64,000 nt of DNA, from NCBI GenBank assembly GCA_965221775.1, contig CBDCSU010000006.1, positions 192,001 through 256,000 on the forward strand, given 5' to 3'. A model generated the notes under the pieces. It had not been told where the DNA came from, ran no database searches, and saw only the letters and a program-made list of their open reading frames with translations. The DNA is from Candidatus Latescibacterota bacterium. GTDB taxonomy: Bacteria; Latescibacterota; UBA2968; UBA8231. Position 1 is the first letter of the stretch, and each line of letters starts with the position of its first letter. The position numbers and the translations under genes were made by a program. Positions 1-64,000 of the stretch are shown here, in pieces.

Positions 1-359
1 AGGTGCACCTCGCCTTCGGCAATGTCGACGGCGACCCGTTCCTGATGGCGGCGCGCTTCGGGGACCGCCCGAACCTGCACCTCCACGGGGCCGAGCGGGC
101 GGAGCTGGAGCTGGGGGATCGCCGGGTCGCCGTGCAGCACTACCCCGCCCTGGCGCGGGGGCTCGCCCTCACGGGGGAGTACGATGCCGTGTTCTTCGGG
201 CATGACCACGACCAGCGCGCCGAAGTCCTGACCGCCGGGGAGCGCCGGGTGCTGCTCGCCAACCCCGGGACCCTGGCGGCCATGGGCAAGCCGCAGACCT
301 TCCTGCTCTACGAGACCGGGGACAACAGCGTGGAGCGGTTCGAGGTGGACCGGCTCTAG
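1..359 (+). CDS. Metallophosphoesterase (YfcE/calcineurin-like family), 5'-truncated by the window edge
   Basis: Motifs GNxD (FGNVDG), HYP, GHxH (FFGHDH) and NPG in the C-terminal part; convergent with the Rrf2 gene, 4-bp stop overlap. Confidence 0.8.
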   Translation, partial: VHLAFGNVDGDPFLMAARFGDRPNLHLHGAERAELELGDRRVAVQHYPALARGLALTGEYDAVFFGHDHDQRAEVLTAGERRVLLANPGTLAAMGKPQTFLLYETGDNSVERFEVDRL

Positions 360-835
360 GAGATCTCGACCTGCAGCAGGGCGCCGGGTTCCTCCGCCCG
401 GGACGCTTCAACGCCGTGGGCGGCATCGAGCAGGTCCTGCAGGCTGGTGCGCGACAGGACGCCGTCCACCGCCTCCTGCACCCGCATCCAGAGGCCGCGG
501 ATCGAGCAGTCCACGGGGGTGTGGCAGCAACTCTCCTCGGCGCCGGTGAAGTGGTCGCAGAAGGTAGGGTCGTAGAGGGGCCCCCCGAGGGCGGCCACGA
601 CCTCGGCCACGGCGATCTGCGAGGCCGGGCGGGCGAGGCTGTAGCCGCCGTGCTGGCCGCGCTCGCTGTCGACGAGGCCGCTGCGCCGGAGGGTGGCGAG
701 GTAGCGGGCGGCGTTGTGGGGCGACAGGCCCTCGGCCTCGGCGATCTCCGGGATCGTGGCGCTGCGGCCGGGGGGGCGGCGAGCCACCTGCAGCAGGCAG
801 CGCAGTCCGTACTCCTCCTGGGCGCTCAGTTTCAT
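356..835 (-). CDS. Rrf2-family transcriptional regulator (IscR/SufR-like, probable Fe-S sensor)
   Basis: MKLSAQEEYGLRCL start, SERGQHGGYSLARP wing motif, Cys-rich C-terminal segment (FCDH...SCCH...DCSIR); last gene of the suf operon. Confidence 0.9.
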   Translation of the reverse strand: MKLSAQEEYGLRCLLQVARRPPGRSATIPEIAEAEGLSPHNAARYLATLRRSGLVDSERGQHGGYSLARPASQIAVAEVVAALGGPLYDPTFCDHFTGAEESCCHTPVDCSIRGLWMRVQEAVDGVLSRTSLQDLLDAAHGVEASRAEEPGALLQVEIS

Positions 836-836
836 C

Positions 837-1196
837 CTACATCATCCCGAGCTGCAGCTTGGCCGCCTCGGACATGCGGTCGATGCTCCACGGCGGGTCC
901 CAGGTGACGTCGACCTGGGAGTCGTCCACCTCCGGCACCTCCTCCAGCACCTTGCGCTGCACCTCGCCGGGCAGGGTGCCGGCCACCGGGCAGGCCGGCG
1001 AGGTGAGGGTCATGGTGACGTGGACCTTGCGGCCCCCTTCCTCCTCCTCTTCCACGTCGACGGCGTAGATCAGGCCGAGCTCGTAGATGTCGACGGGGAT
1101 CTCGGGGTCGTAGCAGGTCTTGAGGACGTCGACGACCTTGGCCGCGACGCTGCCGGGCGGGTGTTCCTGGGGTTCGGTCGGTTCCACGTTGCTCAC
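837..1196 (-). CDS. sufT: DUF59 Fe-S cluster assembly factor
   Basis: DPEIPVDIYELGLIY, MTLTSPACP and WDPPWS motifs; GTG start at 1196 overlaps the sufU stop (the ORF-track start is too far upstream). Confidence 0.9.
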   Translation of the reverse strand: MSNVEPTEPQEHPPGSVAAKVVDVLKTCYDPEIPVDIYELGLIYAVDVEEEEEGGRKVHVTMTLTSPACPVAGTLPGEVQRKVLEEVPEVDDSQVDVTWDPPWSIDRMSEAAKLQLGMM

Positions 1197-1651
1197 TCCG
1201 TCGTGACCGGCTCGGCGGCGTCGCCGTCGAGGGCGGATTTCATGGCATGCCAGGCCAGGGTGGCGCACTTGACCCGCATGGGGAACTCGCGGACGCCGGC
1301 GAAGACGGCGAGCTTGCCGGCCTTCACCGGATCGACAGGCTCGGAGACGTCCGCCGTGACCAGCTCGAGAAAGCTCGCGAAGGCGGCCTTCGCCTCCTCG
1401 ACGCTGCGGCCCTTCAACTGCTGGGTCATGAGCGAGGCCGAGGCCTTGGAGATGGCGCACCCGTAGCCTTCGAAGCGGATCTCCTCGATCACCCCCTCGT
1501 CGCCGAGTAGGAGATGCACATGGAGGTGGTCTCCGCAGAGCGGGTTGTAGCCCTCCTGGCGGCGGTTGGCGTTCTGCAGGGGGCCGAAGTTCCGCGGGCT
1601 GCGGTTGTGGTCGAGGATGACCTGCTGATACAGCTCGCGCAGCTCGGTCAC
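1193..1651 (-). CDS. sufU: SUF system NifU-family sulfur-transfer protein
   Basis: LYQQVILDH, GYNPLCGD, GCAISKAS, RVKCATLAWH motifs; GTG at 1651 overlaps the sufS stop. Confidence 0.95.
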   Translation of the reverse strand: MTELRELYQQVILDHNRSPRNFGPLQNANRRQEGYNPLCGDHLHVHLLLGDEGVIEEIRFEGYGCAISKASASLMTQQLKGRSVEEAKAAFASFLELVTADVSEPVDPVKAGKLAVFAGVREFPMRVKCATLAWHAMKSALDGDAAEPVTTE

Positions 1652-2922
1652 GACGCGCCTCCCATCACCGCATCCACCTGGCGCAGGGCCTCGACCAGCA
1701 GGTCGATCTCGCCGGGGGTGTTGTAGAAGGCCAGGGAGGCCCGGGTCATGGCGGGCACGCCGAAGCGGGCCATCAGGGGCTGGGCGCAGTGGTGGCCGGT
1801 GCGCACGGCCACGCCCTCGGCGTCGAGGATGGTGCCGATGTCGTGGGGATGGGCGCCGTCGAGGGCGAAGGAGAGGACCGGGACCTTGGGCCGGGCCTCG
1901 CCGAAGAGGCGCAGGCCCTCGACCTCGGCGAGCTGTTCCGAGGCGTGGGCGAGCAGGTCCTCCTCGTGCGCGGAGACGCGCTCCATGCCGAGGCCGTTGA
2001 GGTAGTCCACGGCGGCGGCCAGGCCCACGGCGCCGGCGATGTTCGGGGTGCCGGCCTCGAAGCGGGCCGGCGGCTCGGCCCAGGTCGTGCCCTCGAAGGA
2101 GACGGACCGGATCATGGAGCCGCCGCCCTCGTAGGGAGCCATGCCCTCGAGCAGCTCGCGGCGGCCGTAGAGGATGCCGATCCCCGTGGGCGCGAACAGC
2201 TTGTGCCCCGAGAGGGCGTAGAAGTCGCAGCCCAGGGCCTGCACGTCCACCGGCAGGTGGGGCGCGCCCTGGGCGCCGTCGACGAAGACCACGGCGCCGT
2301 ACTCGTGGGCCAGCTCGCAGATGCGGCGCACGGGGTTGACGGTGCCGAGGACGTTGGAGGCGTGGGTCACGGCCACGAGGCGGGTGCGCGGCGACAGGCG
2401 GTCGGCGAAGGCGGCCAGGTCGAGCTCGCCGTCGTCGGTGACGGGCGCCACCTTCAGGCGGGCCCCCGTGGCCTCGCACAGCATCTGCCAGGGGACGATG
2501 TTGGAGTGGTGCTCCATGTGGGTGACGAGGATCTCGTCCCCCTCGCCCAGGCGCGACCTGCCGTACCCGTGGGCGACGAGGTTGGCGGCCTCCGTCGTGC
2601 CCCGGCAGAACACGACCTCGGCGCTCTCGGCGGCGTTGACGAAGGTGGCCAGCCGGCCGCGGGCCCGCTCGTAGGAGAACGTGGCCTGCTGGCTGAGGAA
2701 GTGGACGCCGCGGTGGATGTTGGCGTTCTCCTCCTCGTAGTAGCGCTCCACCGCGTCGATCACCGGCCTCGGCTTCTGGGTGGTGGCGGCGTTGTCGAGG
2801 TAGACCAGCGCCCGGCCGCGCACCGCCCGGCCGAGGATCGGGAAGTCCCGCCGGACGGCGTCGACGTCGAGGGCCCCCTCGTCGCGGCCGGGGGCGGTCA
2901 TCACCGGCTGGGGGGCGGTCAC
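1648..2922 (-). CDS. sufS: Cysteine desulfurase, SufS family
   Basis: VYLDNAATTQKP, EHHSNIVPWQ, PLP lysine in SGHK, RTGHHCAQP; GTG at 2922 overlaps the sufD stop (ATG at 2901 is an alternative start). Confidence 0.95.
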   Translation of the reverse strand: MTAPQPVMTAPGRDEGALDVDAVRRDFPILGRAVRGRALVYLDNAATTQKPRPVIDAVERYYEEENANIHRGVHFLSQQATFSYERARGRLATFVNAAESAEVVFCRGTTEAANLVAHGYGRSRLGEGDEILVTHMEHHSNIVPWQMLCEATGARLKVAPVTDDGELDLAAFADRLSPRTRLVAVTHASNVLGTVNPVRRICELAHEYGAVVFVDGAQGAPHLPVDVQALGCDFYALSGHKLFAPTGIGILYGRRELLEGMAPYEGGGSMIRSVSFEGTTWAEPPARFEAGTPNIAGAVGLAAAVDYLNGLGMERVSAHEEDLLAHASEQLAEVEGLRLFGEARPKVPVLSFALDGAHPHDIGTILDAEGVAVRTGHHCAQPLMARFGVPAMTRASLAFYNTPGEIDLLVEALRQVDAVMGGAS

Positions 2923-4274
2923 AGGGTCTCCTCCTCGGCCAGGACCTCGTCCACGCGCCGGGAAACCAGGGCCTCCACGTGGGCCCGCAACCCCTCGTGG
3001 GTGACGCGCTCCACCAGCTCGCCGGCGAAGGCGCGGGTGAGGACGCGCCGGGCCTCGGCCAGCCCCACGCCGCGGGAGCGCAGGTAGAACAGGGCCCCCG
3101 CGTCGAGCTGACCGGTGGTCGATCCGTGGCTGCAGCGGACGTCGTCGGCGTAGATCTCCAGCTGCGGCTTGGAGGTCACCTGGGCGTCGTCGGAGAGCAG
3201 CAGGTTCTGGTTGGACTGGAAGGCGTCGGTCTTCTGGGCGGCCTGGTGGACGTGGATCTTGCCGCGGAAGACGCCCTGCGCCCGGCCGCCGAGGATCCCC
3301 TTGTAGAGCTCGTGGCTGCTGCAGTTCGGGGCGGCGTGCTCGATGGTGGTGTAGTTGTCCACCAGCTCCCGGCCGCGGGGCAGGAACAGGCCGTTGAGGG
3401 TCGAGTCGATGCCCTCGCCGTCGATGAGGGTGGTCACGTCCTCGCGCACGGCCCGCCCGCTGAGGCAGAGGGTGTGGGCCGTGAAGCGGGCCTCGGCGGC
3501 CTCCTTCACGTGGAGGGTGCCGGCGTGGCAGGCCGCCTCCCCGTGGAGATGGACCCGGCCGTACTCGACGGCGGCGCCGGGGCCGACGGAGATCTCGGTC
3601 ACCGGGGCCGCCAGGCGGCCGTCGCCGCCGCCGGTGCCGGTGCCGGCGAAGGTCTCGATCAGGGTGACCCGGCTGTTGGCGCCGGTGGCCACGATGGTGC
3701 GCGGTGTCGTCAGGCCCTGGCCGCTGGCCGCGTGCAGGACCTGGATCGGCGCCTCCACGGCGGTATCCGCCGGCACGGAGATGAAGGCGCCGTCGCGCAC
3801 GAAGGCGGTGCCGAGGGCGGCGAAGCTCTCGTCGAGGTCGAGGGTGTGGGCCCCCAGGTCGTCGAGCCCGTCCCACTCCCCGGGCCCCAGCTCTCCGAGG
3901 GAGCGCACCTGCACCCCGCCGGGAAGGTCGCCGGCCCGGGACAGGTCCGGGGCGAAGCAGCCGTCGACGAAGACGAGCACCGGGCCGTCGACGCCGGCGG
4001 CCAGCAGGGGCCGCACCTCGGCGGCGGTCAGGGGGCCGGGCTCGGCCACCGGGGCGAAGAAGGTGTGGGTCAGGGGCGCCGGGTTGGTGTGCGACCAGGC
4101 CTCGTACCGGGAGGTCGGCAGGCCGATGTCGGCGACGCGGGCGATCGCCGCCCGGCGGCGGGCGTGCAGCCGGCCGCCGGCGGCGCCGTTCAGGGAACGC
4201 TCGAAGCCCTCGAAGGCGGCGACATAGGCGTCGACGACGGCGGCCGGGCCGCGGCGGGTATCCTCTGCGCTCAT
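2919..4274 (-). CDS. sufD: Fe-S cluster assembly protein SufD
   Basis: KPQLEIYADDVRCSHGSTTG and FYLRSRG motifs; operon context. Confidence 0.95.
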   Translation of the reverse strand: MSAEDTRRGPAAVVDAYVAAFEGFERSLNGAAGGRLHARRRAAIARVADIGLPTSRYEAWSHTNPAPLTHTFFAPVAEPGPLTAAEVRPLLAAGVDGPVLVFVDGCFAPDLSRAGDLPGGVQVRSLGELGPGEWDGLDDLGAHTLDLDESFAALGTAFVRDGAFISVPADTAVEAPIQVLHAASGQGLTTPRTIVATGANSRVTLIETFAGTGTGGGDGRLAAPVTEISVGPGAAVEYGRVHLHGEAACHAGTLHVKEAAEARFTAHTLCLSGRAVREDVTTLIDGEGIDSTLNGLFLPRGRELVDNYTTIEHAAPNCSSHELYKGILGGRAQGVFRGKIHVHQAAQKTDAFQSNQNLLLSDDAQVTSKPQLEIYADDVRCSHGSTTGQLDAGALFYLRSRGVGLAEARRVLTRAFAGELVERVTHEGLRAHVEALVSRRVDEVLAEEETL

Positions 4275-4278
4275 CGGC

Positions 4279-5040
<762 letters not shown>

Positions 5041-5048
5041 TTGGTTGT

Positions 5049-5237
5049 TCTCCTGGTGGGCGTCGGGCGTGGGCCCTTCGGCGCGGTACGCCGGTTTTCG
5101 TCAGTTTTGCTTTGCCTTCAGTTGTTCTGCAGTGCTTGCGAGCCTCGCCTGCGGCGAGTCTCGCGGTCCTTCAAACCTGGGTGCGTGGGTCTGCCGGCGT
5201 AATGCGCCTGCGGGCCCACGCCCGACGCCATCGGAGA
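5049..5237. repeat. Long imperfect inverted repeat / structured intergenic element between sufB and sufC
   Basis: 5059-5094 is the reverse complement of 5194-5229 at 31 of 36 positions; pairing extends with bulges to TCTCC (5049-5053) and GGAGA (5233-5237); an inner hairpin sits at about 5137-5164. Confidence 0.75.
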
Positions 5238-5422
5238 CCCGGACTCGGCGCCTCGACCGCGGGTAGCCACTCCGCGAAGGGCCTCACGCCGGTCCCGGCT
5301 TCGAGGAGGGGAACAGCGGCTGCCTCCTCTTGCGGGACCTTCTTGGGCGCCAGTTCGCTGCGCTCACGGCGCCGGGTTGCAGCGGCGGCCCAAGGCGCTT
5401 GTGGAGCACCCACGGCAGCGCC

Positions 5423-7996
<2,574 letters not shown>

Positions 7997-8015
7997 GTGG
8001 TCCTATCTGTTTGCT

Positions 8016-8089
8016 TTACAGGAAGTTGCAGGCCGGGGACGCGATCCCCGTCAAGGGAATCTAAGAATCTTGCAGGAAACTGCAAGATT
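8016..8089. promoter_or_regulatory. Putative tandem operator sites upstream of the suf operon
   Basis: Perfect palindrome AATCTTGCAG-N4-CTGCAAGATT at 8066-8089 and a 12/16 match of its core (TTACAGGAAGTTGCAG) at 8016-8031; a minus-strand TTGACG hexamer (8049-8054) lies between them. Confidence 0.55.
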
Positions 8090-8103
8090 GGAGCGGAGGG
8101 TTC

Positions 8104-9020
8104 TCAGCCGATGCGCCGGCGGCGCACGAGATAGCGGCTCAGGGCGGCGTCGAAGGGGGTCGCCGTGTCGATCGGGACGTAGTCGACGCCGGCCTCGGCG
8201 CAACCGCGGCGGTAGCGGGCCAGCAGGGACTCCACGTGGGCGCGGTAGCTCTCCTGCACGTGCCACGGCTGGGTGACGATCGAGCCCCCCTCGGCGTCCT
8301 CCATGTCGACGAAGCGGGTCTCCGACCGGCGGAACTCCAGGTCGACCTCCCTCGGGTCGAGGACCTGCAGGGCCAGCACCTCGTGGCCGCGGTGGCGCAG
8401 GTGGCGCAGGCCCCCGAGGACCTCATCGGGACTGTCCAGCAGGTCGGAGAGGACGACCACGAGGCCGCGCCGCGACAGCCGCTCGGCGAGGTCGTGGAGG
8501 CCGGGGGCCAGGGTGGTCTCGGCGGCGGGCTCGGCGCCCGAGAGCTGGCGCAGCAGCACGTTGAGGTGGCTGCCCACCGAGCGCGGCGGCACCAGCGATA
8601 GCAGGCCCCCGCGCAGCAGGGCCAGGCCCACGGCGTCGCGCTGGCGCAGCATCAGGTAGGCCAGGGCCGCCGCCAGGCAGCAGGCGTAGCGGAACTTGCT
8701 GACCCGGTCCGAGTCGGCGAAGGCCATGGAGCCGCTCGCGTCGACGGCGAGGCAGGCCTTGAGGTTGGTCTCCTCCTCGTAGCGCTTCACGTACAGGCGG
8801 TCGGTCCGGGCCAGCGCCTTCCAGTCGAGGTCGCGCAGGGGGTCGCCGGGCATGTACGGCCGGTGCTCGGAGAACTCCACGGAGAAGCCGTGATAGGGGG
8901 AGCGGTGCAGGCCGGTGATGAACCCCTCGACCACGAGGCGGGCGATCAGGTCGAGGCGGCCCAGGCGCGAGGCGGTCTCGGGATCCAGGTACCCCGTGAG
9001 CCCGCCGGCGGCGCTCTCCG

Positions 9021-9024
<4 letters not shown>
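8104..9024 (-). CDS. DUF58 domain protein (MoxR-associated)
   Basis: GLHRSPYHGFSVEFSEHRPYMPGD, DWKA, YVKRYEEETN, DASGSM motifs. Confidence 0.92.
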
Positions 9025-10010
<986 letters not shown>

Positions 10011-10027
10011 TCAGAGTCTCCTTGGGA

Positions 10028-11293
10028 TCACGTCTTGCGCTGCTTCTTCCGGGCCGCCGGGAACAGGACGTTGTTCAGGATCAGCCGGTACCCCGGGGAT
10101 GTGGGATGGAGGGAGAGCTGCGTCGGGGGGTCGCCCACGTGATGCTTGTGGTCCTCGGGGTCGTGGCCGCCGTAGAAGGTGACCGTGCCGCGCCCCACCT
10201 GGCCGTGGATGTACTTGACGATGTCGGTGCCCTCCACCTCGGCCAGGACCACCACGTGGTCCTTGATCAGGTGCCGGTGGAAGGCGGTGGTCTGGCCGAG
10301 GAAGCCGTCGACGACGCTCGTGTGGCACTGGGTGAGCATGGTCGGCACCGGGTCGTGGCGGGCGGAGAACTCGAAGAGGGTGAAGTACTCGGCTTCGGGA
10401 GTGCGGATGAGGCGCGCGTCTCTCGGTGTCGTGTCGATGTCGGAGTGCTCGTAGACCAGCGGATTGGTGACGATGGTGAAGTCCTCGAAGGCGACGCAGC
10501 GGCTGTAGTCGAGGGCCTCCTGGGCGCCGGGGTCGATGCCGTCGCCGTCGAAGACGGAGTGGGCGATGTCGACGCCGTCGGCGGCGAGGGCGATGTCGAA
10601 GGTGTCGGTGGCCGAGCACATGGCGAAGAGGAAGCCGCCGCCGGCGACGTACTCGCGGATGCGGCGGGCCACCGCCTTCTTCTGCTCCGACACCTTGGCG
10701 AAGCCGAGGCTGCGCGCCTGGGCCTCGTAGAGCCGCTGCTGGCCGCGGTACCAGGCCTCGTTGCGGAAGCTGGCCCAGAACTTGCCGTACTGGCCGGTGA
10801 AGTCCTCGTGGTGCAGGTGCAGCCAGTCGAAGTCCTGGAGGCGGCCGGCCAGCACCTCCTCGTCCCACAGCTTCTCGTAGTCGATGCCGGCGAACTCCAG
10901 GGCCAGGGTCACGGCGTCGTCCCAGGGCTGCTTGTTGGGGGGGGTGTAGACGGCGATGCGCGGCGCCTTCTCCAGCCGCACCACGTCCATGTTGGCGCCC
11001 TCGATCTCCGAGTAGACCCGGGCCATGTCGGCCTCGGAGATCGTCTGCACCGTGACCCCCCGGATGCGCGCCTCGCGGGCGATCAGGTCGTGGGCCTCGA
11101 CGGCGAAGGAGCCGCCGCGGTAGTTGAGGAGCCACTCCACGTCGATGCCGCGCTCCAGGACCCAGAACGCGAGGCCGTAGGCCTTGAGGTGCTGCTGCTG
11201 GGTCAGATCCATCGGCACCAGCAGCCGCTCGGCCCCGCCGGGGGCCGCGCCCAGCAGCCACAGGGCGCACGCCAGGCGGAGGAGGCCCTTCAT
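10028..11293 (-). CDS. Exported conserved hypothetical protein (family often auto-annotated 'asparagine synthetase B' in Bacteroidota-like genomes)
   Basis: Signal peptide MKGLLRLACALWLLGAAPGGA; motifs HLKAYG, WLLNYRGGSF, PWDDAVTL, DWLHLHHEDFTGQYGKF, GFLFAMCSATD, GYRLILNNVLFPAA; ATG at 11293 overlaps the upstream stop. Confidence 0.75.
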   Translation of the reverse strand: MKGLLRLACALWLLGAAPGGAERLLVPMDLTQQQHLKAYGLAFWVLERGIDVEWLLNYRGGSFAVEAHDLIAREARIRGVTVQTISEADMARVYSEIEGANMDVVRLEKAPRIAVYTPPNKQPWDDAVTLALEFAGIDYEKLWDEEVLAGRLQDFDWLHLHHEDFTGQYGKFWASFRNEAWYRGQQRLYEAQARSLGFAKVSEQKKAVARRIREYVAGGGFLFAMCSATDTFDIALAADGVDIAHSVFDGDGIDPGAQEALDYSRCVAFEDFTIVTNPLVYEHSDIDTTPRDARLIRTPEAEYFTLFEFSARHDPVPTMLTQCHTSVVDGFLGQTTAFHRHLIKDHVVVLAEVEGTDIVKYIHGQVGRGTVTFYGGHDPEDHKHHVGDPPTQLSLHPTSPGYRLILNNVLFPAARKKQRKT

Positions 11294-12990
11294 CCGCTGG
11301 GCTCCAGCAGCCGCCGCAGCTCCTCGATGCGGCGCCGGATCTCCGGGGCCCGCGAGTCCTCGGGCGAGGCCAGCAGCGTCTGCTCGTAGAGGCGCAGGGC
11401 CTCCCCCGCCTCGCCGAGGCCTTCGAGCACCCGCGCCCGCCCCATGGAGGCGGTGACGGCGGCGCGGCTGCGGTCCTCGGCGGCCGATCCCGCCTCGACG
11501 TACAGGGCCAGGGCCCGCACCGGGTCGCGGTCCTCCAGGTCGCGGGCGCGCTCGAGGCGGACCGCCTGCCTCAGGGCCGCGGGCGCCTCGGTGAGCAGCC
11601 ACCGCCACTCCGCCTCGGCCTCCTGCGTCCGCTGCTGGCGCTGGCGCAGCCGCGCCCGGGCGAGCACGGCCAGGGCCTCCGGCTGGTGGCCGAACTCCTC
11701 CAGGAGCAGCAGCAGGGCGAGGGCGTCGTTGGCCAGCGGATCGGAGGGCGAGGCGGTGACCATCGAGTCGACGAGGGCCTCGGCGTGCTCGAAGTCGCCC
11801 TGGTAGAAGGCGACGAGCCCCAGGTGGTAGGCGGCCTCGGCGCGGCCTCCTTCGAGGGCGGCCAGCCGCCTCAGCTCGCGGCGCGCCGCCGGCAGGTCGT
11901 CGAGGAGGATGTGGCACTCGGCCCGCAGGTCGAGCCAGCGGCGCTGCAGGTCGGGGGTGACGGCGCGCCTCTCGAGGGTGGACAAGGTCTCCATCGCCTC
12001 CGCCGCCGTGCCGTGGCCCCCGGCCTGGAGACGGGCGGCGCGCAGCAGCGCCTCCGCCGCCTCGGCGCGGCGGGGATGACCGGCGGCCAGTCGCGTGTAG
12101 AGTTCGACGGCGCCGTCGCCGTCGCCGAGGACCTCGCGCATCTCCGCCTGCTTGAGCAGCGACCGGTAGCGCTGCGCCGAGTCGCCTCCGTGGGCGGCGA
12201 TCAGGGCATACGCCTCGGCGGCGGCGGCGGCATCGCCGCGGGCCTCGCAGCGGGAGGCGAAGGAGTAGAGGGCCTGCAGCGCCCCCTCCTCGGGGAGGGC
12301 CCGCCCCAGGGCCCGCACGCCCCGCCCGGGGCGCCCGGTCTCCAGGGAGGCGGCCGCCGCGAGTCTCGCCGCCAGGACGCGGGTCTCGCCCTCGGCCCGG
12401 GCCAGGGCGTCCTCGGCGGCCCGGAGATACCCCTGCCCGGGATCCCCCGGTTCCTGCCCCTCCCCCGAGCCGCCGCGGACCATGTCGGCGATGCGGTTCT
12501 CCACCAGGGGGAGCCGCCAGGGGTGCTGGCGCAGGAACTCGAGGTGCGCCGCCAGGACCTCCTCGAAGCGGTCCAGCCGCAGGGCCAGCTCCGCCCGCTC
12601 CCAGGGGAAGGGGTCGTCGCCGTCGACCCGCCGCGCGCCCTCCCGGAGGACGGCCAGGGCCTCTTCGACGTGGCCCAGACCGGCCATGCGCGCGCTCACC
12701 GAACGGTAGCGCTCGAGGTCCGGGGACAGCTCCTCCAGCATCCGGGTCCAGACCTCGACCGCCGCGGCGGGGCGGCCGGCCTCGGCGAGGACCTCGCCCA
12801 GGACCAGGCGGGCCTCCTCGTCCCGGGGATGGTCGTCGATCCAGCCGGCCAGCAGCTCGGCCGCCTCCTGGAACCGCGAGGCCTGGCGCAGTTCGGAGAC
12901 GGAGCCGTGGATCTGCGGCCACGACGCCTGGCCGGCGGCGGCGGCGGGCAGCCACAGCAGGGCCGCGGCGAGGGCGGCGGCGCGGCTCAC
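11290..12990 (-). CDS. Exported tetratricopeptide-repeat protein
   Basis: GTG start overlapping the upstream stop, signal peptide, multiple TPR-like helical repeats (AEAAYHLGLVAFYQGDFEHA, SDPLANDAL). Confidence 0.75.
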   Translation of the reverse strand: MSRAAALAAALLWLPAAAAGQASWPQIHGSVSELRQASRFQEAAELLAGWIDDHPRDEEARLVLGEVLAEAGRPAAAVEVWTRMLEELSPDLERYRSVSARMAGLGHVEEALAVLREGARRVDGDDPFPWERAELALRLDRFEEVLAAHLEFLRQHPWRLPLVENRIADMVRGGSGEGQEPGDPGQGYLRAAEDALARAEGETRVLAARLAAAASLETGRPGRGVRALGRALPEEGALQALYSFASRCEARGDAAAAAEAYALIAAHGGDSAQRYRSLLKQAEMREVLGDGDGAVELYTRLAAGHPRRAEAAEALLRAARLQAGGHGTAAEAMETLSTLERRAVTPDLQRRWLDLRAECHILLDDLPAARRELRRLAALEGGRAEAAYHLGLVAFYQGDFEHAEALVDSMVTASPSDPLANDALALLLLLEEFGHQPEALAVLARARLRQRQQRTQEAEAEWRWLLTEAPAALRQAVRLERARDLEDRDPVRALALYVEAGSAAEDRSRAAVTASMGRARVLEGLGEAGEALRLYEQTLLASPEDSRAPEIRRRIEELRRLLEPSG

Positions 12991-15900
12991 GGCAGGGCCT
13001 CCGGCCCGTCCTCCGGGTGCAGATCCTGGTAGACGCTCTCGTAGTAACGGCGGATCAGCTCGCGGTACTCGGCGGGATAGTCGCCGGCCAGGGCGCGGCG
13101 CATCGCCTCGCGCCAGGCCTCCGGACGCTGGCCGAGATCGACGGGCAGCCACCCCGGGCCGGTGAAGGGACGCTGCTCCCCCTGCTCCGAGCGGCGGCGC
13201 TTCTCGAAGCCGCGGGAGTGGATGGAACGGCTGGCGTCGAGCAGGCGCTGCAGGATCCGCTCCTGCCCCTCGGTGACGCGGGCGTCGGCGCGGGGCCGCT
13301 CCATGCGCGCCAGGACCTCCTTCATCTCCCGCTGGATGGCGCCGATGCGCTCCTGCAGCGAGCGCTGGCCGCGCAGGGACCGCTCCACCTCGGCCAGGGC
13401 CTGCTGGATGCGCCGCTGCTCGGCGGCCAGTCCCGGCATGGCCGGGATCCGGCCCCCGGGCCCGCGCGGGTTCCGGGATCCCTGCTGCATCGCCTGCCGG
13501 GTCGCCTCGTTGAGGGCGGACTGCTGCTCGGAGAGGGCCATCATCTGCTCCATGGCCTCGCCGAAGGAGGAGGGCGTGCGCGCCTGGCTCAGGTTGTCCA
13601 GGCTCTGCCGCAGCTGCTGCGCCGCCTGGTTCAGGTAGCCCATGGCCTCGGTCTGGAGCTGTCCGGCGCGGCCCCTCTCCAGCTGCCCCAGCCGCCCGGC
13701 GGCCTCCTCCATGCGGCGCAGGGCGCCGCCGAGGGTGGCGGCCAGCGAAGGTTCCAGGGCCAGCGTCCTCGAGCCAACGCGGGCGACGTCCTCGGTGACC
13801 AGCTCCGCGCCCTGGGCCAGGGCCTGCTGGCCGGCGGCCAGGGCGGCGGCGGGACGCCCCGGCTGGCGCGAGGTCTCCTGCGCCAGTTCCTCCTGCCGGC
13901 GGGAGAGGTCCACCAGGTCGGCCATGGCCCGGCGCAGGAGGCGGGCCAGCTCCTGCCGCTGGTCGCCGAAGAACTCCTCGCGGAGCCGGCCCATGGACGC
14001 GGACAGCTCCTCCAGGTCCTGCTGCAGGGCGGCGCCCATCCTTCCCGCCCGGGGCCGCTGCCCCGAGGCCAGGAGGCGCTCCATGCGGCGCATGCGCTCC
14101 GACAGGGCCTGGTGCTCCATGCCCTCGGCCTCGGCGCGCAGGGCCTCGGCGGTCGGCGCGCTCAGGTCCTGCAGCTCCTGCCCCAACCGGTCGATCTCCC
14201 GGCGCAGGCGGTCGGTGTCGCCGGCGAGCCTCCCCTCCTGCTCCCCCAGGGCCTCGTCCCCGAGGGCGGCCTCCGCGGAGCTCTGCTCGAGGGCCTCGTT
14301 GATCCTCCCCTGGCGGTCCTCCAGGTCCTCCGCCTGCTCGACGACGGCCAGCAGGCGCTGCTCGGCGTGCACCTGCCGGAGCAGGTCCAGGGTCCGCTCC
14401 AGGCGCTTCTGAAACGCCTCCTGGTCCTCGGCGAACTGCTTCAGGGCCTCGGCGAGCTCTTCGGCGTCGGGCTGCTCGGCCGCCTGCTGCAGGGCCCGCA
14501 GGGCCTCCAGCAGCTCCGGCGAGGCGACGGCGGCCATCAGCTCGCGGATCTCGTCGAGCTTGTCGAGCAGGTCCCGCGAGTCGGCGCCGCCCTGCTCCAG
14601 CTTCTCCAGGGTGCCGGCCATCTGCCGGGCGACCTCCTCCACGGCGCGGGCGCGCTCCTCCTGGGCGGCCAGGGCGCTCTCCAGCTCCTGCTTCTGGTCC
14701 CAGGTGAGCTCCTCGGTGCGCAGCACCTCCCGCCGCAGCCGCTCCACGTACTCCCGGGCCCCCGCCTCCTCGGCGGCGACCTCCTCCAGCGACGCCAGGC
14801 GCTCCTCCTGCTGTCTCGAAGCCTCGTCGAACAACTCCCAGAGGGAGGGGAAGCGCAGCACGTGCTCGGGGCTCACCGCCCGCTTGGGCCCGCCCACGGC
14901 GTCGTTGTCGAAGGCCTCGGCGCGGTAGCGCACCCGGTCCTCCGGCAGCAGCTCCAGCGGCGCCAGGTCCCACGGCTGGGAGAGGACCACCCGGGGGCCG
15001 GCCTCCACGGGCATGGGCCGGCGCCTCTCGGGACCCTGGCCGACGCGGAAGACGAGGTCGACGCGGCTCACCCCGAAGTCGTCGGCGGCCTCGACCCGCA
15101 CCCGCACCTGCTGGCTCTCGGGCAGGTCGGCCTCGGGGCCGGGCTCGGAGATGACGACCTCCGGCGGCTGGTCGCGCAGCACCTGGAGGGCATGGCGGAT
15201 GGGGGTCCGGTTGCCGACCCCCTCGCGGTCGGTGAGGGCCACGAGGTACTCGCGGCGGGCCCCGGCGCTGTCCTCCGGGGCCGGCAGGGTCCAGCTGACG
15301 ACGGCGCCGTCGTCGACCACCCGGGCCGGCAGGCGGAGGGTGTCGTCGATCACCAGGGCCGCGGCGGAGAGGGGCTTGCTGGCGTGGATCGCCCACTCGA
15401 CGGCGGTCCCGGCGAGGGCGCGCACGTCGCCGCCCTGCTCCTCGACCCGCGCCGGGAGCCCGCTGTACTCCGGATAGTCGTAGCGCAGCCGCAAGCGCGT
15501 GACCTCGGGGGGATCGATGACGGTGACGCGGTAGGGGCCGGCCTCGCCGTCGCCGGCGGCGACCTCGAAGTCGAAGGTGGAGCGCACTTCCTCGAAGAGG
15601 TGGCGCAGCGAGTCGGCGCCGCCGGCTTCGAGGATCACCTCCTCCTCGACCCAGTCCCCGTCGCGCACGTCGCGGCGGCGGACCCGCAGCGCCGGCGGCC
15701 GGTCGCCTTCGATGCGGATGGAGAGGGCCACGTCCTCTCCGCGGATCGCCCGCTGGTGGCCGGGCTCGACATGGACCCGGGTCCGCTGCGGGCGCTCGAA
15801 GGCCGTCCCCGGGTGCAGGCAGCGGTGCAGGGCCTCGCCGCCGGCGGTCCCGGAGAGGGCGAGCAGGAGCAGCAGCGGCCCGGCGATGGCCGCGCCCCTC

Positions 15901-16361
15901 AGGGCGGCGCGGCGCAGCCTCGACGCCGGCACCAGCCGCGCTTCTCCGTGGCGGTCGAGGACGGCGGCCGCCTCCGAGGCCGAAGCGGCGAGCAGGTCGG
16001 AGGAGTAGAGCCGCGAGCGCGGGCCGCCGCCCGCCTCCAGGGCCGTCATCAGCCGCTGCGACAGCTCCGGGGCGCGGTCCTCGATGGTCAGGGCCGCGGC
16101 CCTCAGAGGGAAGCCCCGGCGCCACGGCCACAGGATGCGCGCCGCGGCGGCCGCGCCGGCGGCGGCGGTGACCAGGATCAGCCCCCATCTCCAGGGGGAG
16201 GGCAGGTAGAGGAGGGCCTCCAGGCCGACGGCGAGGACGCCGGCGGCGACGGCGGTGGACAGGCCCGCCGCCAGGCCCGCGGCGGCCTCGAGCAGCAGCC
16301 GGCGGCGGCGCAGCCGGCGGAGCCGCTCGAGCAGCAGATCGCGTGCCGGGGCTTCGTTCAC
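12987..16361 (-). CDS. DUF4175-like membrane protein with Ig-like and long coiled-coil regions
   Basis: N-terminal TM helices, YDYPEYSGLP and DQPPEV..AADDFGV motifs, Q/E-rich coiled coil, C-terminal YPAEYRELIRRYY. Confidence 0.8.
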   Translation of the reverse strand: MNEAPARDLLLERLRRLRRRRLLLEAAAGLAAGLSTAVAAGVLAVGLEALLYLPSPWRWGLILVTAAAGAAAAARILWPWRRGFPLRAAALTIEDRAPELSQRLMTALEAGGGPRSRLYSSDLLAASASEAAAVLDRHGEARLVPASRLRRAALRGAAIAGPLLLLLALSGTAGGEALHRCLHPGTAFERPQRTRVHVEPGHQRAIRGEDVALSIRIEGDRPPALRVRRRDVRDGDWVEEEVILEAGGADSLRHLFEEVRSTFDFEVAAGDGEAGPYRVTVIDPPEVTRLRLRYDYPEYSGLPARVEEQGGDVRALAGTAVEWAIHASKPLSAAALVIDDTLRLPARVVDDGAVVSWTLPAPEDSAGARREYLVALTDREGVGNRTPIRHALQVLRDQPPEVVISEPGPEADLPESQQVRVRVEAADDFGVSRVDLVFRVGQGPERRRPMPVEAGPRVVLSQPWDLAPLELLPEDRVRYRAEAFDNDAVGGPKRAVSPEHVLRFPSLWELFDEASRQQEERLASLEEVAAEEAGAREYVERLRREVLRTEELTWDQKQELESALAAQEERARAVEEVARQMAGTLEKLEQGGADSRDLLDKLDEIRELMAAVASPELLEALRALQQAAEQPDAEELAEALKQFAEDQEAFQKRLERTLDLLRQVHAEQRLLAVVEQAEDLEDRQGRINEALEQSSAEAALGDEALGEQEGRLAGDTDRLRREIDRLGQELQDLSAPTAEALRAEAEGMEHQALSERMRRMERLLASGQRPRAGRMGAALQQDLEELSASMGRLREEFFGDQRQELARLLRRAMADLVDLSRRQEELAQETSRQPGRPAAALAAGQQALAQGAELVTEDVARVGSRTLALEPSLAATLGGALRRMEEAAGRLGQLERGRAGQLQTEAMGYLNQAAQQLRQSLDNLSQARTPSSFGEAMEQMMALSEQQSALNEATRQAMQQGSRNPRGPGGRIPAMPGLAAEQRRIQQALAEVERSLRGQRSLQERIGAIQREMKEVLARMERPRADARVTEGQERILQRLLDASRSIHSRGFEKRRRSEQGEQRPFTGPGWLPVDLGQRPEAWREAMRRALAGDYPAEYRELIRRYYESVYQDLHPEDGPEALP

Positions 16362-16367
16362 GATGGG

Positions 16368-17054
16368 CTAGCGGGTGAGGGCGTAGAGGACGATGTTGGC
16401 TCCCATGCGCAAAGCCTGCTGCCTCACTTCCTCCGGGTCGCCGTGGACGTGGGCGTCTTCCCAGCCGTCGCCGAGGTCGGACTCGTAGGTGTAGAGGACC
16501 AGGAGGCGCTCCCCGCCGAAGAGGCCCAGGGCCTGGGGCCGCCGGCCGTCGTGCTCGTGGACCTTCGGCAGGCCGCCGGGCAGCTCGAAGTGACAGCGGA
16601 ACAGGTCGTGGCCGGCGGGCAGCTCGAGGAACTCCCTCGTGGGGAAGACCTTGCGCATCTCCCGGCGGAAGGACTCGTCCATGCCGTAGTTGTCGTCGGC
16701 GTGCAGGAAGCCGCCCGCCTCGAGGTAACGCCGCAGGCGGGCCGCTTCGTCGGCCGTCCAGGAGACGTTGCCGTGCCCCGTCATGTAGAGGTAGGGATGG
16801 GCGAAGAGCTCGCGGTCGAGGAGGCGCACGCGCGCCTCGGAGGAGGCCGTGGCCAGCCTCGTGTGGCGCGAGAGGAAGGCCAGCAGGTTGGGCAGGGACG
16901 ACGGGTCGCTGTACCAGTCGCCGCCGCCGTCGTACTGGAGCCGGGCGATGGTGAACAGGTCGGTCGGCCCGGCATGGCCCGGGGCCGCCGGAGTCAGGAC
17001 CGCCGCCGCCAGGATCGCCACCCGCAGGGCGGCGGACGCCCGGCCCGCGGTCAA
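16368..17054 (-). CDS. DUF4159 domain protein
   Basis: IARLQYDGGGDWYSDP, PYLYMTGHG, GGFLHADDNYG, PKVHEHDG, DLGDGWED; TTG start overlapping the upstream stop. Confidence 0.88.
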   Translation of the reverse strand: MTAGRASAALRVAILAAAVLTPAAPGHAGPTDLFTIARLQYDGGGDWYSDPSSLPNLLAFLSRHTRLATASSEARVRLLDRELFAHPYLYMTGHGNVSWTADEAARLRRYLEAGGFLHADDNYGMDESFRREMRKVFPTREFLELPAGHDLFRCHFELPGGLPKVHEHDGRRPQALGLFGGERLLVLYTYESDLGDGWEDAHVHGDPEEVRQQALRMGANIVLYALTR

Positions 17055-19249
17055 GGGCGGGCCCCCTTCACCAGGGCGAAGCGGCCCGAGACCGGCTCGC
17101 CCGACTCGCTCTCGGCGACGTAGTAGTAGACGCCCGCCGCCACGAGGTACCCGGCCTCGTTCAGACCGTCCCAGGTGATGGTGCCGCGCCCGGCCTCCCC
17201 CCGCCGGGTGGCCACGAGATCGCCGGAGGCCGAGTAGATGCGCAGGGTGGCCCCGAGGGGCAGCCCCGTGATCGACACCTCCTCTCGCCCGGCCGTCACG
17301 TAGGGGTTGGGATAGACGCTCGCCACCTCCGGCCGGCCGTCGTCCACCGCTCTCAGGCGCAGGCGGCTGAGACCGTCGAGGGTGCCGATCCAGAGATCTC
17401 CGCCATCGGCGTCGTAGCGCAGCCCCTTCACCTGGTTGCCGATGAGGCAGCTGTTTCCCGAGGTGAAGTTGAGGTCGACCTGGCCGTCGGCGCGGATGCG
17501 CGACAGACCGGCCGACGTGCCGACCCATACATTCCCGTCCTCGTCCTCCTCGAGGGAGCTGATGTCGGCCGAGGGGAGGCCGTCCGAGGTGTCGTAGACC
17601 TGCCAGGCGGCCACATCCAGGGTTCCGGAGGCCCGGTCGTAGTCCGGCGTCAGGACGTTCACCCCGTTCTCGGCTGCCATCCAGACGCGGCCGTCCCGGC
17701 TGGCGAGAACGGCGAAGAGGCGATCGCTCGTGAGCCGGCTCTCCCCGGCCTGGGAGAGGTTGACCATGCGATCGTCGCCGCCCTCGAAGGGGGTGCCGCC
17801 ATCGTCGAGCAGAACGAGGCCGGAGCGGCGGCTGACGATCCACTTGAGGCCGTCCGGGCCGATGTCCATGCGGTAGAGATCGAAGGTCGGGAGCAGCCCC
17901 AGCTCCTTCTGGTCGAAGAGGTACTCCCGCTGCGGAGGATAGCCGTCGAGGACGGCGACCCCCACCAAGGTGTTGAGCAGCCACATGTGCCCCGCGGGGT
18001 CGCGGTGGATGTCGCTGACGACGATGAAGTTCGGGTTGTTCGTGGCGCTCGGTCTCAGGACGGTGCCTTCGGTGGGGACCCTCGTCCAGCCCGTCCCCTC
18101 GCGGATGAAGGCGCCAGCCCCCCAGCTGCCGGTCCAGAGGCGCCCCTCCGCGTCGGTCTCGAGGGCGACGACGGTGCGGCGCTCGTGGACCGACCAGCCT
18201 CCCTCCGACAGGTGGTAGATGCCGGCGTCGTCCTCCGTACGCAGGTCGTCGGGCACGCTGGCCGCCCACACCTCTTCCTCCCCCGTGACGGCGATCTCGT
18301 AGAACCGGCTCGACCCCGGCTCGCTCGACGGCAGGACGGACTCGTCCCCGATGGCGTGGAGACCGGTGCCGGTGCCCAGCCACAGCACGTCCTCATCCGT
18401 CCTGCTGATGGCCCTGATCTCCGCGATCTCCGGTGCCGAGACCCTCGCCCATCCACCGTTCCCGGTGCGCGCCAGCAGTCGACCCTCGGCGGTGGCGGCC
18501 ACGACCTGCCCGCCGCGGGCCCCGAGGCTCACGATGGTCTCCTCGTGGTCCCGCCGGAAGCCGTCCTCCTGCGGATCGTAGATCAGGACACCTCGCAGCG
18601 TGCCCGCGTAGAGGACCCCGTCGACGGCGATGACGGTACCCACCGCTCCGATGTTGTCGAGGGTACGCCAGCTCTCGGGATCCTGCAGGTTCGGGTGGTC
18701 GATCCGGGCCCAGGCGATCCCCACCGTGGTACCCACGAAGAGGGTGCCGTCGAGAATGGCCATGCTGCGGACGGCCGTGTCCTTCGGGAGGTTGCCGAGG
18801 AGTCGATACGTCTCCTTGACTTCCTCGCGGTCGGTCAGAAAGAGGCTGACGCCCGTGCTCGTGCCGACGAAGAGCCTCCGGCCCAGGCTCAGAAGCGAGG
18901 TGATGGCGAGACCGCGGAATTCCCGATAGGTCCGGTCGAAGGTCGAGGTGGCCGGACGGTAGCGGCTGAGGCCCTGGCCGTCGCTGCCGAACCAGAGGTG
19001 GCCGTCGCCGTCGGCGGCCAGGGACAGGATGCGGTTGCCCGCGAGTCCGTCGATCCGGGACAGACGGTCGTAGCGGCCCTGGATGCGGTCGTAGCGCAGG
19101 ACCCCGCCCGTCGTGGCGGCCCACACCTCGTCACCGTCGATGAGCACGCCTTCGACCTGCTTCATGCTGGTGTAGGCAGCCCACTCGCGGTCACAGCGGG
19201 CGCCGGCGGAGGAACTCAGCAGGAGTCCAAGGCAGACCAGGAGGATCAC
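17051..19249 (-). CDS. PorZ-like beta-propeller protein with C-terminal T9SS-CTD/FlgD-like Ig domain
   Basis: Signal peptide, Reg_prop repeats (DGLAGNRILSLAADGDGHLWFGS, DGLPSADISSLEEDEDGNVWVGT), C-terminal VYPNPY..LRIYSASGDLV..WDGLNEAG..AGVYYY. Confidence 0.75.
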   Translation of the reverse strand: MILLVCLGLLLSSSAGARCDREWAAYTSMKQVEGVLIDGDEVWAATTGGVLRYDRIQGRYDRLSRIDGLAGNRILSLAADGDGHLWFGSDGQGLSRYRPATSTFDRTYREFRGLAITSLLSLGRRLFVGTSTGVSLFLTDREEVKETYRLLGNLPKDTAVRSMAILDGTLFVGTTVGIAWARIDHPNLQDPESWRTLDNIGAVGTVIAVDGVLYAGTLRGVLIYDPQEDGFRRDHEETIVSLGARGGQVVAATAEGRLLARTGNGGWARVSAPEIAEIRAISRTDEDVLWLGTGTGLHAIGDESVLPSSEPGSSRFYEIAVTGEEEVWAASVPDDLRTEDDAGIYHLSEGGWSVHERRTVVALETDAEGRLWTGSWGAGAFIREGTGWTRVPTEGTVLRPSATNNPNFIVVSDIHRDPAGHMWLLNTLVGVAVLDGYPPQREYLFDQKELGLLPTFDLYRMDIGPDGLKWIVSRRSGLVLLDDGGTPFEGGDDRMVNLSQAGESRLTSDRLFAVLASRDGRVWMAAENGVNVLTPDYDRASGTLDVAAWQVYDTSDGLPSADISSLEEDEDGNVWVGTSAGLSRIRADGQVDLNFTSGNSCLIGNQVKGLRYDADGGDLWIGTLDGLSRLRLRAVDDGRPEVASVYPNPYVTAGREEVSITGLPLGATLRIYSASGDLVATRRGEAGRGTITWDGLNEAGYLVAAGVYYYVAESESGEPVSGRFALVKGARP

Positions 19250-19258
19250 CGGACGGTC

Positions 19259-21721
19259 TCACATGGTGGACTGGGGGTCGACGACGACGCCCAGATCGAC
19301 ATCGCGGCGGCTGGCCTCACGGCGCATGGGGCCCAGGGCCGACGCCGCCGTGAGACGCAGTTGACGCCCGCCGGCGCCGGCGAGCAGGACCTGCCAGCGG
19401 TAGCGCCCCCGCAGGCGCGCCAGCGGCGCCGGCGCCGGTCCGAGGACGGCAACCCCCGCCGGACCGGCGCGCTGCAGCAATTGCGTCCCCCGCTCCGCCG
19501 CCCGGCTCACCGCCTCCTCCGATTCGCCGCGCCAGCGGAAGACGATGAGGCGCCCGAAGGGCGGGAACCCCGCCGCCTGCCGCTCGACGAGCTCGCCCTC
19601 GGCGAAGGCGTCGTAGTCCTGGCGCGCCGCGGCGAGCAGCACGGGGTCCTCGGGAAGACGGGTCTGGATGACCACCTCGCCTCGGTTCGAGCCTCGCCCG
19701 GAGCGTCCCGCCACCTGCGTGAGCAGCTGGAAGCTGCGCTCGGCGGCGCGGAAGTCCGGGAGGTGAAAGCCGGTGTCGGCGGAGATCACGCCGACGAGAG
19801 TCACCTCCGGGAAGTCGAGGCCCTTGGCCACCATCTGCGTACCGAGCAGCACGTCGGCCTCCCGCCGGCGGAATCTCTCGACCAGGCGGTCGTGGGCGCC
19901 TTTCCATCCCGTGGTGTCCACATCCATACGAATGACGCGGATCCCCGGGAACTGTTCCTCGAGGGCGGTCTCCACCTTCTGGGTCCCCGCGCCGGTCAGC
20001 CTGACCTCGGCACTGCCGCAGGACGGGCACTGGCCGGGTACGGGCGTGCGGTAGTCGCAGTAGTGGCAGCGCAGGCCCTCCCCCTGACGGCGGTGGTAGG
20101 TGAGGGAGACCTGGCACCGGCCGCAGGCGATCGCCTCGCCGCAGCTGGCGCACTGCACGACGGGTGAGAACCCGCGCCGGTTCTGGAGGAGCACGATCTG
20201 CTCGCCGCGCTCGAGGCGATCGCGGATCTTGAGGCGCAGGGTCTTGGAGAACAGGGTGCGCTGCCGTCCCTGGAAGGGCTCCCGCCTCATGTCGACCACC
20301 TCGACCCGCGCCAGGGGCCGGTCGTCGATCCGCCGCGGCAGGCTCAGGCAGGTGTACTTGCCGCTGCGCGCGTTGCACCACGACTCGAGGCTCGGCGTCG
20401 CCGACCCGAGGATGACGGGAACGCCGGCCAGGCGCGCCCTCACCACCGCCAGGTCGCGGCCATTGTAGACCAGCGGCTGGTGACTCTCCAGGTCGTCCTG
20501 GAAGTAGGAGCCGTCGTGCTCCTCGTCGACGACGATCAGCCCCAGCTTGTTCACCGGGGCCAGCACGGCGGAGCGGGCGCCGATGACGAGTCTCTGCTCG
20601 CCGCGCCGGAGCCGGCGCCAGGTGTCGTAGCGCTCCCCCGCCGACAACTGGCTGTGCAGGACCGCCACGGTCGCTCCGAAGCGGGCCCGGAAGCGGCGCA
20701 CCATCTGCCAGGCCAGGGCGATCTCGGGGGTGAGGACGATGGCGCTGCCGCCCGACCGCAGGACCCGCTCCACCGCCAGCTGGTAGACCAGGGTCTTGCC
20801 GCTGCCGGTGACCCCGCGCAGGAGAAGCGGCTCGAAGCGGCCCGCATCCAGGGCGGAGTGGATGCGCCGCAGGACCTCCTGCTGGTCGGCGGTGGGTTCC
20901 GGCGCCGGCGAATCCGCCGCCTCGAGAGCGGCGAGGGGGTCGCGCAGGACCTCCTGCTCCACGGTCTCGGTCAGCCCCCTCCCCTGCAGCCCCTTCAGGA
21001 CGGCGTAGCCGAATCCCTCCTCCAGGAGGCGGCGCTTGGGCATGGGGCCGGCCTGCAGCAGGTGGCGGAGGCAGCGCCCCTGGGCCGGGGCGCGCCGGGT
21101 CACCGCCGGCAGGTCGTCCCGGGCCCGGTCCGGGTCGGCCACGCGCACGAGCTGGCGCCGGCGGGCTCGAGCCGCTCCGCCCGCCAGGTCCGGCCGCATC
21201 TCGATCCGTCCGTGCTGAAGCAGCCGCCGGAGGGCGCCCTCCAGCCCGCGCTTGCCCAGACGGCTGCGCAGGGTGGTCACCTTCAGCGGACCACGGGCGC
21301 GCCTGAGCTCGGAGAGGACCCGGTCCTGCGCCGGGTCCGGGGCCGCCGGGCCGCCCTCCGCCTCCGTCAGCCGCACGGTGCGGCTGGAGGTGAGGCGCAC
21401 CCCGGGGGGCAGGGCCGCCGCCAGGGCGGCGCCCACCGGCGCCATGTAGTAGTCCGCGAGCCAGGCGCACAGCCGCACCACCTCGGCGCTGATGGGAGCC
21501 TCCGTATCGACCACCTGGGTGATGTCGCGGATGCGGCCGGGCGCAACCCCCGGTTCGGCGGGACCGTCGGTGACGACGAAGCCGGTGACCAGGCGCTGCT
21601 GGACGGGTACGAGCACCACCGCCCCCGGCCCGACAAGGGCGCCGAGCTCCGGGGGAACGCTGTAGGTGAGTTGCCGGGACAGGGGAGGCGGCAGGGCGAC
21701 CTCCACGAGGCGCCTGCCCAT
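19259..21721 (-). CDS. priA: Primosomal protein N'
   Basis: GVTGSGKT, DEEHD, LGSATPSLES, paired CxxC zinc motifs, GTQMVAKGLDFP, QVAGRSGR. Confidence 0.97.
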   Translation of the reverse strand: MGRRLVEVALPPPLSRQLTYSVPPELGALVGPGAVVLVPVQQRLVTGFVVTDGPAEPGVAPGRIRDITQVVDTEAPISAEVVRLCAWLADYYMAPVGAALAAALPPGVRLTSSRTVRLTEAEGGPAAPDPAQDRVLSELRRARGPLKVTTLRSRLGKRGLEGALRRLLQHGRIEMRPDLAGGAARARRRQLVRVADPDRARDDLPAVTRRAPAQGRCLRHLLQAGPMPKRRLLEEGFGYAVLKGLQGRGLTETVEQEVLRDPLAALEAADSPAPEPTADQQEVLRRIHSALDAGRFEPLLLRGVTGSGKTLVYQLAVERVLRSGGSAIVLTPEIALAWQMVRRFRARFGATVAVLHSQLSAGERYDTWRRLRRGEQRLVIGARSAVLAPVNKLGLIVVDEEHDGSYFQDDLESHQPLVYNGRDLAVVRARLAGVPVILGSATPSLESWCNARSGKYTCLSLPRRIDDRPLARVEVVDMRREPFQGRQRTLFSKTLRLKIRDRLERGEQIVLLQNRRGFSPVVQCASCGEAIACGRCQVSLTYHRRQGEGLRCHYCDYRTPVPGQCPSCGSAEVRLTGAGTQKVETALEEQFPGIRVIRMDVDTTGWKGAHDRLVERFRRREADVLLGTQMVAKGLDFPEVTLVGVISADTGFHLPDFRAAERSFQLLTQVAGRSGRGSNRGEVVIQTRLPEDPVLLAAARQDYDAFAEGELVERQAAGFPPFGRLIVFRWRGESEEAVSRAAERGTQLLQRAGPAGVAVLGPAPAPLARLRGRYRWQVLLAGAGGRQLRLTAASALGPMRREASRRDVDLGVVVDPQSTM

Positions 21722-22713
21722 CAGCGGGCCTCCGACTGGCTCGACTCCGTCCTCTCTGGCGGGAACCCGGTGAGCGGGCCGATGGGCTGGAAATCGGGGC
21801 CGAGGAGCTGGTACCCGTCGTCGGAGACGCGGAAACGCAGCGTCCGGTCGGGGTCGCCGAGGCGTCCCTCGCCCAGCAGCTGGCCCTGAAAGCGGAAGCG
21901 GATGTTACCGGAGCGGCCGGCGTGAACCCGGAAGTAGCGCTCCGCCGTCCAGGTTCGCCGCTCGCCGGCGGAGATGGTCTCCATGGCGCTGTCCACGTCG
22001 TCCCATGAGACCTGTACCCAGACGGTGTCGAAGGCCTCCGCCTCCAGCTCGATCCGGGCGGGGCTGGCCGCCTCGGCGATGGCGGCCTCGGTGCCGGGGC
22101 CCGCGGAGGTCCCCTCGGGCGGGCTCGCCCGGGCCAGCTCGGATCCGTCGCCGGACCCCTCGGGGCCGCTTTCGGGAGCTTCACCCGCCACCGGCTCGGA
22201 CAGGTCCCCGGGCTCGGCTTGCGCCGCAGCGCCGGACTCTACGGGTTCCGGGGACTCCGCGGCGGCGGGCTCTTCCCAAGGGGAGGAATCGCCCGAAGGG
22301 GGAAGCTCGTCGACCACCGGCACCGCCGGGGGCGCGGGGTCGGCCTCGCCGCCGGTCATCAGGTAGAGGAGGGCCGCAATGGCGACGACGGCGAGACCCG
22401 CCGCCCACTTGAACAGGCCGTCGCCGAGAACCGGTCCCCCCCAGGGAGGCGGCATACGCGCCCGCACCCTCTCCTTCGACCGCGGTCCCCCGAGGCCCTG
22501 CGCCAGGGCCTGGCCATCGAGCCCCAGGTAGGTGGCGTAATGGATGGCGCCCATGCGCATGTACACCGCCTCGACGGCCTCCAGGTCCCCGTCCTCGAGG
22601 GCCTGCAGGATCTTCACGCTGATGCCCGTACGCTGGTGAACCTGATCGAGGGACTCGCCGCGGCCTTCGCGGGCGCGGCGCAATTCCTCGGACAGGCTGA
22701 GTTCCTCGCTCAT
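21721..22713 (-). CDS. rodZ: RodZ-like HTH / TM / DUF4115 protein
   Basis: N-terminal HTH (LRRAREGRGESLDQVHQRTGISVKILQALEDG), one TM helix, low-complexity linker, C-terminal beta domain (VWVQV). Confidence 0.7.
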   Translation of the reverse strand: MSEELSLSEELRRAREGRGESLDQVHQRTGISVKILQALEDGDLEAVEAVYMRMGAIHYATYLGLDGQALAQGLGGPRSKERVRARMPPPWGGPVLGDGLFKWAAGLAVVAIAALLYLMTGGEADPAPPAVPVVDELPPSGDSSPWEEPAAAESPEPVESGAAAQAEPGDLSEPVAGEAPESGPEGSGDGSELARASPPEGTSAGPGTEAAIAEAASPARIELEAEAFDTVWVQVSWDDVDSAMETISAGERRTWTAERYFRVHAGRSGNIRFRFQGQLLGEGRLGDPDRTLRFRVSDDGYQLLGPDFQPIGPLTGFPPERTESSQSEAR

Positions 22714-23324
22714 CCTGAATCCTGGATCGAATCGATGTCGTACCCCGCCGACCGGAGGAGAGAGCAGAGCCGGGCCAAGGGCAGACCTACGACATTATAG
22801 TAACACCCCTCCACACGTTCAACGAAGCGGGCGCCCAGACCCTGAATGGCATAGCTGCCGGCCTTGTCGAGGGGTTCTCCCGTCGCCACGTACGAGGTGA
22901 CGGCGGCTTCCGACATGGCGCACAGGGTCACCCGGGAGGTCTCGCAGGCGGTGGCGACCCGGTCGGGCGCAGGACCGAGCACGGCCACTCCGGTGCACAC
23001 GGCGTGCTGGCGTCCGGCGAGCCAGCGCAAGGTGCGCGCCGCCTCCTCCGGGCCTACGGGCTTGCCCAGGATCCTGTCCTGGCAGCAGACCACGGTGTCC
23101 GCCCCGATGACCAGGGTCGAGCCCCCGGGGTCACCGAACGTCCCCTCGGTCCGGGCGAGGAGAGCGGCCACCGCCCGCGCCTTGGCGGTGGCCGACCGGA
23201 TCACGAAGGCCTCCCGGTCGCCGCCGTCGGGCTCGGGCTCCTCGACGGGGCTCACCACCTGCCGGAAGGGGATGCGCAGCTGCCGGAGCAGGCCGGCGCG
23301 CCTCGGCGAGGCCGAAGCCAGCAC
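22710..23324 (-). CDS. maf: Maf-family nucleoside triphosphate pyrophosphatase
   Basis: LASASPRR, IGADTVV, ILGKP, EPLDKAGSYAIQG, NVVGLP; the true start may be a few codons upstream. Confidence 0.93.
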   Translation of the reverse strand: MLASASPRRAGLLRQLRIPFRQVVSPVEEPEPDGGDREAFVIRSATAKARAVAALLARTEGTFGDPGGSTLVIGADTVVCCQDRILGKPVGPEEAARTLRWLAGRQHAVCTGVAVLGPAPDRVATACETSRVTLCAMSEAAVTSYVATGEPLDKAGSYAIQGLGARFVERVEGCYYNVVGLPLARLCSLLRSAGYDIDSIQDSG

Positions 23325-23346
23325 GATGGCAGGATTGGCCAGGGGC

Positions 23347-23805
23347 TCAGCCTCCCTCCCGGCGCGGACTCTCGACGAGGACGGTGACGGGCCCGTCGTT
23401 GGCCAGCTCGACGTCCATGTGGGCGCCGAAACGCCCGCACTCCACGTGCAGCCCGTGCTCCGCCCGCAGGCGCTCCACGAAGGCCTCGAAGAGGCCCTCC
23501 GCCGTCTCCGGGGGGGCGGCTTCGGAGAAGCTCGGACGGCGGCCGCGCCGGCAGTCGGCGTAGAGGGTGAACTGGGAGACGGCCAGGATCCCTCCTTCCG
23601 CCTCCAGGACGGAGCGGTTGAAGCGCCCGCCGGCGTCGGGAAAGATGCGCAGGCCGGCGCACTTGTCGGCGCAGAAGCGGACCTCCTCGGCGCCGTCGTC
23701 GCGGTGGACGCCGACGAGGGCCACCAGGCCCGGGCCGATGCGCCCGCAGACCTCCCCGTCCACGGCGACGCTCCCGTGGCGCACGCGCTGCAGGAGAACG
23801 CGCAC
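23347..23805 (-). CDS. dtd: D-aminoacyl-tRNA deacylase
   Basis: LLQRV, LRIF, SQFTL, GRRPSF, NDGPVT motifs; GTG start at 23805. Confidence 0.95.
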   Translation of the reverse strand: MRVLLQRVRHGSVAVDGEVCGRIGPGLVALVGVHRDDGAEEVRFCADKCAGLRIFPDAGGRFNRSVLEAEGGILAVSQFTLYADCRRGRRPSFSEAAPPETAEGLFEAFVERLRAEHGLHVECGRFGAHMDVELANDGPVTVLVESPRREGG

Positions 23806-23807
23806 CT

Positions 23808-26210
23808 TCAGAACCTCCGGCGCCGGCGGTCGCCGCGCTCGAAGCGGATCTGGGGGATGTCCTTGAGCTGCGCCTTGAAGTAGAAGGCGCGGTCCTCGGC
23901 GAAGCGGCTCGGCTCGATGTTCAGGGTCGCGGTCCAGTCGTGGAAGGAGCGCTGCAGGGACAGAAGCTCGGCGGTGACCCGTCCGGCGTCGAACAAGGCG
24001 GTCCCCGGGGCCTTGAGATTGTAGTACACGGAATAGTCGAGGTGCCAGCCGCCGAAGAGACGGCCCCCGACGGAGGCCTGCAGCCGGGATCTCTCGAAGT
24101 CGGCGGCCCCCGCGCGGCGCTGGCGCGAGTAGTAGTGGCCGACCCGCAGCCGCCGGCCCGGCCCCCGGCGGATGTCCTGCTGCAGGCCGCTGTCGTAGCC
24201 GAACCCGCCGCCGGCGCGGTAGGCGCCGTAGGAGTCCTCCCCGTAGCTCGACCCGCGGCGCGAGGGACCGTAGGCTCTCCCCCGGTCCTCCTCCAGGCCG
24301 CCTCCCGGGCCGGCGGGGCTCGAGGCCAGGCGCAGGGAGGTGTCGACCTCGAACCGGCGCACCCGGGGCGGGATCAGCCTGTCCTCGTCGTCGTAGAACT
24401 CGGAGCGCAGGCTCAGCTTCGTCCTCAGGCGCCGGCCCGCCTCCAGGGTGAGGCGGGTGGCCAGGTCCGAGAGGGGCCGGCTGCGGCGGTCGAAGTCGTA
24501 GGAGGTGGACAGGTTCAGCTGCGCCAATCGGTGCTTCAGCTCCTCCTCCCCCTGCAGCAGCTTCACCAGGAACGTGTTGTTGAGCCGGAGGTTCAGCCGG
24601 CGGCTGGTGCGCCAGTCGCCGGCGCGCCCCCGGAAGCCGATGCCGCCGCTGTCGGCGCGGGTGGCGCTGATGGAGAGTCCGGCGTCGGGCTTGAGCACGT
24701 GCCGCAGCGCCGTCACCGGTCCCAGGGCCGGATGGAACAGTCCGTAGAGGGTCTGTGACAGGGCCGCCGAAGCTCGCAGCCGGTCGCTGCGCACGCCCTC
24801 GGCGTCGCCGGCGCGCAGGTCCGGGTCGAGCCAGCGGCTGCTCACCGCGCCATTGAGATTGAGCCAGTTCAACGGCCGTTGCTGCGAGGACAGGCCCAGG
24901 CTGGCCTCGCCGCGGGTGCGCTCGCTCCGCGACTCGGGGCTGTGCCGACGGGTGTGGCGCAGGCGCAGGCTGCCGTCGTAGAAGACGCGCGAGCCCCAGC
25001 CCCGCCGGTCGGTCCCCGCCGACGGGAAGAGGGCCCTGCGGTTCGATCGCAGGCTGATCTCGGGCAGCACGTCGTCGGACCTTCCCGAGTCCAGGTACTT
25101 CGTCCGGCCGGCGCCGGCGCTGAGGGACCATCCCGCCTTCCGCCAGCGCTTTTCGTAGCGGAGGTTGGAGCGCAGGGTCCGCTGCAGGCGGTCGCCGAGG
25201 CGGGTGGCGTTGTTGCGCAGGAAGTCCCGGTCGCTCACGAAGGTCCCCGTGGCGCGCAGACTCGACCCCGGGCCGAGGTCCTGGCGGTGGTTGCCGGACA
25301 GCCACCAGGACCAGCTCGTGCGGTCCCCCGACTGGAAGCTCTGCAGGCGGGTCTGCAGCCGGCCGTCGAAGTGGTAGCGCCAGGCGTAGGCCAGGGCCCC
25401 CCGGGCGAGCCACCCCGAGCGCTGGCGCAGGTCGGCGGCGACCGTCAGGTCCCAGTAGTCGCTGGGGGCGAGGTAGTATCCCAGGTCCCGCACCTCCCAC
25501 TCGGTGAGGGAGCTGCCGTACGAGACCGGCCGCCGGCCGAAGCCCGGGGTGAGAACCCCCGACTGGCGGTCCTCGCGCAGGGAGAACACGTAGAAGGGCA
25601 CCCAGAACAACCGCCGCCCGGCGACGCGGAAGTAGACCGGGCGGGCGATGGCCATGTCCCCCACCAGGACCTTGATCCGGGGGCTGTAGAAGTCGAAGTG
25701 GGGGTGCTCCTCGTCGCAGGTCGTGTACGATCCCGAGCCGACGTGGAACTCCTCCTCGGTGCGGGTGCGGATGCGCCGGCCGGCGTAGAAGCCGTCGCCG
25801 TGACCGATGCGGCCCTGGCGGATCAGGCCCTCCCCCGACTCGATGTCGTAGACGATGGACTCCCCCTTCAGCACGTCGTCCCCCCGGGTCAGGGTGGGCA
25901 TCCCGAAGGGCTGGCCGCTGCTGTCCACGCCGGCCCGGGCGACGACGATGCGGCGGTCTCTCAGGTAGACCATCTGCGCCGACTCCAGCCGGGCGCCGCC
26001 ATGCTCGATCACGGCGTTGCCGTCGAGGAGGATCGAGTCCTGCTCGGCGTAGTCGACGTAGCGGTCGGCCCGGTAGGCGAAGCCGCTGTCCGGCGCCGCC
26101 CGCAGCAGCTCCCGGAGGCGGTCCAGCTCCTCGTCGGGCTCCCCGGCGGCGGCGGCCCCGGCGGCGAAGAGGGCGATCACCGGGGAGAGGAGTCGGCCGC
26201 GGGCGTTCAA
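23808..26210 (-). CDS. lptD: LptD-like LPS-assembly outer-membrane protein
   Basis: Signal peptide, YTTCDEEHPHF, RQSGVLTPGFG, GYYLAPSDYWD; beta-strand-rich C-terminus; TTG start overlapping the rlmB stop. Confidence 0.8.
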   Translation of the reverse strand: MNARGRLLSPVIALFAAGAAAAGEPDEELDRLRELLRAAPDSGFAYRADRYVDYAEQDSILLDGNAVIEHGGARLESAQMVYLRDRRIVVARAGVDSSGQPFGMPTLTRGDDVLKGESIVYDIESGEGLIRQGRIGHGDGFYAGRRIRTRTEEEFHVGSGSYTTCDEEHPHFDFYSPRIKVLVGDMAIARPVYFRVAGRRLFWVPFYVFSLREDRQSGVLTPGFGRRPVSYGSSLTEWEVRDLGYYLAPSDYWDLTVAADLRQRSGWLARGALAYAWRYHFDGRLQTRLQSFQSGDRTSWSWWLSGNHRQDLGPGSSLRATGTFVSDRDFLRNNATRLGDRLQRTLRSNLRYEKRWRKAGWSLSAGAGRTKYLDSGRSDDVLPEISLRSNRRALFPSAGTDRRGWGSRVFYDGSLRLRHTRRHSPESRSERTRGEASLGLSSQQRPLNWLNLNGAVSSRWLDPDLRAGDAEGVRSDRLRASAALSQTLYGLFHPALGPVTALRHVLKPDAGLSISATRADSGGIGFRGRAGDWRTSRRLNLRLNNTFLVKLLQGEEELKHRLAQLNLSTSYDFDRRSRPLSDLATRLTLEAGRRLRTKLSLRSEFYDDEDRLIPPRVRRFEVDTSLRLASSPAGPGGGLEEDRGRAYGPSRRGSSYGEDSYGAYRAGGGFGYDSGLQQDIRRGPGRRLRVGHYYSRQRRAGAADFERSRLQASVGGRLFGGWHLDYSVYYNLKAPGTALFDAGRVTAELLSLQRSFHDWTATLNIEPSRFAEDRAFYFKAQLKDIPQIRFERGDRRRRRF

Positions 26211-26959
26211 GGGCTGGCGCCGCGGCGCTGGCGGAAGACCTCGTAGAGGGCGATGCCGGCGGCGACGGAGGCGTTCATCGAGGCGGCCTGCTCGCGGCCC
26301 ATGGGGATGCGGGCGACGAAGTCGCAGCTCTGGCGGACCAGGGGCCGCAGGCCGCGCCCCTCGGCGCCGACGACGAGGGCCCCGGGGCCGGTGAAGTCGA
26401 GGGAGTCGAAGGAGCGGTCGCCGGCGGCGTCGAGACCGGTGACCCACAGGCCGGCCCCGCGGGCCCGGGTGAGGGCCTGCCGCAGGTTGGCCACCCGGCA
26501 GAGGGGGAGCTGCTCGGCGGCCCCGGCGGCGGCCTTGGCGGCCGCGGGCGTCAGGCCGGCGCTGCCCCGGCGGGGGACGACGGCGGCGTCGGCCCCCAGG
26601 GCGTGGGCGGTGCGCAGGATGGCCCCGAGGTTGTGCGGGTCCTGGATGCCGTCGAGGAAGACCAGGAAGCCGGACTCCCGGGTCCCGGACAGAACCTGCC
26701 CGAAGTCGGCGTAGGAGCGGGCCGCGAGCAGGGCCACGACTCCCTGGTGATTCCCGTCCCCGGCGGCCCGGTCGAGAGCCGGGCGGTCGCGCAGGTCGAC
26801 GGGCACGCCGAGCTGGCGCGCCCGGCGGCGGATCTCGTCGACCACGTCGCCGCGGCCGCCGCGCACCAGCAGCAGGCGGTGGACCGGGCGCTCGGACTGC
26901 AGCGCCGCGAGGACGGGCCGCCGGCCGAAGAGGACGTCGCCGCCGCCGGGACGGCTCAA
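26207..26959 (-). CDS. rlmB: 23S rRNA (Gm2251) 2'-O-methyltransferase
   Basis: NHQGVVA, LDGIQDPHNLGAILRTA, VVGAEGRG, SMNASVAAGIALYE. Confidence 0.93.
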   Translation of the reverse strand: MSRPGGGDVLFGRRPVLAALQSERPVHRLLLVRGGRGDVVDEIRRRARQLGVPVDLRDRPALDRAAGDGNHQGVVALLAARSYADFGQVLSGTRESGFLVFLDGIQDPHNLGAILRTAHALGADAAVVPRRGSAGLTPAAAKAAAGAAEQLPLCRVANLRQALTRARGAGLWVTGLDAAGDRSFDSLDFTGPGALVVGAEGRGLRPLVRQSCDFVARIPMGREQAASMNASVAAGIALYEVFRQRRGASP

Positions 26960-26990
26960 GGCGTCGCAGGTCCGGCGGCGGCGGGCACGG

Positions 26991-29621
26991 TCAGGCCGGC
27001 TCCCCGGTATCGGCGTCGGCCTGCCGCCGCCACCGGCTCAGAAGCTCCAGGGCCTCCATCGGGGTGGTGCGGTCCAGGTCGAGGTCGCGCAGCTCCTGCA
27101 GCAGGCGCGAGGCCTCCGGCGGCGGGCCCTGGCCGAAGAGGTCCATCTGCGAGGTGTCGACGGCCCGCCGGCCGCTCCCGGCGGAAGCGCCGTCACCCTC
27201 CTCGAGGCCGGCCAGGATCTCCTCGGCGCGCAGCAGGACGGCGGCGGGCATGCCCGCCATGCGCGCCACGTGGATGCCGTAGCTGCGGTCGCAGGGGCCG
27301 GGGGCGAGGCGGTGCAGGAAGTGGACGCGGTCGCCCTCCTCGCGCACCTGGACGTTGACGTTGCGCACCCGGTCGAGGCGGTCCTCCAGCTGGGTGAGCT
27401 CGTGGTAGTGGGTGGCGAAGAGCGTTCGCGGGCGCGCCAGGCCGTTGTCGTGGAGGTACTCCACGACCGCCCAGGCGAGGCTGAGGCCGTCGTAGGTGCT
27501 GGTGCCGCGGCCGAGCTCGTCCATCAGGATCAGGCTGCGGGGACCGGCGTTGTTGAGGATCGTGGAGGCCTCGTTCATCTCGACCATGAAGGTGCTCTCG
27601 CCCCGGGCGAGGTCATCCGAAGCGCCGACGCGGGTGAAGACCCGGTCCACGACCCCGATGCGGGCGCCGCGGGCGGGGACGAAGGCGCCCATCTGGGCGA
27701 GGACGACGATGAGCCCCACCTGCCGGATGATCGTCGACTTGCCGGCCATGTTCGGCCCCGTCACCAGCAGGATCTGCTCGCCGTCGCAGTCCAGGCTCAC
27801 GTCGTTGGGCACGAAGCGGCCCTGGGGCAGCCGGCCCTCGACGACGGCGTGGCGGCCAGCCTCGATCTCGATGACGTGGCCGTCGTCGACGGTGGGGCGC
27901 ACGTAGTCCCCGGCCACGGCCGCCTCCGCCAGCCCGGCGAGGACGTCGACGGCGGCCACCGCGGCGCCGGCCTGCTGCACCTCGGCGGAGTAGCTCGCCG
28001 CCCGGTCGCGCAGATCGGCGAAGAGCTCGGCCTCGAGGGCGCCGATGCGCTCCTCCGCCTGCAGGACCCTGGCCTCCTGCTCCTTCAGCTCCGGGGTGAC
28101 GAAGCGCTCGGCGTTGGCCAGGGTCTGCTTGCGCGTGTAGTCCTCCGGCACGCGCTCGAGATTCGCCTTGCTCACCTCGATGTAGTACCCGAAGACCTGG
28201 TTGAAGCCGATCTTGAGGCTGTTGATCCCGGTGCGCCGGCGCTCCTGCGCCTGCAGCCGCGCGATCCACTCGCGCCCCCCGGAGGAGACGCGCCGCAGCT
28301 CGTCGAGGCCGGCGTCGTAGCCCTCGCGGATGACGCCGCCGTCGCCGACGACGGCGGGCGGGTCGTCGACCAGGCCCCTGCGCACGAGGGCGACGAGGGG
28401 CCCCAGGTCGGGCAGGTCGGGACCGCACAGGCGCCTCAGCAAGGCGGCGTCGAAGCCCCCGGCCACGGCGGCGATGTCCGGAAGGGCCTCGAGGGAGGCG
28501 GCCAGGCCCGAGAGGTCGCGGGGCGTGCCGCGGCGGCAGCACAGGCGGGCCATCATGCGCTCCACGTCGCCGACGCGCTCCAGTTGCTCGCGGAGGCGGG
28601 CGCGCTCGGGCCGGCCGGCGGCCAGGGCCTCCACGGCGTCGTGGCGGCGGCCGATCGCGGCGGGGTCGCGCAGGGGCGAGAGCAGCCACTGCCGAAGCAG
28701 GCGGGCCCCCATGGGCGTGCACGTGCGGTCGATGACGTTGAGCAGCGACCCCTCGCGGCCGCCGTCGTGCTGGTTGGCCACCAGCTCGAGGTTGCGCTGC
28801 GCGGCGGCGTCGAGGAGCAGGCAGCTCTCCCGGCGGCGCCGGCGCAGCCGCTGCACATGGGCCACGGTGGAACGCTGGTTCTCGCGCAGGTAGGCGACGG
28901 CGGCCCCCGCGGCGCGAAGGCCCAGGTCGAGGTCCTCGCAGTCGTACCCCTTCAGGGAGCGGACCCCGAGCTGCTCCAGCAGCGCCTCGCGGGCGGTGTG
29001 GTACTCGAAGCGCCAGTCCTCGATGCGGGTGACCGCGGCGCCGGGCAGGGCCCCCTTGAGGCGCTCGAGGTGCTGCCCGTCGAAGCCCTCGCCCACCACC
29101 AGCTCCGCCGGGGCCGAGCGTTCGACCTCGTCGTCCAGGTCGGAGGAGGCCACCTCCTCCACGGCGAAGTCGCCGGTGGACAGGTCGACCCAGGCGATGC
29201 CCGCCGCCGTCCCCCGGGCGCAGAGACTGGCCATGAAGTTGTTGCGCTGGCCGTCGAGCATGCTGTCGGAGAGGGCCGTCCCGGGGGAGACGATCTCCAC
29301 CACGTCGCGCTTGACCAGGCCCTTGGCCTTCTTCGGATCCTCCACCTGCTCGCAGATCGCCACCTTGCGCCCCATGCCGATGAGGCGGGCCACGTACCCC
29401 TCCATGGCGTGGTGGGGTACGCCGGCCAACGGAACGTCGCCGGAGGTCTTGCCGTGGTTGCGCGAGGTCAGGGTCAGGCCGAGGAGACGGGCCGCCTCGC
29501 GGGCGTCGTCGAAGAACATCTCGTAGAAGTCGCCCATGCGGAAGAACAGGATGGCGTCGTCGTGCTCGCGCTTGAAGCGCATGTACTGCTCCATCGCCGG
29601 CGACAGCTTGGACTCGGCCAT
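26991..29621 (-). CDS. mutS: DNA mismatch repair protein MutS
   Basis: LFFRMGDFYEMF, TGPNMAGKST, DELGRGTSTYDG, LFATHYHEL, SYGIHVA; likely start MAESKLSPAM at 29621. Confidence 0.97.
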   Translation of the reverse strand: MAESKLSPAMEQYMRFKREHDDAILFFRMGDFYEMFFDDAREAARLLGLTLTSRNHGKTSGDVPLAGVPHHAMEGYVARLIGMGRKVAICEQVEDPKKAKGLVKRDVVEIVSPGTALSDSMLDGQRNNFMASLCARGTAAGIAWVDLSTGDFAVEEVASSDLDDEVERSAPAELVVGEGFDGQHLERLKGALPGAAVTRIEDWRFEYHTAREALLEQLGVRSLKGYDCEDLDLGLRAAGAAVAYLRENQRSTVAHVQRLRRRRRESCLLLDAAAQRNLELVANQHDGGREGSLLNVIDRTCTPMGARLLRQWLLSPLRDPAAIGRRHDAVEALAAGRPERARLREQLERVGDVERMMARLCCRRGTPRDLSGLAASLEALPDIAAVAGGFDAALLRRLCGPDLPDLGPLVALVRRGLVDDPPAVVGDGGVIREGYDAGLDELRRVSSGGREWIARLQAQERRRTGINSLKIGFNQVFGYYIEVSKANLERVPEDYTRKQTLANAERFVTPELKEQEARVLQAEERIGALEAELFADLRDRAASYSAEVQQAGAAVAAVDVLAGLAEAAVAGDYVRPTVDDGHVIEIEAGRHAVVEGRLPQGRFVPNDVSLDCDGEQILLVTGPNMAGKSTIIRQVGLIVVLAQMGAFVPARGARIGVVDRVFTRVGASDDLARGESTFMVEMNEASTILNNAGPRSLILMDELGRGTSTYDGLSLAWAVVEYLHDNGLARPRTLFATHYHELTQLEDRLDRVRNVNVQVREEGDRVHFLHRLAPGPCDRSYGIHVARMAGMPAAVLLRAEEILAGLEEGDGASAGSGRRAVDTSQMDLFGQGPPPEASRLLQELRDLDLDRTTPMEALELLSRWRRQADADTGEPA

Positions 29622-29652
29622 GGGCGCTAAGATAACCACCCCCCCGAACACG

Positions 29653-29689
29653 AAAAGAGCGCGGCCGGACCCGAAGACCGGCCGCGCTC
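29653..29689 (-). terminator. Rho-independent terminator after rpsA
   Basis: 12-bp stem GAGCGCGGCCGG / CCGGCCGCGCTC followed by TTTT on the minus strand. Confidence 0.75.
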
Positions 29690-29712
29690 CATCGATTCCG
29701 CAGTGCCGGGGC

Positions 29713-31488
29713 TCAGGCCGTCGTCTCGCCCTCCCCCTCGGCGCCCCAGCTCTCCATCTCCTCGTCCTCGTCCTCGGGCTCCTCGGGCTCCTCGACCTCC
29801 CGCACCGGGTGGGCGGCGGTGTACTCGTCGACCTCGCTCTGATCCTTGTCGCGCAGGTACTCGAGGACGCTGAGGACGATCTTCTTCTGCTCCTCGTCGA
29901 ACTCGATCACCTTCAGCGGCAGCTCCTGGCCGACCTCGAAACTCTGGCGGGGAGTCTCGAGCCCCTCGATGGCGAGCTGCGACAGGGGCACGAAGCCGTC
30001 CACGTCGTTCTCCAGGCTCACCACGACACCGCGCTCGAGCATGCGCGACACCGTCCCTTTCGACTCGGTGCCGACGGCGTAGATCCTGACCAGCTCCGGC
30101 CACGGATTGTCGAAAGCGACCTTGTGGCTCAGGGAAATGCGGCGCCGCTTCTTGTCGATGTCGGTGACCACCACGGGGATGACATCGCCCTTCTTGAACA
30201 TCTCGCTGGCCTGGCGGATGCGGCGCGTCCAGGACATGTCCGAGATGTGCACGAGGCCGTCGATGCCCTCCTCGATCTCGACGAAGGCGCCGAAGTTGGT
30301 CAGGCTCTTCACCGTGCCCTCCAGGCGGGTGCCGCCCGGATAGCGGTTGTCCAGGGTCTCCCAGGGATCGGGGTCGGTCTGCTTCATCCCCAGGGAGATC
30401 TTCTGGTTCTCCACGTCGAGCTTGAGGACCATCACCTCCACCCGGTCGCCGATGGTGACCAGCTTGGAGGGATGGCGCACGTGCTGGGTCCAGGACATCT
30501 CGGAGATGTGCACCAGCCCCTCGATGCCCTCCTCGAGCTCGACGAAGGCGCCGTAGTCGGTGATGCTCACCACCTTGCCCTTGGTGGTGGTGCCCTCCGG
30601 GAAGCGGTCGCCGATGTCGTCCCAGGGATGGGGGGTGAGCTGCTTGAGGCCCAGGGAGATGCGCTCCCGCTCGCGGTCGTAGTTGAGGACCTTGACGCGG
30701 ATGCGGTCGCCGATGGAGACCATCTCCGACGGGTGGGAGACGCGCCCCCAGGACATGTCGGTGATGTGCAGCAGGCCGTCGAGGCCGCCCAGGTCGATGA
30801 AGGCGCCGAAGTCGGTGATGTTCTTGACCACGCCCTCGCGGATCTGGCCGTCCTCGAGCTCGGCCACCAGCTCCTGGCGCATCTTCTCGCGCTCCTCCTC
30901 GAGGACGGAGCGCCGCGACACGACGATGTTCCGCCGCGCCTTGTTGAGCTTGATGATCTTGAACTCGTACTCGTTGCCGAGGTACTGGTCGAAGTTCTTC
31001 ACCTGCCGGATGTCGATCTGCGACCCGGGCAGGAACGCCTCGACGCCGAGGAGGTCGACGACGATGCCGCCCTTGATCCGGCGCATCAGCCGGCCGCGCA
31101 CCGTCGTGCCGCCCTCGTGGGCGTCCTTGATGCTGTCCCAGACGCGCATGAAGTCGGCCTTCTGCTTGGACAGCACCACGCACCCCTCGAGGTCCTCCAC
31201 GTTCTCGAGGAAGACGTCGATCTCCTGGCCGATGTCGATCGCCGAGGGATCGTCGCCGAACTCGCGGATCGGGATCGCCCCCTCGGACTTGAAGCCGATG
31301 TCGACGAGGACCTCGTTGGGGTTGACGTTCACCACCTTCCCCTTGACGATCTCGCCTTCCTTGATGCCGGAGAAGCTGTCGTCGTACATCTGTGCGAGCT
31401 GCTCGAACTCCTGCTCGTCGTACTCCGGCCGGTCGAGCTCCTCGATGCTGGCCTGCCCGTACACGGGCGCGGCGGTCTCTTCGGTCAT
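29713..31488 (-). CDS. rpsA: 30S ribosomal protein S1
   Basis: Six S1 repeats ([62 protein letters not shown]). Confidence 0.98.
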
Positions 31489-31620
31489 TGGACTTCTTCC
31501 GTCTCGCCTCCGGGGCCGCCCGTCAGGCCGGCGCCGGGGGGTTGTGGGCTCCGGCCAGGCCGGGAACCCGGGTTGAAGAACCGGCTCGCCCTCGTGGCGG
31601 GCCGGCAGAACGGGACTCTC

Positions 31621-32292
31621 TCAGGCGCCGCGCGCGCGCGCCAGCGCCACGATGCGGTCCACCACCTGGGCGGCCGTCAGGCCGCTGGTGTCCACCTCCA
31701 CCGCATCCTCCGGGGCCTCGGCGACGCCGTAGTCGCGCTCGGCGTCCTCCCGGTCGCGCCGGCGGATGTCGGCGCGCACGCGGGACAGGCTGATCTCGAC
31801 GCCGGCGGCGACGAACTCCCGGTGCCGGCGGCGGGCCCTGGCCTCCAGGTCGGCGACCATGCGCACCTTCAGGTCCGCATGGGGAAAGACGACCGTGCTC
31901 ATGTCGCGGCCTTCGGCGACGACGCCGCCGCAGCGGCCGATCTCGCGTTGCCGCCGCACCAGGGCGCGGCGCACCACGGGATCGTCGGCGAAGGCGCCCA
32001 CCGAGCGCGAGACCTCGGGACTGCGGATGGCCGCGCTCACATCTTCCCCCCCGAGGTGGATGCCCCCGCCCCGGCCCGCCGGGAACTCGAGGCTCAGGCC
32101 CTCGAGGAACGCCCCGAGCGCGGCGGCCCCGGGCTCGACGCCGCGGCGGGTCGCGGCCAGGGCCACCGCCCGGTACATGGCGCCGGTGTCGAGATGGCGG
32201 TAGCCGAGGGCGGCGGCGGCCCCCCGTGCCGCCGTGGACTTGCCGGCGCCGATGACCCCGTCGATGGCGATCGTCAACCCCTTCGCGGTCAC
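31621..32292 (-). CDS. cmk: Cytidylate kinase
   Basis: IAIDGVIGAGKST, LDTGAMYRA, VAEGRD..TVVFP; upstream of rpsA; GTG start overlapping the rluB stop. Confidence 0.93.
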   Translation of the reverse strand: MTAKGLTIAIDGVIGAGKSTAARGAAAALGYRHLDTGAMYRAVALAATRRGVEPGAAALGAFLEGLSLEFPAGRGGGIHLGGEDVSAAIRSPEVSRSVGAFADDPVVRRALVRRQREIGRCGGVVAEGRDMSTVVFPHADLKVRMVADLEARARRRHREFVAAGVEISLSRVRADIRRRDREDAERDYGVAEAPEDAVEVDTSGLTAAQVVDRIVALARARGA

Positions 32293-33062
32293 CGATCCGG
32301 CCCCAGGCCCACCAGCCGGCGAAGGCGCGCCACCTCGGCAGGGCGCAGCCGGCGCCACCGGCCGGCGCGCAGGCCGCCGAGAGCCAGGCCGGCGAAGCTC
32401 TGCCGCCGCAGGCTCGTCACCTGGTGGCCGACGGCCAGGCACATGCGCTTGACCTGGTGCTTGCGGCCCTCCGTGAGGACCAGCTCGATCCGGCCCCGGC
32501 CTTCGGCGGTGTGGCCCAGGAGGCGGGCGCCGGCGGGGGCGGTCGGTCCGTCCTCGAGCTCCAGCCCCTGGCGCAGCCGCCGCAGGGCGCCGTCGTCCGG
32601 CCTCCCCCGCAGGACGGCGACGTAGCGCTTCTCGATCCCGTAGCGCGGATGGGTCAGACGGTAGGCCAGGTCGCCGTCGTCGGTGAGCAGCAGGGCCCCC
32701 GTCGTGTCGCGGTCGAGGCGCCCCACGGCCACGGTCCCGGGCCTCAGCTGGAGCCCCTCGTACACCGTGGTCCGGCCGCGCTCGTCGCGGCTCGTGACCA
32801 GGGTGTCGCGGCGCTTGTGCAGCAGAACGTACTCGAAGCCTTCGGGCAGGGCCACGCGGCCCCTGCCCTCGAGCTCCACGCGGTCCCTGGCGGGGTCGAT
32901 CCGGTCCCCCGGCCCCACCGCGGGTACGCCGTTGACGCGCACGGCGCCGGCGGAGACCAGGGCCGCGCACCGCCGCCGGGAGGCCACACCGGCGCGGGCG
33001 AGGAAGCGGTTGAGCTGCATGCCCTCCGTCCGGGGGCCCTCAGCTTCGGCGGTCCTCGGCAC
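32289..33062 (-). CDS. rluB: RsuA/RluB-family pseudouridine synthase
   Basis: S4 domain (LNRFLARAGVASRR), catalytic VGRLDRDTTG, LTHPRYGIEK, EGRKHQVKRM; follows scpAB. Confidence 0.88.
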   Translation of the reverse strand: MPRTAEAEGPRTEGMQLNRFLARAGVASRRRCAALVSAGAVRVNGVPAVGPGDRIDPARDRVELEGRGRVALPEGFEYVLLHKRRDTLVTSRDERGRTTVYEGLQLRPGTVAVGRLDRDTTGALLLTDDGDLAYRLTHPRYGIEKRYVAVLRGRPDDGALRRLRQGLELEDGPTAPAGARLLGHTAEGRGRIELVLTEGRKHQVKRMCLAVGHQVTSLRRQSFAGLALGGLRAGRWRRLRPAEVARLRRLVGLGPDR

Positions 33063-33840
33063 TCCCCTCCTCCGGCAGCTCTACTTCGCCCTCGATCCGG
33101 CCGCCCACCTCGGGCAGGTCCGCCTCCGGCAGTTCCTCCGCCCTCGGACCCGGCCCCCCGGCGGGGTCTCCGTCCACCGGGCCGCCCCCATGGGGCAGGC
33201 CTTCTGCCGGCGGGTCTTCCGCCTCCGGATCCTGCCCCTCGGCGGGGCCTCCGGCCTCCACCTGGCCGTTGCCGGCCCCGGCTTCGGCCTTGCGCTCGCC
33301 CTCGGCCAGCAGCTCCTCGAGTTCCTTCGGCTTGGGCAGGTCGGCCAGCGACCGCAGACCGAAGTGGGTCATGAAGTGGCGGGTGGTGCCGAACAGCATG
33401 GGGCGCCCGATGCCCTCGGAGCGGCCGACGATGCGCACGAGATCGAGCTCCAGCAGGTTGCGGACGACCCCGGCGGAATCGACGCCGCGGAGGTTGTCGA
33501 CCTCGAGGCGGGTGACGGGCTGCTTGAAGGCGACGATGGCCAGGGTCTCGAGAGCCGCCTGGGAGAGGCGCACGTGGCCGCGGTCGTGGAACTTGCGCAG
33601 CCACGGAGCGAACTCCTTGAGGGTGACCACCTGGTAACCGCCGGCGATCTCGGCGATGGTCATGGCGTGGCCGCCCTCGCGGTAGCTCTCGTTGAGCTCC
33701 TTCACCGCCCGGCGCAGCTGCGATCCCTTGACCCCTTTCACCACGGCTTCCAGGCGGCCGGGGGTGACCGGGGCGTCGGAGGTCATCAGCACCGCCTCGA
33801 CGATGCCGCGCAGCTCGCCGGGATGGGGGGCTCCACTCAC
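33040..33840 (-). CDS. scpB: SMC-Scp complex subunit ScpB
   Basis: LSQAALETLAIVAFKQPVTR, RGVDS, GRPMLFGTT, FGLRSLADLP; acidic low-complexity tail; GTG start overlapping the scpA stop. Confidence 0.93.
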   Translation of the reverse strand: MSGAPHPGELRGIVEAVLMTSDAPVTPGRLEAVVKGVKGSQLRRAVKELNESYREGGHAMTIAEIAGGYQVVTLKEFAPWLRKFHDRGHVRLSQAALETLAIVAFKQPVTRLEVDNLRGVDSAGVVRNLLELDLVRIVGRSEGIGRPMLFGTTRHFMTHFGLRSLADLPKPKELEELLAEGERKAEAGAGNGQVEAGGPAEGQDPEAEDPPAEGLPHGGGPVDGDPAGGPGPRAEELPEADLPEVGGRIEGEVELPEEGSAEDRRS

Positions 33841-34604
33841 GTTGGTCCCGCCGCAACCCCGCCCTGGCCGCCCTCGATCCAGATGTCGCCGAAGGGCCGC
33901 GCCTGCTGCACGCGCACGCGCTGGGACTTGAGCAGCTCGAGGAGACCGATGAAGGTGACCACCAGGTCGTGGCGGTTGCGGCCCTCCACCAGGTCGTGGA
34001 ACCGCAGGCGGGAGCGGCTGCTCAGGGCGCCGAGGATGAGGTCGATGCACTCCTCGACGGTGACCCGCTCCTCGACGATGCGGTGGACCAGGGAGCGGGG
34101 CACGTTGTCGATGACGTGCTTGTAGACCTTCAGCAGGTCGAAGAGGGAGACGGGATGCAGCCCGGCCTCGGACTCGTCGGCCTGACCGCTGCGGCTGTAG
34201 ACGCGGCGCTGCTCGAGGCCCGCGTCGGAGAGCCAGTGGGCGATCTCCTTGAACTGCTGGTACTCCAGCAGCCGGCGGACCAACTCCTCCCTCGGGTCCT
34301 CGCCGCTGTCGTCGTCGGTCTCGCCGCCGGCCTCCCGGGGGAGCAGCATCTGCGACTTGATCTTCATGAGGGTGGCCGCCATGAGGACGAAGTCGGCGGA
34401 GCGCTCGAGATCGAGGAGGTGCACCTCGGACCCGAGGACGACGAGGTACTGGGCGGTGATCGTCGACACGGGGATGTCGTAGATGTCCACCTCGTTCCTG
34501 CGGATGAGGTAGAGGAGCAGGTCGAGAGGCCCCTCGAAGACCTCGAGCCGGACGCCGTACGGGTCGGGGGAGCCTTCGGACTCGAGGAGGGTCGGCTCAG
34601 TCAA
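33837..34604 (-). CDS. scpA: Segregation/condensation protein ScpA
   Basis: FEGPLDLLLYLI, DIYDIP, AATLMKIKSQMLLP, DPREELVRRLLEY, FIGLLEL. Confidence 0.95.
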   Translation of the reverse strand: MTEPTLLESEGSPDPYGVRLEVFEGPLDLLLYLIRRNEVDIYDIPVSTITAQYLVVLGSEVHLLDLERSADFVLMAATLMKIKSQMLLPREAGGETDDDSGEDPREELVRRLLEYQQFKEIAHWLSDAGLEQRRVYSRSGQADESEAGLHPVSLFDLLKVYKHVIDNVPRSLVHRIVEERVTVEECIDLILGALSSRSRLRFHDLVEGRNRHDLVVTFIGLLELLKSQRVRVQQARPFGDIWIEGGQGGVAAGPT

Positions 34605-35145
34605 GGAAGAGGTAGGGCTTCCACCGGTGATCGGCGACGCCCACGTAGTTGCGGATGAAGGTGACGTTGTTGGGGCGCTTCGGCTTGCGGCGCAACCGCA
34701 GGCCCGACTGCTCGGGCGGCCGGTCTCCCTTGCGGGCGTTACAGGCGGCGCAGGCGGTGACCAGGTTCTCCCAGGTCTCCGGGCCCCTGTGCTTCCTGGG
34801 GACCACGTGGTCGATCGTCATCTTGCGGTCGGCGGTCCCGCAGTACTGGCACTCGTAGTTGTCGCGCTTGAAGATGTTGCGCTTGGACAGCACGACGCGG
34901 CGCCGGGGGGCGCGGATGTAACGCTCGAGACGGACGACGCTGGGCACCGGGAAGGCGTCGGACACGGAGCGCACCTGGCGGTCGGCGGGCTCGACGCTGA
35001 TCGCCTTGCCGCCGAAGACGAGGCTCAGGGCCCTGCGGACGGAACAGACGTTGAGGGGCTCGTAGTTCTGGTTGAGCACGAGGACCGCCTCGTCGAGGAC
35101 GGCGGACTGCCTGCGTGCGGCGGTATGGTGAATGGCGCGGATCAT
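34597..35145 (-). CDS. HNH endonuclease (McrA-like family)
   Basis: VLVLNQNYEPL, PSVVRL, RDNYECQYCG, TIDHVVP, WENLVTACAACNARKG. Confidence 0.9.
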   Translation of the reverse strand: MIRAIHHTAARRQSAVLDEAVLVLNQNYEPLNVCSVRRALSLVFGGKAISVEPADRQVRSVSDAFPVPSVVRLERYIRAPRRRVVLSKRNIFKRDNYECQYCGTADRKMTIDHVVPRKHRGPETWENLVTACAACNARKGDRPPEQSGLRLRRKPKRPNNVTFIRNYVGVADHRWKPYLFLD

Positions 35146-35208
35146 CCCATATATCCCGGAGAATCAAGGGGAGCCCGCGCACATCGTCAACCAATGAACG
35201 ATGGGGCT

Positions 35209-35607
35209 TCAGGCGTCCTCGATGAACTCGGCGTACTCGGAAGGGCCCAGGAGGTCGGCCACTTCCTCGGGGTCGTCGAGGCGGACCTTGAGGAGCCAGC
35301 CGTCTCCGTAGGGGTCGGCGTTCACCTGCTCGGCGCTCTCCTCGAGGGTTTCGTTGACCTCCATGACCTGGCAGCTCACCGGGGAGTAGAGCTCCTCCAC
35401 GGTCTTTACCGCCTCCACCGTGCCGAAGGCCTGGCCCTTCTCCAGGGAATCCCCCACTTCGGGAAGCTCGACGAAGACGATGTCCCCGAGCTCGGACTGG
35501 GCGTAGTCGGTGATGCCGATGGTGCCGAGCTCCCCGTCGAGGGAGATCCACTCGTGCTGCTCGGTGTAGCGGAGATCGTCGGGAACCCTGGTTTCCGACT
35601 CTGCCAT
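35209..35607 (-). CDS. gcvH: Glycine cleavage system H protein
   Basis: HEWI, GITDYAQSELGDIVFVELP, lipoyl motif VEAVKT, NADPYGDGWL; likely start MAESET at 35607. Confidence 0.95.
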   Translation of the reverse strand: MAESETRVPDDLRYTEQHEWISLDGELGTIGITDYAQSELGDIVFVELPEVGDSLEKGQAFGTVEAVKTVEELYSPVSCQVMEVNETLEESAEQVNADPYGDGWLLKVRLDDPEEVADLLGPSEYAEFIEDA

Positions 35608-35688
35608 GCTCGCTCCTCTCCGGATGGCTAGACGGCGGCGGCGTGGACCCGCGTCGCCGCGAAACGCCGCCTCGCCGAGTGTTCGCTG

Positions 35689-35717
35689 ATCGTATTCCAA
35701 CCGCCCGGCGCGGGCAA
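35689..35717 (-). promoter_or_regulatory. Putative sigma70 promoter for gcvH
   Basis: TTGCCC-N17-TACGAT on the minus strand. Confidence 0.45.
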
Positions 35718-35740
35718 CATGGCGGCTCCTCCCGCCCCCA

Positions 35741-36298
35741 TCACACCCGCTCCACGTAGTCGCCGGTGCGCGTGTCGATCTTGAGGGTGTCGCCCTGATT
35801 GACGAAGAGCGGCACCGAGACCACCGCCCCGGTCTCGAGGGTGGCCGGCTTGACGGCCCCGGTGGCGGTATCGCCCTTCACTCCGGGTTCGGTGTGGGCC
35901 ACCTTGAGGTTCACGAAGTTGGGCAACTCGACGCCGATGGGCGTGCCCTCCACGACCATGACGAAGGCGCTCTCGCTCTCCTGCAGCAGCCCCGCCGAGT
36001 CGCCGAAGAGGGCCGCCTCGAGACCGACCTGCTCGTAGGTCTCGGCGTCCATGAAGTGGTAGGTGCCGGTATCGGAGTAGAGGAACTGCATCTCCCGCCT
36101 CTCGACGCGGATCTCCTCCACCTTGTCGCCGGAACGGAAGGTGCGGTCGATGACGGCGCCCGTGCTCATGTTCTTCAGGCGGGTGCGCACGAAGGCGCCG
36201 CCCTTGCCCGGCTTGACGTGCTGGAACTCGACGATGGAGAACAGGGCGCCGTCGAGGCGCATGGTGAAGCCGTTGCGGAAACTGGTGGTGTCGGCCAT
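35741..36298 (-). CDS. efp: Elongation factor P
   Basis: FQHVKPGKGGAFVRTRLKN, PGVKGDTA, KPATLETG, VPLFV. Confidence 0.97.
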   Translation of the reverse strand: MADTTSFRNGFTMRLDGALFSIVEFQHVKPGKGGAFVRTRLKNMSTGAVIDRTFRSGDKVEEIRVERREMQFLYSDTGTYHFMDAETYEQVGLEAALFGDSAGLLQESESAFVMVVEGTPIGVELPNFVNLKVAHTEPGVKGDTATGAVKPATLETGAVVSVPLFVNQGDTLKIDTRTGDYVERV

Positions 36299-36308
36299 CT
36301 CTCCCTTC

Positions 36309-37052
36309 TCAAGCGGCGGTGAGCGCCTCGGCGTCGCGCCGGGCGTCCTGGTTGCCGGGGTCGGCGGACAGCACCCGCCGGTAGATCTCGAGGGCGCGGT
36401 CCGGGAATCCCTGCCTGGCGTACAGCCGCGCCAGGGTCACCGTGGGGACCGGACCCCGGTCGTCGATCCCCTCCGCATCCAGCTCTCTGCCGGCTTCGGG
36501 GGGACGGTCGATCTGCCGCAGCAGCGCCGTCAGCTCGGCATCGCCGGGCGCGCCGAAGCGGGAGACGGAGGGCGCCGGGGCGGGGGCGGGAATCGGCACC
36601 TCCGCCGGCTGCGGCGCGGAGGCCGCGGCGGGGGCGGCGGCCGGCCGGGGACGCACCTCGGCGGCCAGCGACGCCAGCTCGCGCTTCAGCCGGGGGCCCA
36701 GCGGGTCGAGGGCGGAGGCCCGCTCCAGGCACTCCAGGGCCCGCTCCCCCTCACCGAGCCGGCGGTGGACCCCGGCCAGCTGCCGGAGCCCGGCGAGGTT
36801 GCCGGGATCGAGCTGCAACCCCTGGTCTATCGCCGCCCGCGCCTGCTGCCACATGCGCCGGGCCTCGTAGCAGCGGCCGAGGACGAAGAACCCGGTGGGG
36901 TAGCCGGGAAACCGCTGGCAGCCCTCCTCGCAGAGGGCCTGGGCGCGCATGGGGCGGCCCTTGCGCAGGTACTCTTCGGCCAGGCGCGCGAACAGGGGGA
37001 TCCGGGGAAAACGCCGAAAGGCCTTCTCCACCTTGCTGGTGCGTGCGAACAC
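36309..37052 (-). CDS. Tetratricopeptide-repeat protein
   Basis: FARLAEEY, TPR helices, C-terminal TVTLARLYARQG; start codon uncertain. Confidence 0.7.
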   Translation of the reverse strand: MFARTSKVEKAFRRFPRIPLFARLAEEYLRKGRPMRAQALCEEGCQRFPGYPTGFFVLGRCYEARRMWQQARAAIDQGLQLDPGNLAGLRQLAGVHRRLGEGERALECLERASALDPLGPRLKRELASLAAEVRPRPAAAPAAASAPQPAEVPIPAPAPAPSVSRFGAPGDAELTALLRQIDRPPEAGRELDAEGIDDRGPVPTVTLARLYARQGFPDRALEIYRRVLSADPGNQDARRDAEALTAA

Positions 37053-37137
37053 CAGATCTCAGCAGCCTGTGGACGAGCGGACTGGCACCGAAGGAACCTT
37101 GCCTCAACAGCTGTCACGGGGGTTTGAACAGCCTTCC

Positions 37138-37166
37138 ATCCTAAACCCGAACCGGCGTACTGTCAA
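37138..37166 (-). promoter_or_regulatory. Sigma70 promoter for the leftward TPR-efp gene run
   Basis: TTGACA-N17-TAGGAT on the minus strand. Confidence 0.7.
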
Positions 37167-37244
37167 CTCGCCCCGGGGGCCCGCGGGACACGCATATCGT
37201 CAGGCAGGACAACCACTTGCAGATTCGCGCAGGCGCCGGAACGG

Positions 37245-37273
37245 TTGACGGAATGTCACCCGGCCGCTATACT
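37245..37273 (+). promoter_or_regulatory. Sigma70 promoter for tRNA-Lys
   Basis: TTGACG-N17-TATACT followed by a GC-rich discriminator (CGGCGCCCC), 17 nt before the tRNA. Confidence 0.8.
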
Positions 37274-37290
37274 CGGCGCCCCTTCGATCT

Positions 37291-37366
37291 GCGCCCATAG
37301 CTCAGTTGGTAGAGCGGCTGACTCTTAATCAGTTGGTCCGGGGTTCGAGTCCCTGTGGGCGCACCA
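37291..37366 (+). tRNA. tRNA-Lys (anticodon CTT)
   Basis: 76 nt; acceptor GCGCCCA/TGGGCGC, D-arm AGCTCAGTTGGTAGAGC, anticodon loop CTCTTAA, T-loop TTCGAGT, encoded CCA. Confidence 0.97.
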
Positions 37367-37378
37367 CTTCCGGCTCTT

Positions 37379-37410
37379 CGGGGAGCTGCGCGGCCCTTCG
37401 CAGCTCCCCG
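37379..37410. terminator. Stem-loop between convergent tRNA-Lys and the membrane-protein gene (probable terminator)
   Basis: 12-bp perfect stem CGGGGAGCTGCG / CGCAGCTCCCCG; no clear U-tract. Confidence 0.55.
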
Positions 37411-37457
37411 TAAGTCCATGTGTGGCATCCTGTTGACATAGCTCTCCGGCGCGCCCC

Positions 37458-39602
37458 TCACCCCCAGGCGAACAGGAAGTTGCCGGTGTGGCCGGTGAAG
37501 TAGTCGACGATCAGCCAGAGGCCGATGGTCAGCATCTGGCCGGCGATCATCCCCAGGAACAGCCCCTGAGTGCAGCGGTAGGTGGTGACGCTCCCGAACC
37601 GCAGGACGAGGACCTTGATGCACCAGGCGACGAAGACGCTGGTGATGGTGAAGGTCATCAGGTTCACCGCCGATACCGGGAAGGCGACCGGGTGGAGTGG
37701 CCACCAGATCAGGCGGTGGCGGGCCCAGTAGAGCAGGGACATGATGCCGCCGCCGCCGAGGAGGAAGCCCATGCCCGGCCAGTAGACGCCGGCGGGCTCC
37801 ATGTTGCGCGCGGCGCTGTCGTAGGCCACCGCCGGCCCGGCCTTGAAGAACCAGCCATCGAGGTTGACGCCGCCGTAGCGGTAGGCGACGTGGAAGATCA
37901 TCCAGAACGAGCCCAGGGTCCCGATCAGCAGGGCCAGGACGAGGGCCAGGAAGACCAGCCGCCGGCTGCGGGCGTCCATGTCCTCGATCAGCTTGAGGGA
38001 ATTGGTGCAGGTGGCCATGGCGAAGGCGCGGACCTCGCTGGCCCAGATGTAGGCCATGGCCATGTTGAAGACGCCCGTGGGGCCCACGAGAGACGAGCCG
38101 AGGCCCATGACGACGAAGTCCGGAGCGTTGACGGGGGCCCGAAGCGTCGCCAGCCCGGCCTCGGCGATGATCCGGGTGATGCCGATGAAGATCACCATGG
38201 CCAGGACGACGAAGAACGAGGAGACCCAGAGCGGCGTGCCCATGATCCACAGCCACAGGATCATGACCGCGGTCCCGCCGAGAGCGCCGATGACAGCCCC
38301 GCGGTAGGGGAGGATCTCGTCGCGGTCGTCGACGCGGGGCGCCCGGCCCAGGGCCTTGAGCCAGACCTCCTTCAGGTGCTCGCGCCCCGTCCACAGCACC
38401 ATGGCGACGAGCACCAGCAGGGCCCCCAGCCCCTGGTAGCCGACAAGGGGTGCGTCGTACACCCCGTGGAAGTGCACCTGCTCCGACTTGATCCCGGCGG
38501 TGGCCAACAGGCTCTTCTGCACCTTGCCGAAGAGGTAGAAGACCCAGACGCTGCCCGATATCCGCGTGTCGATGAAGTAGGTGAAGCCCGCCAGGGCGAA
38601 GTTGAACTTGCCCCCCAGGTACGGTATCGGCAGGTCCAGGGAGACCAGGGGGATGGAGGGGTAGTAGCTCCACAGGGCCCTCATGCTGCCGGCGGCGATG
38701 GGGATGGACATCCCCACCAGCACCGACCAGCGCTTGAAGAAGCCGTTCACCAGGCCTTTCTCGTCCTCGCCGCGGACCATGGCCAGACCGACCTGGGCGA
38801 TGGGATAGCTCAGGCGCTCCCGGTCCATCCACTGGCGCCGCAGGATCACGGCGATGGAGATCATGCAGACGTACAGGGCCAGCAGGAAGACCGCCCACCA
38901 CATGAGCGGCTCGACCCAGGCGCCGTAGGGGATGCTCTGGCCGGGCCGGGAGATCCCCTCGTAGAACAGGGCGTTCCCGGCGCCGTCGTCCACAAGGATG
39001 CCGCGCTCGGGGAAGTGGGGGAAGAGCTTCTCCCGCCACATGTTCTCGGGCGAGGCGTAGTAGAAGACGGCGGTGAGAGAGGGCAGGATGAGCTCGGACA
39101 GACCCATGGTGCACACGGCCGAGACCATGGCCAGCATGGCATAGACCATGATCAGCTCGGCCCGGTTGAGGGCCAGGCTGCGGCCGGACCACGCCAGGGG
39201 CACGTTGCCGAGGGCGCATGTCACGGCGAAGGTGGAGAAGATCAGCCCCGGCGAATGGACATCGACATCGCTCAGGGGCCAGTAGACGTGGAGCCACGCC
39301 CCCGCAAGGGCGATGGCAAGGGCGAGGGCCGCTCTCTTGCCGCGCGCCGCCAGCTTGAAGGCGAGGTTGAGGAACCCGATGAGCACGACGAAGACGAAGA
39401 TCGCCCCCGGGGTGCTGATGTCGGCGGCCACGTAGGCGCCCTTGATGACCATGTTGCTGTAGGGAGCGCTGACGGCCAGGAAGAAGCTCAGGAAGCTCCC
39501 CACGAAGAACCCCCGCCACGTCAGGCGGTGCCGGGACTCCAGCAGGGGCTCCGAGCGCGACTTCAGGTACTGGCGGTAGCTCGGCGCGATTTCCCTGTTC
39601 AC
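37458..39602 (-). CDS. Polytopic membrane protein, DUF6785/DUF6784-type (OPT-like permease), copy A
   Basis: Many hydrophobic helices; motifs LRRQWMDRERLSYP, RIIAEAG, AYRYGG, WWPLHPVAF, GMIAG; paralog of 51541-53682. Confidence 0.75.
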   Translation of the reverse strand: MNREIAPSYRQYLKSRSEPLLESRHRLTWRGFFVGSFLSFFLAVSAPYSNMVIKGAYVAADISTPGAIFVFVVLIGFLNLAFKLAARGKRAALALAIALAGAWLHVYWPLSDVDVHSPGLIFSTFAVTCALGNVPLAWSGRSLALNRAELIMVYAMLAMVSAVCTMGLSELILPSLTAVFYYASPENMWREKLFPHFPERGILVDDGAGNALFYEGISRPGQSIPYGAWVEPLMWWAVFLLALYVCMISIAVILRRQWMDRERLSYPIAQVGLAMVRGEDEKGLVNGFFKRWSVLVGMSIPIAAGSMRALWSYYPSIPLVSLDLPIPYLGGKFNFALAGFTYFIDTRISGSVWVFYLFGKVQKSLLATAGIKSEQVHFHGVYDAPLVGYQGLGALLVLVAMVLWTGREHLKEVWLKALGRAPRVDDRDEILPYRGAVIGALGGTAVMILWLWIMGTPLWVSSFFVVLAMVIFIGITRIIAEAGLATLRAPVNAPDFVVMGLGSSLVGPTGVFNMAMAYIWASEVRAFAMATCTNSLKLIEDMDARSRRLVFLALVLALLIGTLGSFWMIFHVAYRYGGVNLDGWFFKAGPAVAYDSAARNMEPAGVYWPGMGFLLGGGGIMSLLYWARHRLIWWPLHPVAFPVSAVNLMTFTITSVFVAWCIKVLVLRFGSVTTYRCTQGLFLGMIAGQMLTIGLWLIVDYFTGHTGNFLFAWG

Positions 39603-39612
39603 GGGAGGCGCG

Positions 39613-42315
39613 TCAGCGGGTCAGGGTGGAGACGGCCTTGCTGATCATCGCCAGGGCGGCGCAGAACATGCCGACCAGGGCCATGCCGACGCCGAAGCCG
39701 ACGCTGAGCACCATGGCGTAGCGCCGCCACTGCTGCTTGCCGTAGCGTTTCCAGAAGTAGTAGCGGCCCAGCAGGGCGCCGATGATCTGCGGCAGCAGCG
39801 CGTGGGGGATCCCGTTGACGCTCTGCACGTACCCCCAGATCAGGAAGATGGGAACGCCGAAGGCGGCCAGCGTGAAGTAGGCCGTCAGCCCGAAGCCGGC
39901 GCCGAGGAGGATGATCTTCCACTTCTTGCCGCCCAGGGGATGGTGGATGTCCTCGTCCACCAGCCCGTCGCCGTCGTCATCGCTCCCGTTCCTGACCTCC
40001 TCGTCGATGAGGCCGTCGCCGTCGTCGTCCTTGCCGTCCCCCGTGTACTTCACGTCCTCCCACAGCACCTCGTACAGCATGGGAACGTCCGACGACCTCT
40101 GCAGGAAGGTGCCGTCGAAGGTGGGCCGCAGGTCGATCTCGAGGTAGAACTCGACCGAGTCCGCCGGCGCCAGCGCCAGCTGGGCGCGCAGGTTCGGGTT
40201 CATCGCCTCGCGGCCCTGGAGCACGGCCCCGTGGGGCGGCCACACCAGCCCCGGCGCCGGGGGCGGCTCGAGCCCCGGGGAGGGCCGCCCGGGGCCGGCG
40301 GCGGTGTCGGGGGCCGGCGGCGGCCGCGTCCCTTCGAAAGCCTGCGGGTCCGGGCCGGCGCGCGGCGGGTTGCCGCCCTTGAAGTCGGTGTAGAAGCAGC
40401 GGGTCTCCGACCACGGGCCGTACTCCCGCTTGAGCTCGTCGGGGATGTGGTGCTCCCGGGTGGCGCGCACCCGCCAGTACCACCAGTGGCCGTCCTGCAG
40501 ATTGCTCGGGCTCCAGGCGACCTGGCCGTGGCCCAGGAGTTCGTCCTCGAGGCGCTCACCGGCCCGCCACGTCTTGCTGTACATGGTGCTCGAGTAGAAC
40601 AGGGCCTGATCGAAGGCCCGCAGCGGCCACATGCGCTGGGCGTAGGGGTAGCTCTCCGAGGGAATCGGCGCCAGCCGCCACAGGAAGGTCCAGTACATCA
40701 GGCTGACGCCGAGGACGATGGGCAGCATGAACAGCTCGGCCTTGAGGAGGCTGGTGAAGCGCATGCCCACCAGCTCGACGACGCGGAAGCCCTCGGCGTG
40801 GCCGCCGAAGTTGCGGGCCGGGAAGGGCACGAACCAGACGTCGACGCCCCGGTACCCGGTGAGAAAGATGATCGCCTCGTTGATGTACGGGATCGACACC
40901 TCGCGCCCGATGAGGCCGTCGAGGCGGGCGCTGACGAAGGACATGATCGGCGCGTATACGAAGGCGATGAGGCAGAAGGTGACCAGCAGGCCGACGCCGA
41001 CGAGGGTGGGGAACAGGGTCTTGGCGAGGACGATGGGGTAGACGGCGGAGAGGCTGAAGAGGGCGATGCAGGCCCAGATGTGGAAGTCGCCCCGGCCCAG
41101 GTGCCGGATGCAGTACCCCCGCACCTCCGACGGCCGGTTGCAGCCTTCGTGCCGGCACGTGGACGGAGCGGGAGGGCCGCCGTCGCCGAAGTACCGCTGG
41201 ATCTGGTCCTTCTGGCGGCCCAGGGTGGACCACAGCTGGTAGAAGCTGATGAGGGTGACGGCCAGGGTGATGCCGATCCCGAAGGCCCGCCAGAAGTCGA
41301 TGCCGGTGGCGATCTGGGTGCTGATCGTGTCCATGCCCAGGGCCCACCGCGGCAGCAGGCCCAGCTGGTGGAGGACCGGGCTCACGGCGGTGTGCACGAC
41401 GACGCCGGCGAAGGAGCCGATGACCGACCAGAACGGCATCAGCAGGCCGGCGAAGATGGGGCCCAGATGGAGGGTGACGCCCAGGGGCGCGGCGGGCAGG
41501 AAGTTGCCGAAGTAGGGGGTGAGGTCGGCGAAGGGGATGGGGATCAGCTCCTGCCTCTGGCCGAGGACCTCCGTCAGCGTCGGGATGCCGACGTAGAGGA
41601 AGCCGAAGGCGACGCCGATGACGGCCCCGACGCTGAAGATCGGCCACTTCCAGGTCTCTTTCTCATGGCCGCTCTCCTCGGCCAGGGCCATCGACCCCAG
41701 GGCCGACATGGGCGCCGTCGGGAAGGGCAGCTGCTCGCGGTCGGAGGTGAGGCGGAAGAGGACGTACCCGGAGGTGAACCACGAGACCCGCCCGACGATG
41801 GTGCCGAGGACGAGGAGGCCGATGGGCCAGGCCCAGTCCGGGTGGAGGAAGGTGCGCAGCCCGTGGGCTTCCGACCCCGGCCCCGGGGCCCACCAGAACG
41901 GGAGGACCTCGGAGACGCCGAACTGCTCGGCCTCGGGCGAGCGCACGAAGTACTGCCGCCACAGCAGGTCGAGGAAGGCGCCCTCCTCGCGCACCACCAG
42001 CGCGCCGGCCACGTAGACGAGCAGGTAGATCTCCTGGCGCGTGAGGGAGGTGAAGGAGCGCTTGGCCACCTCCAGGAAGAGGATCACCGTCACCCACTGG
42101 GCGGCGGCGCCGATGCCCCCGCCGGTGACCAGGCCCAGGTACATCTCTCCCGGCGTCATGATCAGCGAGATGAAGAGCACCCCGATGATCGTGCGCATGG
42201 TGAAGCCCTCGTCGAAGCGGTCGGGCGGCTGCAGCAGGTCGCGGTACTCCTTGACCTCCTCCCACTCCCGCTCGAGCCGGGCCTGTTGCCTGCTCGTCAG
42301 CCCCTGGTCAGCCAA
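39613..42315 (-). CDS. OPT-superfamily-like peptide transporter with inserted extramembrane domains
   Basis: FDEGFT, AQWVTVILF, LFRLTSDREQLPFP, LAPIPSESYPYAQRMW, QQWRRYAMVL; many TM helices; soluble insert at about 39945-40575. Confidence 0.7.
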   Translation of the reverse strand: MADQGLTSRQQARLEREWEEVKEYRDLLQPPDRFDEGFTMRTIIGVLFISLIMTPGEMYLGLVTGGGIGAAAQWVTVILFLEVAKRSFTSLTRQEIYLLVYVAGALVVREEGAFLDLLWRQYFVRSPEAEQFGVSEVLPFWWAPGPGSEAHGLRTFLHPDWAWPIGLLVLGTIVGRVSWFTSGYVLFRLTSDREQLPFPTAPMSALGSMALAEESGHEKETWKWPIFSVGAVIGVAFGFLYVGIPTLTEVLGQRQELIPIPFADLTPYFGNFLPAAPLGVTLHLGPIFAGLLMPFWSVIGSFAGVVVHTAVSPVLHQLGLLPRWALGMDTISTQIATGIDFWRAFGIGITLAVTLISFYQLWSTLGRQKDQIQRYFGDGGPPAPSTCRHEGCNRPSEVRGYCIRHLGRGDFHIWACIALFSLSAVYPIVLAKTLFPTLVGVGLLVTFCLIAFVYAPIMSFVSARLDGLIGREVSIPYINEAIIFLTGYRGVDVWFVPFPARNFGGHAEGFRVVELVGMRFTSLLKAELFMLPIVLGVSLMYWTFLWRLAPIPSESYPYAQRMWPLRAFDQALFYSSTMYSKTWRAGERLEDELLGHGQVAWSPSNLQDGHWWYWRVRATREHHIPDELKREYGPWSETRCFYTDFKGGNPPRAGPDPQAFEGTRPPPAPDTAAGPGRPSPGLEPPPAPGLVWPPHGAVLQGREAMNPNLRAQLALAPADSVEFYLEIDLRPTFDGTFLQRSSDVPMLYEVLWEDVKYTGDGKDDDGDGLIDEEVRNGSDDDGDGLVDEDIHHPLGGKKWKIILLGAGFGLTAYFTLAAFGVPIFLIWGYVQSVNGIPHALLPQIIGALLGRYYFWKRYGKQQWRRYAMVLSVGFGVGMALVGMFCAALAMISKAVSTLTR

Positions 42316-42342
42316 TCGACCTCGGCATCCGGACCGCGGCCT

Positions 42343-45054
42343 CTACATCCCGGTCCATATCCCCTCCCCTTCGCGGATGAAGATCCTGCGGTCGACGGGA
42401 AGGTCCGTGAAGATCTCGGGATCGCTCCCGGGCCAGCGGACCTCGATCCGGTCGATCTTCGCCGCCTTGCCGAGGCCGAACTCGACCGGCGGCGAGTTGG
42501 AGCTGCCGAATCCCTCCCCGTTGTGCTTCTCCCGCATGAGGGTCCGTCCCCCCGCGGTGACGTAGATCCGGGTGTCGAGGGCGTCCCGGTTGCTCTTCGT
42601 GCCCTCGAGGTCGATGTGGATCCAGTGGTTGCCCGACTCCTGGAGGTTCAGGTAGAAGGCGTTCGGGAACTGGTCTCCGTGGACGAACCCGCCCTCGGGG
42701 GCGTAGATCTCGAGATCGCCGTCGAGATCGATGTCGACGAAGGTCTCGCCGTGCCCCTTGCCCACGTTGGCGACGCCGGCGGCGAAGGTGAGGTCGGTGA
42801 AGGTCCCGTCCCCGTTGTTGCGGTAGAGGCGGTCCGGCTCCATCCGCTCGATCGCCGGATCACCCGTCCCGAAGTAGATGTCGAGGTAGCCGTCGTTGTC
42901 CAGATCGGCCACCCCCGTTCCCATGGCCCCGTTCGGGTGGAGGAACCCGGCCTCCACCGACACATCGGTGAACGTCCCGTCTCCGTTGTTGCGGTAGAGC
43001 CTCGTGCAGTGCCGGAGCATCGCCTTCTTCTTCTGCGCCGGCAGGTCGTCGTAACGGTCCGAGAGTCCCAGCAGCACGTCGTTCCACGGGGCCAGCGCCG
43101 GGCGCAGGATGTCGAGATCGAGATCGTTGTCGTAGTCGAAGAAGAAGCAGGTGTAGCCGGTGGTGAGCAGCTCGTCGTCGAGGAGGCCGGCCTCGGCGGC
43201 GCGGTCCGTGAAGGTGCCGTCGCCGTTGTTCCGGTAGAGCCGGTTCGCCGTCTCGTACCCGCTCACGAAGAGATCGGGCCAGCCGTCGTCGTCGCAGTCG
43301 CCCCAGCAGTTCCCGATCGTCCGGGTCCCGGGGTCCTCCCGGAGCCCCGCCGCCGCGGTCACGTCGGTGAAGGTGCCGTCGAGATTGTTCCGGTACAGGG
43401 TGTTGGTATCGCCGCCCCCGGTGATGCCGTTGGCGACGTAGAGGTCGACGCCGCCGTCCCGGTCGTAGTCCGACCACTGGCACACGAAGGTCGAGCCCGG
43501 GTCCCCCAGTCCGGCGGCGTCCGTCGTCTCGGTGAAGGTCCCGTCCCCGTTGTTCGTGAAGAGCGAGTTGGCAATGGGGCCGTGCCAACCGTCGCGGCCG
43601 ACGTGCAGATCGATCCAGCCGTCGTTGTCGTAGTCCGACCAGGTGGCGCTGAAGCCGGACTGCACGTGAAACAGGTTCGCCTCCCGGGAGACGTCGGTGA
43701 AGCGCTCGCCGTCGTTCCGGTACAGGGCCCCGTAGCTGTCGCTGCCGGTGACGAACAGATCGTAGTCGCCGTCCCGGTCGTAGTCGCCCCAGGCGCTCGG
43801 CCCCAGGCCGTCGTACTTGTCGATGCCGTACGCCGCCGCCGCGTCCTCGAAGAGAAGGGGGGTCGGATCCCCCGGCAGGGCCAGGTCCCTGCGGAACCGG
43901 AACGCCGTCCGCTCGTCCGGCGGGGTCCCCAGCCCCTCGTGGGCCAGGTGAAGGAGCCAGAGATGGCCCAGCTCCCGCCGGGAGTTCCTTGGCGCTCCGG
44001 CCAGGGATTCCTCGAGCAGCGCGACGGCCTCGGCGTAGCGCTCCTGCTTGAGGCGCGCCAGTCCCTTGCGCCCGATCTGGAACTGCCGGAAGTCCCCCGC
44101 CACACGCGGGTCCCCCAGGAGCAGATCGGCCAGCGCGATCGACTCGTCGTAGTCCGCCATGAGCATCGCCACGCGGCTCAGCATGTGGATGATGTCCCGG
44201 GCCATGGGCGATCCGGGGTGGACCTGGTCGTACACCTTCTCGAGCTCGGTCCGGGCGATGTCGAAGATGAGGGCCGAAGCCATGGGCCGCAGCCCGGGAC
44301 GATCGCTGTAGTCGACCCGGATCTGCCCGAGGACGAGCATCTTCGCGAAATAGAGGCGCACCGCCGCGAGATCGGGGTACTTCGCCAGGATCTCCTCGAT
44401 CACCGGGACCGCCCTGCTCGGGGCGTACTGCCCTTCTCTGTAGAGGCCCTGCACCGCTTGGCGGAACCGGCGCAGGTCGGCGGCGTTCTTCGACCCCTCC
44501 CTCACCTCCACGAGCCGGAGATTCGGCCCGCTTCCGCCTTCGTAGTAGCGCCCGAAGGAGGCGATCTCCAGCTCGCCCATCTGGCCGTACGCCGCCAGCA
44601 CCGCGTCCCGGTGAGCGCGGGCGGCCGCCTCGTTGCGGCGGCGCCTTTCGAGCTCGTACAGCAGGCGATGGGCCTTCACGCTCTGCGGCCGCAGGGCGAG
44701 CACCTTCCGCAACAACCCGATCCCCGCCTCGATGTCGGCCGGCCTCGCCGACGTCGCCATGAGGAGCCGGGCCTGCTGAAAGAGCAGCTCCGGATCATCG
44801 GGCCGCAGCCGCGCGCAGGCTTCGAACTCGGCGCGGGCGGATTCCGGCAGGTTTCGGCGGAGCTGCTCGATGCCGAGGCGCAGGCGCCGCTTGAACTCCA
44901 TGCCGGCCTGCGGTTGCGGCTCCCTTCCCGGCTCCGAGCCGCCGCCTCCTCCCCCGCTGCAGGCGGGAACGAGGGGAACCGCCAGCACGAGGCCGGTCCA
45001 CGCGGCCCGACGGAGGATCGTCCTACCGATGCTCATCCGACGCGATTCTGCCAT
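42343..45054 (-). CDS. TPR + FG-GAP (CRTAC1 / ASPIC-UnbV) protein, probably a lipoprotein
   Basis: N-terminal signal ending in PAC, TPR region, repeated WGDYDxDGxxDL and LYRNNGDGTFTD, C-terminal FGLG..IEVRWP ASPIC domain. Confidence 0.85.
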   Translation of the reverse strand: MAESRRMSIGRTILRRAAWTGLVLAVPLVPACSGGGGGGSEPGREPQPQAGMEFKRRLRLGIEQLRRNLPESARAEFEACARLRPDDPELLFQQARLLMATSARPADIEAGIGLLRKVLALRPQSVKAHRLLYELERRRRNEAAARAHRDAVLAAYGQMGELEIASFGRYYEGGSGPNLRLVEVREGSKNAADLRRFRQAVQGLYREGQYAPSRAVPVIEEILAKYPDLAAVRLYFAKMLVLGQIRVDYSDRPGLRPMASALIFDIARTELEKVYDQVHPGSPMARDIIHMLSRVAMLMADYDESIALADLLLGDPRVAGDFRQFQIGRKGLARLKQERYAEAVALLEESLAGAPRNSRRELGHLWLLHLAHEGLGTPPDERTAFRFRRDLALPGDPTPLLFEDAAAAYGIDKYDGLGPSAWGDYDRDGDYDLFVTGSDSYGALYRNDGERFTDVSREANLFHVQSGFSATWSDYDNDGWIDLHVGRDGWHGPIANSLFTNNGDGTFTETTDAAGLGDPGSTFVCQWSDYDRDGGVDLYVANGITGGGDTNTLYRNNLDGTFTDVTAAAGLREDPGTRTIGNCWGDCDDDGWPDLFVSGYETANRLYRNNGDGTFTDRAAEAGLLDDELLTTGYTCFFFDYDNDLDLDILRPALAPWNDVLLGLSDRYDDLPAQKKKAMLRHCTRLYRNNGDGTFTDVSVEAGFLHPNGAMGTGVADLDNDGYLDIYFGTGDPAIERMEPDRLYRNNGDGTFTDLTFAAGVANVGKGHGETFVDIDLDGDLEIYAPEGGFVHGDQFPNAFYLNLQESGNHWIHIDLEGTKSNRDALDTRIYVTAGGRTLMREKHNGEGFGSSNSPPVEFGLGKAAKIDRIEVRWPGSDPEIFTDLPVDRRIFIREGEGIWTGM

Positions 45055-45700
45055 CGTCGAGCCGGACGATCCGTCTCCCCTCCGGGATCACCTCGACGTC
45101 GTGGGCGGCCGCCACCACCGTCAGTCCGCCGCGGTGGAGATCCGCGATCAGCTTCCAGAGGATCCCGGCGTTGCGCCGGTCCAGGTTCGCCGTGGGCTCG
45201 TCGGCGAAGAGCACGTCCGGCCGGTTCGCCAGCGCCCGCGCCAGGGCGGCGCGCTGCATCTCCCCGCGGGACAGGGCGTCCGGCCGGTGGCGCGCCCGGT
45301 GGGCGATGTTCACCCCCTCCAGGAGGCGCTCCGCCTCGTCCGCGTCCCCGCCGCGACCGCCGAACAACAGCGGCAGCCGGACGTTTCCCAGCACCGTGAG
45401 ATGGCGCACGAGCCGGAAGTCCTGGAAGACGAACCCCATGCGCTCCCGGCGAATCCGGGCGAGCCGCCCCGGCGCCGCCGACTCGAGGGCCTCGTCGTCG
45501 AACCTCACGGCCCCGCGCGTCGGCCGGTCCATCCCCGCCAGGAGCGACAGCAGCGTCGACTTCCCCGACCCGGACTCCCCCGTCACCACGACGAACTCTC
45601 CCCGACCGATGGCCAGGGTCACGTCGGCGAGGGCCGTCACGCTGGTTCCCGGCTGGGGGAACTCCTTCCAGACCCCGCTCGCCGACAGCAGCGCCGTCAC
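45023..45700 (-). CDS. ABC transporter ATP-binding protein (LolD/MacB type)
   Basis: GESGSGKSTLL, GFVFQDF, LSRGEMQR, ADEPTANLD; GTG start overlapping the permease stop. Confidence 0.9.
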   Translation of the reverse strand: MTALLSASGVWKEFPQPGTSVTALADVTLAIGRGEFVVVTGESGSGKSTLLSLLAGMDRPTRGAVRFDDEALESAAPGRLARIRRERMGFVFQDFRLVRHLTVLGNVRLPLLFGGRGGDADEAERLLEGVNIAHRARHRPDALSRGEMQRAALARALANRPDVLFADEPTANLDRRNAGILWKLIADLHRGGLTVVAAAHDVEVIPEGRRIVRLDDGRIASDEHR

Positions 45701-46860
45701 GCGGCCCCGCGGGAGGACTTGAGCGCCGGATAGACCCCCGCGAGAAGGCAGAGAACCACGACCGCGGCGGCGCTGCCGAGGAGGGTTTCCGGGGTCACGG
45801 CCACCACCGGTCCCGCCGGAACGAAGGTGAGGGTGGAACGCACGACCCACTCGGCGGCCCCCCGCAGCGCCAGGGTGAGCCCCGCTCCGACGACGGCGCC
45901 GGCCAGGCTGAGCAGCAGGGACTCGGCCCAGACGAGCTGGAAGAGGGTCCAGCCCGGGCATCCCAGGGCCCGCAGCACCCCCATTTCCGGAGTCCGCTCG
46001 TTCACCGTGATCAGGGCGACGCTGAACACCCCCATGAGGGCGGCGACGAGGCAGACCGCCCCGAAGGCCAGCAGCAGGGCCCGCACCCCCCTCAGGATGT
46101 TGAGGATCGCACCCTGCACCTGGGACATGCGCACCACCTGCAGCGACGGAATGTCGTACAGGCGATCGATGAAGGGGCCGGCATCGCCCATGTCGTGCAG
46201 GCGGATTCCGATCCCGGTGAGGCGGTCCCGCCGCTCGAACAGGTCCTGGCTCACCTCGAGGGGCAGGAAGACGGTTCCGTCGTCCTGGGTTCCCAGCTTG
46301 TCGAGGATCCCCTGGACGCGGAAGGTCCGGTCCCTCACGCCGATGGTATCCCCGATTCCGAGGCGGCGGTACTCGGCGACGTTGAATCCGAGGATGGCCT
46401 CGTCGGCCAGGGCGCCGCTGAACCACTCCCCCCGCTGGAACCCGACGCCGGGTTTCAGCGCCAGAAAGCTCTCGTCGATTCCGACATGGAGCTGGTGGGA
46501 GCTGCCGCCGCGGTCGGGAACGGCCTGCATGAAGAACCGCGTCGCGTCCTTCACCTCGGGCTGCTCCACGATGTGGCGGTACACCTCCTCGCGGATGTAC
46601 ATCGGAATCGACCCTCCGCGCAGGATCAGGGTCGCCGCCTCGTGAGGGCATCCCTTCCCCGTCACGAGGATCTGGTAGCCCATGGAGTCGATGTTGTGGT
46701 CGAGGGATTGCCGGTAGCCGGCCTGGAAGCCGAGAATGCCGGCCACCAGCGCGGTGGCGAGCCCCACCGCGGCGATGGTGAGGAGGGTCCGGGTCTTGTG
46801 AAAGGCCAGGCCCTGCAAGGCCCAGGAGGCGGTCATCCGCAACCGTCGGGCGGAACCCAT
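45697..46860 (-). CDS. ABC transporter permease, MacB/FtsX family
   Basis: RTLLT TM1, periplasmic domain, VNERTPEMGVLRALG coupling motif, C-terminal AGVYPA. Confidence 0.88.
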   Translation of the reverse strand: MGSARRLRMTASWALQGLAFHKTRTLLTIAAVGLATALVAGILGFQAGYRQSLDHNIDSMGYQILVTGKGCPHEAATLILRGGSIPMYIREEVYRHIVEQPEVKDATRFFMQAVPDRGGSSHQLHVGIDESFLALKPGVGFQRGEWFSGALADEAILGFNVAEYRRLGIGDTIGVRDRTFRVQGILDKLGTQDDGTVFLPLEVSQDLFERRDRLTGIGIRLHDMGDAGPFIDRLYDIPSLQVVRMSQVQGAILNILRGVRALLLAFGAVCLVAALMGVFSVALITVNERTPEMGVLRALGCPGWTLFQLVWAESLLLSLAGAVVGAGLTLALRGAAEWVVRSTLTFVPAGPVVAVTPETLLGSAAAVVVLCLLAGVYPALKSSRGAA

Positions 46861-46869
46861 GCTCCTCCC

Positions 46870-47286
46870 CTACTTCACCACGAGTCCCACGGCGCGGATG
46901 GCGAGGTCCGGCCGCTCTCCCACGAGCCGGCCCGCGAGGATCGCCCTCTTCCCCTCGATTCCCGCCGCTACGGTGAACTCCGCTCCCCCCCTCAGATCGA
47001 CAAAGATCTCCACCGGCTCCTCCCCCGTGAGATCGCGCAGGGTGAACCAGCAGCCATCCGACCGGCAGACCGTGCCGATGGTGCCCGAGACGGTGATGGG
47101 CTCCTCGCGCTTGGCGGGGAGATCCACCATGAGGTCCTTCAGGGGGATGGCAGAGGACTCGTCCACCGCCTCGCCGTACGCCCTTGATCCTCCATCACCG
47201 CAACCGCATGCGATGGCGGCGAGAGCCGCCGCGACGGCGGTGGTCCGGAGGGTCCTGCAGCCGTGACGGGCCGCGCCGGTCGGCAT
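46870..47286 (-). CDS. DUF4920-like OB-fold lipoprotein
   Basis: Lipobox-like IACGC, YGE, VSGTIGTVCRSDGCWF motif; start uncertain. Confidence 0.65.
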   Translation of the reverse strand: MPTGAARHGCRTLRTTAVAAALAAIACGCGDGGSRAYGEAVDESSAIPLKDLMVDLPAKREEPITVSGTIGTVCRSDGCWFTLRDLTGEEPVEIFVDLRGGAEFTVAAGIEGKRAILAGRLVGERPDLAIRAVGLVVK

Positions 47287-47519
47287 GGTCGACTCCCGTC
47301 GGGAGAGCCCCGCCATGCCTTGGCCCGACTCGAAGGTGTGAATACCGCGCGTCCTCTCGCAGGTGGGGCCGCTTGGCGGCGAAACGGACAGCGCCACGGG
47401 CGGCATGGTCAGCAGTCGGTCAAAGATAGGGCAATGGGCCACTTGGCGGCGCCGGGCAACGCATGCCCCCCGTATCCCTATCATTGCGAGTCACCTCCCG
47501 GAGATGTGCCGAGATTCCG

Positions 47520-48959
47520 ATGCGGGCAACGCTGCGCCGAACCAGCTGGTTTGCGGCACCGCTGATGGCGGTGATCGCCGCGTCGTGGGCCTTCGACCTC
47601 TTCGTCGGCCCGCCGGTGCCCGAGCCGGCCGCTCTCGACCGGATGGACCCCATCGTCGCCGAAGCCGTCCGCGAGGCCCTCGAATCCGCCCGCCGCCAGC
47701 GCGGTGACGAGAGCCGCCGAATGAGACTCGGCATGGTGTACGAAGCGAACGGCATGCTCGGCCTCGCCATGGCGTGCTACGGCGAGGTGGCAGAGGCCCG
47801 CCCCCACGATGCCCGGGTCCGGTACCGGATCGCCCACGTAGAGGAACGTAGTGGAGACCTGGGGGCAGCGATCGAGTCGGCCCGGGAGGCCGTCGAGCTC
47901 GATCCCTCCTACCCGCCGGCCCGCGCCCAGCTCGGTCTCTGGCTCCTCGATGACGGCAGGATGGATGAAGCGGCGGCACACTTTCGCGAGGTAGTCGAGA
48001 AAGAGCGCAACGAGGCGGCGCTCTTCGGAATGGTGCTTCACGCGATGCGCGCGCGCGCGCCCGAGCGGGCCTCGAAGCTGCTCCTGGAGCACGATCTTCT
48101 CAACGGTTCGAACTCCGGCTACGCGAGACACCTCGACCTGAACATCCGCCGGCAACTGGGAGAGCGGGTGAGCGCTTCCGAGGCGGGGCCGGGAGGCGAG
48201 GTTCGCCCCCAGTGGCGCGACCCCTGGAACGATGCGGTCAGGGCGCATCAGACGGGGGTGAGGCTGCTCAGGAGGGCGGCCCGCGGGCACATGAGTCGAG
48301 GCGAGTATGCGCACGCGGCGAGTCTCCTCGAGCGCGCTCTCCGCGCCGAGCCCGGGAACACGCGGATCCTGATCGCCCTGGCCACCTGTTACCGGCAGCA
48401 GGGGCGGACCGGGGAGTCCGCCGCGGCTCTCGACGAAGCGTTGCGGCTCGCCCCGGATGACTACTGGACGAACCTGAATCGCGCCGACATGCTCCTCGCC
48501 GAGGGGCACGCCGGCGCCGAGGCCCTGCGTTCCGCCTACGGGCATGCCCGGGCCGCCGCACGGGCCCGGCCGGAGTCCGGGGACGCGTGGGCCCTCGTGG
48601 GACGAGCCTTTCAGGCCATGCGCCGCTTCGACGAGGCGATCGACGCCTTCCTGCACGCCTATGAAGTGGACAGCCGGGACTCCTCGGTTCTCACCCAGGC
48701 CGGGTTCCTGCTCTACCAGCAGGGGCGCGGGGACGAGGCGCAACAGCTCTTCCGCCGGGTGTGCGAGCTGGATCGGCAGGCCGGATCCCCGCGCGTCGGA
48801 CTGGCGATGATCGCCATGGACCGGAAGGACGTGAAGGAAGCCGGCGCGTTGCTGGAGGAAGCGCTCCACCTGCGCCACGACCATGGCAGACTCTGGGAGC
48901 ACGCCGCCGGGCGGCTCCGGGGCTTGCGTGTCGAGATGGGCGGGAACGGGAATGACTGA
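47520..48959 (+). CDS. Membrane-anchored tetratricopeptide-repeat protein
   Basis: N-terminal hydrophobic helix, RLGMVYEANG and many TPR repeats; overlaps the downstream CRTAC1 gene. Confidence 0.75.
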   Translation: MRATLRRTSWFAAPLMAVIAASWAFDLFVGPPVPEPAALDRMDPIVAEAVREALESARRQRGDESRRMRLGMVYEANGMLGLAMACYGEVAEARPHDARVRYRIAHVEERSGDLGAAIESAREAVELDPSYPPARAQLGLWLLDDGRMDEAAAHFREVVEKERNEAALFGMVLHAMRARAPERASKLLLEHDLLNGSNSGYARHLDLNIRRQLGERVSASEAGPGGEVRPQWRDPWNDAVRAHQTGVRLLRRAARGHMSRGEYAHAASLLERALRAEPGNTRILIALATCYRQQGRTGESAAALDEALRLAPDDYWTNLNRADMLLAEGHAGAEALRSAYGHARAAARARPESGDAWALVGRAFQAMRRFDEAIDAFLHAYEVDSRDSSVLTQAGFLLYQQGRGDEAQQLFRRVCELDRQAGSPRVGLAMIAMDRKDVKEAGALLEEALHLRHDHGRLWEHAAGRLRGLRVEMGGNGND

Positions 48960-50655
48960 CTCGCGCCGAGTGCAGTCGCGGCGCGCCCTCCGGTACGTAT
49001 TCGTGCTGCCCTTGCTCTGCGCGGGATGTGACGGCTCGACGCGAGCGCCGGCCCCGGATGAGTCCGTGGAAACCGTCGGGGATGCGTGGTTCAGGGACGT
49101 TGCCGAGGAGCGGGGCGTGTCATTCACGCATGTGAGCGGCGCCTCCGACGCGATGTACTTCCCCGAGATCATGGGAGGCGGGGCGGCGGTCTTCGATCTC
49201 GAGAACGACGGGGACCTCGACATCTATCTCGTGCAGAGCGGCCGGATCGGCGGCGGCGATCCGGATCAGCCGGGCAATCGGTTGTTTCGGAACGACGCGG
49301 CCGGCGAGTTCGAGGACGTGACCGAAGGCAGCGGCGCCGGCGATGGCGGCTATGGAATGGGGGTGACCACCGGCGACTACGACAACGACGGTCTCACCGA
49401 TCTGTACGTCACGAACGTCGGGCCCAACGCCCTCCTGGGCAATCGCGGCGGCCTCGCCTTCGAGGATGTGAGCCGCCGCGCCAATGTCGCCCACCACGGG
49501 TGGGGGACGAGCTGCGCCTTCGTCGATACCGATCACGACGGCGATCTCGACCTCTACGTCGCCAACTACATCGTCTGGTCGCCCGAGGACGAACTGCAGT
49601 GCAGGGAGAGCGGCCTGCCGGACTACTGCAGTCCGAACAGCTACCAGGCGCCCGCGGCGGATGTGCTCTACGAGAACCAGGGGGACGGGCGATTCCTCGA
49701 CATCTCCGCGAGAGCGGGGATGCGCACCGCTTTCGGGAATGGCCTCGGGGTGGTCTGCGACGACTACGACAACGACGGATCGATCGACATCTTCGTCGCC
49801 AACGATCAGCTGCCCAACCAGCTCTGGCGCAACAACGGCGACGGCACGTTCAGGGACGTGGCCGTGGAATCCGGTGCTGCCATCGACGCCAGCGGGCAGG
49901 CCAAGGCGGGCATGGGCGTCACCGCGGCGGACATCGATGACGACGGCGATTCCGACTTGCTCGTGGTGAATCTCGAGACCCAGTCCGATTCCTTCTACCG
50001 CAACGAAGGTGCGTATTTCCTGGACGACACCCCGCGGGTCGGCCTGGGGTTGATCACACGCAAGGCGACCCGGTTCGGCGTCGGTCTGTACGACTTCGAC
50101 AACGATGGCTGGCTGGATCTCTTCGAAGCGAACGGCCGCGTCACCCGGCCGAAGACGGGGCGAACCGGCCACGCCGATCCCTATGCCGAGGCCGACCTGC
50201 TTCTTGCGGGCGGGCCCTCCGGCCGCTTCGAGCCCTTCGGGCCACCGGGCGGGACGGTGGCGTCCCTCATCGCCACCAGTCGGGCGGCGGCCTTTGGCGA
50301 CCTCGAGAACGACGGCGGAATGGATATCGTCATCGTCAACCGCGATCACCGGCTCTGGGTGCTCCACAACATCGCGCCGCGGCAACACTGGATCATGTTC
50401 CGTGTGGAAGACGCCGATGGAGGGATCGCCCACCATGCCCGGGTGACGGTGTCCCTCGGCGATCGCATGGTGACGCGATCGGTGCGAGTCGCATCCAGTT
50501 ACTGCGCCGCCAACGATCCCCGCGTGCACTTCGGACTGGGCCGTCAGGACGAGGTCCGGCAGGTGCGCGTAACGTGGCAGGACGGCCATCGGGAACTCTT
50601 CGGCCCCTTCCGGGCCGACCAGATCGTCAGCCTGCGTCGAACCGCGCACAGGTGA
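48952..50655 (+). CDS. CRTAC1 / ASPIC-UnbV family FG-GAP lipoprotein
   Basis: Lipobox CAGC, PEIMGGGAAVFD, YGMGVTTGDYDNDG, AGMGV, DPRVHFGLG. Confidence 0.9.
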   Translation: MTDSRRVQSRRALRYVFVLPLLCAGCDGSTRAPAPDESVETVGDAWFRDVAEERGVSFTHVSGASDAMYFPEIMGGGAAVFDLENDGDLDIYLVQSGRIGGGDPDQPGNRLFRNDAAGEFEDVTEGSGAGDGGYGMGVTTGDYDNDGLTDLYVTNVGPNALLGNRGGLAFEDVSRRANVAHHGWGTSCAFVDTDHDGDLDLYVANYIVWSPEDELQCRESGLPDYCSPNSYQAPAADVLYENQGDGRFLDISARAGMRTAFGNGLGVVCDDYDNDGSIDIFVANDQLPNQLWRNNGDGTFRDVAVESGAAIDASGQAKAGMGVTAADIDDDGDSDLLVVNLETQSDSFYRNEGAYFLDDTPRVGLGLITRKATRFGVGLYDFDNDGWLDLFEANGRVTRPKTGRTGHADPYAEADLLLAGGPSGRFEPFGPPGGTVASLIATSRAAAFGDLENDGGMDIVIVNRDHRLWVLHNIAPRQHWIMFRVEDADGGIAHHARVTVSLGDRMVTRSVRVASSYCAANDPRVHFGLGRQDEVRQVRVTWQDGHRELFGPFRADQIVSLRRTAHR

Positions 50656-50711
50656 CTCGTGAGGTCTCGCGGAACGCTGCCCCCCAGCTGCCGCGCCCGC
50701 GCCCGCTCGCG

Positions 50712-51470
50712 CTAACCGAGCCGGGACACCCAGGCGTCGACGACGGCGTCGACCATGGCCTGACCGTGCCCGGCGTTGGCGCTCCAGCTCGTGCGCTCCT
50801 CGCCCTCGACGCCGCAGTACCAGGGGGCGTTGCCGTCGAGGCGGTCCTGCTCGACGAGCTCGGGACGGGTGGCAATGAGGAAGGACGTCTCGTTGTAGCC
50901 GGCGTGGTCGCCGCCGGCCGGGGGCGACGCTTCCGGCAGGATCATCGGTTCCACCTGGACGCTCCCGAAGTCGCCCCACCTGTCGCGCAGCGCCGGGTCC
51001 GCCCACCAGCCACGCGGGTATACCTCGAGCACCCGCTCCCCGGACAGCTCCGAGGCGGCCTTCGAGAACGACTGGGCCAGGGGGCCCCCCATTCCCTGGT
51101 GCATGATGATGACGACGACTCGCTTGAACCCCATCTCGAGGAAGTTCCGCAGCACCGACTTGACGACGCGGTGGAAGCCTTCGTAGTCGGGGTCGATGGT
51201 GCCCTCCGCCGGCCCGCCCAGGGCGTAGCCCGTGGGCCCGTAGTCGAAGGAAGGCGCGATGACAGCGTCGACGCGCTCGGCGATGCGGGCGCAGACCTCC
51301 TCGACGATGATCGTGTCATGGCCGATGGCCATGTGCGGGCCGTGGGTCTCGATACAGCCGGCGGGCACCAGCAGGGGCTGGTCGGCGGCCACGGCCGCTC
51401 TCAACTGGTAAGGACGCATGTGCTTGAGGTACATGGGTGGTCTCCCGGATGGGTTGGTCAGGCGCGCCAC
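50712..51470 (-). CDS. Creatininase-family amidohydrolase
   Basis: PAGCIETHGPH, DHAGYNETS; ATG at 51434 is an alternative start. Confidence 0.82.
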   Translation of the reverse strand: MARLTNPSGRPPMYLKHMRPYQLRAAVAADQPLLVPAGCIETHGPHMAIGHDTIIVEEVCARIAERVDAVIAPSFDYGPTGYALGGPAEGTIDPDYEGFHRVVKSVLRNFLEMGFKRVVVIIMHQGMGGPLAQSFSKAASELSGERVLEVYPRGWWADPALRDRWGDFGSVQVEPMILPEASPPAGGDHAGYNETSFLIATRPELVEQDRLDGNAPWYCGVEGEERTSWSANAGHGQAMVDAVVDAWVSRLG

Positions 51471-51540
51471 GGCGGGCCGCCATGGCAGGTGCGAAGGCAG
51501 GTCCCTCTTTGCGGAGCCGGACGGCTGCCGGCGGCTGCCC

Positions 51541-53682
51541 TCATACCCAGGCGAAGACCCAGTTGTTGGTCTTGCCGGTGAAGTAGTCGATGATCAGCCA
51601 GAGACCCATGGTCAGCATCTGGCCGGCGATCATCCCCAGGAACACCCCCTGGGTGCGGCGGTAGAGGTTGACGCCTCCGTAACGGAGAACGATGACCTTG
51701 ATGAGCCAGGCGATGAAGACGCTGGTGATGGTGTAGTACATGAGGTCCACGGCGGCGATGGGGAAGCCGATCGGGTGCAGGGGCCACCACGGCAGGCGCT
51801 GGCGGGCCAGGTACAGCAGGGCCATGATGCCGCCGCCGCCGAAGAGGAAGCCCATGCCCGGCCAGTAGACGCCGGCGGGCTCGAGGTTGCGCACGGCGCT
51901 GTCGTAGGCCTTGGCCGGTCCCAGGTTGAAGAACCAGATGTCGAGGTTGACCCCGCCGTAGCGGTAGGCGACGTGGAAGATCATCCAGAACGAGCCCAGC
52001 GTCCCGATCAGGAGGGCCAGGATGAGAGCCAGGAAGACCAGCCGCCGGCTGCGCGCGTCCATGTCCTCGATCAGCTTGAGGGCGTTGGTGCAGGTCGCCA
52101 TGGCGAAGCAGCGGACCGCCTGGTTGGCCCAGATGTAGGCCATGGACAGGTTGAAGACGCCGGTGGGGCCGACGAGAGAGGATCCGAGACCGAGGATGAC
52201 GAAGTCGGGGGCGTTGACGGGCGTCCGCAGGGTCGCCAGCCCGGCTTCGGCGATGATCCGCGTGATGCCGATGAAGATCGCCATGGCCAGGACGATGAAG
52301 AGCAAGGAGACCCACAGCGGCGTACCCATGATCCACAGCCACGCGGTCATGACCGCGATCCCCCCGAGGGCGCCGATGACGGCGCCGCGGTAGGAGAGGA
52401 TCTCGTCCCGGTCGTCGACGCCGGGCGCCCGGCCCAGGGCCTTGAGCCAGACCGCCTTCAGGTGCTCGCGGGCGGTCCACAGCACCACCGCCACCAGCAC
52501 CAGCAGGGCCCCCAGCCCCTCGTAGCCGACCAGGGGGGCGTCGTGCACGCCCGAGATCACCTGCTCCGACTTGATCCCGGCAGTGGCCAGCAGGCTCTTC
52601 TGGACCCGGCCGAGGAGGTAGAACACCCACAGGCTGCCGGATATCCTCGTGTCGATGAGGTAGGCGAAGCCGGTGAGGGCGAAGTCGACCTTGCCGGAGG
52701 CGTAGGGCATGGGCAGGCGCAGCAACACCATCGGTATGGAGGAGTCGTAGTTCGACATCGCCCTGAAGCTGCCGGCGAACAAGGGGACGGCCATGCCGAT
52801 CCACACCGACCGGCGCTTGAAGAAGCCGTTCACCAGGCCCTGCTCGTCCTCGCCGCGGATCATGGCCAGACCGGCCTGGGCGACCGGGTAGCTCAGGCGT
52901 TCCCGCTCCATCCACTGGCGCCGCAGGATCACGGCGATGGAGATCATGCAGACGTACAGGGCCAGCAGGAAGACCGCCCACCACATGAGCGGCTCGACCC
53001 AGGCGCCGTAGGGGATGCTCTGGCCGGGCCGGGAGATGCCCTCGTAGAACAGGGCGTTCCCGGCGCCGTCGTCGACCAGGATCCTGTGCTCGGGGAAGTG
53101 GGGGAAGAGCTTCTCCCGCCACTGGTTCTCCGGCGAGGCGTAGTAGAAGACGGCGGTGAGAGAGGGCAGGATCAGCTCGGTGAGGCCCATGGTGCACACC
53201 GCCGAGACCATGGCCAGCATGGCATAGACCATGATCAGGTCGGCCCGGTTGAGGGCCAGGCTGCGGCCGCACCACGCCAGCGGCACGCTGGCGATGGCGC
53301 AGATCAGCGCGAAGGTGGAGAAGATCAGTCCGGGCGAATGCACGTCGACGCCGCTCAGGGGCCAGCAGGCCCAGAGCCAGGCGGCCCCCAGGGCGGCGGC
53401 GAAGGAGAGGGCCGACGCCTTGCTGCGCGCCGCCAGCTTGAAGGCGAGGTTGAGGAACCCGATGAGGACGACGAAGACGAAGATCGCCCCCGGGGTGCTG
53501 ATGTCGGCGGCCACGTAGGCGCCCTTGATGACCATGTTGCTGTAGGGGGCGCCGATGGCGAGGAAGAAGCTGAGGAAGCTCCCCACGAAGAACCCCCGCC
53601 ACGTCAGGCGGTGGCGCGACTCGAGGAGGGGCTCGGAGCGCGACCGCAGGTGCCGGCGGTAGACCCGGGGCATCGCCTTCAC
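51541..53682 (-). CDS. Polytopic membrane protein, DUF6785/DUF6784-type (OPT-like permease), copy B
   Basis: Same motifs as copy A and colinear with it; GTG start at 53682 with GAGGT RBS. Confidence 0.75.
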   Translation of the reverse strand: MKAMPRVYRRHLRSRSEPLLESRHRLTWRGFFVGSFLSFFLAIGAPYSNMVIKGAYVAADISTPGAIFVFVVLIGFLNLAFKLAARSKASALSFAAALGAAWLWACWPLSGVDVHSPGLIFSTFALICAIASVPLAWCGRSLALNRADLIMVYAMLAMVSAVCTMGLTELILPSLTAVFYYASPENQWREKLFPHFPEHRILVDDGAGNALFYEGISRPGQSIPYGAWVEPLMWWAVFLLALYVCMISIAVILRRQWMERERLSYPVAQAGLAMIRGEDEQGLVNGFFKRRSVWIGMAVPLFAGSFRAMSNYDSSIPMVLLRLPMPYASGKVDFALTGFAYLIDTRISGSLWVFYLLGRVQKSLLATAGIKSEQVISGVHDAPLVGYEGLGALLVLVAVVLWTAREHLKAVWLKALGRAPGVDDRDEILSYRGAVIGALGGIAVMTAWLWIMGTPLWVSLLFIVLAMAIFIGITRIIAEAGLATLRTPVNAPDFVILGLGSSLVGPTGVFNLSMAYIWANQAVRCFAMATCTNALKLIEDMDARSRRLVFLALILALLIGTLGSFWMIFHVAYRYGGVNLDIWFFNLGPAKAYDSAVRNLEPAGVYWPGMGFLFGGGGIMALLYLARQRLPWWPLHPIGFPIAAVDLMYYTITSVFIAWLIKVIVLRYGGVNLYRRTQGVFLGMIAGQMLTMGLWLIIDYFTGKTNNWVFAWV

Positions 53683-53744
53683 GCGAGGCACCTCGGCAGG
53701 TGGGGGGCGGAGTCGGCCGCGCCGGCCATGGCCACCAAGGGACG

Positions 53745-56700
53745 TCAACCTTCCCCGGCGGCGGCCGCGGCAGCGCTCTCCGCCAGCATCCCCTCGGCCG
53801 CCTTCCGGTGATGGGCCCTGGCCTCCTCGGTGAACGTGTGCCACAGCAGGAACTGCTTCCGCAGGGTGTTCATGAAGCCCTGGTTGAGCCGCCGCCACGA
53901 CGCCGTCTCGCCGCTGACCCGCTCGATGAAGACCTCCACCTGGTAGATGGCGGCCGCCGGGGAGGGCACGAAGTCGAGCTGCAGGTACTGGCTCACCCCC
54001 TTGTCGAAGGGGGCCAGCCAGGTCAGCATCTGCAGGGAGTACTCGCGAGCGCCGGCCTCCCCCCCGGTGACGAGGCGCACCTTCTCGGCGCAGAAGTCGC
54101 CGATGGAATCCTCGTTGGAAGACTCGAACCAGCCGGCCAGGAACCCGCTCAGCCCCCGGACCTCGCCGGTGCCCACGGCAAAGGGGAAGTCGAACTCCCA
54201 GCGGTCGCCCTCCGGCGCCGGCGGCACCCAGCGCCGCACCGTGTCCGGCACCGCCCTGGCGGCGGCGACTCGCGCCGGGTAGAGGGTCGACAGCAGGACC
54301 AGGGCCATGACCATGAGGGCCGCGGTGACCGCCGCCGTGGAGGAGTAGTTCAGGTCCATGCCCTGCACCAGCCCGAGGCCCAGCAGCAGCTTGGCCGACC
54401 CCTGGCCCAGGAGGTATCCGAGGGTGACGCCGAGAACGGCGTAGACACAGGCCTCGGCCACGAAGAGCAGGGCGATGTGCATCGGCGCCAGCCCCACGGA
54501 GGAGTAGACGCCGATCTCCCGGAGACGCTCGTACACGGCGCCCAGCATGGTGTTGAGGACGATGAGGGCGGCGATGACGATGGGCACGAGCAGCGCCGCG
54601 AGTCCTTCCACCGCCGTCAGGCCCACGGAGGTGTAGGAGGAGACCTCCAGCTCGCCCGTCCCGGGGTCGCGGAGGCTGGCGAAGAGGGTGGCCGCCACGC
54701 GCGTCAGGAAGCCCTCGAGCAGGGGCCGGCCGTCGGCAGTCTCGTCGAAGCGGACGCCGACGGAGCGCAGGGTGCCGCCGGCGACCCACACGGCGCCGTA
54801 GGGCACGATCAGGACGTTGTCGGCCGCCATGTGGAGGAAGGGCTCGATCCGGTCCGGACCCGCTTCCTCCTCGATCTCCATGGAGACCCTTTCCCGGCCC
54901 CCGGGCAGCCCCACCTCGCCGCTCTGGAAGTCGGCCGGCGTGAGCGGCTCGGCGTCGAGATCGCGGATCGCGGCCAGCCGGCCGGCGTCGACGATGCCGC
55001 CGACCACGAGGTCCCGGCCGAAGACGCGAACCGCGGCCCGGCCCACGTCGTCCACGCCGATGCCGAGGGCCGCGGCCATCCTCTCGGGAAGGAGGCACGT
55101 GCTCTCGTCGACCGTCTCGAAGAACCGGCCGGCCACCAGGGCTTCGTCGATGCCGGTGACCCGCGTCTCCTGCGGCGACAGTCCGAGCAGGCCGGCGGCG
55201 AGCGTCGCGCCCGCCGGCCCCTGGACCTCGATGTAGCTCTTCGGCTTGCCCGCCTCGGCCACCAGCCAGTTGCGCGGACTCACCACGCCATGGCCGGAGA
55301 AGTGGGAGCGGACGTAGTCCAGGGTCGGGGGCGACAGCTCCTTCCAGCCGGGGTGGCGGATCAGGACGCCCTCGTAGCGGGCCTCGTGGGCGGTGGGGAA
55401 GGCGAGGAAGGCGAGCTGTTGCCGGAAGGAGGTGAAGGAGAGGACGGTGAAGGTGAGCAGGGTCAGCGTCACCAGGGTCAGAGTCGTGCGCAGCTTGCGG
55501 CGCCGCATGTTGGAGATGCCCAGCATGAAGGCGGCGTAGGAGGCGCTGAGGCGGTTGATGTCGGCGCGGCGCACCTGGGAGGCGCGGGCCTGGAACTCCT
55601 CCACGTAGTGGTTGAAGCGCGAGAAGATCATGGCGCAGACGAAGACGGCCATGGCCATGATGGCGAAGGCCAGGAGGATGATCGCCGGGTGGGCGATGTC
55701 GAAGGCCGGATGCACCTGGGAGATGGCGGCCCAGACGATCGCCATGATCAGGGCGAAACCGGACAGCTGCCAGCGGATGTCGGCGGCGGCGAAGATCAGG
55801 CGCTCGCCGAAGAAGGCGGCCGGCAGCACCAGGGCGAGGAAGAACACGAGCCCCTTGATGACGTCGTTCAGGGTCGCCGTCACGTCCGGGTAGGCCCGCG
55901 AGGTGACTCCCCGGGCGGCCCGCACCCCGGCCATGAAGGCGTCCCACTCCCGCCTCTCGGCCGCGGCCCCGGCCTGGTCGATCAGCTCGCGGCCGTGGGC
56001 GTGCAGCGCCGCCAGCCGCGGATTCTCGATGGCGTGGTCGCGCATCGCCGCCAGGCGCTCGTCGTTGATCCGCCACATGTCCCGCACCGCCAGGTAGTCG
56101 GTGCGCTCCAGGGGATCCCGGCCGACCACGTACCCGGTGCCGCGCGGGTCGGTGCGGCTGTTGGTGAGGATCATGCTGTCCGACATGAGGTACACGAGGC
56201 TGTCGCCGGCGGCGGCGAAGGCCACCGCCACCGGCTCCAGGACGCCCTCGCCCTTCGCCACGCCGTACTCCTTGGGCGCCACGCCCGTGTGGGTCGCGAC
56301 CCGGATCGGCCCGACGGCCGTGAGGGACCGGGGGTCGACGAGGCCGTAGAAGGGCCGCGGCACGCAGGGGAAGACGACGAGGGTCTTGTGCTCGCCGGCG
56401 AAGCGGATGGCCTGGGCCAGCCTCTGGCCGTGGTGTCTCCGGGCGCGCTCGCCGCTGTCGGGGGCGTAGACGATGCCGCCGGTCTCGGGGTCGAGGACGT
56501 AGGCGCTCACCGGCACGGCCCCGAGGGGCAGGCCGGGGATCACGGCGCTGCCGTTGCCGTCGGCCAGGTGGAAGCGGAAGGCGCGCACGCCCTTGTGGGG
56601 CTTGAAGCCCAGCTCGGCCCGCCGCCCGGCGCCGGCCCCCAGGGCGACGATGGCCCCCTCGACGACCCGGTCGGGGACCTGGCTGCGGCGCGGGAAGGCG

Positions 56701-58136
56701 CGCACGTCGACCCGGAAGGTGCGCAGCTCGTCCTCGAGGACCGGGCCGAACTCCTCCAGGTCGGCCAGCAGCCGGGGATCGTCGAAGGCCCGGGTCAGGA
56801 TCTGGTTGAGGAAGGCGCTCTGCCGGGACAGGTTGTCGAAGTCGACCCGCTGCGGCCGGTCCAGGGGCGTGTCGACGACGAAGCGGCCGTCGCCGATGGT
56901 GACGAAGGAGAGGGCCACGAGCCCCGCGGCCATGGCCACCTGGCCGTCCACGGTGACTCCCCCCGGCACGTAGGTCGACCAGTCGAGGCCCTTGTGGGGA
57001 CTGATGCCGTTGACCAGGGCGCGCTCCGCCCGGCGCCCCAGTCGCGGCGCCGCCTCCTCGGCGTAGGCGGTGAAGGCGCGGCCGAAGGGAACGTAGAACC
57101 GCTTGATGTCGTAGCGGTCGGTGTTGTTCCAGAGGCCGATGCGGTCGCTGCCGCTGGTCAGGTCCAGGCCGATGAAGAGATCCGGATTCAGGGGCTTCTC
57201 CATGAGCCCGGCGTAGTCCGGGTGGGTGCGGGCATGGCGGTCGAGGAAGTCGACGATCCCCCGCTGGGCCAGGAAGTGGGCGCCGGCGGCCACCAGGACG
57301 ACGGTCCGCGCCGGCGGGCGGCGCTGGAGATGCCGGGCCAGCTCCAGCAGCGCGGCGATGCCGCCGGCGGTCTCGGCCGAGGGCGCCAGGGCCGGCACGA
57401 TGGAGATGCCGTCGTAGTAGGCCTGGACGACGATCGTCTCCCCGCCGAGCTCGGGGTGGTGACCGGGGATCACGCCCCAGACGTTGCGGCCCTTGCGCGA
57501 GACCCAGTCCATGCGGCTCCCCAGGCGCGCGTCGAGGGGTCCGTCCTCGGCCAGCGCCCTCAGGCGGGCGCCGGCGGCGGCGCCGATCCAGAGCCTGGGT
57601 ATGTCGAGGGGGACGGAGACGAACTTGGCGCCCGCCTCGCGCCCGGAGGTGGCCTGCGGCTCGATGAAGACAATGGCGCGGGCGCCGAGGGAGGCGGCCT
57701 CCAGCCAGCGGTGGCCCGTGTTGAACTCGAGGAGGACGATGCTGCCGGCCAGGTCGAGGCCGGCGTACTCGGACAGGTGCCCTGCCCCGCCGTAGATCAG
57801 GTGCCCGGAGAGCCCGGCCGCCGGCACCGTGGGGGTCCGCACGTGGTTGGGCCACAGGCCGTGGAGGCGGAAGCGCTCGCCCGTGGCGGTGAGGGTGAGG
57901 TCGCCGCCGCGGTCGAGGGGCACGGTGACCGGGTACTCCTCGACGGTGACCTCGCGGACGCCGGCGGCGGCCAAGGCGTCGGCCACGTAGTCGGCGGCCC
58001 GGTCGCTGCCCGGGTAGCCGCTGACCCGGGAGCCGACGGAGGCCATGAACTCCACGGTGGCGCGGATGCCGTCCGCCTCCGCCCGGGCGGCGGCGCACAG
58101 CGCCGGCAGCGTCAGCCAGAGGATCAGCCGTCGCAT
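53745..58136 (-). CDS. 1463-aa fusion: signal peptide + PA/M28-peptidase-like ectodomain + TM bundle + MacB/FtsX permease + cytoplasmic C-terminal domain
   Basis: SRVSGYPG..AADYV, NVWGVIPG, GIAALLELAR (M28 fold); ISNMRRRKLRTTLT and YERLREIGVYSSVGL (FtsX motifs). Confidence 0.78.
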   Translation of the reverse strand: MRRLILWLTLPALCAAARAEADGIRATVEFMASVGSRVSGYPGSDRAADYVADALAAAGVREVTVEEYPVTVPLDRGGDLTLTATGERFRLHGLWPNHVRTPTVPAAGLSGHLIYGGAGHLSEYAGLDLAGSIVLLEFNTGHRWLEAASLGARAIVFIEPQATSGREAGAKFVSVPLDIPRLWIGAAAGARLRALAEDGPLDARLGSRMDWVSRKGRNVWGVIPGHHPELGGETIVVQAYYDGISIVPALAPSAETAGGIAALLELARHLQRRPPARTVVLVAAGAHFLAQRGIVDFLDRHARTHPDYAGLMEKPLNPDLFIGLDLTSGSDRIGLWNNTDRYDIKRFYVPFGRAFTAYAEEAAPRLGRRAERALVNGISPHKGLDWSTYVPGGVTVDGQVAMAAGLVALSFVTIGDGRFVVDTPLDRPQRVDFDNLSRQSAFLNQILTRAFDDPRLLADLEEFGPVLEDELRTFRVDVRAFPRRSQVPDRVVEGAIVALGAGAGRRAELGFKPHKGVRAFRFHLADGNGSAVIPGLPLGAVPVSAYVLDPETGGIVYAPDSGERARRHHGQRLAQAIRFAGEHKTLVVFPCVPRPFYGLVDPRSLTAVGPIRVATHTGVAPKEYGVAKGEGVLEPVAVAFAAAGDSLVYLMSDSMILTNSRTDPRGTGYVVGRDPLERTDYLAVRDMWRINDERLAAMRDHAIENPRLAALHAHGRELIDQAGAAAERREWDAFMAGVRAARGVTSRAYPDVTATLNDVIKGLVFFLALVLPAAFFGERLIFAAADIRWQLSGFALIMAIVWAAISQVHPAFDIAHPAIILLAFAIMAMAVFVCAMIFSRFNHYVEEFQARASQVRRADINRLSASYAAFMLGISNMRRRKLRTTLTLVTLTLLTFTVLSFTSFRQQLAFLAFPTAHEARYEGVLIRHPGWKELSPPTLDYVRSHFSGHGVVSPRNWLVAEAGKPKSYIEVQGPAGATLAAGLLGLSPQETRVTGIDEALVAGRFFETVDESTCLLPERMAAALGIGVDDVGRAAVRVFGRDLVVGGIVDAGRLAAIRDLDAEPLTPADFQSGEVGLPGGRERVSMEIEEEAGPDRIEPFLHMAADNVLIVPYGAVWVAGGTLRSVGVRFDETADGRPLLEGFLTRVAATLFASLRDPGTGELEVSSYTSVGLTAVEGLAALLVPIVIAALIVLNTMLGAVYERLREIGVYSSVGLAPMHIALLFVAEACVYAVLGVTLGYLLGQGSAKLLLGLGLVQGMDLNYSSTAAVTAALMVMALVLLSTLYPARVAAARAVPDTVRRWVPPAPEGDRWEFDFPFAVGTGEVRGLSGFLAGWFESSNEDSIGDFCAEKVRLVTGGEAGAREYSLQMLTWLAPFDKGVSQYLQLDFVPSPAAAIYQVEVFIERVSGETASWRRLNQGFMNTLRKQFLLWHTFTEEARAHHRKAAEGMLAESAAAAAAGEG

Positions 58137-59863
58137 CAGCCCCCGGGCCGCACGGCGCTGCCGCCACCCTCCTGCTGTACCAGCGCTTTCAGGCTCTCTT
58201 CGTGGATCCTGACCCGGGGCTCGTACCGTTTCCGCAGCTGGCCCAGAAACCGGTGGAAGGCCGCATCGCGCTTGCGGCGCAGGACCAGCGCCCGGGCGCG
58301 GGTCTCGACCTCGGCGAAGGGCCGGGGGCCGGCTCCGAGGTTCGACTCGACGACCCTGAACACCGAGTGGCAGCGGTCTCCCGCCGCCCCGGGGGGGGAC
58401 GCCAACCGGGGGGCCGGCACCGCCACTTCGACGGGGCCCAGGAGGTCGCCCGGCGCGGCTCCCTGCGCGGCTTCGAAGAGGGCCTCGTGCGCTGCTCTCT
58501 CGTAGCCATGGAGGTGGAACCTGCCGCTGTCCGGGATGGCCCGGCGCCGCAGGGTGTGCTCCAAAGCCAGGAGCCGCAGATCCTCACCGCCCTCGATCCG
58601 GCGGCGCAGCGCTACCGCCTCCTCGCGTGTGGCCACCAGGACCTCGTCCAGCGTCAGGCTCTCCTGGGGGACGAAGAGCCGCGAGTTCTCGTGGTGGAAG
58701 CGCCGGGCCTCGGCCTCGTCCACGGCGACGTCGCGGGTCACCTCCTTCCGGATGACCCCGATCAGGCGTTCCTGTTCTCTGGCCTGGCGCCAGGCGGCCA
58801 TCTTCGGCTCGCGGTCGATGCCGGCCTCGCGGGCGGCCCTCACCGCCAGCGCGCGGGGAACCAGGACGGACTCGGCGAACCCCCGCAGCTGCCCGCGCAC
58901 ATCTCCGGAGAACCCCCGGTAGTTCTCGCGGGCCGAGTCGACGAACTCCCCCACCGTGATGGCGCCGCCGTCGAACTCGTAGAGCACCGTGGCGCGCTCC
59001 GCCCCGGAGAGCGCTCCGCCGCTCTCCAGACGCGCGGCGAGAAGCTCGAAACCGTCTTCCCGGGGACGCGCGTCCAGGGCCTCCCGCAGTTCCCGGCCCA
59101 GCTCCGTGGACCGGACGCGGGCCTTCTCCCGGTGGAGCCCGGCTTCCACCAGACGCCGCACCCGCTCGAGGGGGACCGTCACCTCCTCCACGACCTGGAA
59201 GACGCCGTAGGAGCCGCCCGGCAGGGGCAGCGGCTCGGAGATCTCACCCTCCCCGAGGGGATAGACCTTTTCCCGCATGACGGGCAGGGGCATCTGGTCC
59301 CTGGTGACGTACCCGGTGTACAGACCCCCCTGGGCCGCCGTCGGACCGTGGACGGAGCGCTGCCTCGCCAGCTCCTCGAAATCGGCGCCGCCCTCGAGGA
59401 GGCGCACGATCTCCTCGGCCTCTTCCCTGCTCCCCACATCGATCCGGCCGCACCTGACGGCGCGGTCTCGTCCGGTCTTCAGGTAGTGGTCGCGGACCTC
59501 CTGCTCCTCGAGGGTGATCTTCGCGTCCACCTCCCGGGCCAGGAACTCCTGCACCAGCCGCCGGGTCCATTCGCGCTCCAGCCCGCGGCGCATGTCGGGG
59601 TCGCGGTCCCATCCCCGCGCCGCCGCCTCCCGCAGGAGGATCTCCTTGTCGATCAGGGCCTGCAGATGCTGCCGCCGGCCTTCGATGCCCGCCTCCCTGG
59701 ACCTCAGGCTCTCGGCCAGGCGCTCCTCGTAGCGGCGCAGGTCGGATGCGTGGATGCGGGAGTCCCCCACCTCGGCCAGCACCGGGCCGCGGGGGTCTGC
59801 CCCGCAACCGGTCAGGACCGCCCCCGCGGCCAGGATCAGCGCCGGTCCGGCAGGTCTCATCAA
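58136..59863 (-). CDS. PpiC/parvulin-type peptidyl-prolyl isomerase lipoprotein (two rotamase domains, SurA/PrsA-like)
   Basis: Lipobox LTGC, EEAEEIVRLLEGGADFEELARQRS, GEISEP; second degenerate parvulin domain (IEGGEDLRLLALEHT). Confidence 0.82.
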   Translation of the reverse strand: MMRPAGPALILAAGAVLTGCGADPRGPVLAEVGDSRIHASDLRRYEERLAESLRSREAGIEGRRQHLQALIDKEILLREAAARGWDRDPDMRRGLEREWTRRLVQEFLAREVDAKITLEEQEVRDHYLKTGRDRAVRCGRIDVGSREEAEEIVRLLEGGADFEELARQRSVHGPTAAQGGLYTGYVTRDQMPLPVMREKVYPLGEGEISEPLPLPGGSYGVFQVVEEVTVPLERVRRLVEAGLHREKARVRSTELGRELREALDARPREDGFELLAARLESGGALSGAERATVLYEFDGGAITVGEFVDSARENYRGFSGDVRGQLRGFAESVLVPRALAVRAAREAGIDREPKMAAWRQAREQERLIGVIRKEVTRDVAVDEAEARRFHHENSRLFVPQESLTLDEVLVATREEAVALRRRIEGGEDLRLLALEHTLRRRAIPDSGRFHLHGYERAAHEALFEAAQGAAPGDLLGPVEVAVPAPRLASPPGAAGDRCHSVFRVVESNLGAGPRPFAEVETRARALVLRRKRDAAFHRFLGQLRKRYEPRVRIHEESLKALVQQEGGGSAVRPGG

Positions 59864-62763
59864 TCCCTCAATCCTGTGTAGACGGTGAAAAAGGACAGGG
59901 CGCTGGTATCCGAACGGTCCTTGCCGGCGAAGGTGTCGATCTTCCGTCTGTCCACGCGAATCCCCAGGGTGGCCATCAGTCTGTATCCCAGGTAGGTGCT
60001 CGCATTGGCCAGCTGCAAGGCGAGGGACAGCTCATCGAAGTCCCCCGTGGCATCGCCCGGATTCAGGCCCGCCACGGGATCCTCGTCGAAGGCGACCTCC
60101 CGCTGGGCGAAGTCGCGGAACACGACCTGTTCCAGGCCGACGATCACCGTGCTGTGGCTCAGCACCGGGATGTCCAGCCGCAGGGAGGCGATGCCGGCCC
60201 ACTCCCGGCGCTCGAAGACCCGGTCGTTCAGGAGCCACTCCGTGTTGAAGGGGGTATCGTCGACGAACAGCTCGTGCTTGAAGCGCGGACGCAGCTGGAT
60301 GCCGCGGCCCAGGGGATGGAGCCAGTCGAGCTTGTTGATCAGACCGAGGCGCCGGGTGTGCCTCGGGATCTTCCGCCCCCCCCGGTCCACGGTGACTTCC
60401 TGCCGCTGCCGCAGCACCTCGTGGATCAGCCGGCTCTCGGAGTTGATGCCGCTGTCGCCGAGGCGCTCGAAGCCGAGGGACAGCTTGTTGACCCAGGTGT
60501 CCGGCAGGCCCAGCGGGTCCGGGACCGGGGTCATGCCCGCGGCCCGGAACCGCCCGTGGAGCCACTGGACCAGGTCGTCCGGGATGTCGTCCTCGACCCG
60601 CTTCAGCATGTCGTACACCGTCACCTCGCCGACGCCGGGCCAGCTGCGCTCGAAGGCGAGCAGGGCATAGCTGGTGACGTTCGTCTCGCCCGTGGAGGGG
60701 CGGCGCTGCCGCTGGTGGCCCGCGGTGATCCTGGCGCCCGGCAGGATCCACGCTCCGCCGTAGACGTTGTATCCGCGGCGGTCCCGCGGGTACGGGTAGT
60801 CGGGTTCGTCGTCGTTCTCGAAACGGTCCCCCCAGCCGTTGTTGTTCATGTCCAGGCCGAAGAGATACTCGGGCCGGTCGACGCCGTAGCGCAGGAAGGG
60901 CTCGGCGTAGTCGGGGATGTCGTTGGGCCGCTCGCGGGTGTCGTTCTGGTTGAAATCGGAGATGAAGTCGTTGTTCTCGTCGAGGCCGGGAAAGACCGCC
61001 TCGTCGGCGTAGCCCTCGAACCCGCGCACCACGCCCAGGCCCCGCTCCCCTGCCGTGCGGCCGTCGTCGAAGATGCGCTTCTGGTCGTTCTTGCGGTCGT
61101 TGTCGTCGTTGTCGTCCACCAGGTCGTAGAGGTAGCGGGAATGGGCCCGGGGCGTGTCCGAGTAGTCGACGCGCCCCGCCGTGTCCAGGAACCGCATGGA
61201 GGTCGAGTACTCGGCGTCCATGCCGAAGGCCTCGCCGAAGAGGTAGTACGGGTAGAAGTCCCTGGCCACGTTGACCATCCACCCTTCGGCGTAGGGATCG
61301 CCCCCGATGCCGGACGAGGTGGTGTGGCTGGCGCGGCTCACGTCGGGGTACTTGCGGTAGCGGTGGTTCACGTTGAACTCGCCGTAGAGCCGGAACCCGG
61401 CCAGGTCGTCGGCCTCCACCGTGAAGCCGAGGACCTGGGTGGCCGTGGGCAGTCCGTAGTCGAAGACCACGGAGCCCAGGTTGGAATGGTCCTGCACGTT
61501 CCCCGGCGCCCGCGCCAGGGTGCGGAAGACCGGACGCGGGTCGAAGAGGGCGTTGTCGGTCTGCTGGTCGGAGGTGACCTCGACCTTGTAGTCGTTGCTC
61601 AGGACCATCCGGAAGCGGACCCTGCGGATGTTGTTCACCACGTCGGCCAGGGGCACCACCGTCTCCAGATCGTCGAGGACGGCCGGGTCCGGATCGGCGA
61701 GGACGTATTCCAGCCGGATCCGCCCCGGGTCGCCGGCGCCTTCGGCTGCCAGGAAGCCGTCCCGGGCGACACCTCCCGAAACCCTCGGGTGGAAGCCGAT
61801 CCGGCTGCCCACCAGCACCGTGTCCAGCTCCCCGATCCGGGTGGTGATCTCGATGTCGTGGGCGAAGAGGGCGGGACCCGCCTCGCCGTCGGCCGGGGAG
61901 TCGTCGGTGATCTGCACCGTGATCCGGTTGATGCGCGCCCCCGCCTGGTGGGAGCTCAGCCTCCCGGTGTAGGGACTGCCGTCGAAAGGCCGGGTCGAGC
62001 TGCGCCCGTTGTGGGCGTTCACGAAGGTCCCCCCCAGGCGCACGAAGTCGGTTGCGTTCCACACCGCCCGGAGACCGGCGAGGGTGGTGAACTCGTCGAC
62101 GAAACTGGCCCTCGGCTCCACCAGCGGGACGTTGACCCGGGAGATGAGGGCCGTGGCCGAGCCGACATCGGACATGTAGTCGAACTGGACCCCGTTGAAG
62201 GCCGTCTTGCGGAAGGTCATGGGCGTCAGGGTCGTGCGGATCTCGTCGCCCACGGTGACCCGGAAGTAGTGCTGCCCCTTGGTGTCGGAAGAGACCACGA
62301 GGGAGCCGAGGAGGTCCTTGTACTCACCCGTCTTGTGGAGCAGGTTCCCTTCGGACGTCCGCGGCCGGCTCTGCTGCCAGTCGTAGATCAGCCAGCCGCG
62401 GGTGAGGAGCCTGCCGTAGAGATCGTACTGATGGTCGCCCTCCTGATCGGTGGCCAGGTACCGCAGGTAGCGCTGGCGGGCGTAGTTGGTCTCCTCCCAG
62501 CGCCAGCGGTACTGGTTGGCGGTCGGCCGCGGCCTGTACCACTTCTTCAGAGAGGGATCGAAGATCGACCCGTCGACGCTGGGAGCCGCCGGGTAGTAGC
62601 TCACCCGGCCGCCCTCGCGGAGGCCGAGGCGGTTCCCGTAGTCCCAGCGGGCGGCGGCGGGGCCGGCGCCCAGAATCACCGCGAGGGCGGCGACGACGAG
62701 GATCGGCCAGCGGCCGGCGGCCGGGCCGGGCCGCACCGTGCGCGCTCCGGGAACCTCGGACAT
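59860..62763 (-). CDS. Large secreted hypothetical protein with acidic Ca-binding-like repeats; probable outer-membrane beta-barrel
   Basis: Signal peptide ending AAA; DDNDDND, GLDENNDFISDFNQND, GLDMNNNG motifs; amphipathic beta strands at the C-terminus (ALSFFTVYTGL); ATG overlaps the upstream stop. Confidence 0.65.
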   Translation of the reverse strand: MSEVPGARTVRPGPAAGRWPILVVAALAVILGAGPAAARWDYGNRLGLREGGRVSYYPAAPSVDGSIFDPSLKKWYRPRPTANQYRWRWEETNYARQRYLRYLATDQEGDHQYDLYGRLLTRGWLIYDWQQSRPRTSEGNLLHKTGEYKDLLGSLVVSSDTKGQHYFRVTVGDEIRTTLTPMTFRKTAFNGVQFDYMSDVGSATALISRVNVPLVEPRASFVDEFTTLAGLRAVWNATDFVRLGGTFVNAHNGRSSTRPFDGSPYTGRLSSHQAGARINRITVQITDDSPADGEAGPALFAHDIEITTRIGELDTVLVGSRIGFHPRVSGGVARDGFLAAEGAGDPGRIRLEYVLADPDPAVLDDLETVVPLADVVNNIRRVRFRMVLSNDYKVEVTSDQQTDNALFDPRPVFRTLARAPGNVQDHSNLGSVVFDYGLPTATQVLGFTVEADDLAGFRLYGEFNVNHRYRKYPDVSRASHTTSSGIGGDPYAEGWMVNVARDFYPYYLFGEAFGMDAEYSTSMRFLDTAGRVDYSDTPRAHSRYLYDLVDDNDDNDRKNDQKRIFDDGRTAGERGLGVVRGFEGYADEAVFPGLDENNDFISDFNQNDTRERPNDIPDYAEPFLRYGVDRPEYLFGLDMNNNGWGDRFENDDEPDYPYPRDRRGYNVYGGAWILPGARITAGHQRQRRPSTGETNVTSYALLAFERSWPGVGEVTVYDMLKRVEDDIPDDLVQWLHGRFRAAGMTPVPDPLGLPDTWVNKLSLGFERLGDSGINSESRLIHEVLRQRQEVTVDRGGRKIPRHTRRLGLINKLDWLHPLGRGIQLRPRFKHELFVDDTPFNTEWLLNDRVFERREWAGIASLRLDIPVLSHSTVIVGLEQVVFRDFAQREVAFDEDPVAGLNPGDATGDFDELSLALQLANASTYLGYRLMATLGIRVDRRKIDTFAGKDRSDTSALSFFTVYTGLRD

Positions 62764-64000
62764 CAGAGTCCGGCGTTTATGGTGATGAAGGTGGTGCTCA
62801 GCTCGCGCCCCCGGTCTTCCTTCACCGAGGCTCCCTGGCCGCCGGCGGTGATGAACTCGTCCCAGGCCCGGGTGTACATGATGCCGAACCGGGTGATCAG
62901 CGTGTATCCCTGGTAATCGCCGACGGTGGACCACTGGGCGGCCAGCACCAGGCTGCGGGAGTCGCCCGTGGCCCCCACCCGGTTGGCGGCGAGGGCCCCC
63001 TTCTCGTCGAGCATCAGGTCGGCAACGCGGTGGTACTCCAGCCCCGCCTCCAGGGAGGAGGCGCCCAACATGGGATGCCGCAGCAGCAGGATGCCCGTTC
63101 CCGTCCACTCCCGGCGCCCGTCTCCGTCGAGAATGAAGGGCGTCTGGTTCAGGTACTCGCTCTTGATCCGGGGCTGCACCTCCAGGCTGCCGGCGCGCCA
63201 GGTGCCATCCGCCTTGTTGATGAACCCGAAGAAATGGGTGCGGTCCTCCAGCAAGGGGCCGACCCCGCGTTCGTGAGCGTCTCCCTGCCGGGCGTACAGG
63301 TCGTACTTCAGTTTGGCCGTCGTCTTCAGCTCACCCGGAAGGCGGTAGTTCAGCTCCAGGTAGGTCGAGTTCACCCAGGCATCGCGCGCCGGGAGCAGGT
63401 CCTCGACTCTGGCCAGGTTGCCGGGGGCGAGACCGAGGTAGGGAGTCATCTCCCGGCGGTCGTCGGGGATGGTGTCCCGGGCCCGCTTGAGCATGTCGTA
63501 GACCCGGACCCTGCCGAAGCGCGGGTCGTCGTGGGTGAAGGTGACCAGTCCGTACGTCGTGTGGTTTCTCCGGTCCGAGGAGAGGGAGTTGACCCGCATG
63601 CGCCCCAAGGTGGCCTTGATGCCGGGGGTCAGGAAGAGGCCGCCGTAGACGTTGTACCCCCGCTGGTCCCTCTTGTAGGGGTAGTCGGCGAGATCGTCGT
63701 TCTCGAAGCGGTCTACCCAGTCGTTGTTGTTCAGGTCGATGCCGAAGAGGAACTCGGGCCGGTCCGAGTGGTAGCGGAAGAACGGCTCCTCGTAGTCGGG
63801 GATGCGGTTGGCCAGGATGTTGCTGTCGTTCTGATTGAAGTCCGACACGAAATCGTTGTTTTCGTCCCATCCCGGGAAGACGTTGGCATCGCCGGAGCCC
63901 TGCTGCCACCGGCTCCAGTCGGGGAAGCGGTCCTGGTCGTCATTGTCCTCGACGAACTCGTAGAGGTGCCGCGTCGTATGGTCGTAGAGGACGTCCCCTT
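62763..64000 (-). CDS. Paralog of 59860-62763, 5'-truncated by the window edge
   Basis: YEFVEDNDDQDR, FPGWDENNDFVSDFNQND, PDYEEPFFRY, FLFGIDLNNN, RFENDD..DYPY, C-terminal TTFITINAGL. Confidence 0.7.
   Translation of the reverse strand, partial: GDVLYDHTTRHLYEFVEDNDDQDRFPDWSRWQQGSGDANVFPGWDENNDFVSDFNQNDSNILANRIPDYEEPFFRYHSDRPEFLFGIDLNNNDWVDRFENDDLADYPYKRDQRGYNVYGGLFLTPGIKATLGRMRVNSLSSDRRNHTTYGLVTFTHDDPRFGRVRVYDMLKRARDTIPDDRREMTPYLGLAPGNLARVEDLLPARDAWVNSTYLELNYRLPGELKTTAKLKYDLYARQGDAHERGVGPLLEDRTHFFGFINKADGTWRAGSLEVQPRIKSEYLNQTPFILDGDGRREWTGTGILLLRHPMLGASSLEAGLEYHRVADLMLDEKGALAANRVGATGDSRSLVLAAQWSTVGDYQGYTLITRFGIMYTRAWDEFITAGGQGASVKEDRGRELSTTFITINAGL

Follow-up and report, generated by a model that had tools for sequence, protein, structure and literature searches.

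A Latescibacterota locus joins a predicted barrel module to a candidate MacB-driven importer with OPT-related permeases

Results

Genes at the locus

The window analyzed here, a 64,000-nt stretch of a Latescibacterota contig, carries toward its far end genes for two secreted proteins (barrels A and B), a PpiC/parvulin lipoprotein, a large FtsX protein that we call the giant, a permease (copy B) and a creatininase-family enzyme, followed in transcription order by an inserted block, an OPT-like permease and a second permease, copy A (Table 1). Gene calls and direct reading of the junctions confirmed the minus-strand genes and the stop/start overlaps claimed in a sequence-only reading, with TGATG at 62763 (barrel A/barrel B), TTGATGA at 59860-59863 (barrel B/PpiC) and TGATG at 58136 (PpiC/giant); a 71-base gap separates the giant from copy B. 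That reading also described a single co-oriented run inside the window. The genes are there and the upper part, from barrel A to copy B, stands as one run, but the run opens ~9 kb past the window end with four genes, one for a 310-aa protein with a SWGxxK tail and three for secreted proteins with FlgD/CTD tails (725, 841 and 649 aa; offsets 65577-73324), all upstream of barrel A. Two genes on the plus strand (47565-50655) run toward the creatininase gene, so that the OPT-like gene and copy A, behind the DUF4920-MacB-ATPase-ASPIC genes, form a separate transcription unit.

Table 1. Features of the gene run, with positions in the window
Feature	Position	Strand	Remarks
Barrel A, 3´ part	62763..64000	-	Whole gene extends to window offset 65561, 932 aa; module 1
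Barrel B, 967 aa	59860..62763	-	Predicted outer-membrane beta-barrel; module 1
PpiC/parvulin lipoprotein	58136..59863	-	Lipobox LTGC; Pfam Rotamase; module 1
Giant, 1463 aa	53745..58136	-	Pfam FtsX, M28 under cut-off; module 2
DUF6785/DUF6784 permease copy B, 710 aa	51541..53673	-	By identity to copy A; module 2
Creatininase-family amidohydrolase	50712..51470	-	Pfam 120.9 bits; local addition
Inserted block	42343..50655	mixed	ASPIC/FG-GAP+TPR (-), ABC ATPase (-), MacB permease (-), DUF4920 (-), TPR (+), ASPIC/FG-GAP (+)
OPT-like permease, 900 aa	39613..42315	-	Lineage-specific inserts; module 2
DUF6785/DUF6784 permease copy A, 714 aa	37458..39602	-	Pfam 359.7 (DUF6785) and 79.8 (DUF6784) bits; module 2

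Error-free contigs from run X3 span the three overlapping junctions, the giant/copy B gap and the block at 44500-51637; because X3 may be the source sample, this bridging is a check on the assembly only. In the RNA runs X1 and X2, a small share came from related strains, as short contigs at ~90-98% identity. Scanning for promoters and terminators told us little, with 2 and 3 sites where 0.9 and 4.8 would be expected. Long ORFs in other frames, among them one of 714 aa across copy B, were rejected as GC-rich shadows. The inserted block parts the giant from its cognate OPT-like gene, whose product is 86% identical to that of the gene directly after the orthologous giant in G023. The creatininase gene, found at 1 of 84 giant loci and also in G007 (both 92% relatives), was rejected as a core part on account of that rarity. 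Like the interrupting block, it was added recently and locally.

Predicted barrels, PpiC and CTD-tailed proteins

Barrel A is secreted, has an acidic loop, is 43% identical to barrel B and has 20 paralogues in the genome; no Pfam family matched its in-window part and no NCBIfam family the whole protein. Barrel B, which has an inserted beta domain in addition to an acidic loop, has a single N-terminal hydrophobic stretch. Its AlphaFold model (pLDDT 85.3, pTM 0.87) shows over 20 long strands which, behind the signal peptide, run antiparallel and close into a barrel. The Foldseek and VIA matches are membrane barrels (TMq up to 0.26, Z up to 14.2, rmsd ~10), and each of the 50 VIA rows is a membrane barrel or a complex containing one. 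Searching solved structures by sequence with the barrel profile gave nothing useful; the family has 623 representatives at E<=0.001. The suggestion that the secreted pair are outer-membrane barrels is supported by a barrel B model that is folded and matches membrane barrels. We predict that barrel B is a large outer-membrane beta-barrel of a family so far undescribed, one that would add a large outer-membrane fold without a close solved relative.

All seven PpiC copies in the genome sit in barrel loci. Two of the three upstream proteins carry Pfam FlgD/CHU_C tails above cut-off (39.7 bits; 29.4 and 27.7 bits), that is, C-terminal sorting domains of the type IX secretion type, while the third scores below. 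The genome also has a SprA_N match (117 bits) and a sortase-like Peptidase_C25 match (264 bits); PorP/SprF profiles had no match in the genome, with the control also silent. Although no TonB/ExbBD is visible in the window, as noted before, an ExbB-ExbD-ExbD set that the sequence-only reading missed is present at a barrel locus elsewhere, in the order barrel-TPR-ExbB-ExbD-ExbD-lipoprotein-PpiC-OPT-like (L233 and L239).

The giant and its peptidase-like head

The giant, present in 41 of 41 genomes searched (its own counted), comprises a signal peptide, PA and pseudo-M28 domains, a transthyretin-like domain, three extra TM helices, a MacB-type 4-TM unit and a C-terminal, cytoplasmic helix-grip-like domain with structure matches at Z about 8. 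Pfam scores are 45.6 bits for FtsX (cut-off 25.5) and 17.5 bits for M28 (below the 21.3 cut-off). The four TM helices (886-904, 1176-1194, 1221-1239 and 1267-1285) give the type VII layout, TM1 and TM2 being set apart by a large periplasmic domain, and an amphipathic helix before TM1 and a coupling helix between TM2 and TM3 are present (model helices 468-485 and 811-819). Structural matches to the model include YtrF (Z 14.4, rmsd 18.5, 348 aligned) and the MacB periplasmic domain (Z 13.4, rmsd 3.5, 179 aligned).

We aligned 113 M28-type heads, taking the M28 columns His, Asp, Glu, Asp and His to be zinc ligands together with a catalytic Glu. The first His column has Tyr in 105 rows and His in 3, the bridging Asp position is variable, and the Glu-Glu pair reads His-Phe (His in 113, Phe in 94 of 113 rows). 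The last His column is Asp or Asn (69 and 38 rows), though this column rests on a weak alignment, and one zinc-ligand Asp is kept in 110 rows. Lacking most zinc ligands, the head is likely inactive, consistent with its earlier description as a pseudo-peptidase. Invariant D, E, H and D residues are retained at the former active site. By profile, the head matches bacterial aminopeptidases (E 1e-15) and nicalin (E 5.6e-5).

OPT-like and DUF6785 permeases

Copy A, with both Pfam domains, is one of 21 DUF6785 copies in the genome. Copy B was assigned to DUF6785/DUF6784 because it is 83% identical to copy A (88% in DNA over 2191 aligned bases), not by Pfam, and is a recent duplicate of it. The window OPT-like protein scores 17.7 bits (E 0.003) against PF03169, under the 25.8 cut-off; some homologues pass (36.3 bits in G027), and 9 of 120 listed ones carry PF03169. 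With shallow profiles, DUF6785 matched true OPT at 70% probability over 424 columns, the OPT-like family matched true OPT at 16% over 33 columns, and the two matched each other at 86% over 198 columns; neither profile matched a solved structure by sequence. These comparisons, weak in score, support the proposal that the DUF6785 and OPT-like proteins are distant OPT relatives, the OPT assignment of the window's OPT-like protein being a weak one.

Neighbors of DUF6785 genes include enolase-type, lactonase, SDR, BNR and GFO enzymes, a solute-binding protein and LacI; many neighbors are unrelated, and catabolic ones are common genome-wide. An Atlas listing, taken as a lead only, places DUF6785 clusters in archaea. 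None of 80 GTDB loci was labeled archaeal, the named labels being Latescibacterota and Gemmatimonadota. Homologue lists were dominated by close relatives.

A conserved inner-membrane unit with a likely motor encoded in trans

OPT-like or DUF6785 genes occur at 83 of 84 giant loci, a pool that includes 70 loci found with the OPT-like query. Searching with the giant gave 62 loci with full flanks; an OPT-like gene is present in 44 of them and a separate DUF6785 gene in 39. FtsX and DUF6785 are joined in one chain in 19 of 120 listed homologues (15 of 15 checked), fusions that belong to one clade. In support of the earlier proposal, the giant, OPT-like and DUF6785 genes form a conserved unit, with natural fusions, although the counted loci and genomes are related to one another and the counts therefore overstate independence. 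Complex prediction for the giant membrane helices with the cognate OPT-like protein (C5 locus of this genome, G000) scored 0.03 against a mark of 0.32 and weighs neither way; it is gene context and fusions that point to a giant-permease partnership.

The inner-membrane set described earlier overlooked a dedicated small FtsX protein and ABC ATPase encoded outside the window. The operon giant-OPT-(P372)-PqqD-small FtsX-ATPase is found in L139, L141, L145, L211, L222, L117 and L122, and without PqqD in L115. A PqqD domain occurs at 21 of 84 giant loci; such a cytoplasmic PqqD-like protein fits peptide export or processing equally well and in this respect speaks against an importer. In G000, single-copy orthologues of the small FtsX and ATPase (50% and 74% identical) lie at C6:2503797-2505348, and the ATPase, assigned to the giant via orthology rather than binding, has intact Walker A, signature, Walker B and H-loop motifs. 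The genome has five giants and five OPT-like genes to this one motor pair. The small FtsX, which has almost no periplasmic domain, gave a single match per genome in 110 of 121 genomes of the phylum, adjoins the ATPase at each of 20 loci examined, and is absent from family f10 along with the giant and DUF6785 (0/10, 0/10 and 0/7). The in-window ATPase (45023-45700) was rejected as the giant's motor: it shares 37% identity with the operon ATPase, where the copy in trans reaches 74%, and is coupled to a MacB permease of its own.

The two modules are separable

Barrels were detected in 10/10 genomes of family f10 and giants in 0/10, while the reverse holds for family f8 (giants 4/4, barrels 0/4) and for a further small phylum, whose small genomes come with no stated completeness (giant 5/5, barrels 0/5). 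Ten f2/f3/f4 genomes had no barrel at E<=1e-100, and G032 had none at 1e-30 despite 34 DUF6785 matches; the genomes without a barrel match have 23-48 DUF6785 matches. Any barrel-module gene lies near only 14 of 84 giant loci, and none of the other four giant loci of G000 adjoins a barrel. Module 1 (the barrels, PpiC and the three CTD-tailed proteins) and module 2 (the giant, the OPT-like protein and the DUF6785 permeases) are two separable modules and not one obligate machine.

The sequence-only reading had combined them into a single trans-envelope importer, with a barrel pore, a chaperone, a pseudo-peptidase receptor, a permease complex and a cytoplasmic hydrolase. Translational coupling from barrel to barrel to PpiC to giant, the like gene order in a second clade, the ExbB-ExbD-ExbD locus with its OPT-like gene and the enrichment of DUF6785 near barrels would all suit such a machine. 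Its parts nevertheless fail to co-occur across genomes, with dissociation in both directions, the hydrolase is found at a single giant locus, and the archaea in which the Atlas listing places DUF6785 clusters have no outer membrane. We consider this reading very improbable, and as an obligate machine the data already contradict it.

Barrel and permease genes do co-localize above chance: of 103 DUF6785 loci, 41 lie no more than 20 kb from a barrel, where 10.9 would be expected. In G000, 8 of 21 DUF6785 loci (38%) are near barrels, compared with 0-15% for other multi-copy families, while giant loci are not enriched (3 of 16 against 1.3 expected). In a FastTree tree, made without a clade test, barrel-PpiC precedes the giant in two separate clades; in the second (L049, L195, L199 and L227) the order is similar, with a single lipoprotein gene in between. 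The DUF6785 enrichment and the recurrence of this order suggest that coupling is facultative. We regard as unlikely the reading in which the modules have no functional relation and come together only through being multi-copy sets that collect in shared variable regions. The double dissociation and the lack of enrichment for the giant are what one would expect if so, and so is the narrow distribution of the window arrangement, which stops at a tRNA-Lys gene and is limited to a small clade sitting among relatives without the linkage. The low values for the other multi-copy families and the co-oriented barrel-PpiC order ahead of module 2 in separate lineages argue otherwise.

Discussion

We put at about even the chance that the region is an operon-level joint of two separable modules, a predicted barrel and surface-protein set and a likely ATP-driven importer in which a MacB-type motor serves OPT-related permeases. 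Our best model is of a shared ABC motor for many swappable OPT-fold importers. The giant and the small FtsX would pair as the halves of a type VII ABC motor, powered by the single ATPase encoded outside the window, with the pseudo-M28 head binding ligand on the outer side of the membrane. The OPT-like protein, equal in number to the giants, would be a fixed subunit, and the 21 DUF6785 paralogues would be swappable, substrate-specific permeases on a shared motor, as in ECF transporters (an analogy, not a claim of homology). Often but not always at their side, the barrel module is likely to display or gate surface proteins, which in turn would capture substrates or cleave them.

Against this importer model, the available parts of PMC5985334 describe type VII ABC proteins as mechanotransducers rather than importers, force transmitters that carry no solutes across their own membrane. 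OPT/YSL proteins are described as proton-driven carriers, and the solved family member YS1 is a proton-driven elevator (PMC9691689, available parts). Module 2 could instead export, mature or assemble peptides or envelope proteins in the service of module 1 surface proteins, the PqqD-like protein binding a cytoplasmic peptide, the OPT-fold protein moving it and the pseudo-M28 head gating like nicalin/nicastrin. The PqqD domain, the nicalin match, the invariant residues kept in the head and the DUF6785 enrichment near barrel/CTD loci are consistent with this, as is the action of type VII systems on the outer face (PMC5985334, available parts). Still, bacterial aminopeptidases match the head far better than nicalin does, f10 barrels persist without module 2, the many DUF6785 copies of barrel-less genomes are easier to reconcile with many small substrates than with a single assembly task, and an unsystematic look noticed no conserved precursor peptide, so that we rate this alternative as improbable, if worth weighing. 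A sensing device seems more doubtful again. Ligand at the pseudo-M28 head or DUF6785 would be relayed by ATP-driven movement to the helix-grip domain, P372 and the PqqD-like protein without net transport. The extra cytoplasmic domain and a conserved operon without a solute-binding protein would fit, and FtsEX and BceAB-type systems reportedly signal rather than transport, but no conserved kinase or regulator was noticed beside the loci read gene by gene, and the multi-pass OPT-like subunits are retained at full length.

Module 2 is near-universal in Latescibacterota with permeases expanded to 20-48 copies, and it may for this reason be a main uptake route of this uncultured heterotrophic phylum. 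More tentatively, and we think this rather less probable, the system would represent a new class of primary transporter, in which a MacB-type motor with a dead-peptidase receptor drives dozens of interchangeable OPT-fold permeases and, in many Latescibacterota, is fed by a likewise undescribed, ExbBD-linked twin-barrel surface system for a SusCD-independent, envelope-spanning harvest of organic matter. The searchable literature, which covers a minority of subscription papers, listed no account of this system and no paper on DUF6785/DUF6784, in agreement with the earlier statement that no characterized system with this architecture is known. The operon and the natural fusions link type VII ABC to OPT/YSL-related proteins and point to a hybrid that the same literature does not describe. 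Judging from Atlas listings, relatives may occur in Verrucomicrobiota, Armatimonadota and archaea, and the compact single operons (L141, L145 and L117) are amenable to heterologous expression and cryo-EM.

Comparison with known systems

Module 2 resembles type VII ABC systems (MacB, LolCDE, FtsEX, YtrEF, HrtBA and YbbAP-TesA) in its 4-TM unit, TM1-TM2 periplasmic domain, amphipathic helix and separate MacB-type ATPase (definition in the available parts of PMC5985334). The giant and small FtsX are a probable heterodimer, like LolCE, and YbbAP-TesA also couples a type VII motor to a periplasmic hydrolase (PMC12646458, in part). In contrast to these systems, the giant has a fused PA/pseudo-M28 head, three extra TM helices and a C-terminal helix-grip-like domain, its partner half almost lacks a periplasmic domain, one motor pair stands for five giants, and the giant is consistently partnered or fused with OPT-related multi-pass proteins.

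The available parts of an OPT review (PMC3061005) place prokaryotic members often near peptidases, never mention FtsX and mention ABC once. Barley YS1, unlike what we propose, is a proton-coupled stand-alone carrier (PMC9691689, available parts). Size, hydrophobicity and weak profile homology liken the permeases to OPT/YSL proteins (PF03169, TC 2.A.67), from which the window OPT-like protein differs in scoring below the Pfam cut-off. Group II ECF transporters combine a shared EcfAA'T motor with scattered S components, and the likeness, a works-like analogy only, is in the copy-number logic of one motor pair and many scattered specificity subunits. In place of EcfT, EcfA/A' and small S components, module 2 has a MacB/FtsX-type ATPase and membrane unit and, as variable subunits, DUF6785 proteins, 630-720-aa OPT relatives.

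SusC/SusD polysaccharide-utilization loci and TonB-dependent transporters place a barrel plus SusD lipoprotein in cassettes near catabolic genes. Module 1 is similar in its multi-copy barrel and surface-protein cassettes near permeases and catabolic genes and in ExbB-ExbD-ExbD at one barrel locus, and differs in that its barrels have no Pfam/NCBIfam receptor match (structural TMq only 0.14-0.22) and are paired, with PpiC and CTD-tailed proteins instead of SusD lipoproteins. FlgD/CHU_C tails on the upstream proteins, SprA and the C25 sortase-like protein recall type IX secretion cargo, while the barrels, at ~900 aa and with no PorP/SprF profile match (the control silent too), are unlike PorP/SprF-type carriers. 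Finally, nicalin and the transferrin receptor are M28 pseudo-enzymes that, like the giant, keep the fold on a membrane-anchored ectodomain and have lost zinc ligands, whereas the giant's head is nearer to bacterial PA-domain aminopeptidases and is fused to an ABC membrane unit.

Gene content and history of the window operon

By gene calls and reading of the junctions, every gene listed in the sequence-only reading is present in the window (G000:C6:192001-256000), with the overlaps it described; the loci closest to the window were labelled Latescibacterota or Gemmatimonadota. The operon starts outside the window, past its end, and runs from a 310-aa SWGxxK-tailed protein (P310) through three FlgD/CTD-tailed proteins, barrel A, barrel B, PpiC, a 1463-aa giant and DUF6785 copy B to a creatininase. 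Because the creatininase meets two plus-strand genes running in the opposite direction, the OPT-like gene and DUF6785 copy A belong to another unit. The window's OPT-like protein is 86% identical to the gene product directly 3´ of the orthologous giant in genome G023 and 82% in G019, copies A and B share 88% DNA identity, and the creatininase-ASPIC-TPR-DUF4920-MacB-ATPase-ASPIC block was seen elsewhere only in G007 and locus L053, each a 92% relative. We therefore infer that an ancestral giant-OPT pair was split here by recent duplication and insertion. A tRNA-Lys(CTT) gene, ~90 bases past the end of copy A, lies where housekeeping genes take over (efp, gcvH, scpAB, cmk and rpsA, names assigned by eye) and may mark an integration boundary.

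Features of the window and of other loci in the host genome G000
Feature	Location	Strand	Remark
Barrel A	window 62763-64000+		
Barrel B	window 59860-62763		
PpiC	window 58136-59863		
Giant	window 53745-58136		
DUF6785 copy B	window 51541-53673		
Creatininase	window 50712-51470		
DUF4920-MacB-ATPase-ASPIC unit	window 42343-50655		with divergent TPR-ASPIC pair
OPT-like protein	window 39613-42315		
DUF6785 copy A	window 37458-39602		
tRNA-Lys(CTT)	window 37291-37366	+	
Lipoprotein-like protein	C6:25390-26172		beside PpiC
Small FtsX and ATPase	C6:2503797-2505348		orthologues, 50% and 74% identity
P372	C5:263692-265144		locus L136
Two small genes	C5:272519-273474		upstream of a giant
Second ATPase type	C4:611854-612606		53-55% identity to query ATPases

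Two modules that dissociate by family

A single machine needing all these parts, as proposed from sequence alone, was not borne out, as barrels (module 1, with PpiC and CTD-tailed proteins) and giants (module 2, with OPT-like and DUF6785 permeases) each occur without the other by family. In family f10 (88-97% complete), barrels were present in 10/10, and the queries used found no giant (0/10), small FtsX (0/10) or DUF6785 (0/7); in f8 (89-98% complete), giants were present in 4/4 and the query used found barrels in 0/4 at E≤1e-5. With the query used, no barrel was found in ten f2/f3/f4 genomes at the strict threshold of E≤1e-100, nor at 1e-30 in G032, though the latter has 34 DUF6785 matches. 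Copy number spans an extreme range: G017 has 60 barrel matches, many in split pieces, and G032, of the same class, none. Among 84 giant loci, a pool partly picked by the OPT-like query and cleared of near-duplicates and short flanks, an OPT-like or DUF6785 gene was found at 83, any module-1 gene at 14 and a creatininase at one.

Two cassettes recur in the locus maps of G000: barrel, CTD, PpiC and P310 genes (20, 28, 7 and 10 copies) with ASPIC and TPR genes, and giant plus OPT-like gene (five each), with or without DUF6785 (21 copies). At the remaining four giant loci of this genome the OPT-like gene lies directly 3´ of the giant or one DUF6785 gene away, and no barrel adjoins the giant.

The modules are probably linked. 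Across five near-complete genomes, with split fragments dropped (including 9/60 G017 barrel rows) and copies ≤8 kb apart merged, 41/103 DUF6785 loci lay ≤20 kb from a barrel, compared with 10.9 expected had they been placed at random (four genomes at p≤0.001, one at 0.22); for giants the count was 3/16, compared with 1.3. In G000, 18 other paralogue families (≥12 members) gave 0-15%, compared with 38% for DUF6785 and 81% for ASPIC. In a FastTree tree of 85 of the 159 giant sequences, barrel-PpiC stands upstream of the giant in two distant clades, that of the window and that of L049/L195/L227, and the window's clade sits inside relatives without the barrel link. Loci L233 and L239 read barrel-TPR-ExbB-ExbD-ExbD-lipoprotein-PpiC-OPT-like. 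In a separate lineage of low-GC (30-49%) loci (among L174-L198, and L210), the giant and OPT-like genes are accompanied by nothing but a small TPR-like gene amid housekeeping genes, and the flanks showed no barrel-module gene.

Barrels and surface proteins

Barrel B had no Pfam or NCBIfam match, 623 representative relatives at E≤0.001 and, among 30 Atlas matches listed, only unnamed clusters. Its model (pLDDT 85.3, pTM 0.87) has >20 long strands, an acidic loop and an inserted beta domain. Foldseek matched it to LptD, SlpA, MtrB, ushers, SprA and TonB-dependent receptors (TMq ≤0.26), and VIA returned membrane barrels or barrel complexes in 50/50 rows (top Z 14.2, rmsd 10.4); as modeled, it is a barrel without a close solved relative. 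Because SprA and a C25 sortase-like protein are encoded in G000 and ExbB-ExbD-ExbD occurs at one barrel locus, we regard the CTD proteins as likely cargo of a type IX-like route. In G000, a PG.Y...AY tail is common to 27 CTD proteins, and 37 proteins, most with signal-peptide-like starts and including the 310-aa operon opener, carry a TAVE..SWG.IK-like tail resembling a second sorting signal at the C-terminus. Of the ASPIC/FG-GAP genes of G000, 13/16 lie ≤20 kb from a barrel, so ASPIC/TPR proteins may be part of the barrel system. A lipoprotein-like protein of ~260-290 aa stands beside PpiC in barrel loci (L049, L193, L195, L199, L233, L239, L218 and one in G000); three tested had no Pfam family.

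The giant, its candidate motor and the permeases

The model of giant residues 395-1455 (pLDDT 84.3) matches YtrF, MacB, HrtB, FtsX and LolC (Z 12-14). It also matches a transthyretin-like domain (Z 9.7) and, at its C-terminus, shows weak similarity to helix-grip domains (Z ~8). The seven hydrophobic helices, three extra and then the MacB four, would put the C-terminus inside and the head outside. The best sequence matches of the head are PA-domain M28 aminopeptidases (E 1e-15), with nicalin and transferrin receptor as weaker ones. Across 113 homologues 4/5 zinc-ligand positions are replaced and D, E, H and D in the pocket are near-invariant, so the head likely serves in binding rather than as a two-zinc peptidase.

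At L139, L141, L145, L211 and L222, the genes after those for the giant and the OPT-like protein encode an FtsX protein of 213-229 aa and an ABC ATPase. This run also occurs in another small phylum (L115, L117 and L122), and P372 and/or a PqqD-domain gene usually stands between the OPT-like gene and the small FtsX. The small FtsX has exactly one match each in 110/121 phylum genomes and adjoins the ATPase in 20/20 loci fetched. P372, a cytoplasmic-looking protein of 290-370 aa with no Pfam family, is kept between OPT-like and PqqD-domain genes. A second ATPase type (G000, L120, L128, L130 and L131) has no small FtsX neighbor, and in some relatives the giant is preceded by a similar lone ATPase. 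Ahead of one giant (also L080) lie two small genes that by eye resemble a Gx-type ECF S component and a NusG-domain-II protein.

In profile alignments DUF6785 reached 70% probability against bona fide OPT proteins (424 columns), and the OPT-like family 86% against DUF6785 and barely, 16%, against OPT itself; the window protein falls below the PF03169 cut-off and some homologues above it. OPT kinship is probable, not proven. Giant-DUF6785 fusions account for 19/120 of the giant homologues listed, 15 of them checked. The window OPT-like protein carries clade-specific inserts (residues about 375-405 and 580-800): a stretch resembling a Cys/His zinc finger (PF24906, 20.5 bits, below cut-off), acidic DDDGDG repeats and an Ig-like domain. 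In the L139 homologue a propeller-type insert takes their place.

Proposed mechanism and known systems

The composition of module 2 with a trans motor is well supported by genomics; its direction, substrate and contacts we infer. Most likely, giant and small FtsX would pair into a heterodimer like LolCE, driven by one shared ATPase, the giant head would bind ligand, the OPT-like protein would be the fixed partner and DUF6785 paralogues would give specificity for uptake, with module 1, where present, gathering or processing substrate at the surface. Two published accounts count against this mechanism: in the text available, PMC5985334 treats type VII ABCs as mechanotransducers and PMC9691689 presents YS1 as a proton symporter. 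Export or assembly, and sensing, are live rival functions for module 2. Uptake is still the reading we favor. The literature searched yielded no paper naming DUF6785 or DUF6784 and no description of the system; in the portions available, an OPT review (PMC3061005) does not mention FtsX and the YbbAP-TesA paper (PMC12646458) mentions neither M28 nor peptidase. We judge the gene set to be real, undescribed and composed of two machines. The new points are that the modules dissociate in both directions, that DUF6785 is enriched near barrels where control families are not, that the barrel-PpiC-giant order has more than one origin, and the history of insertion at this locus.
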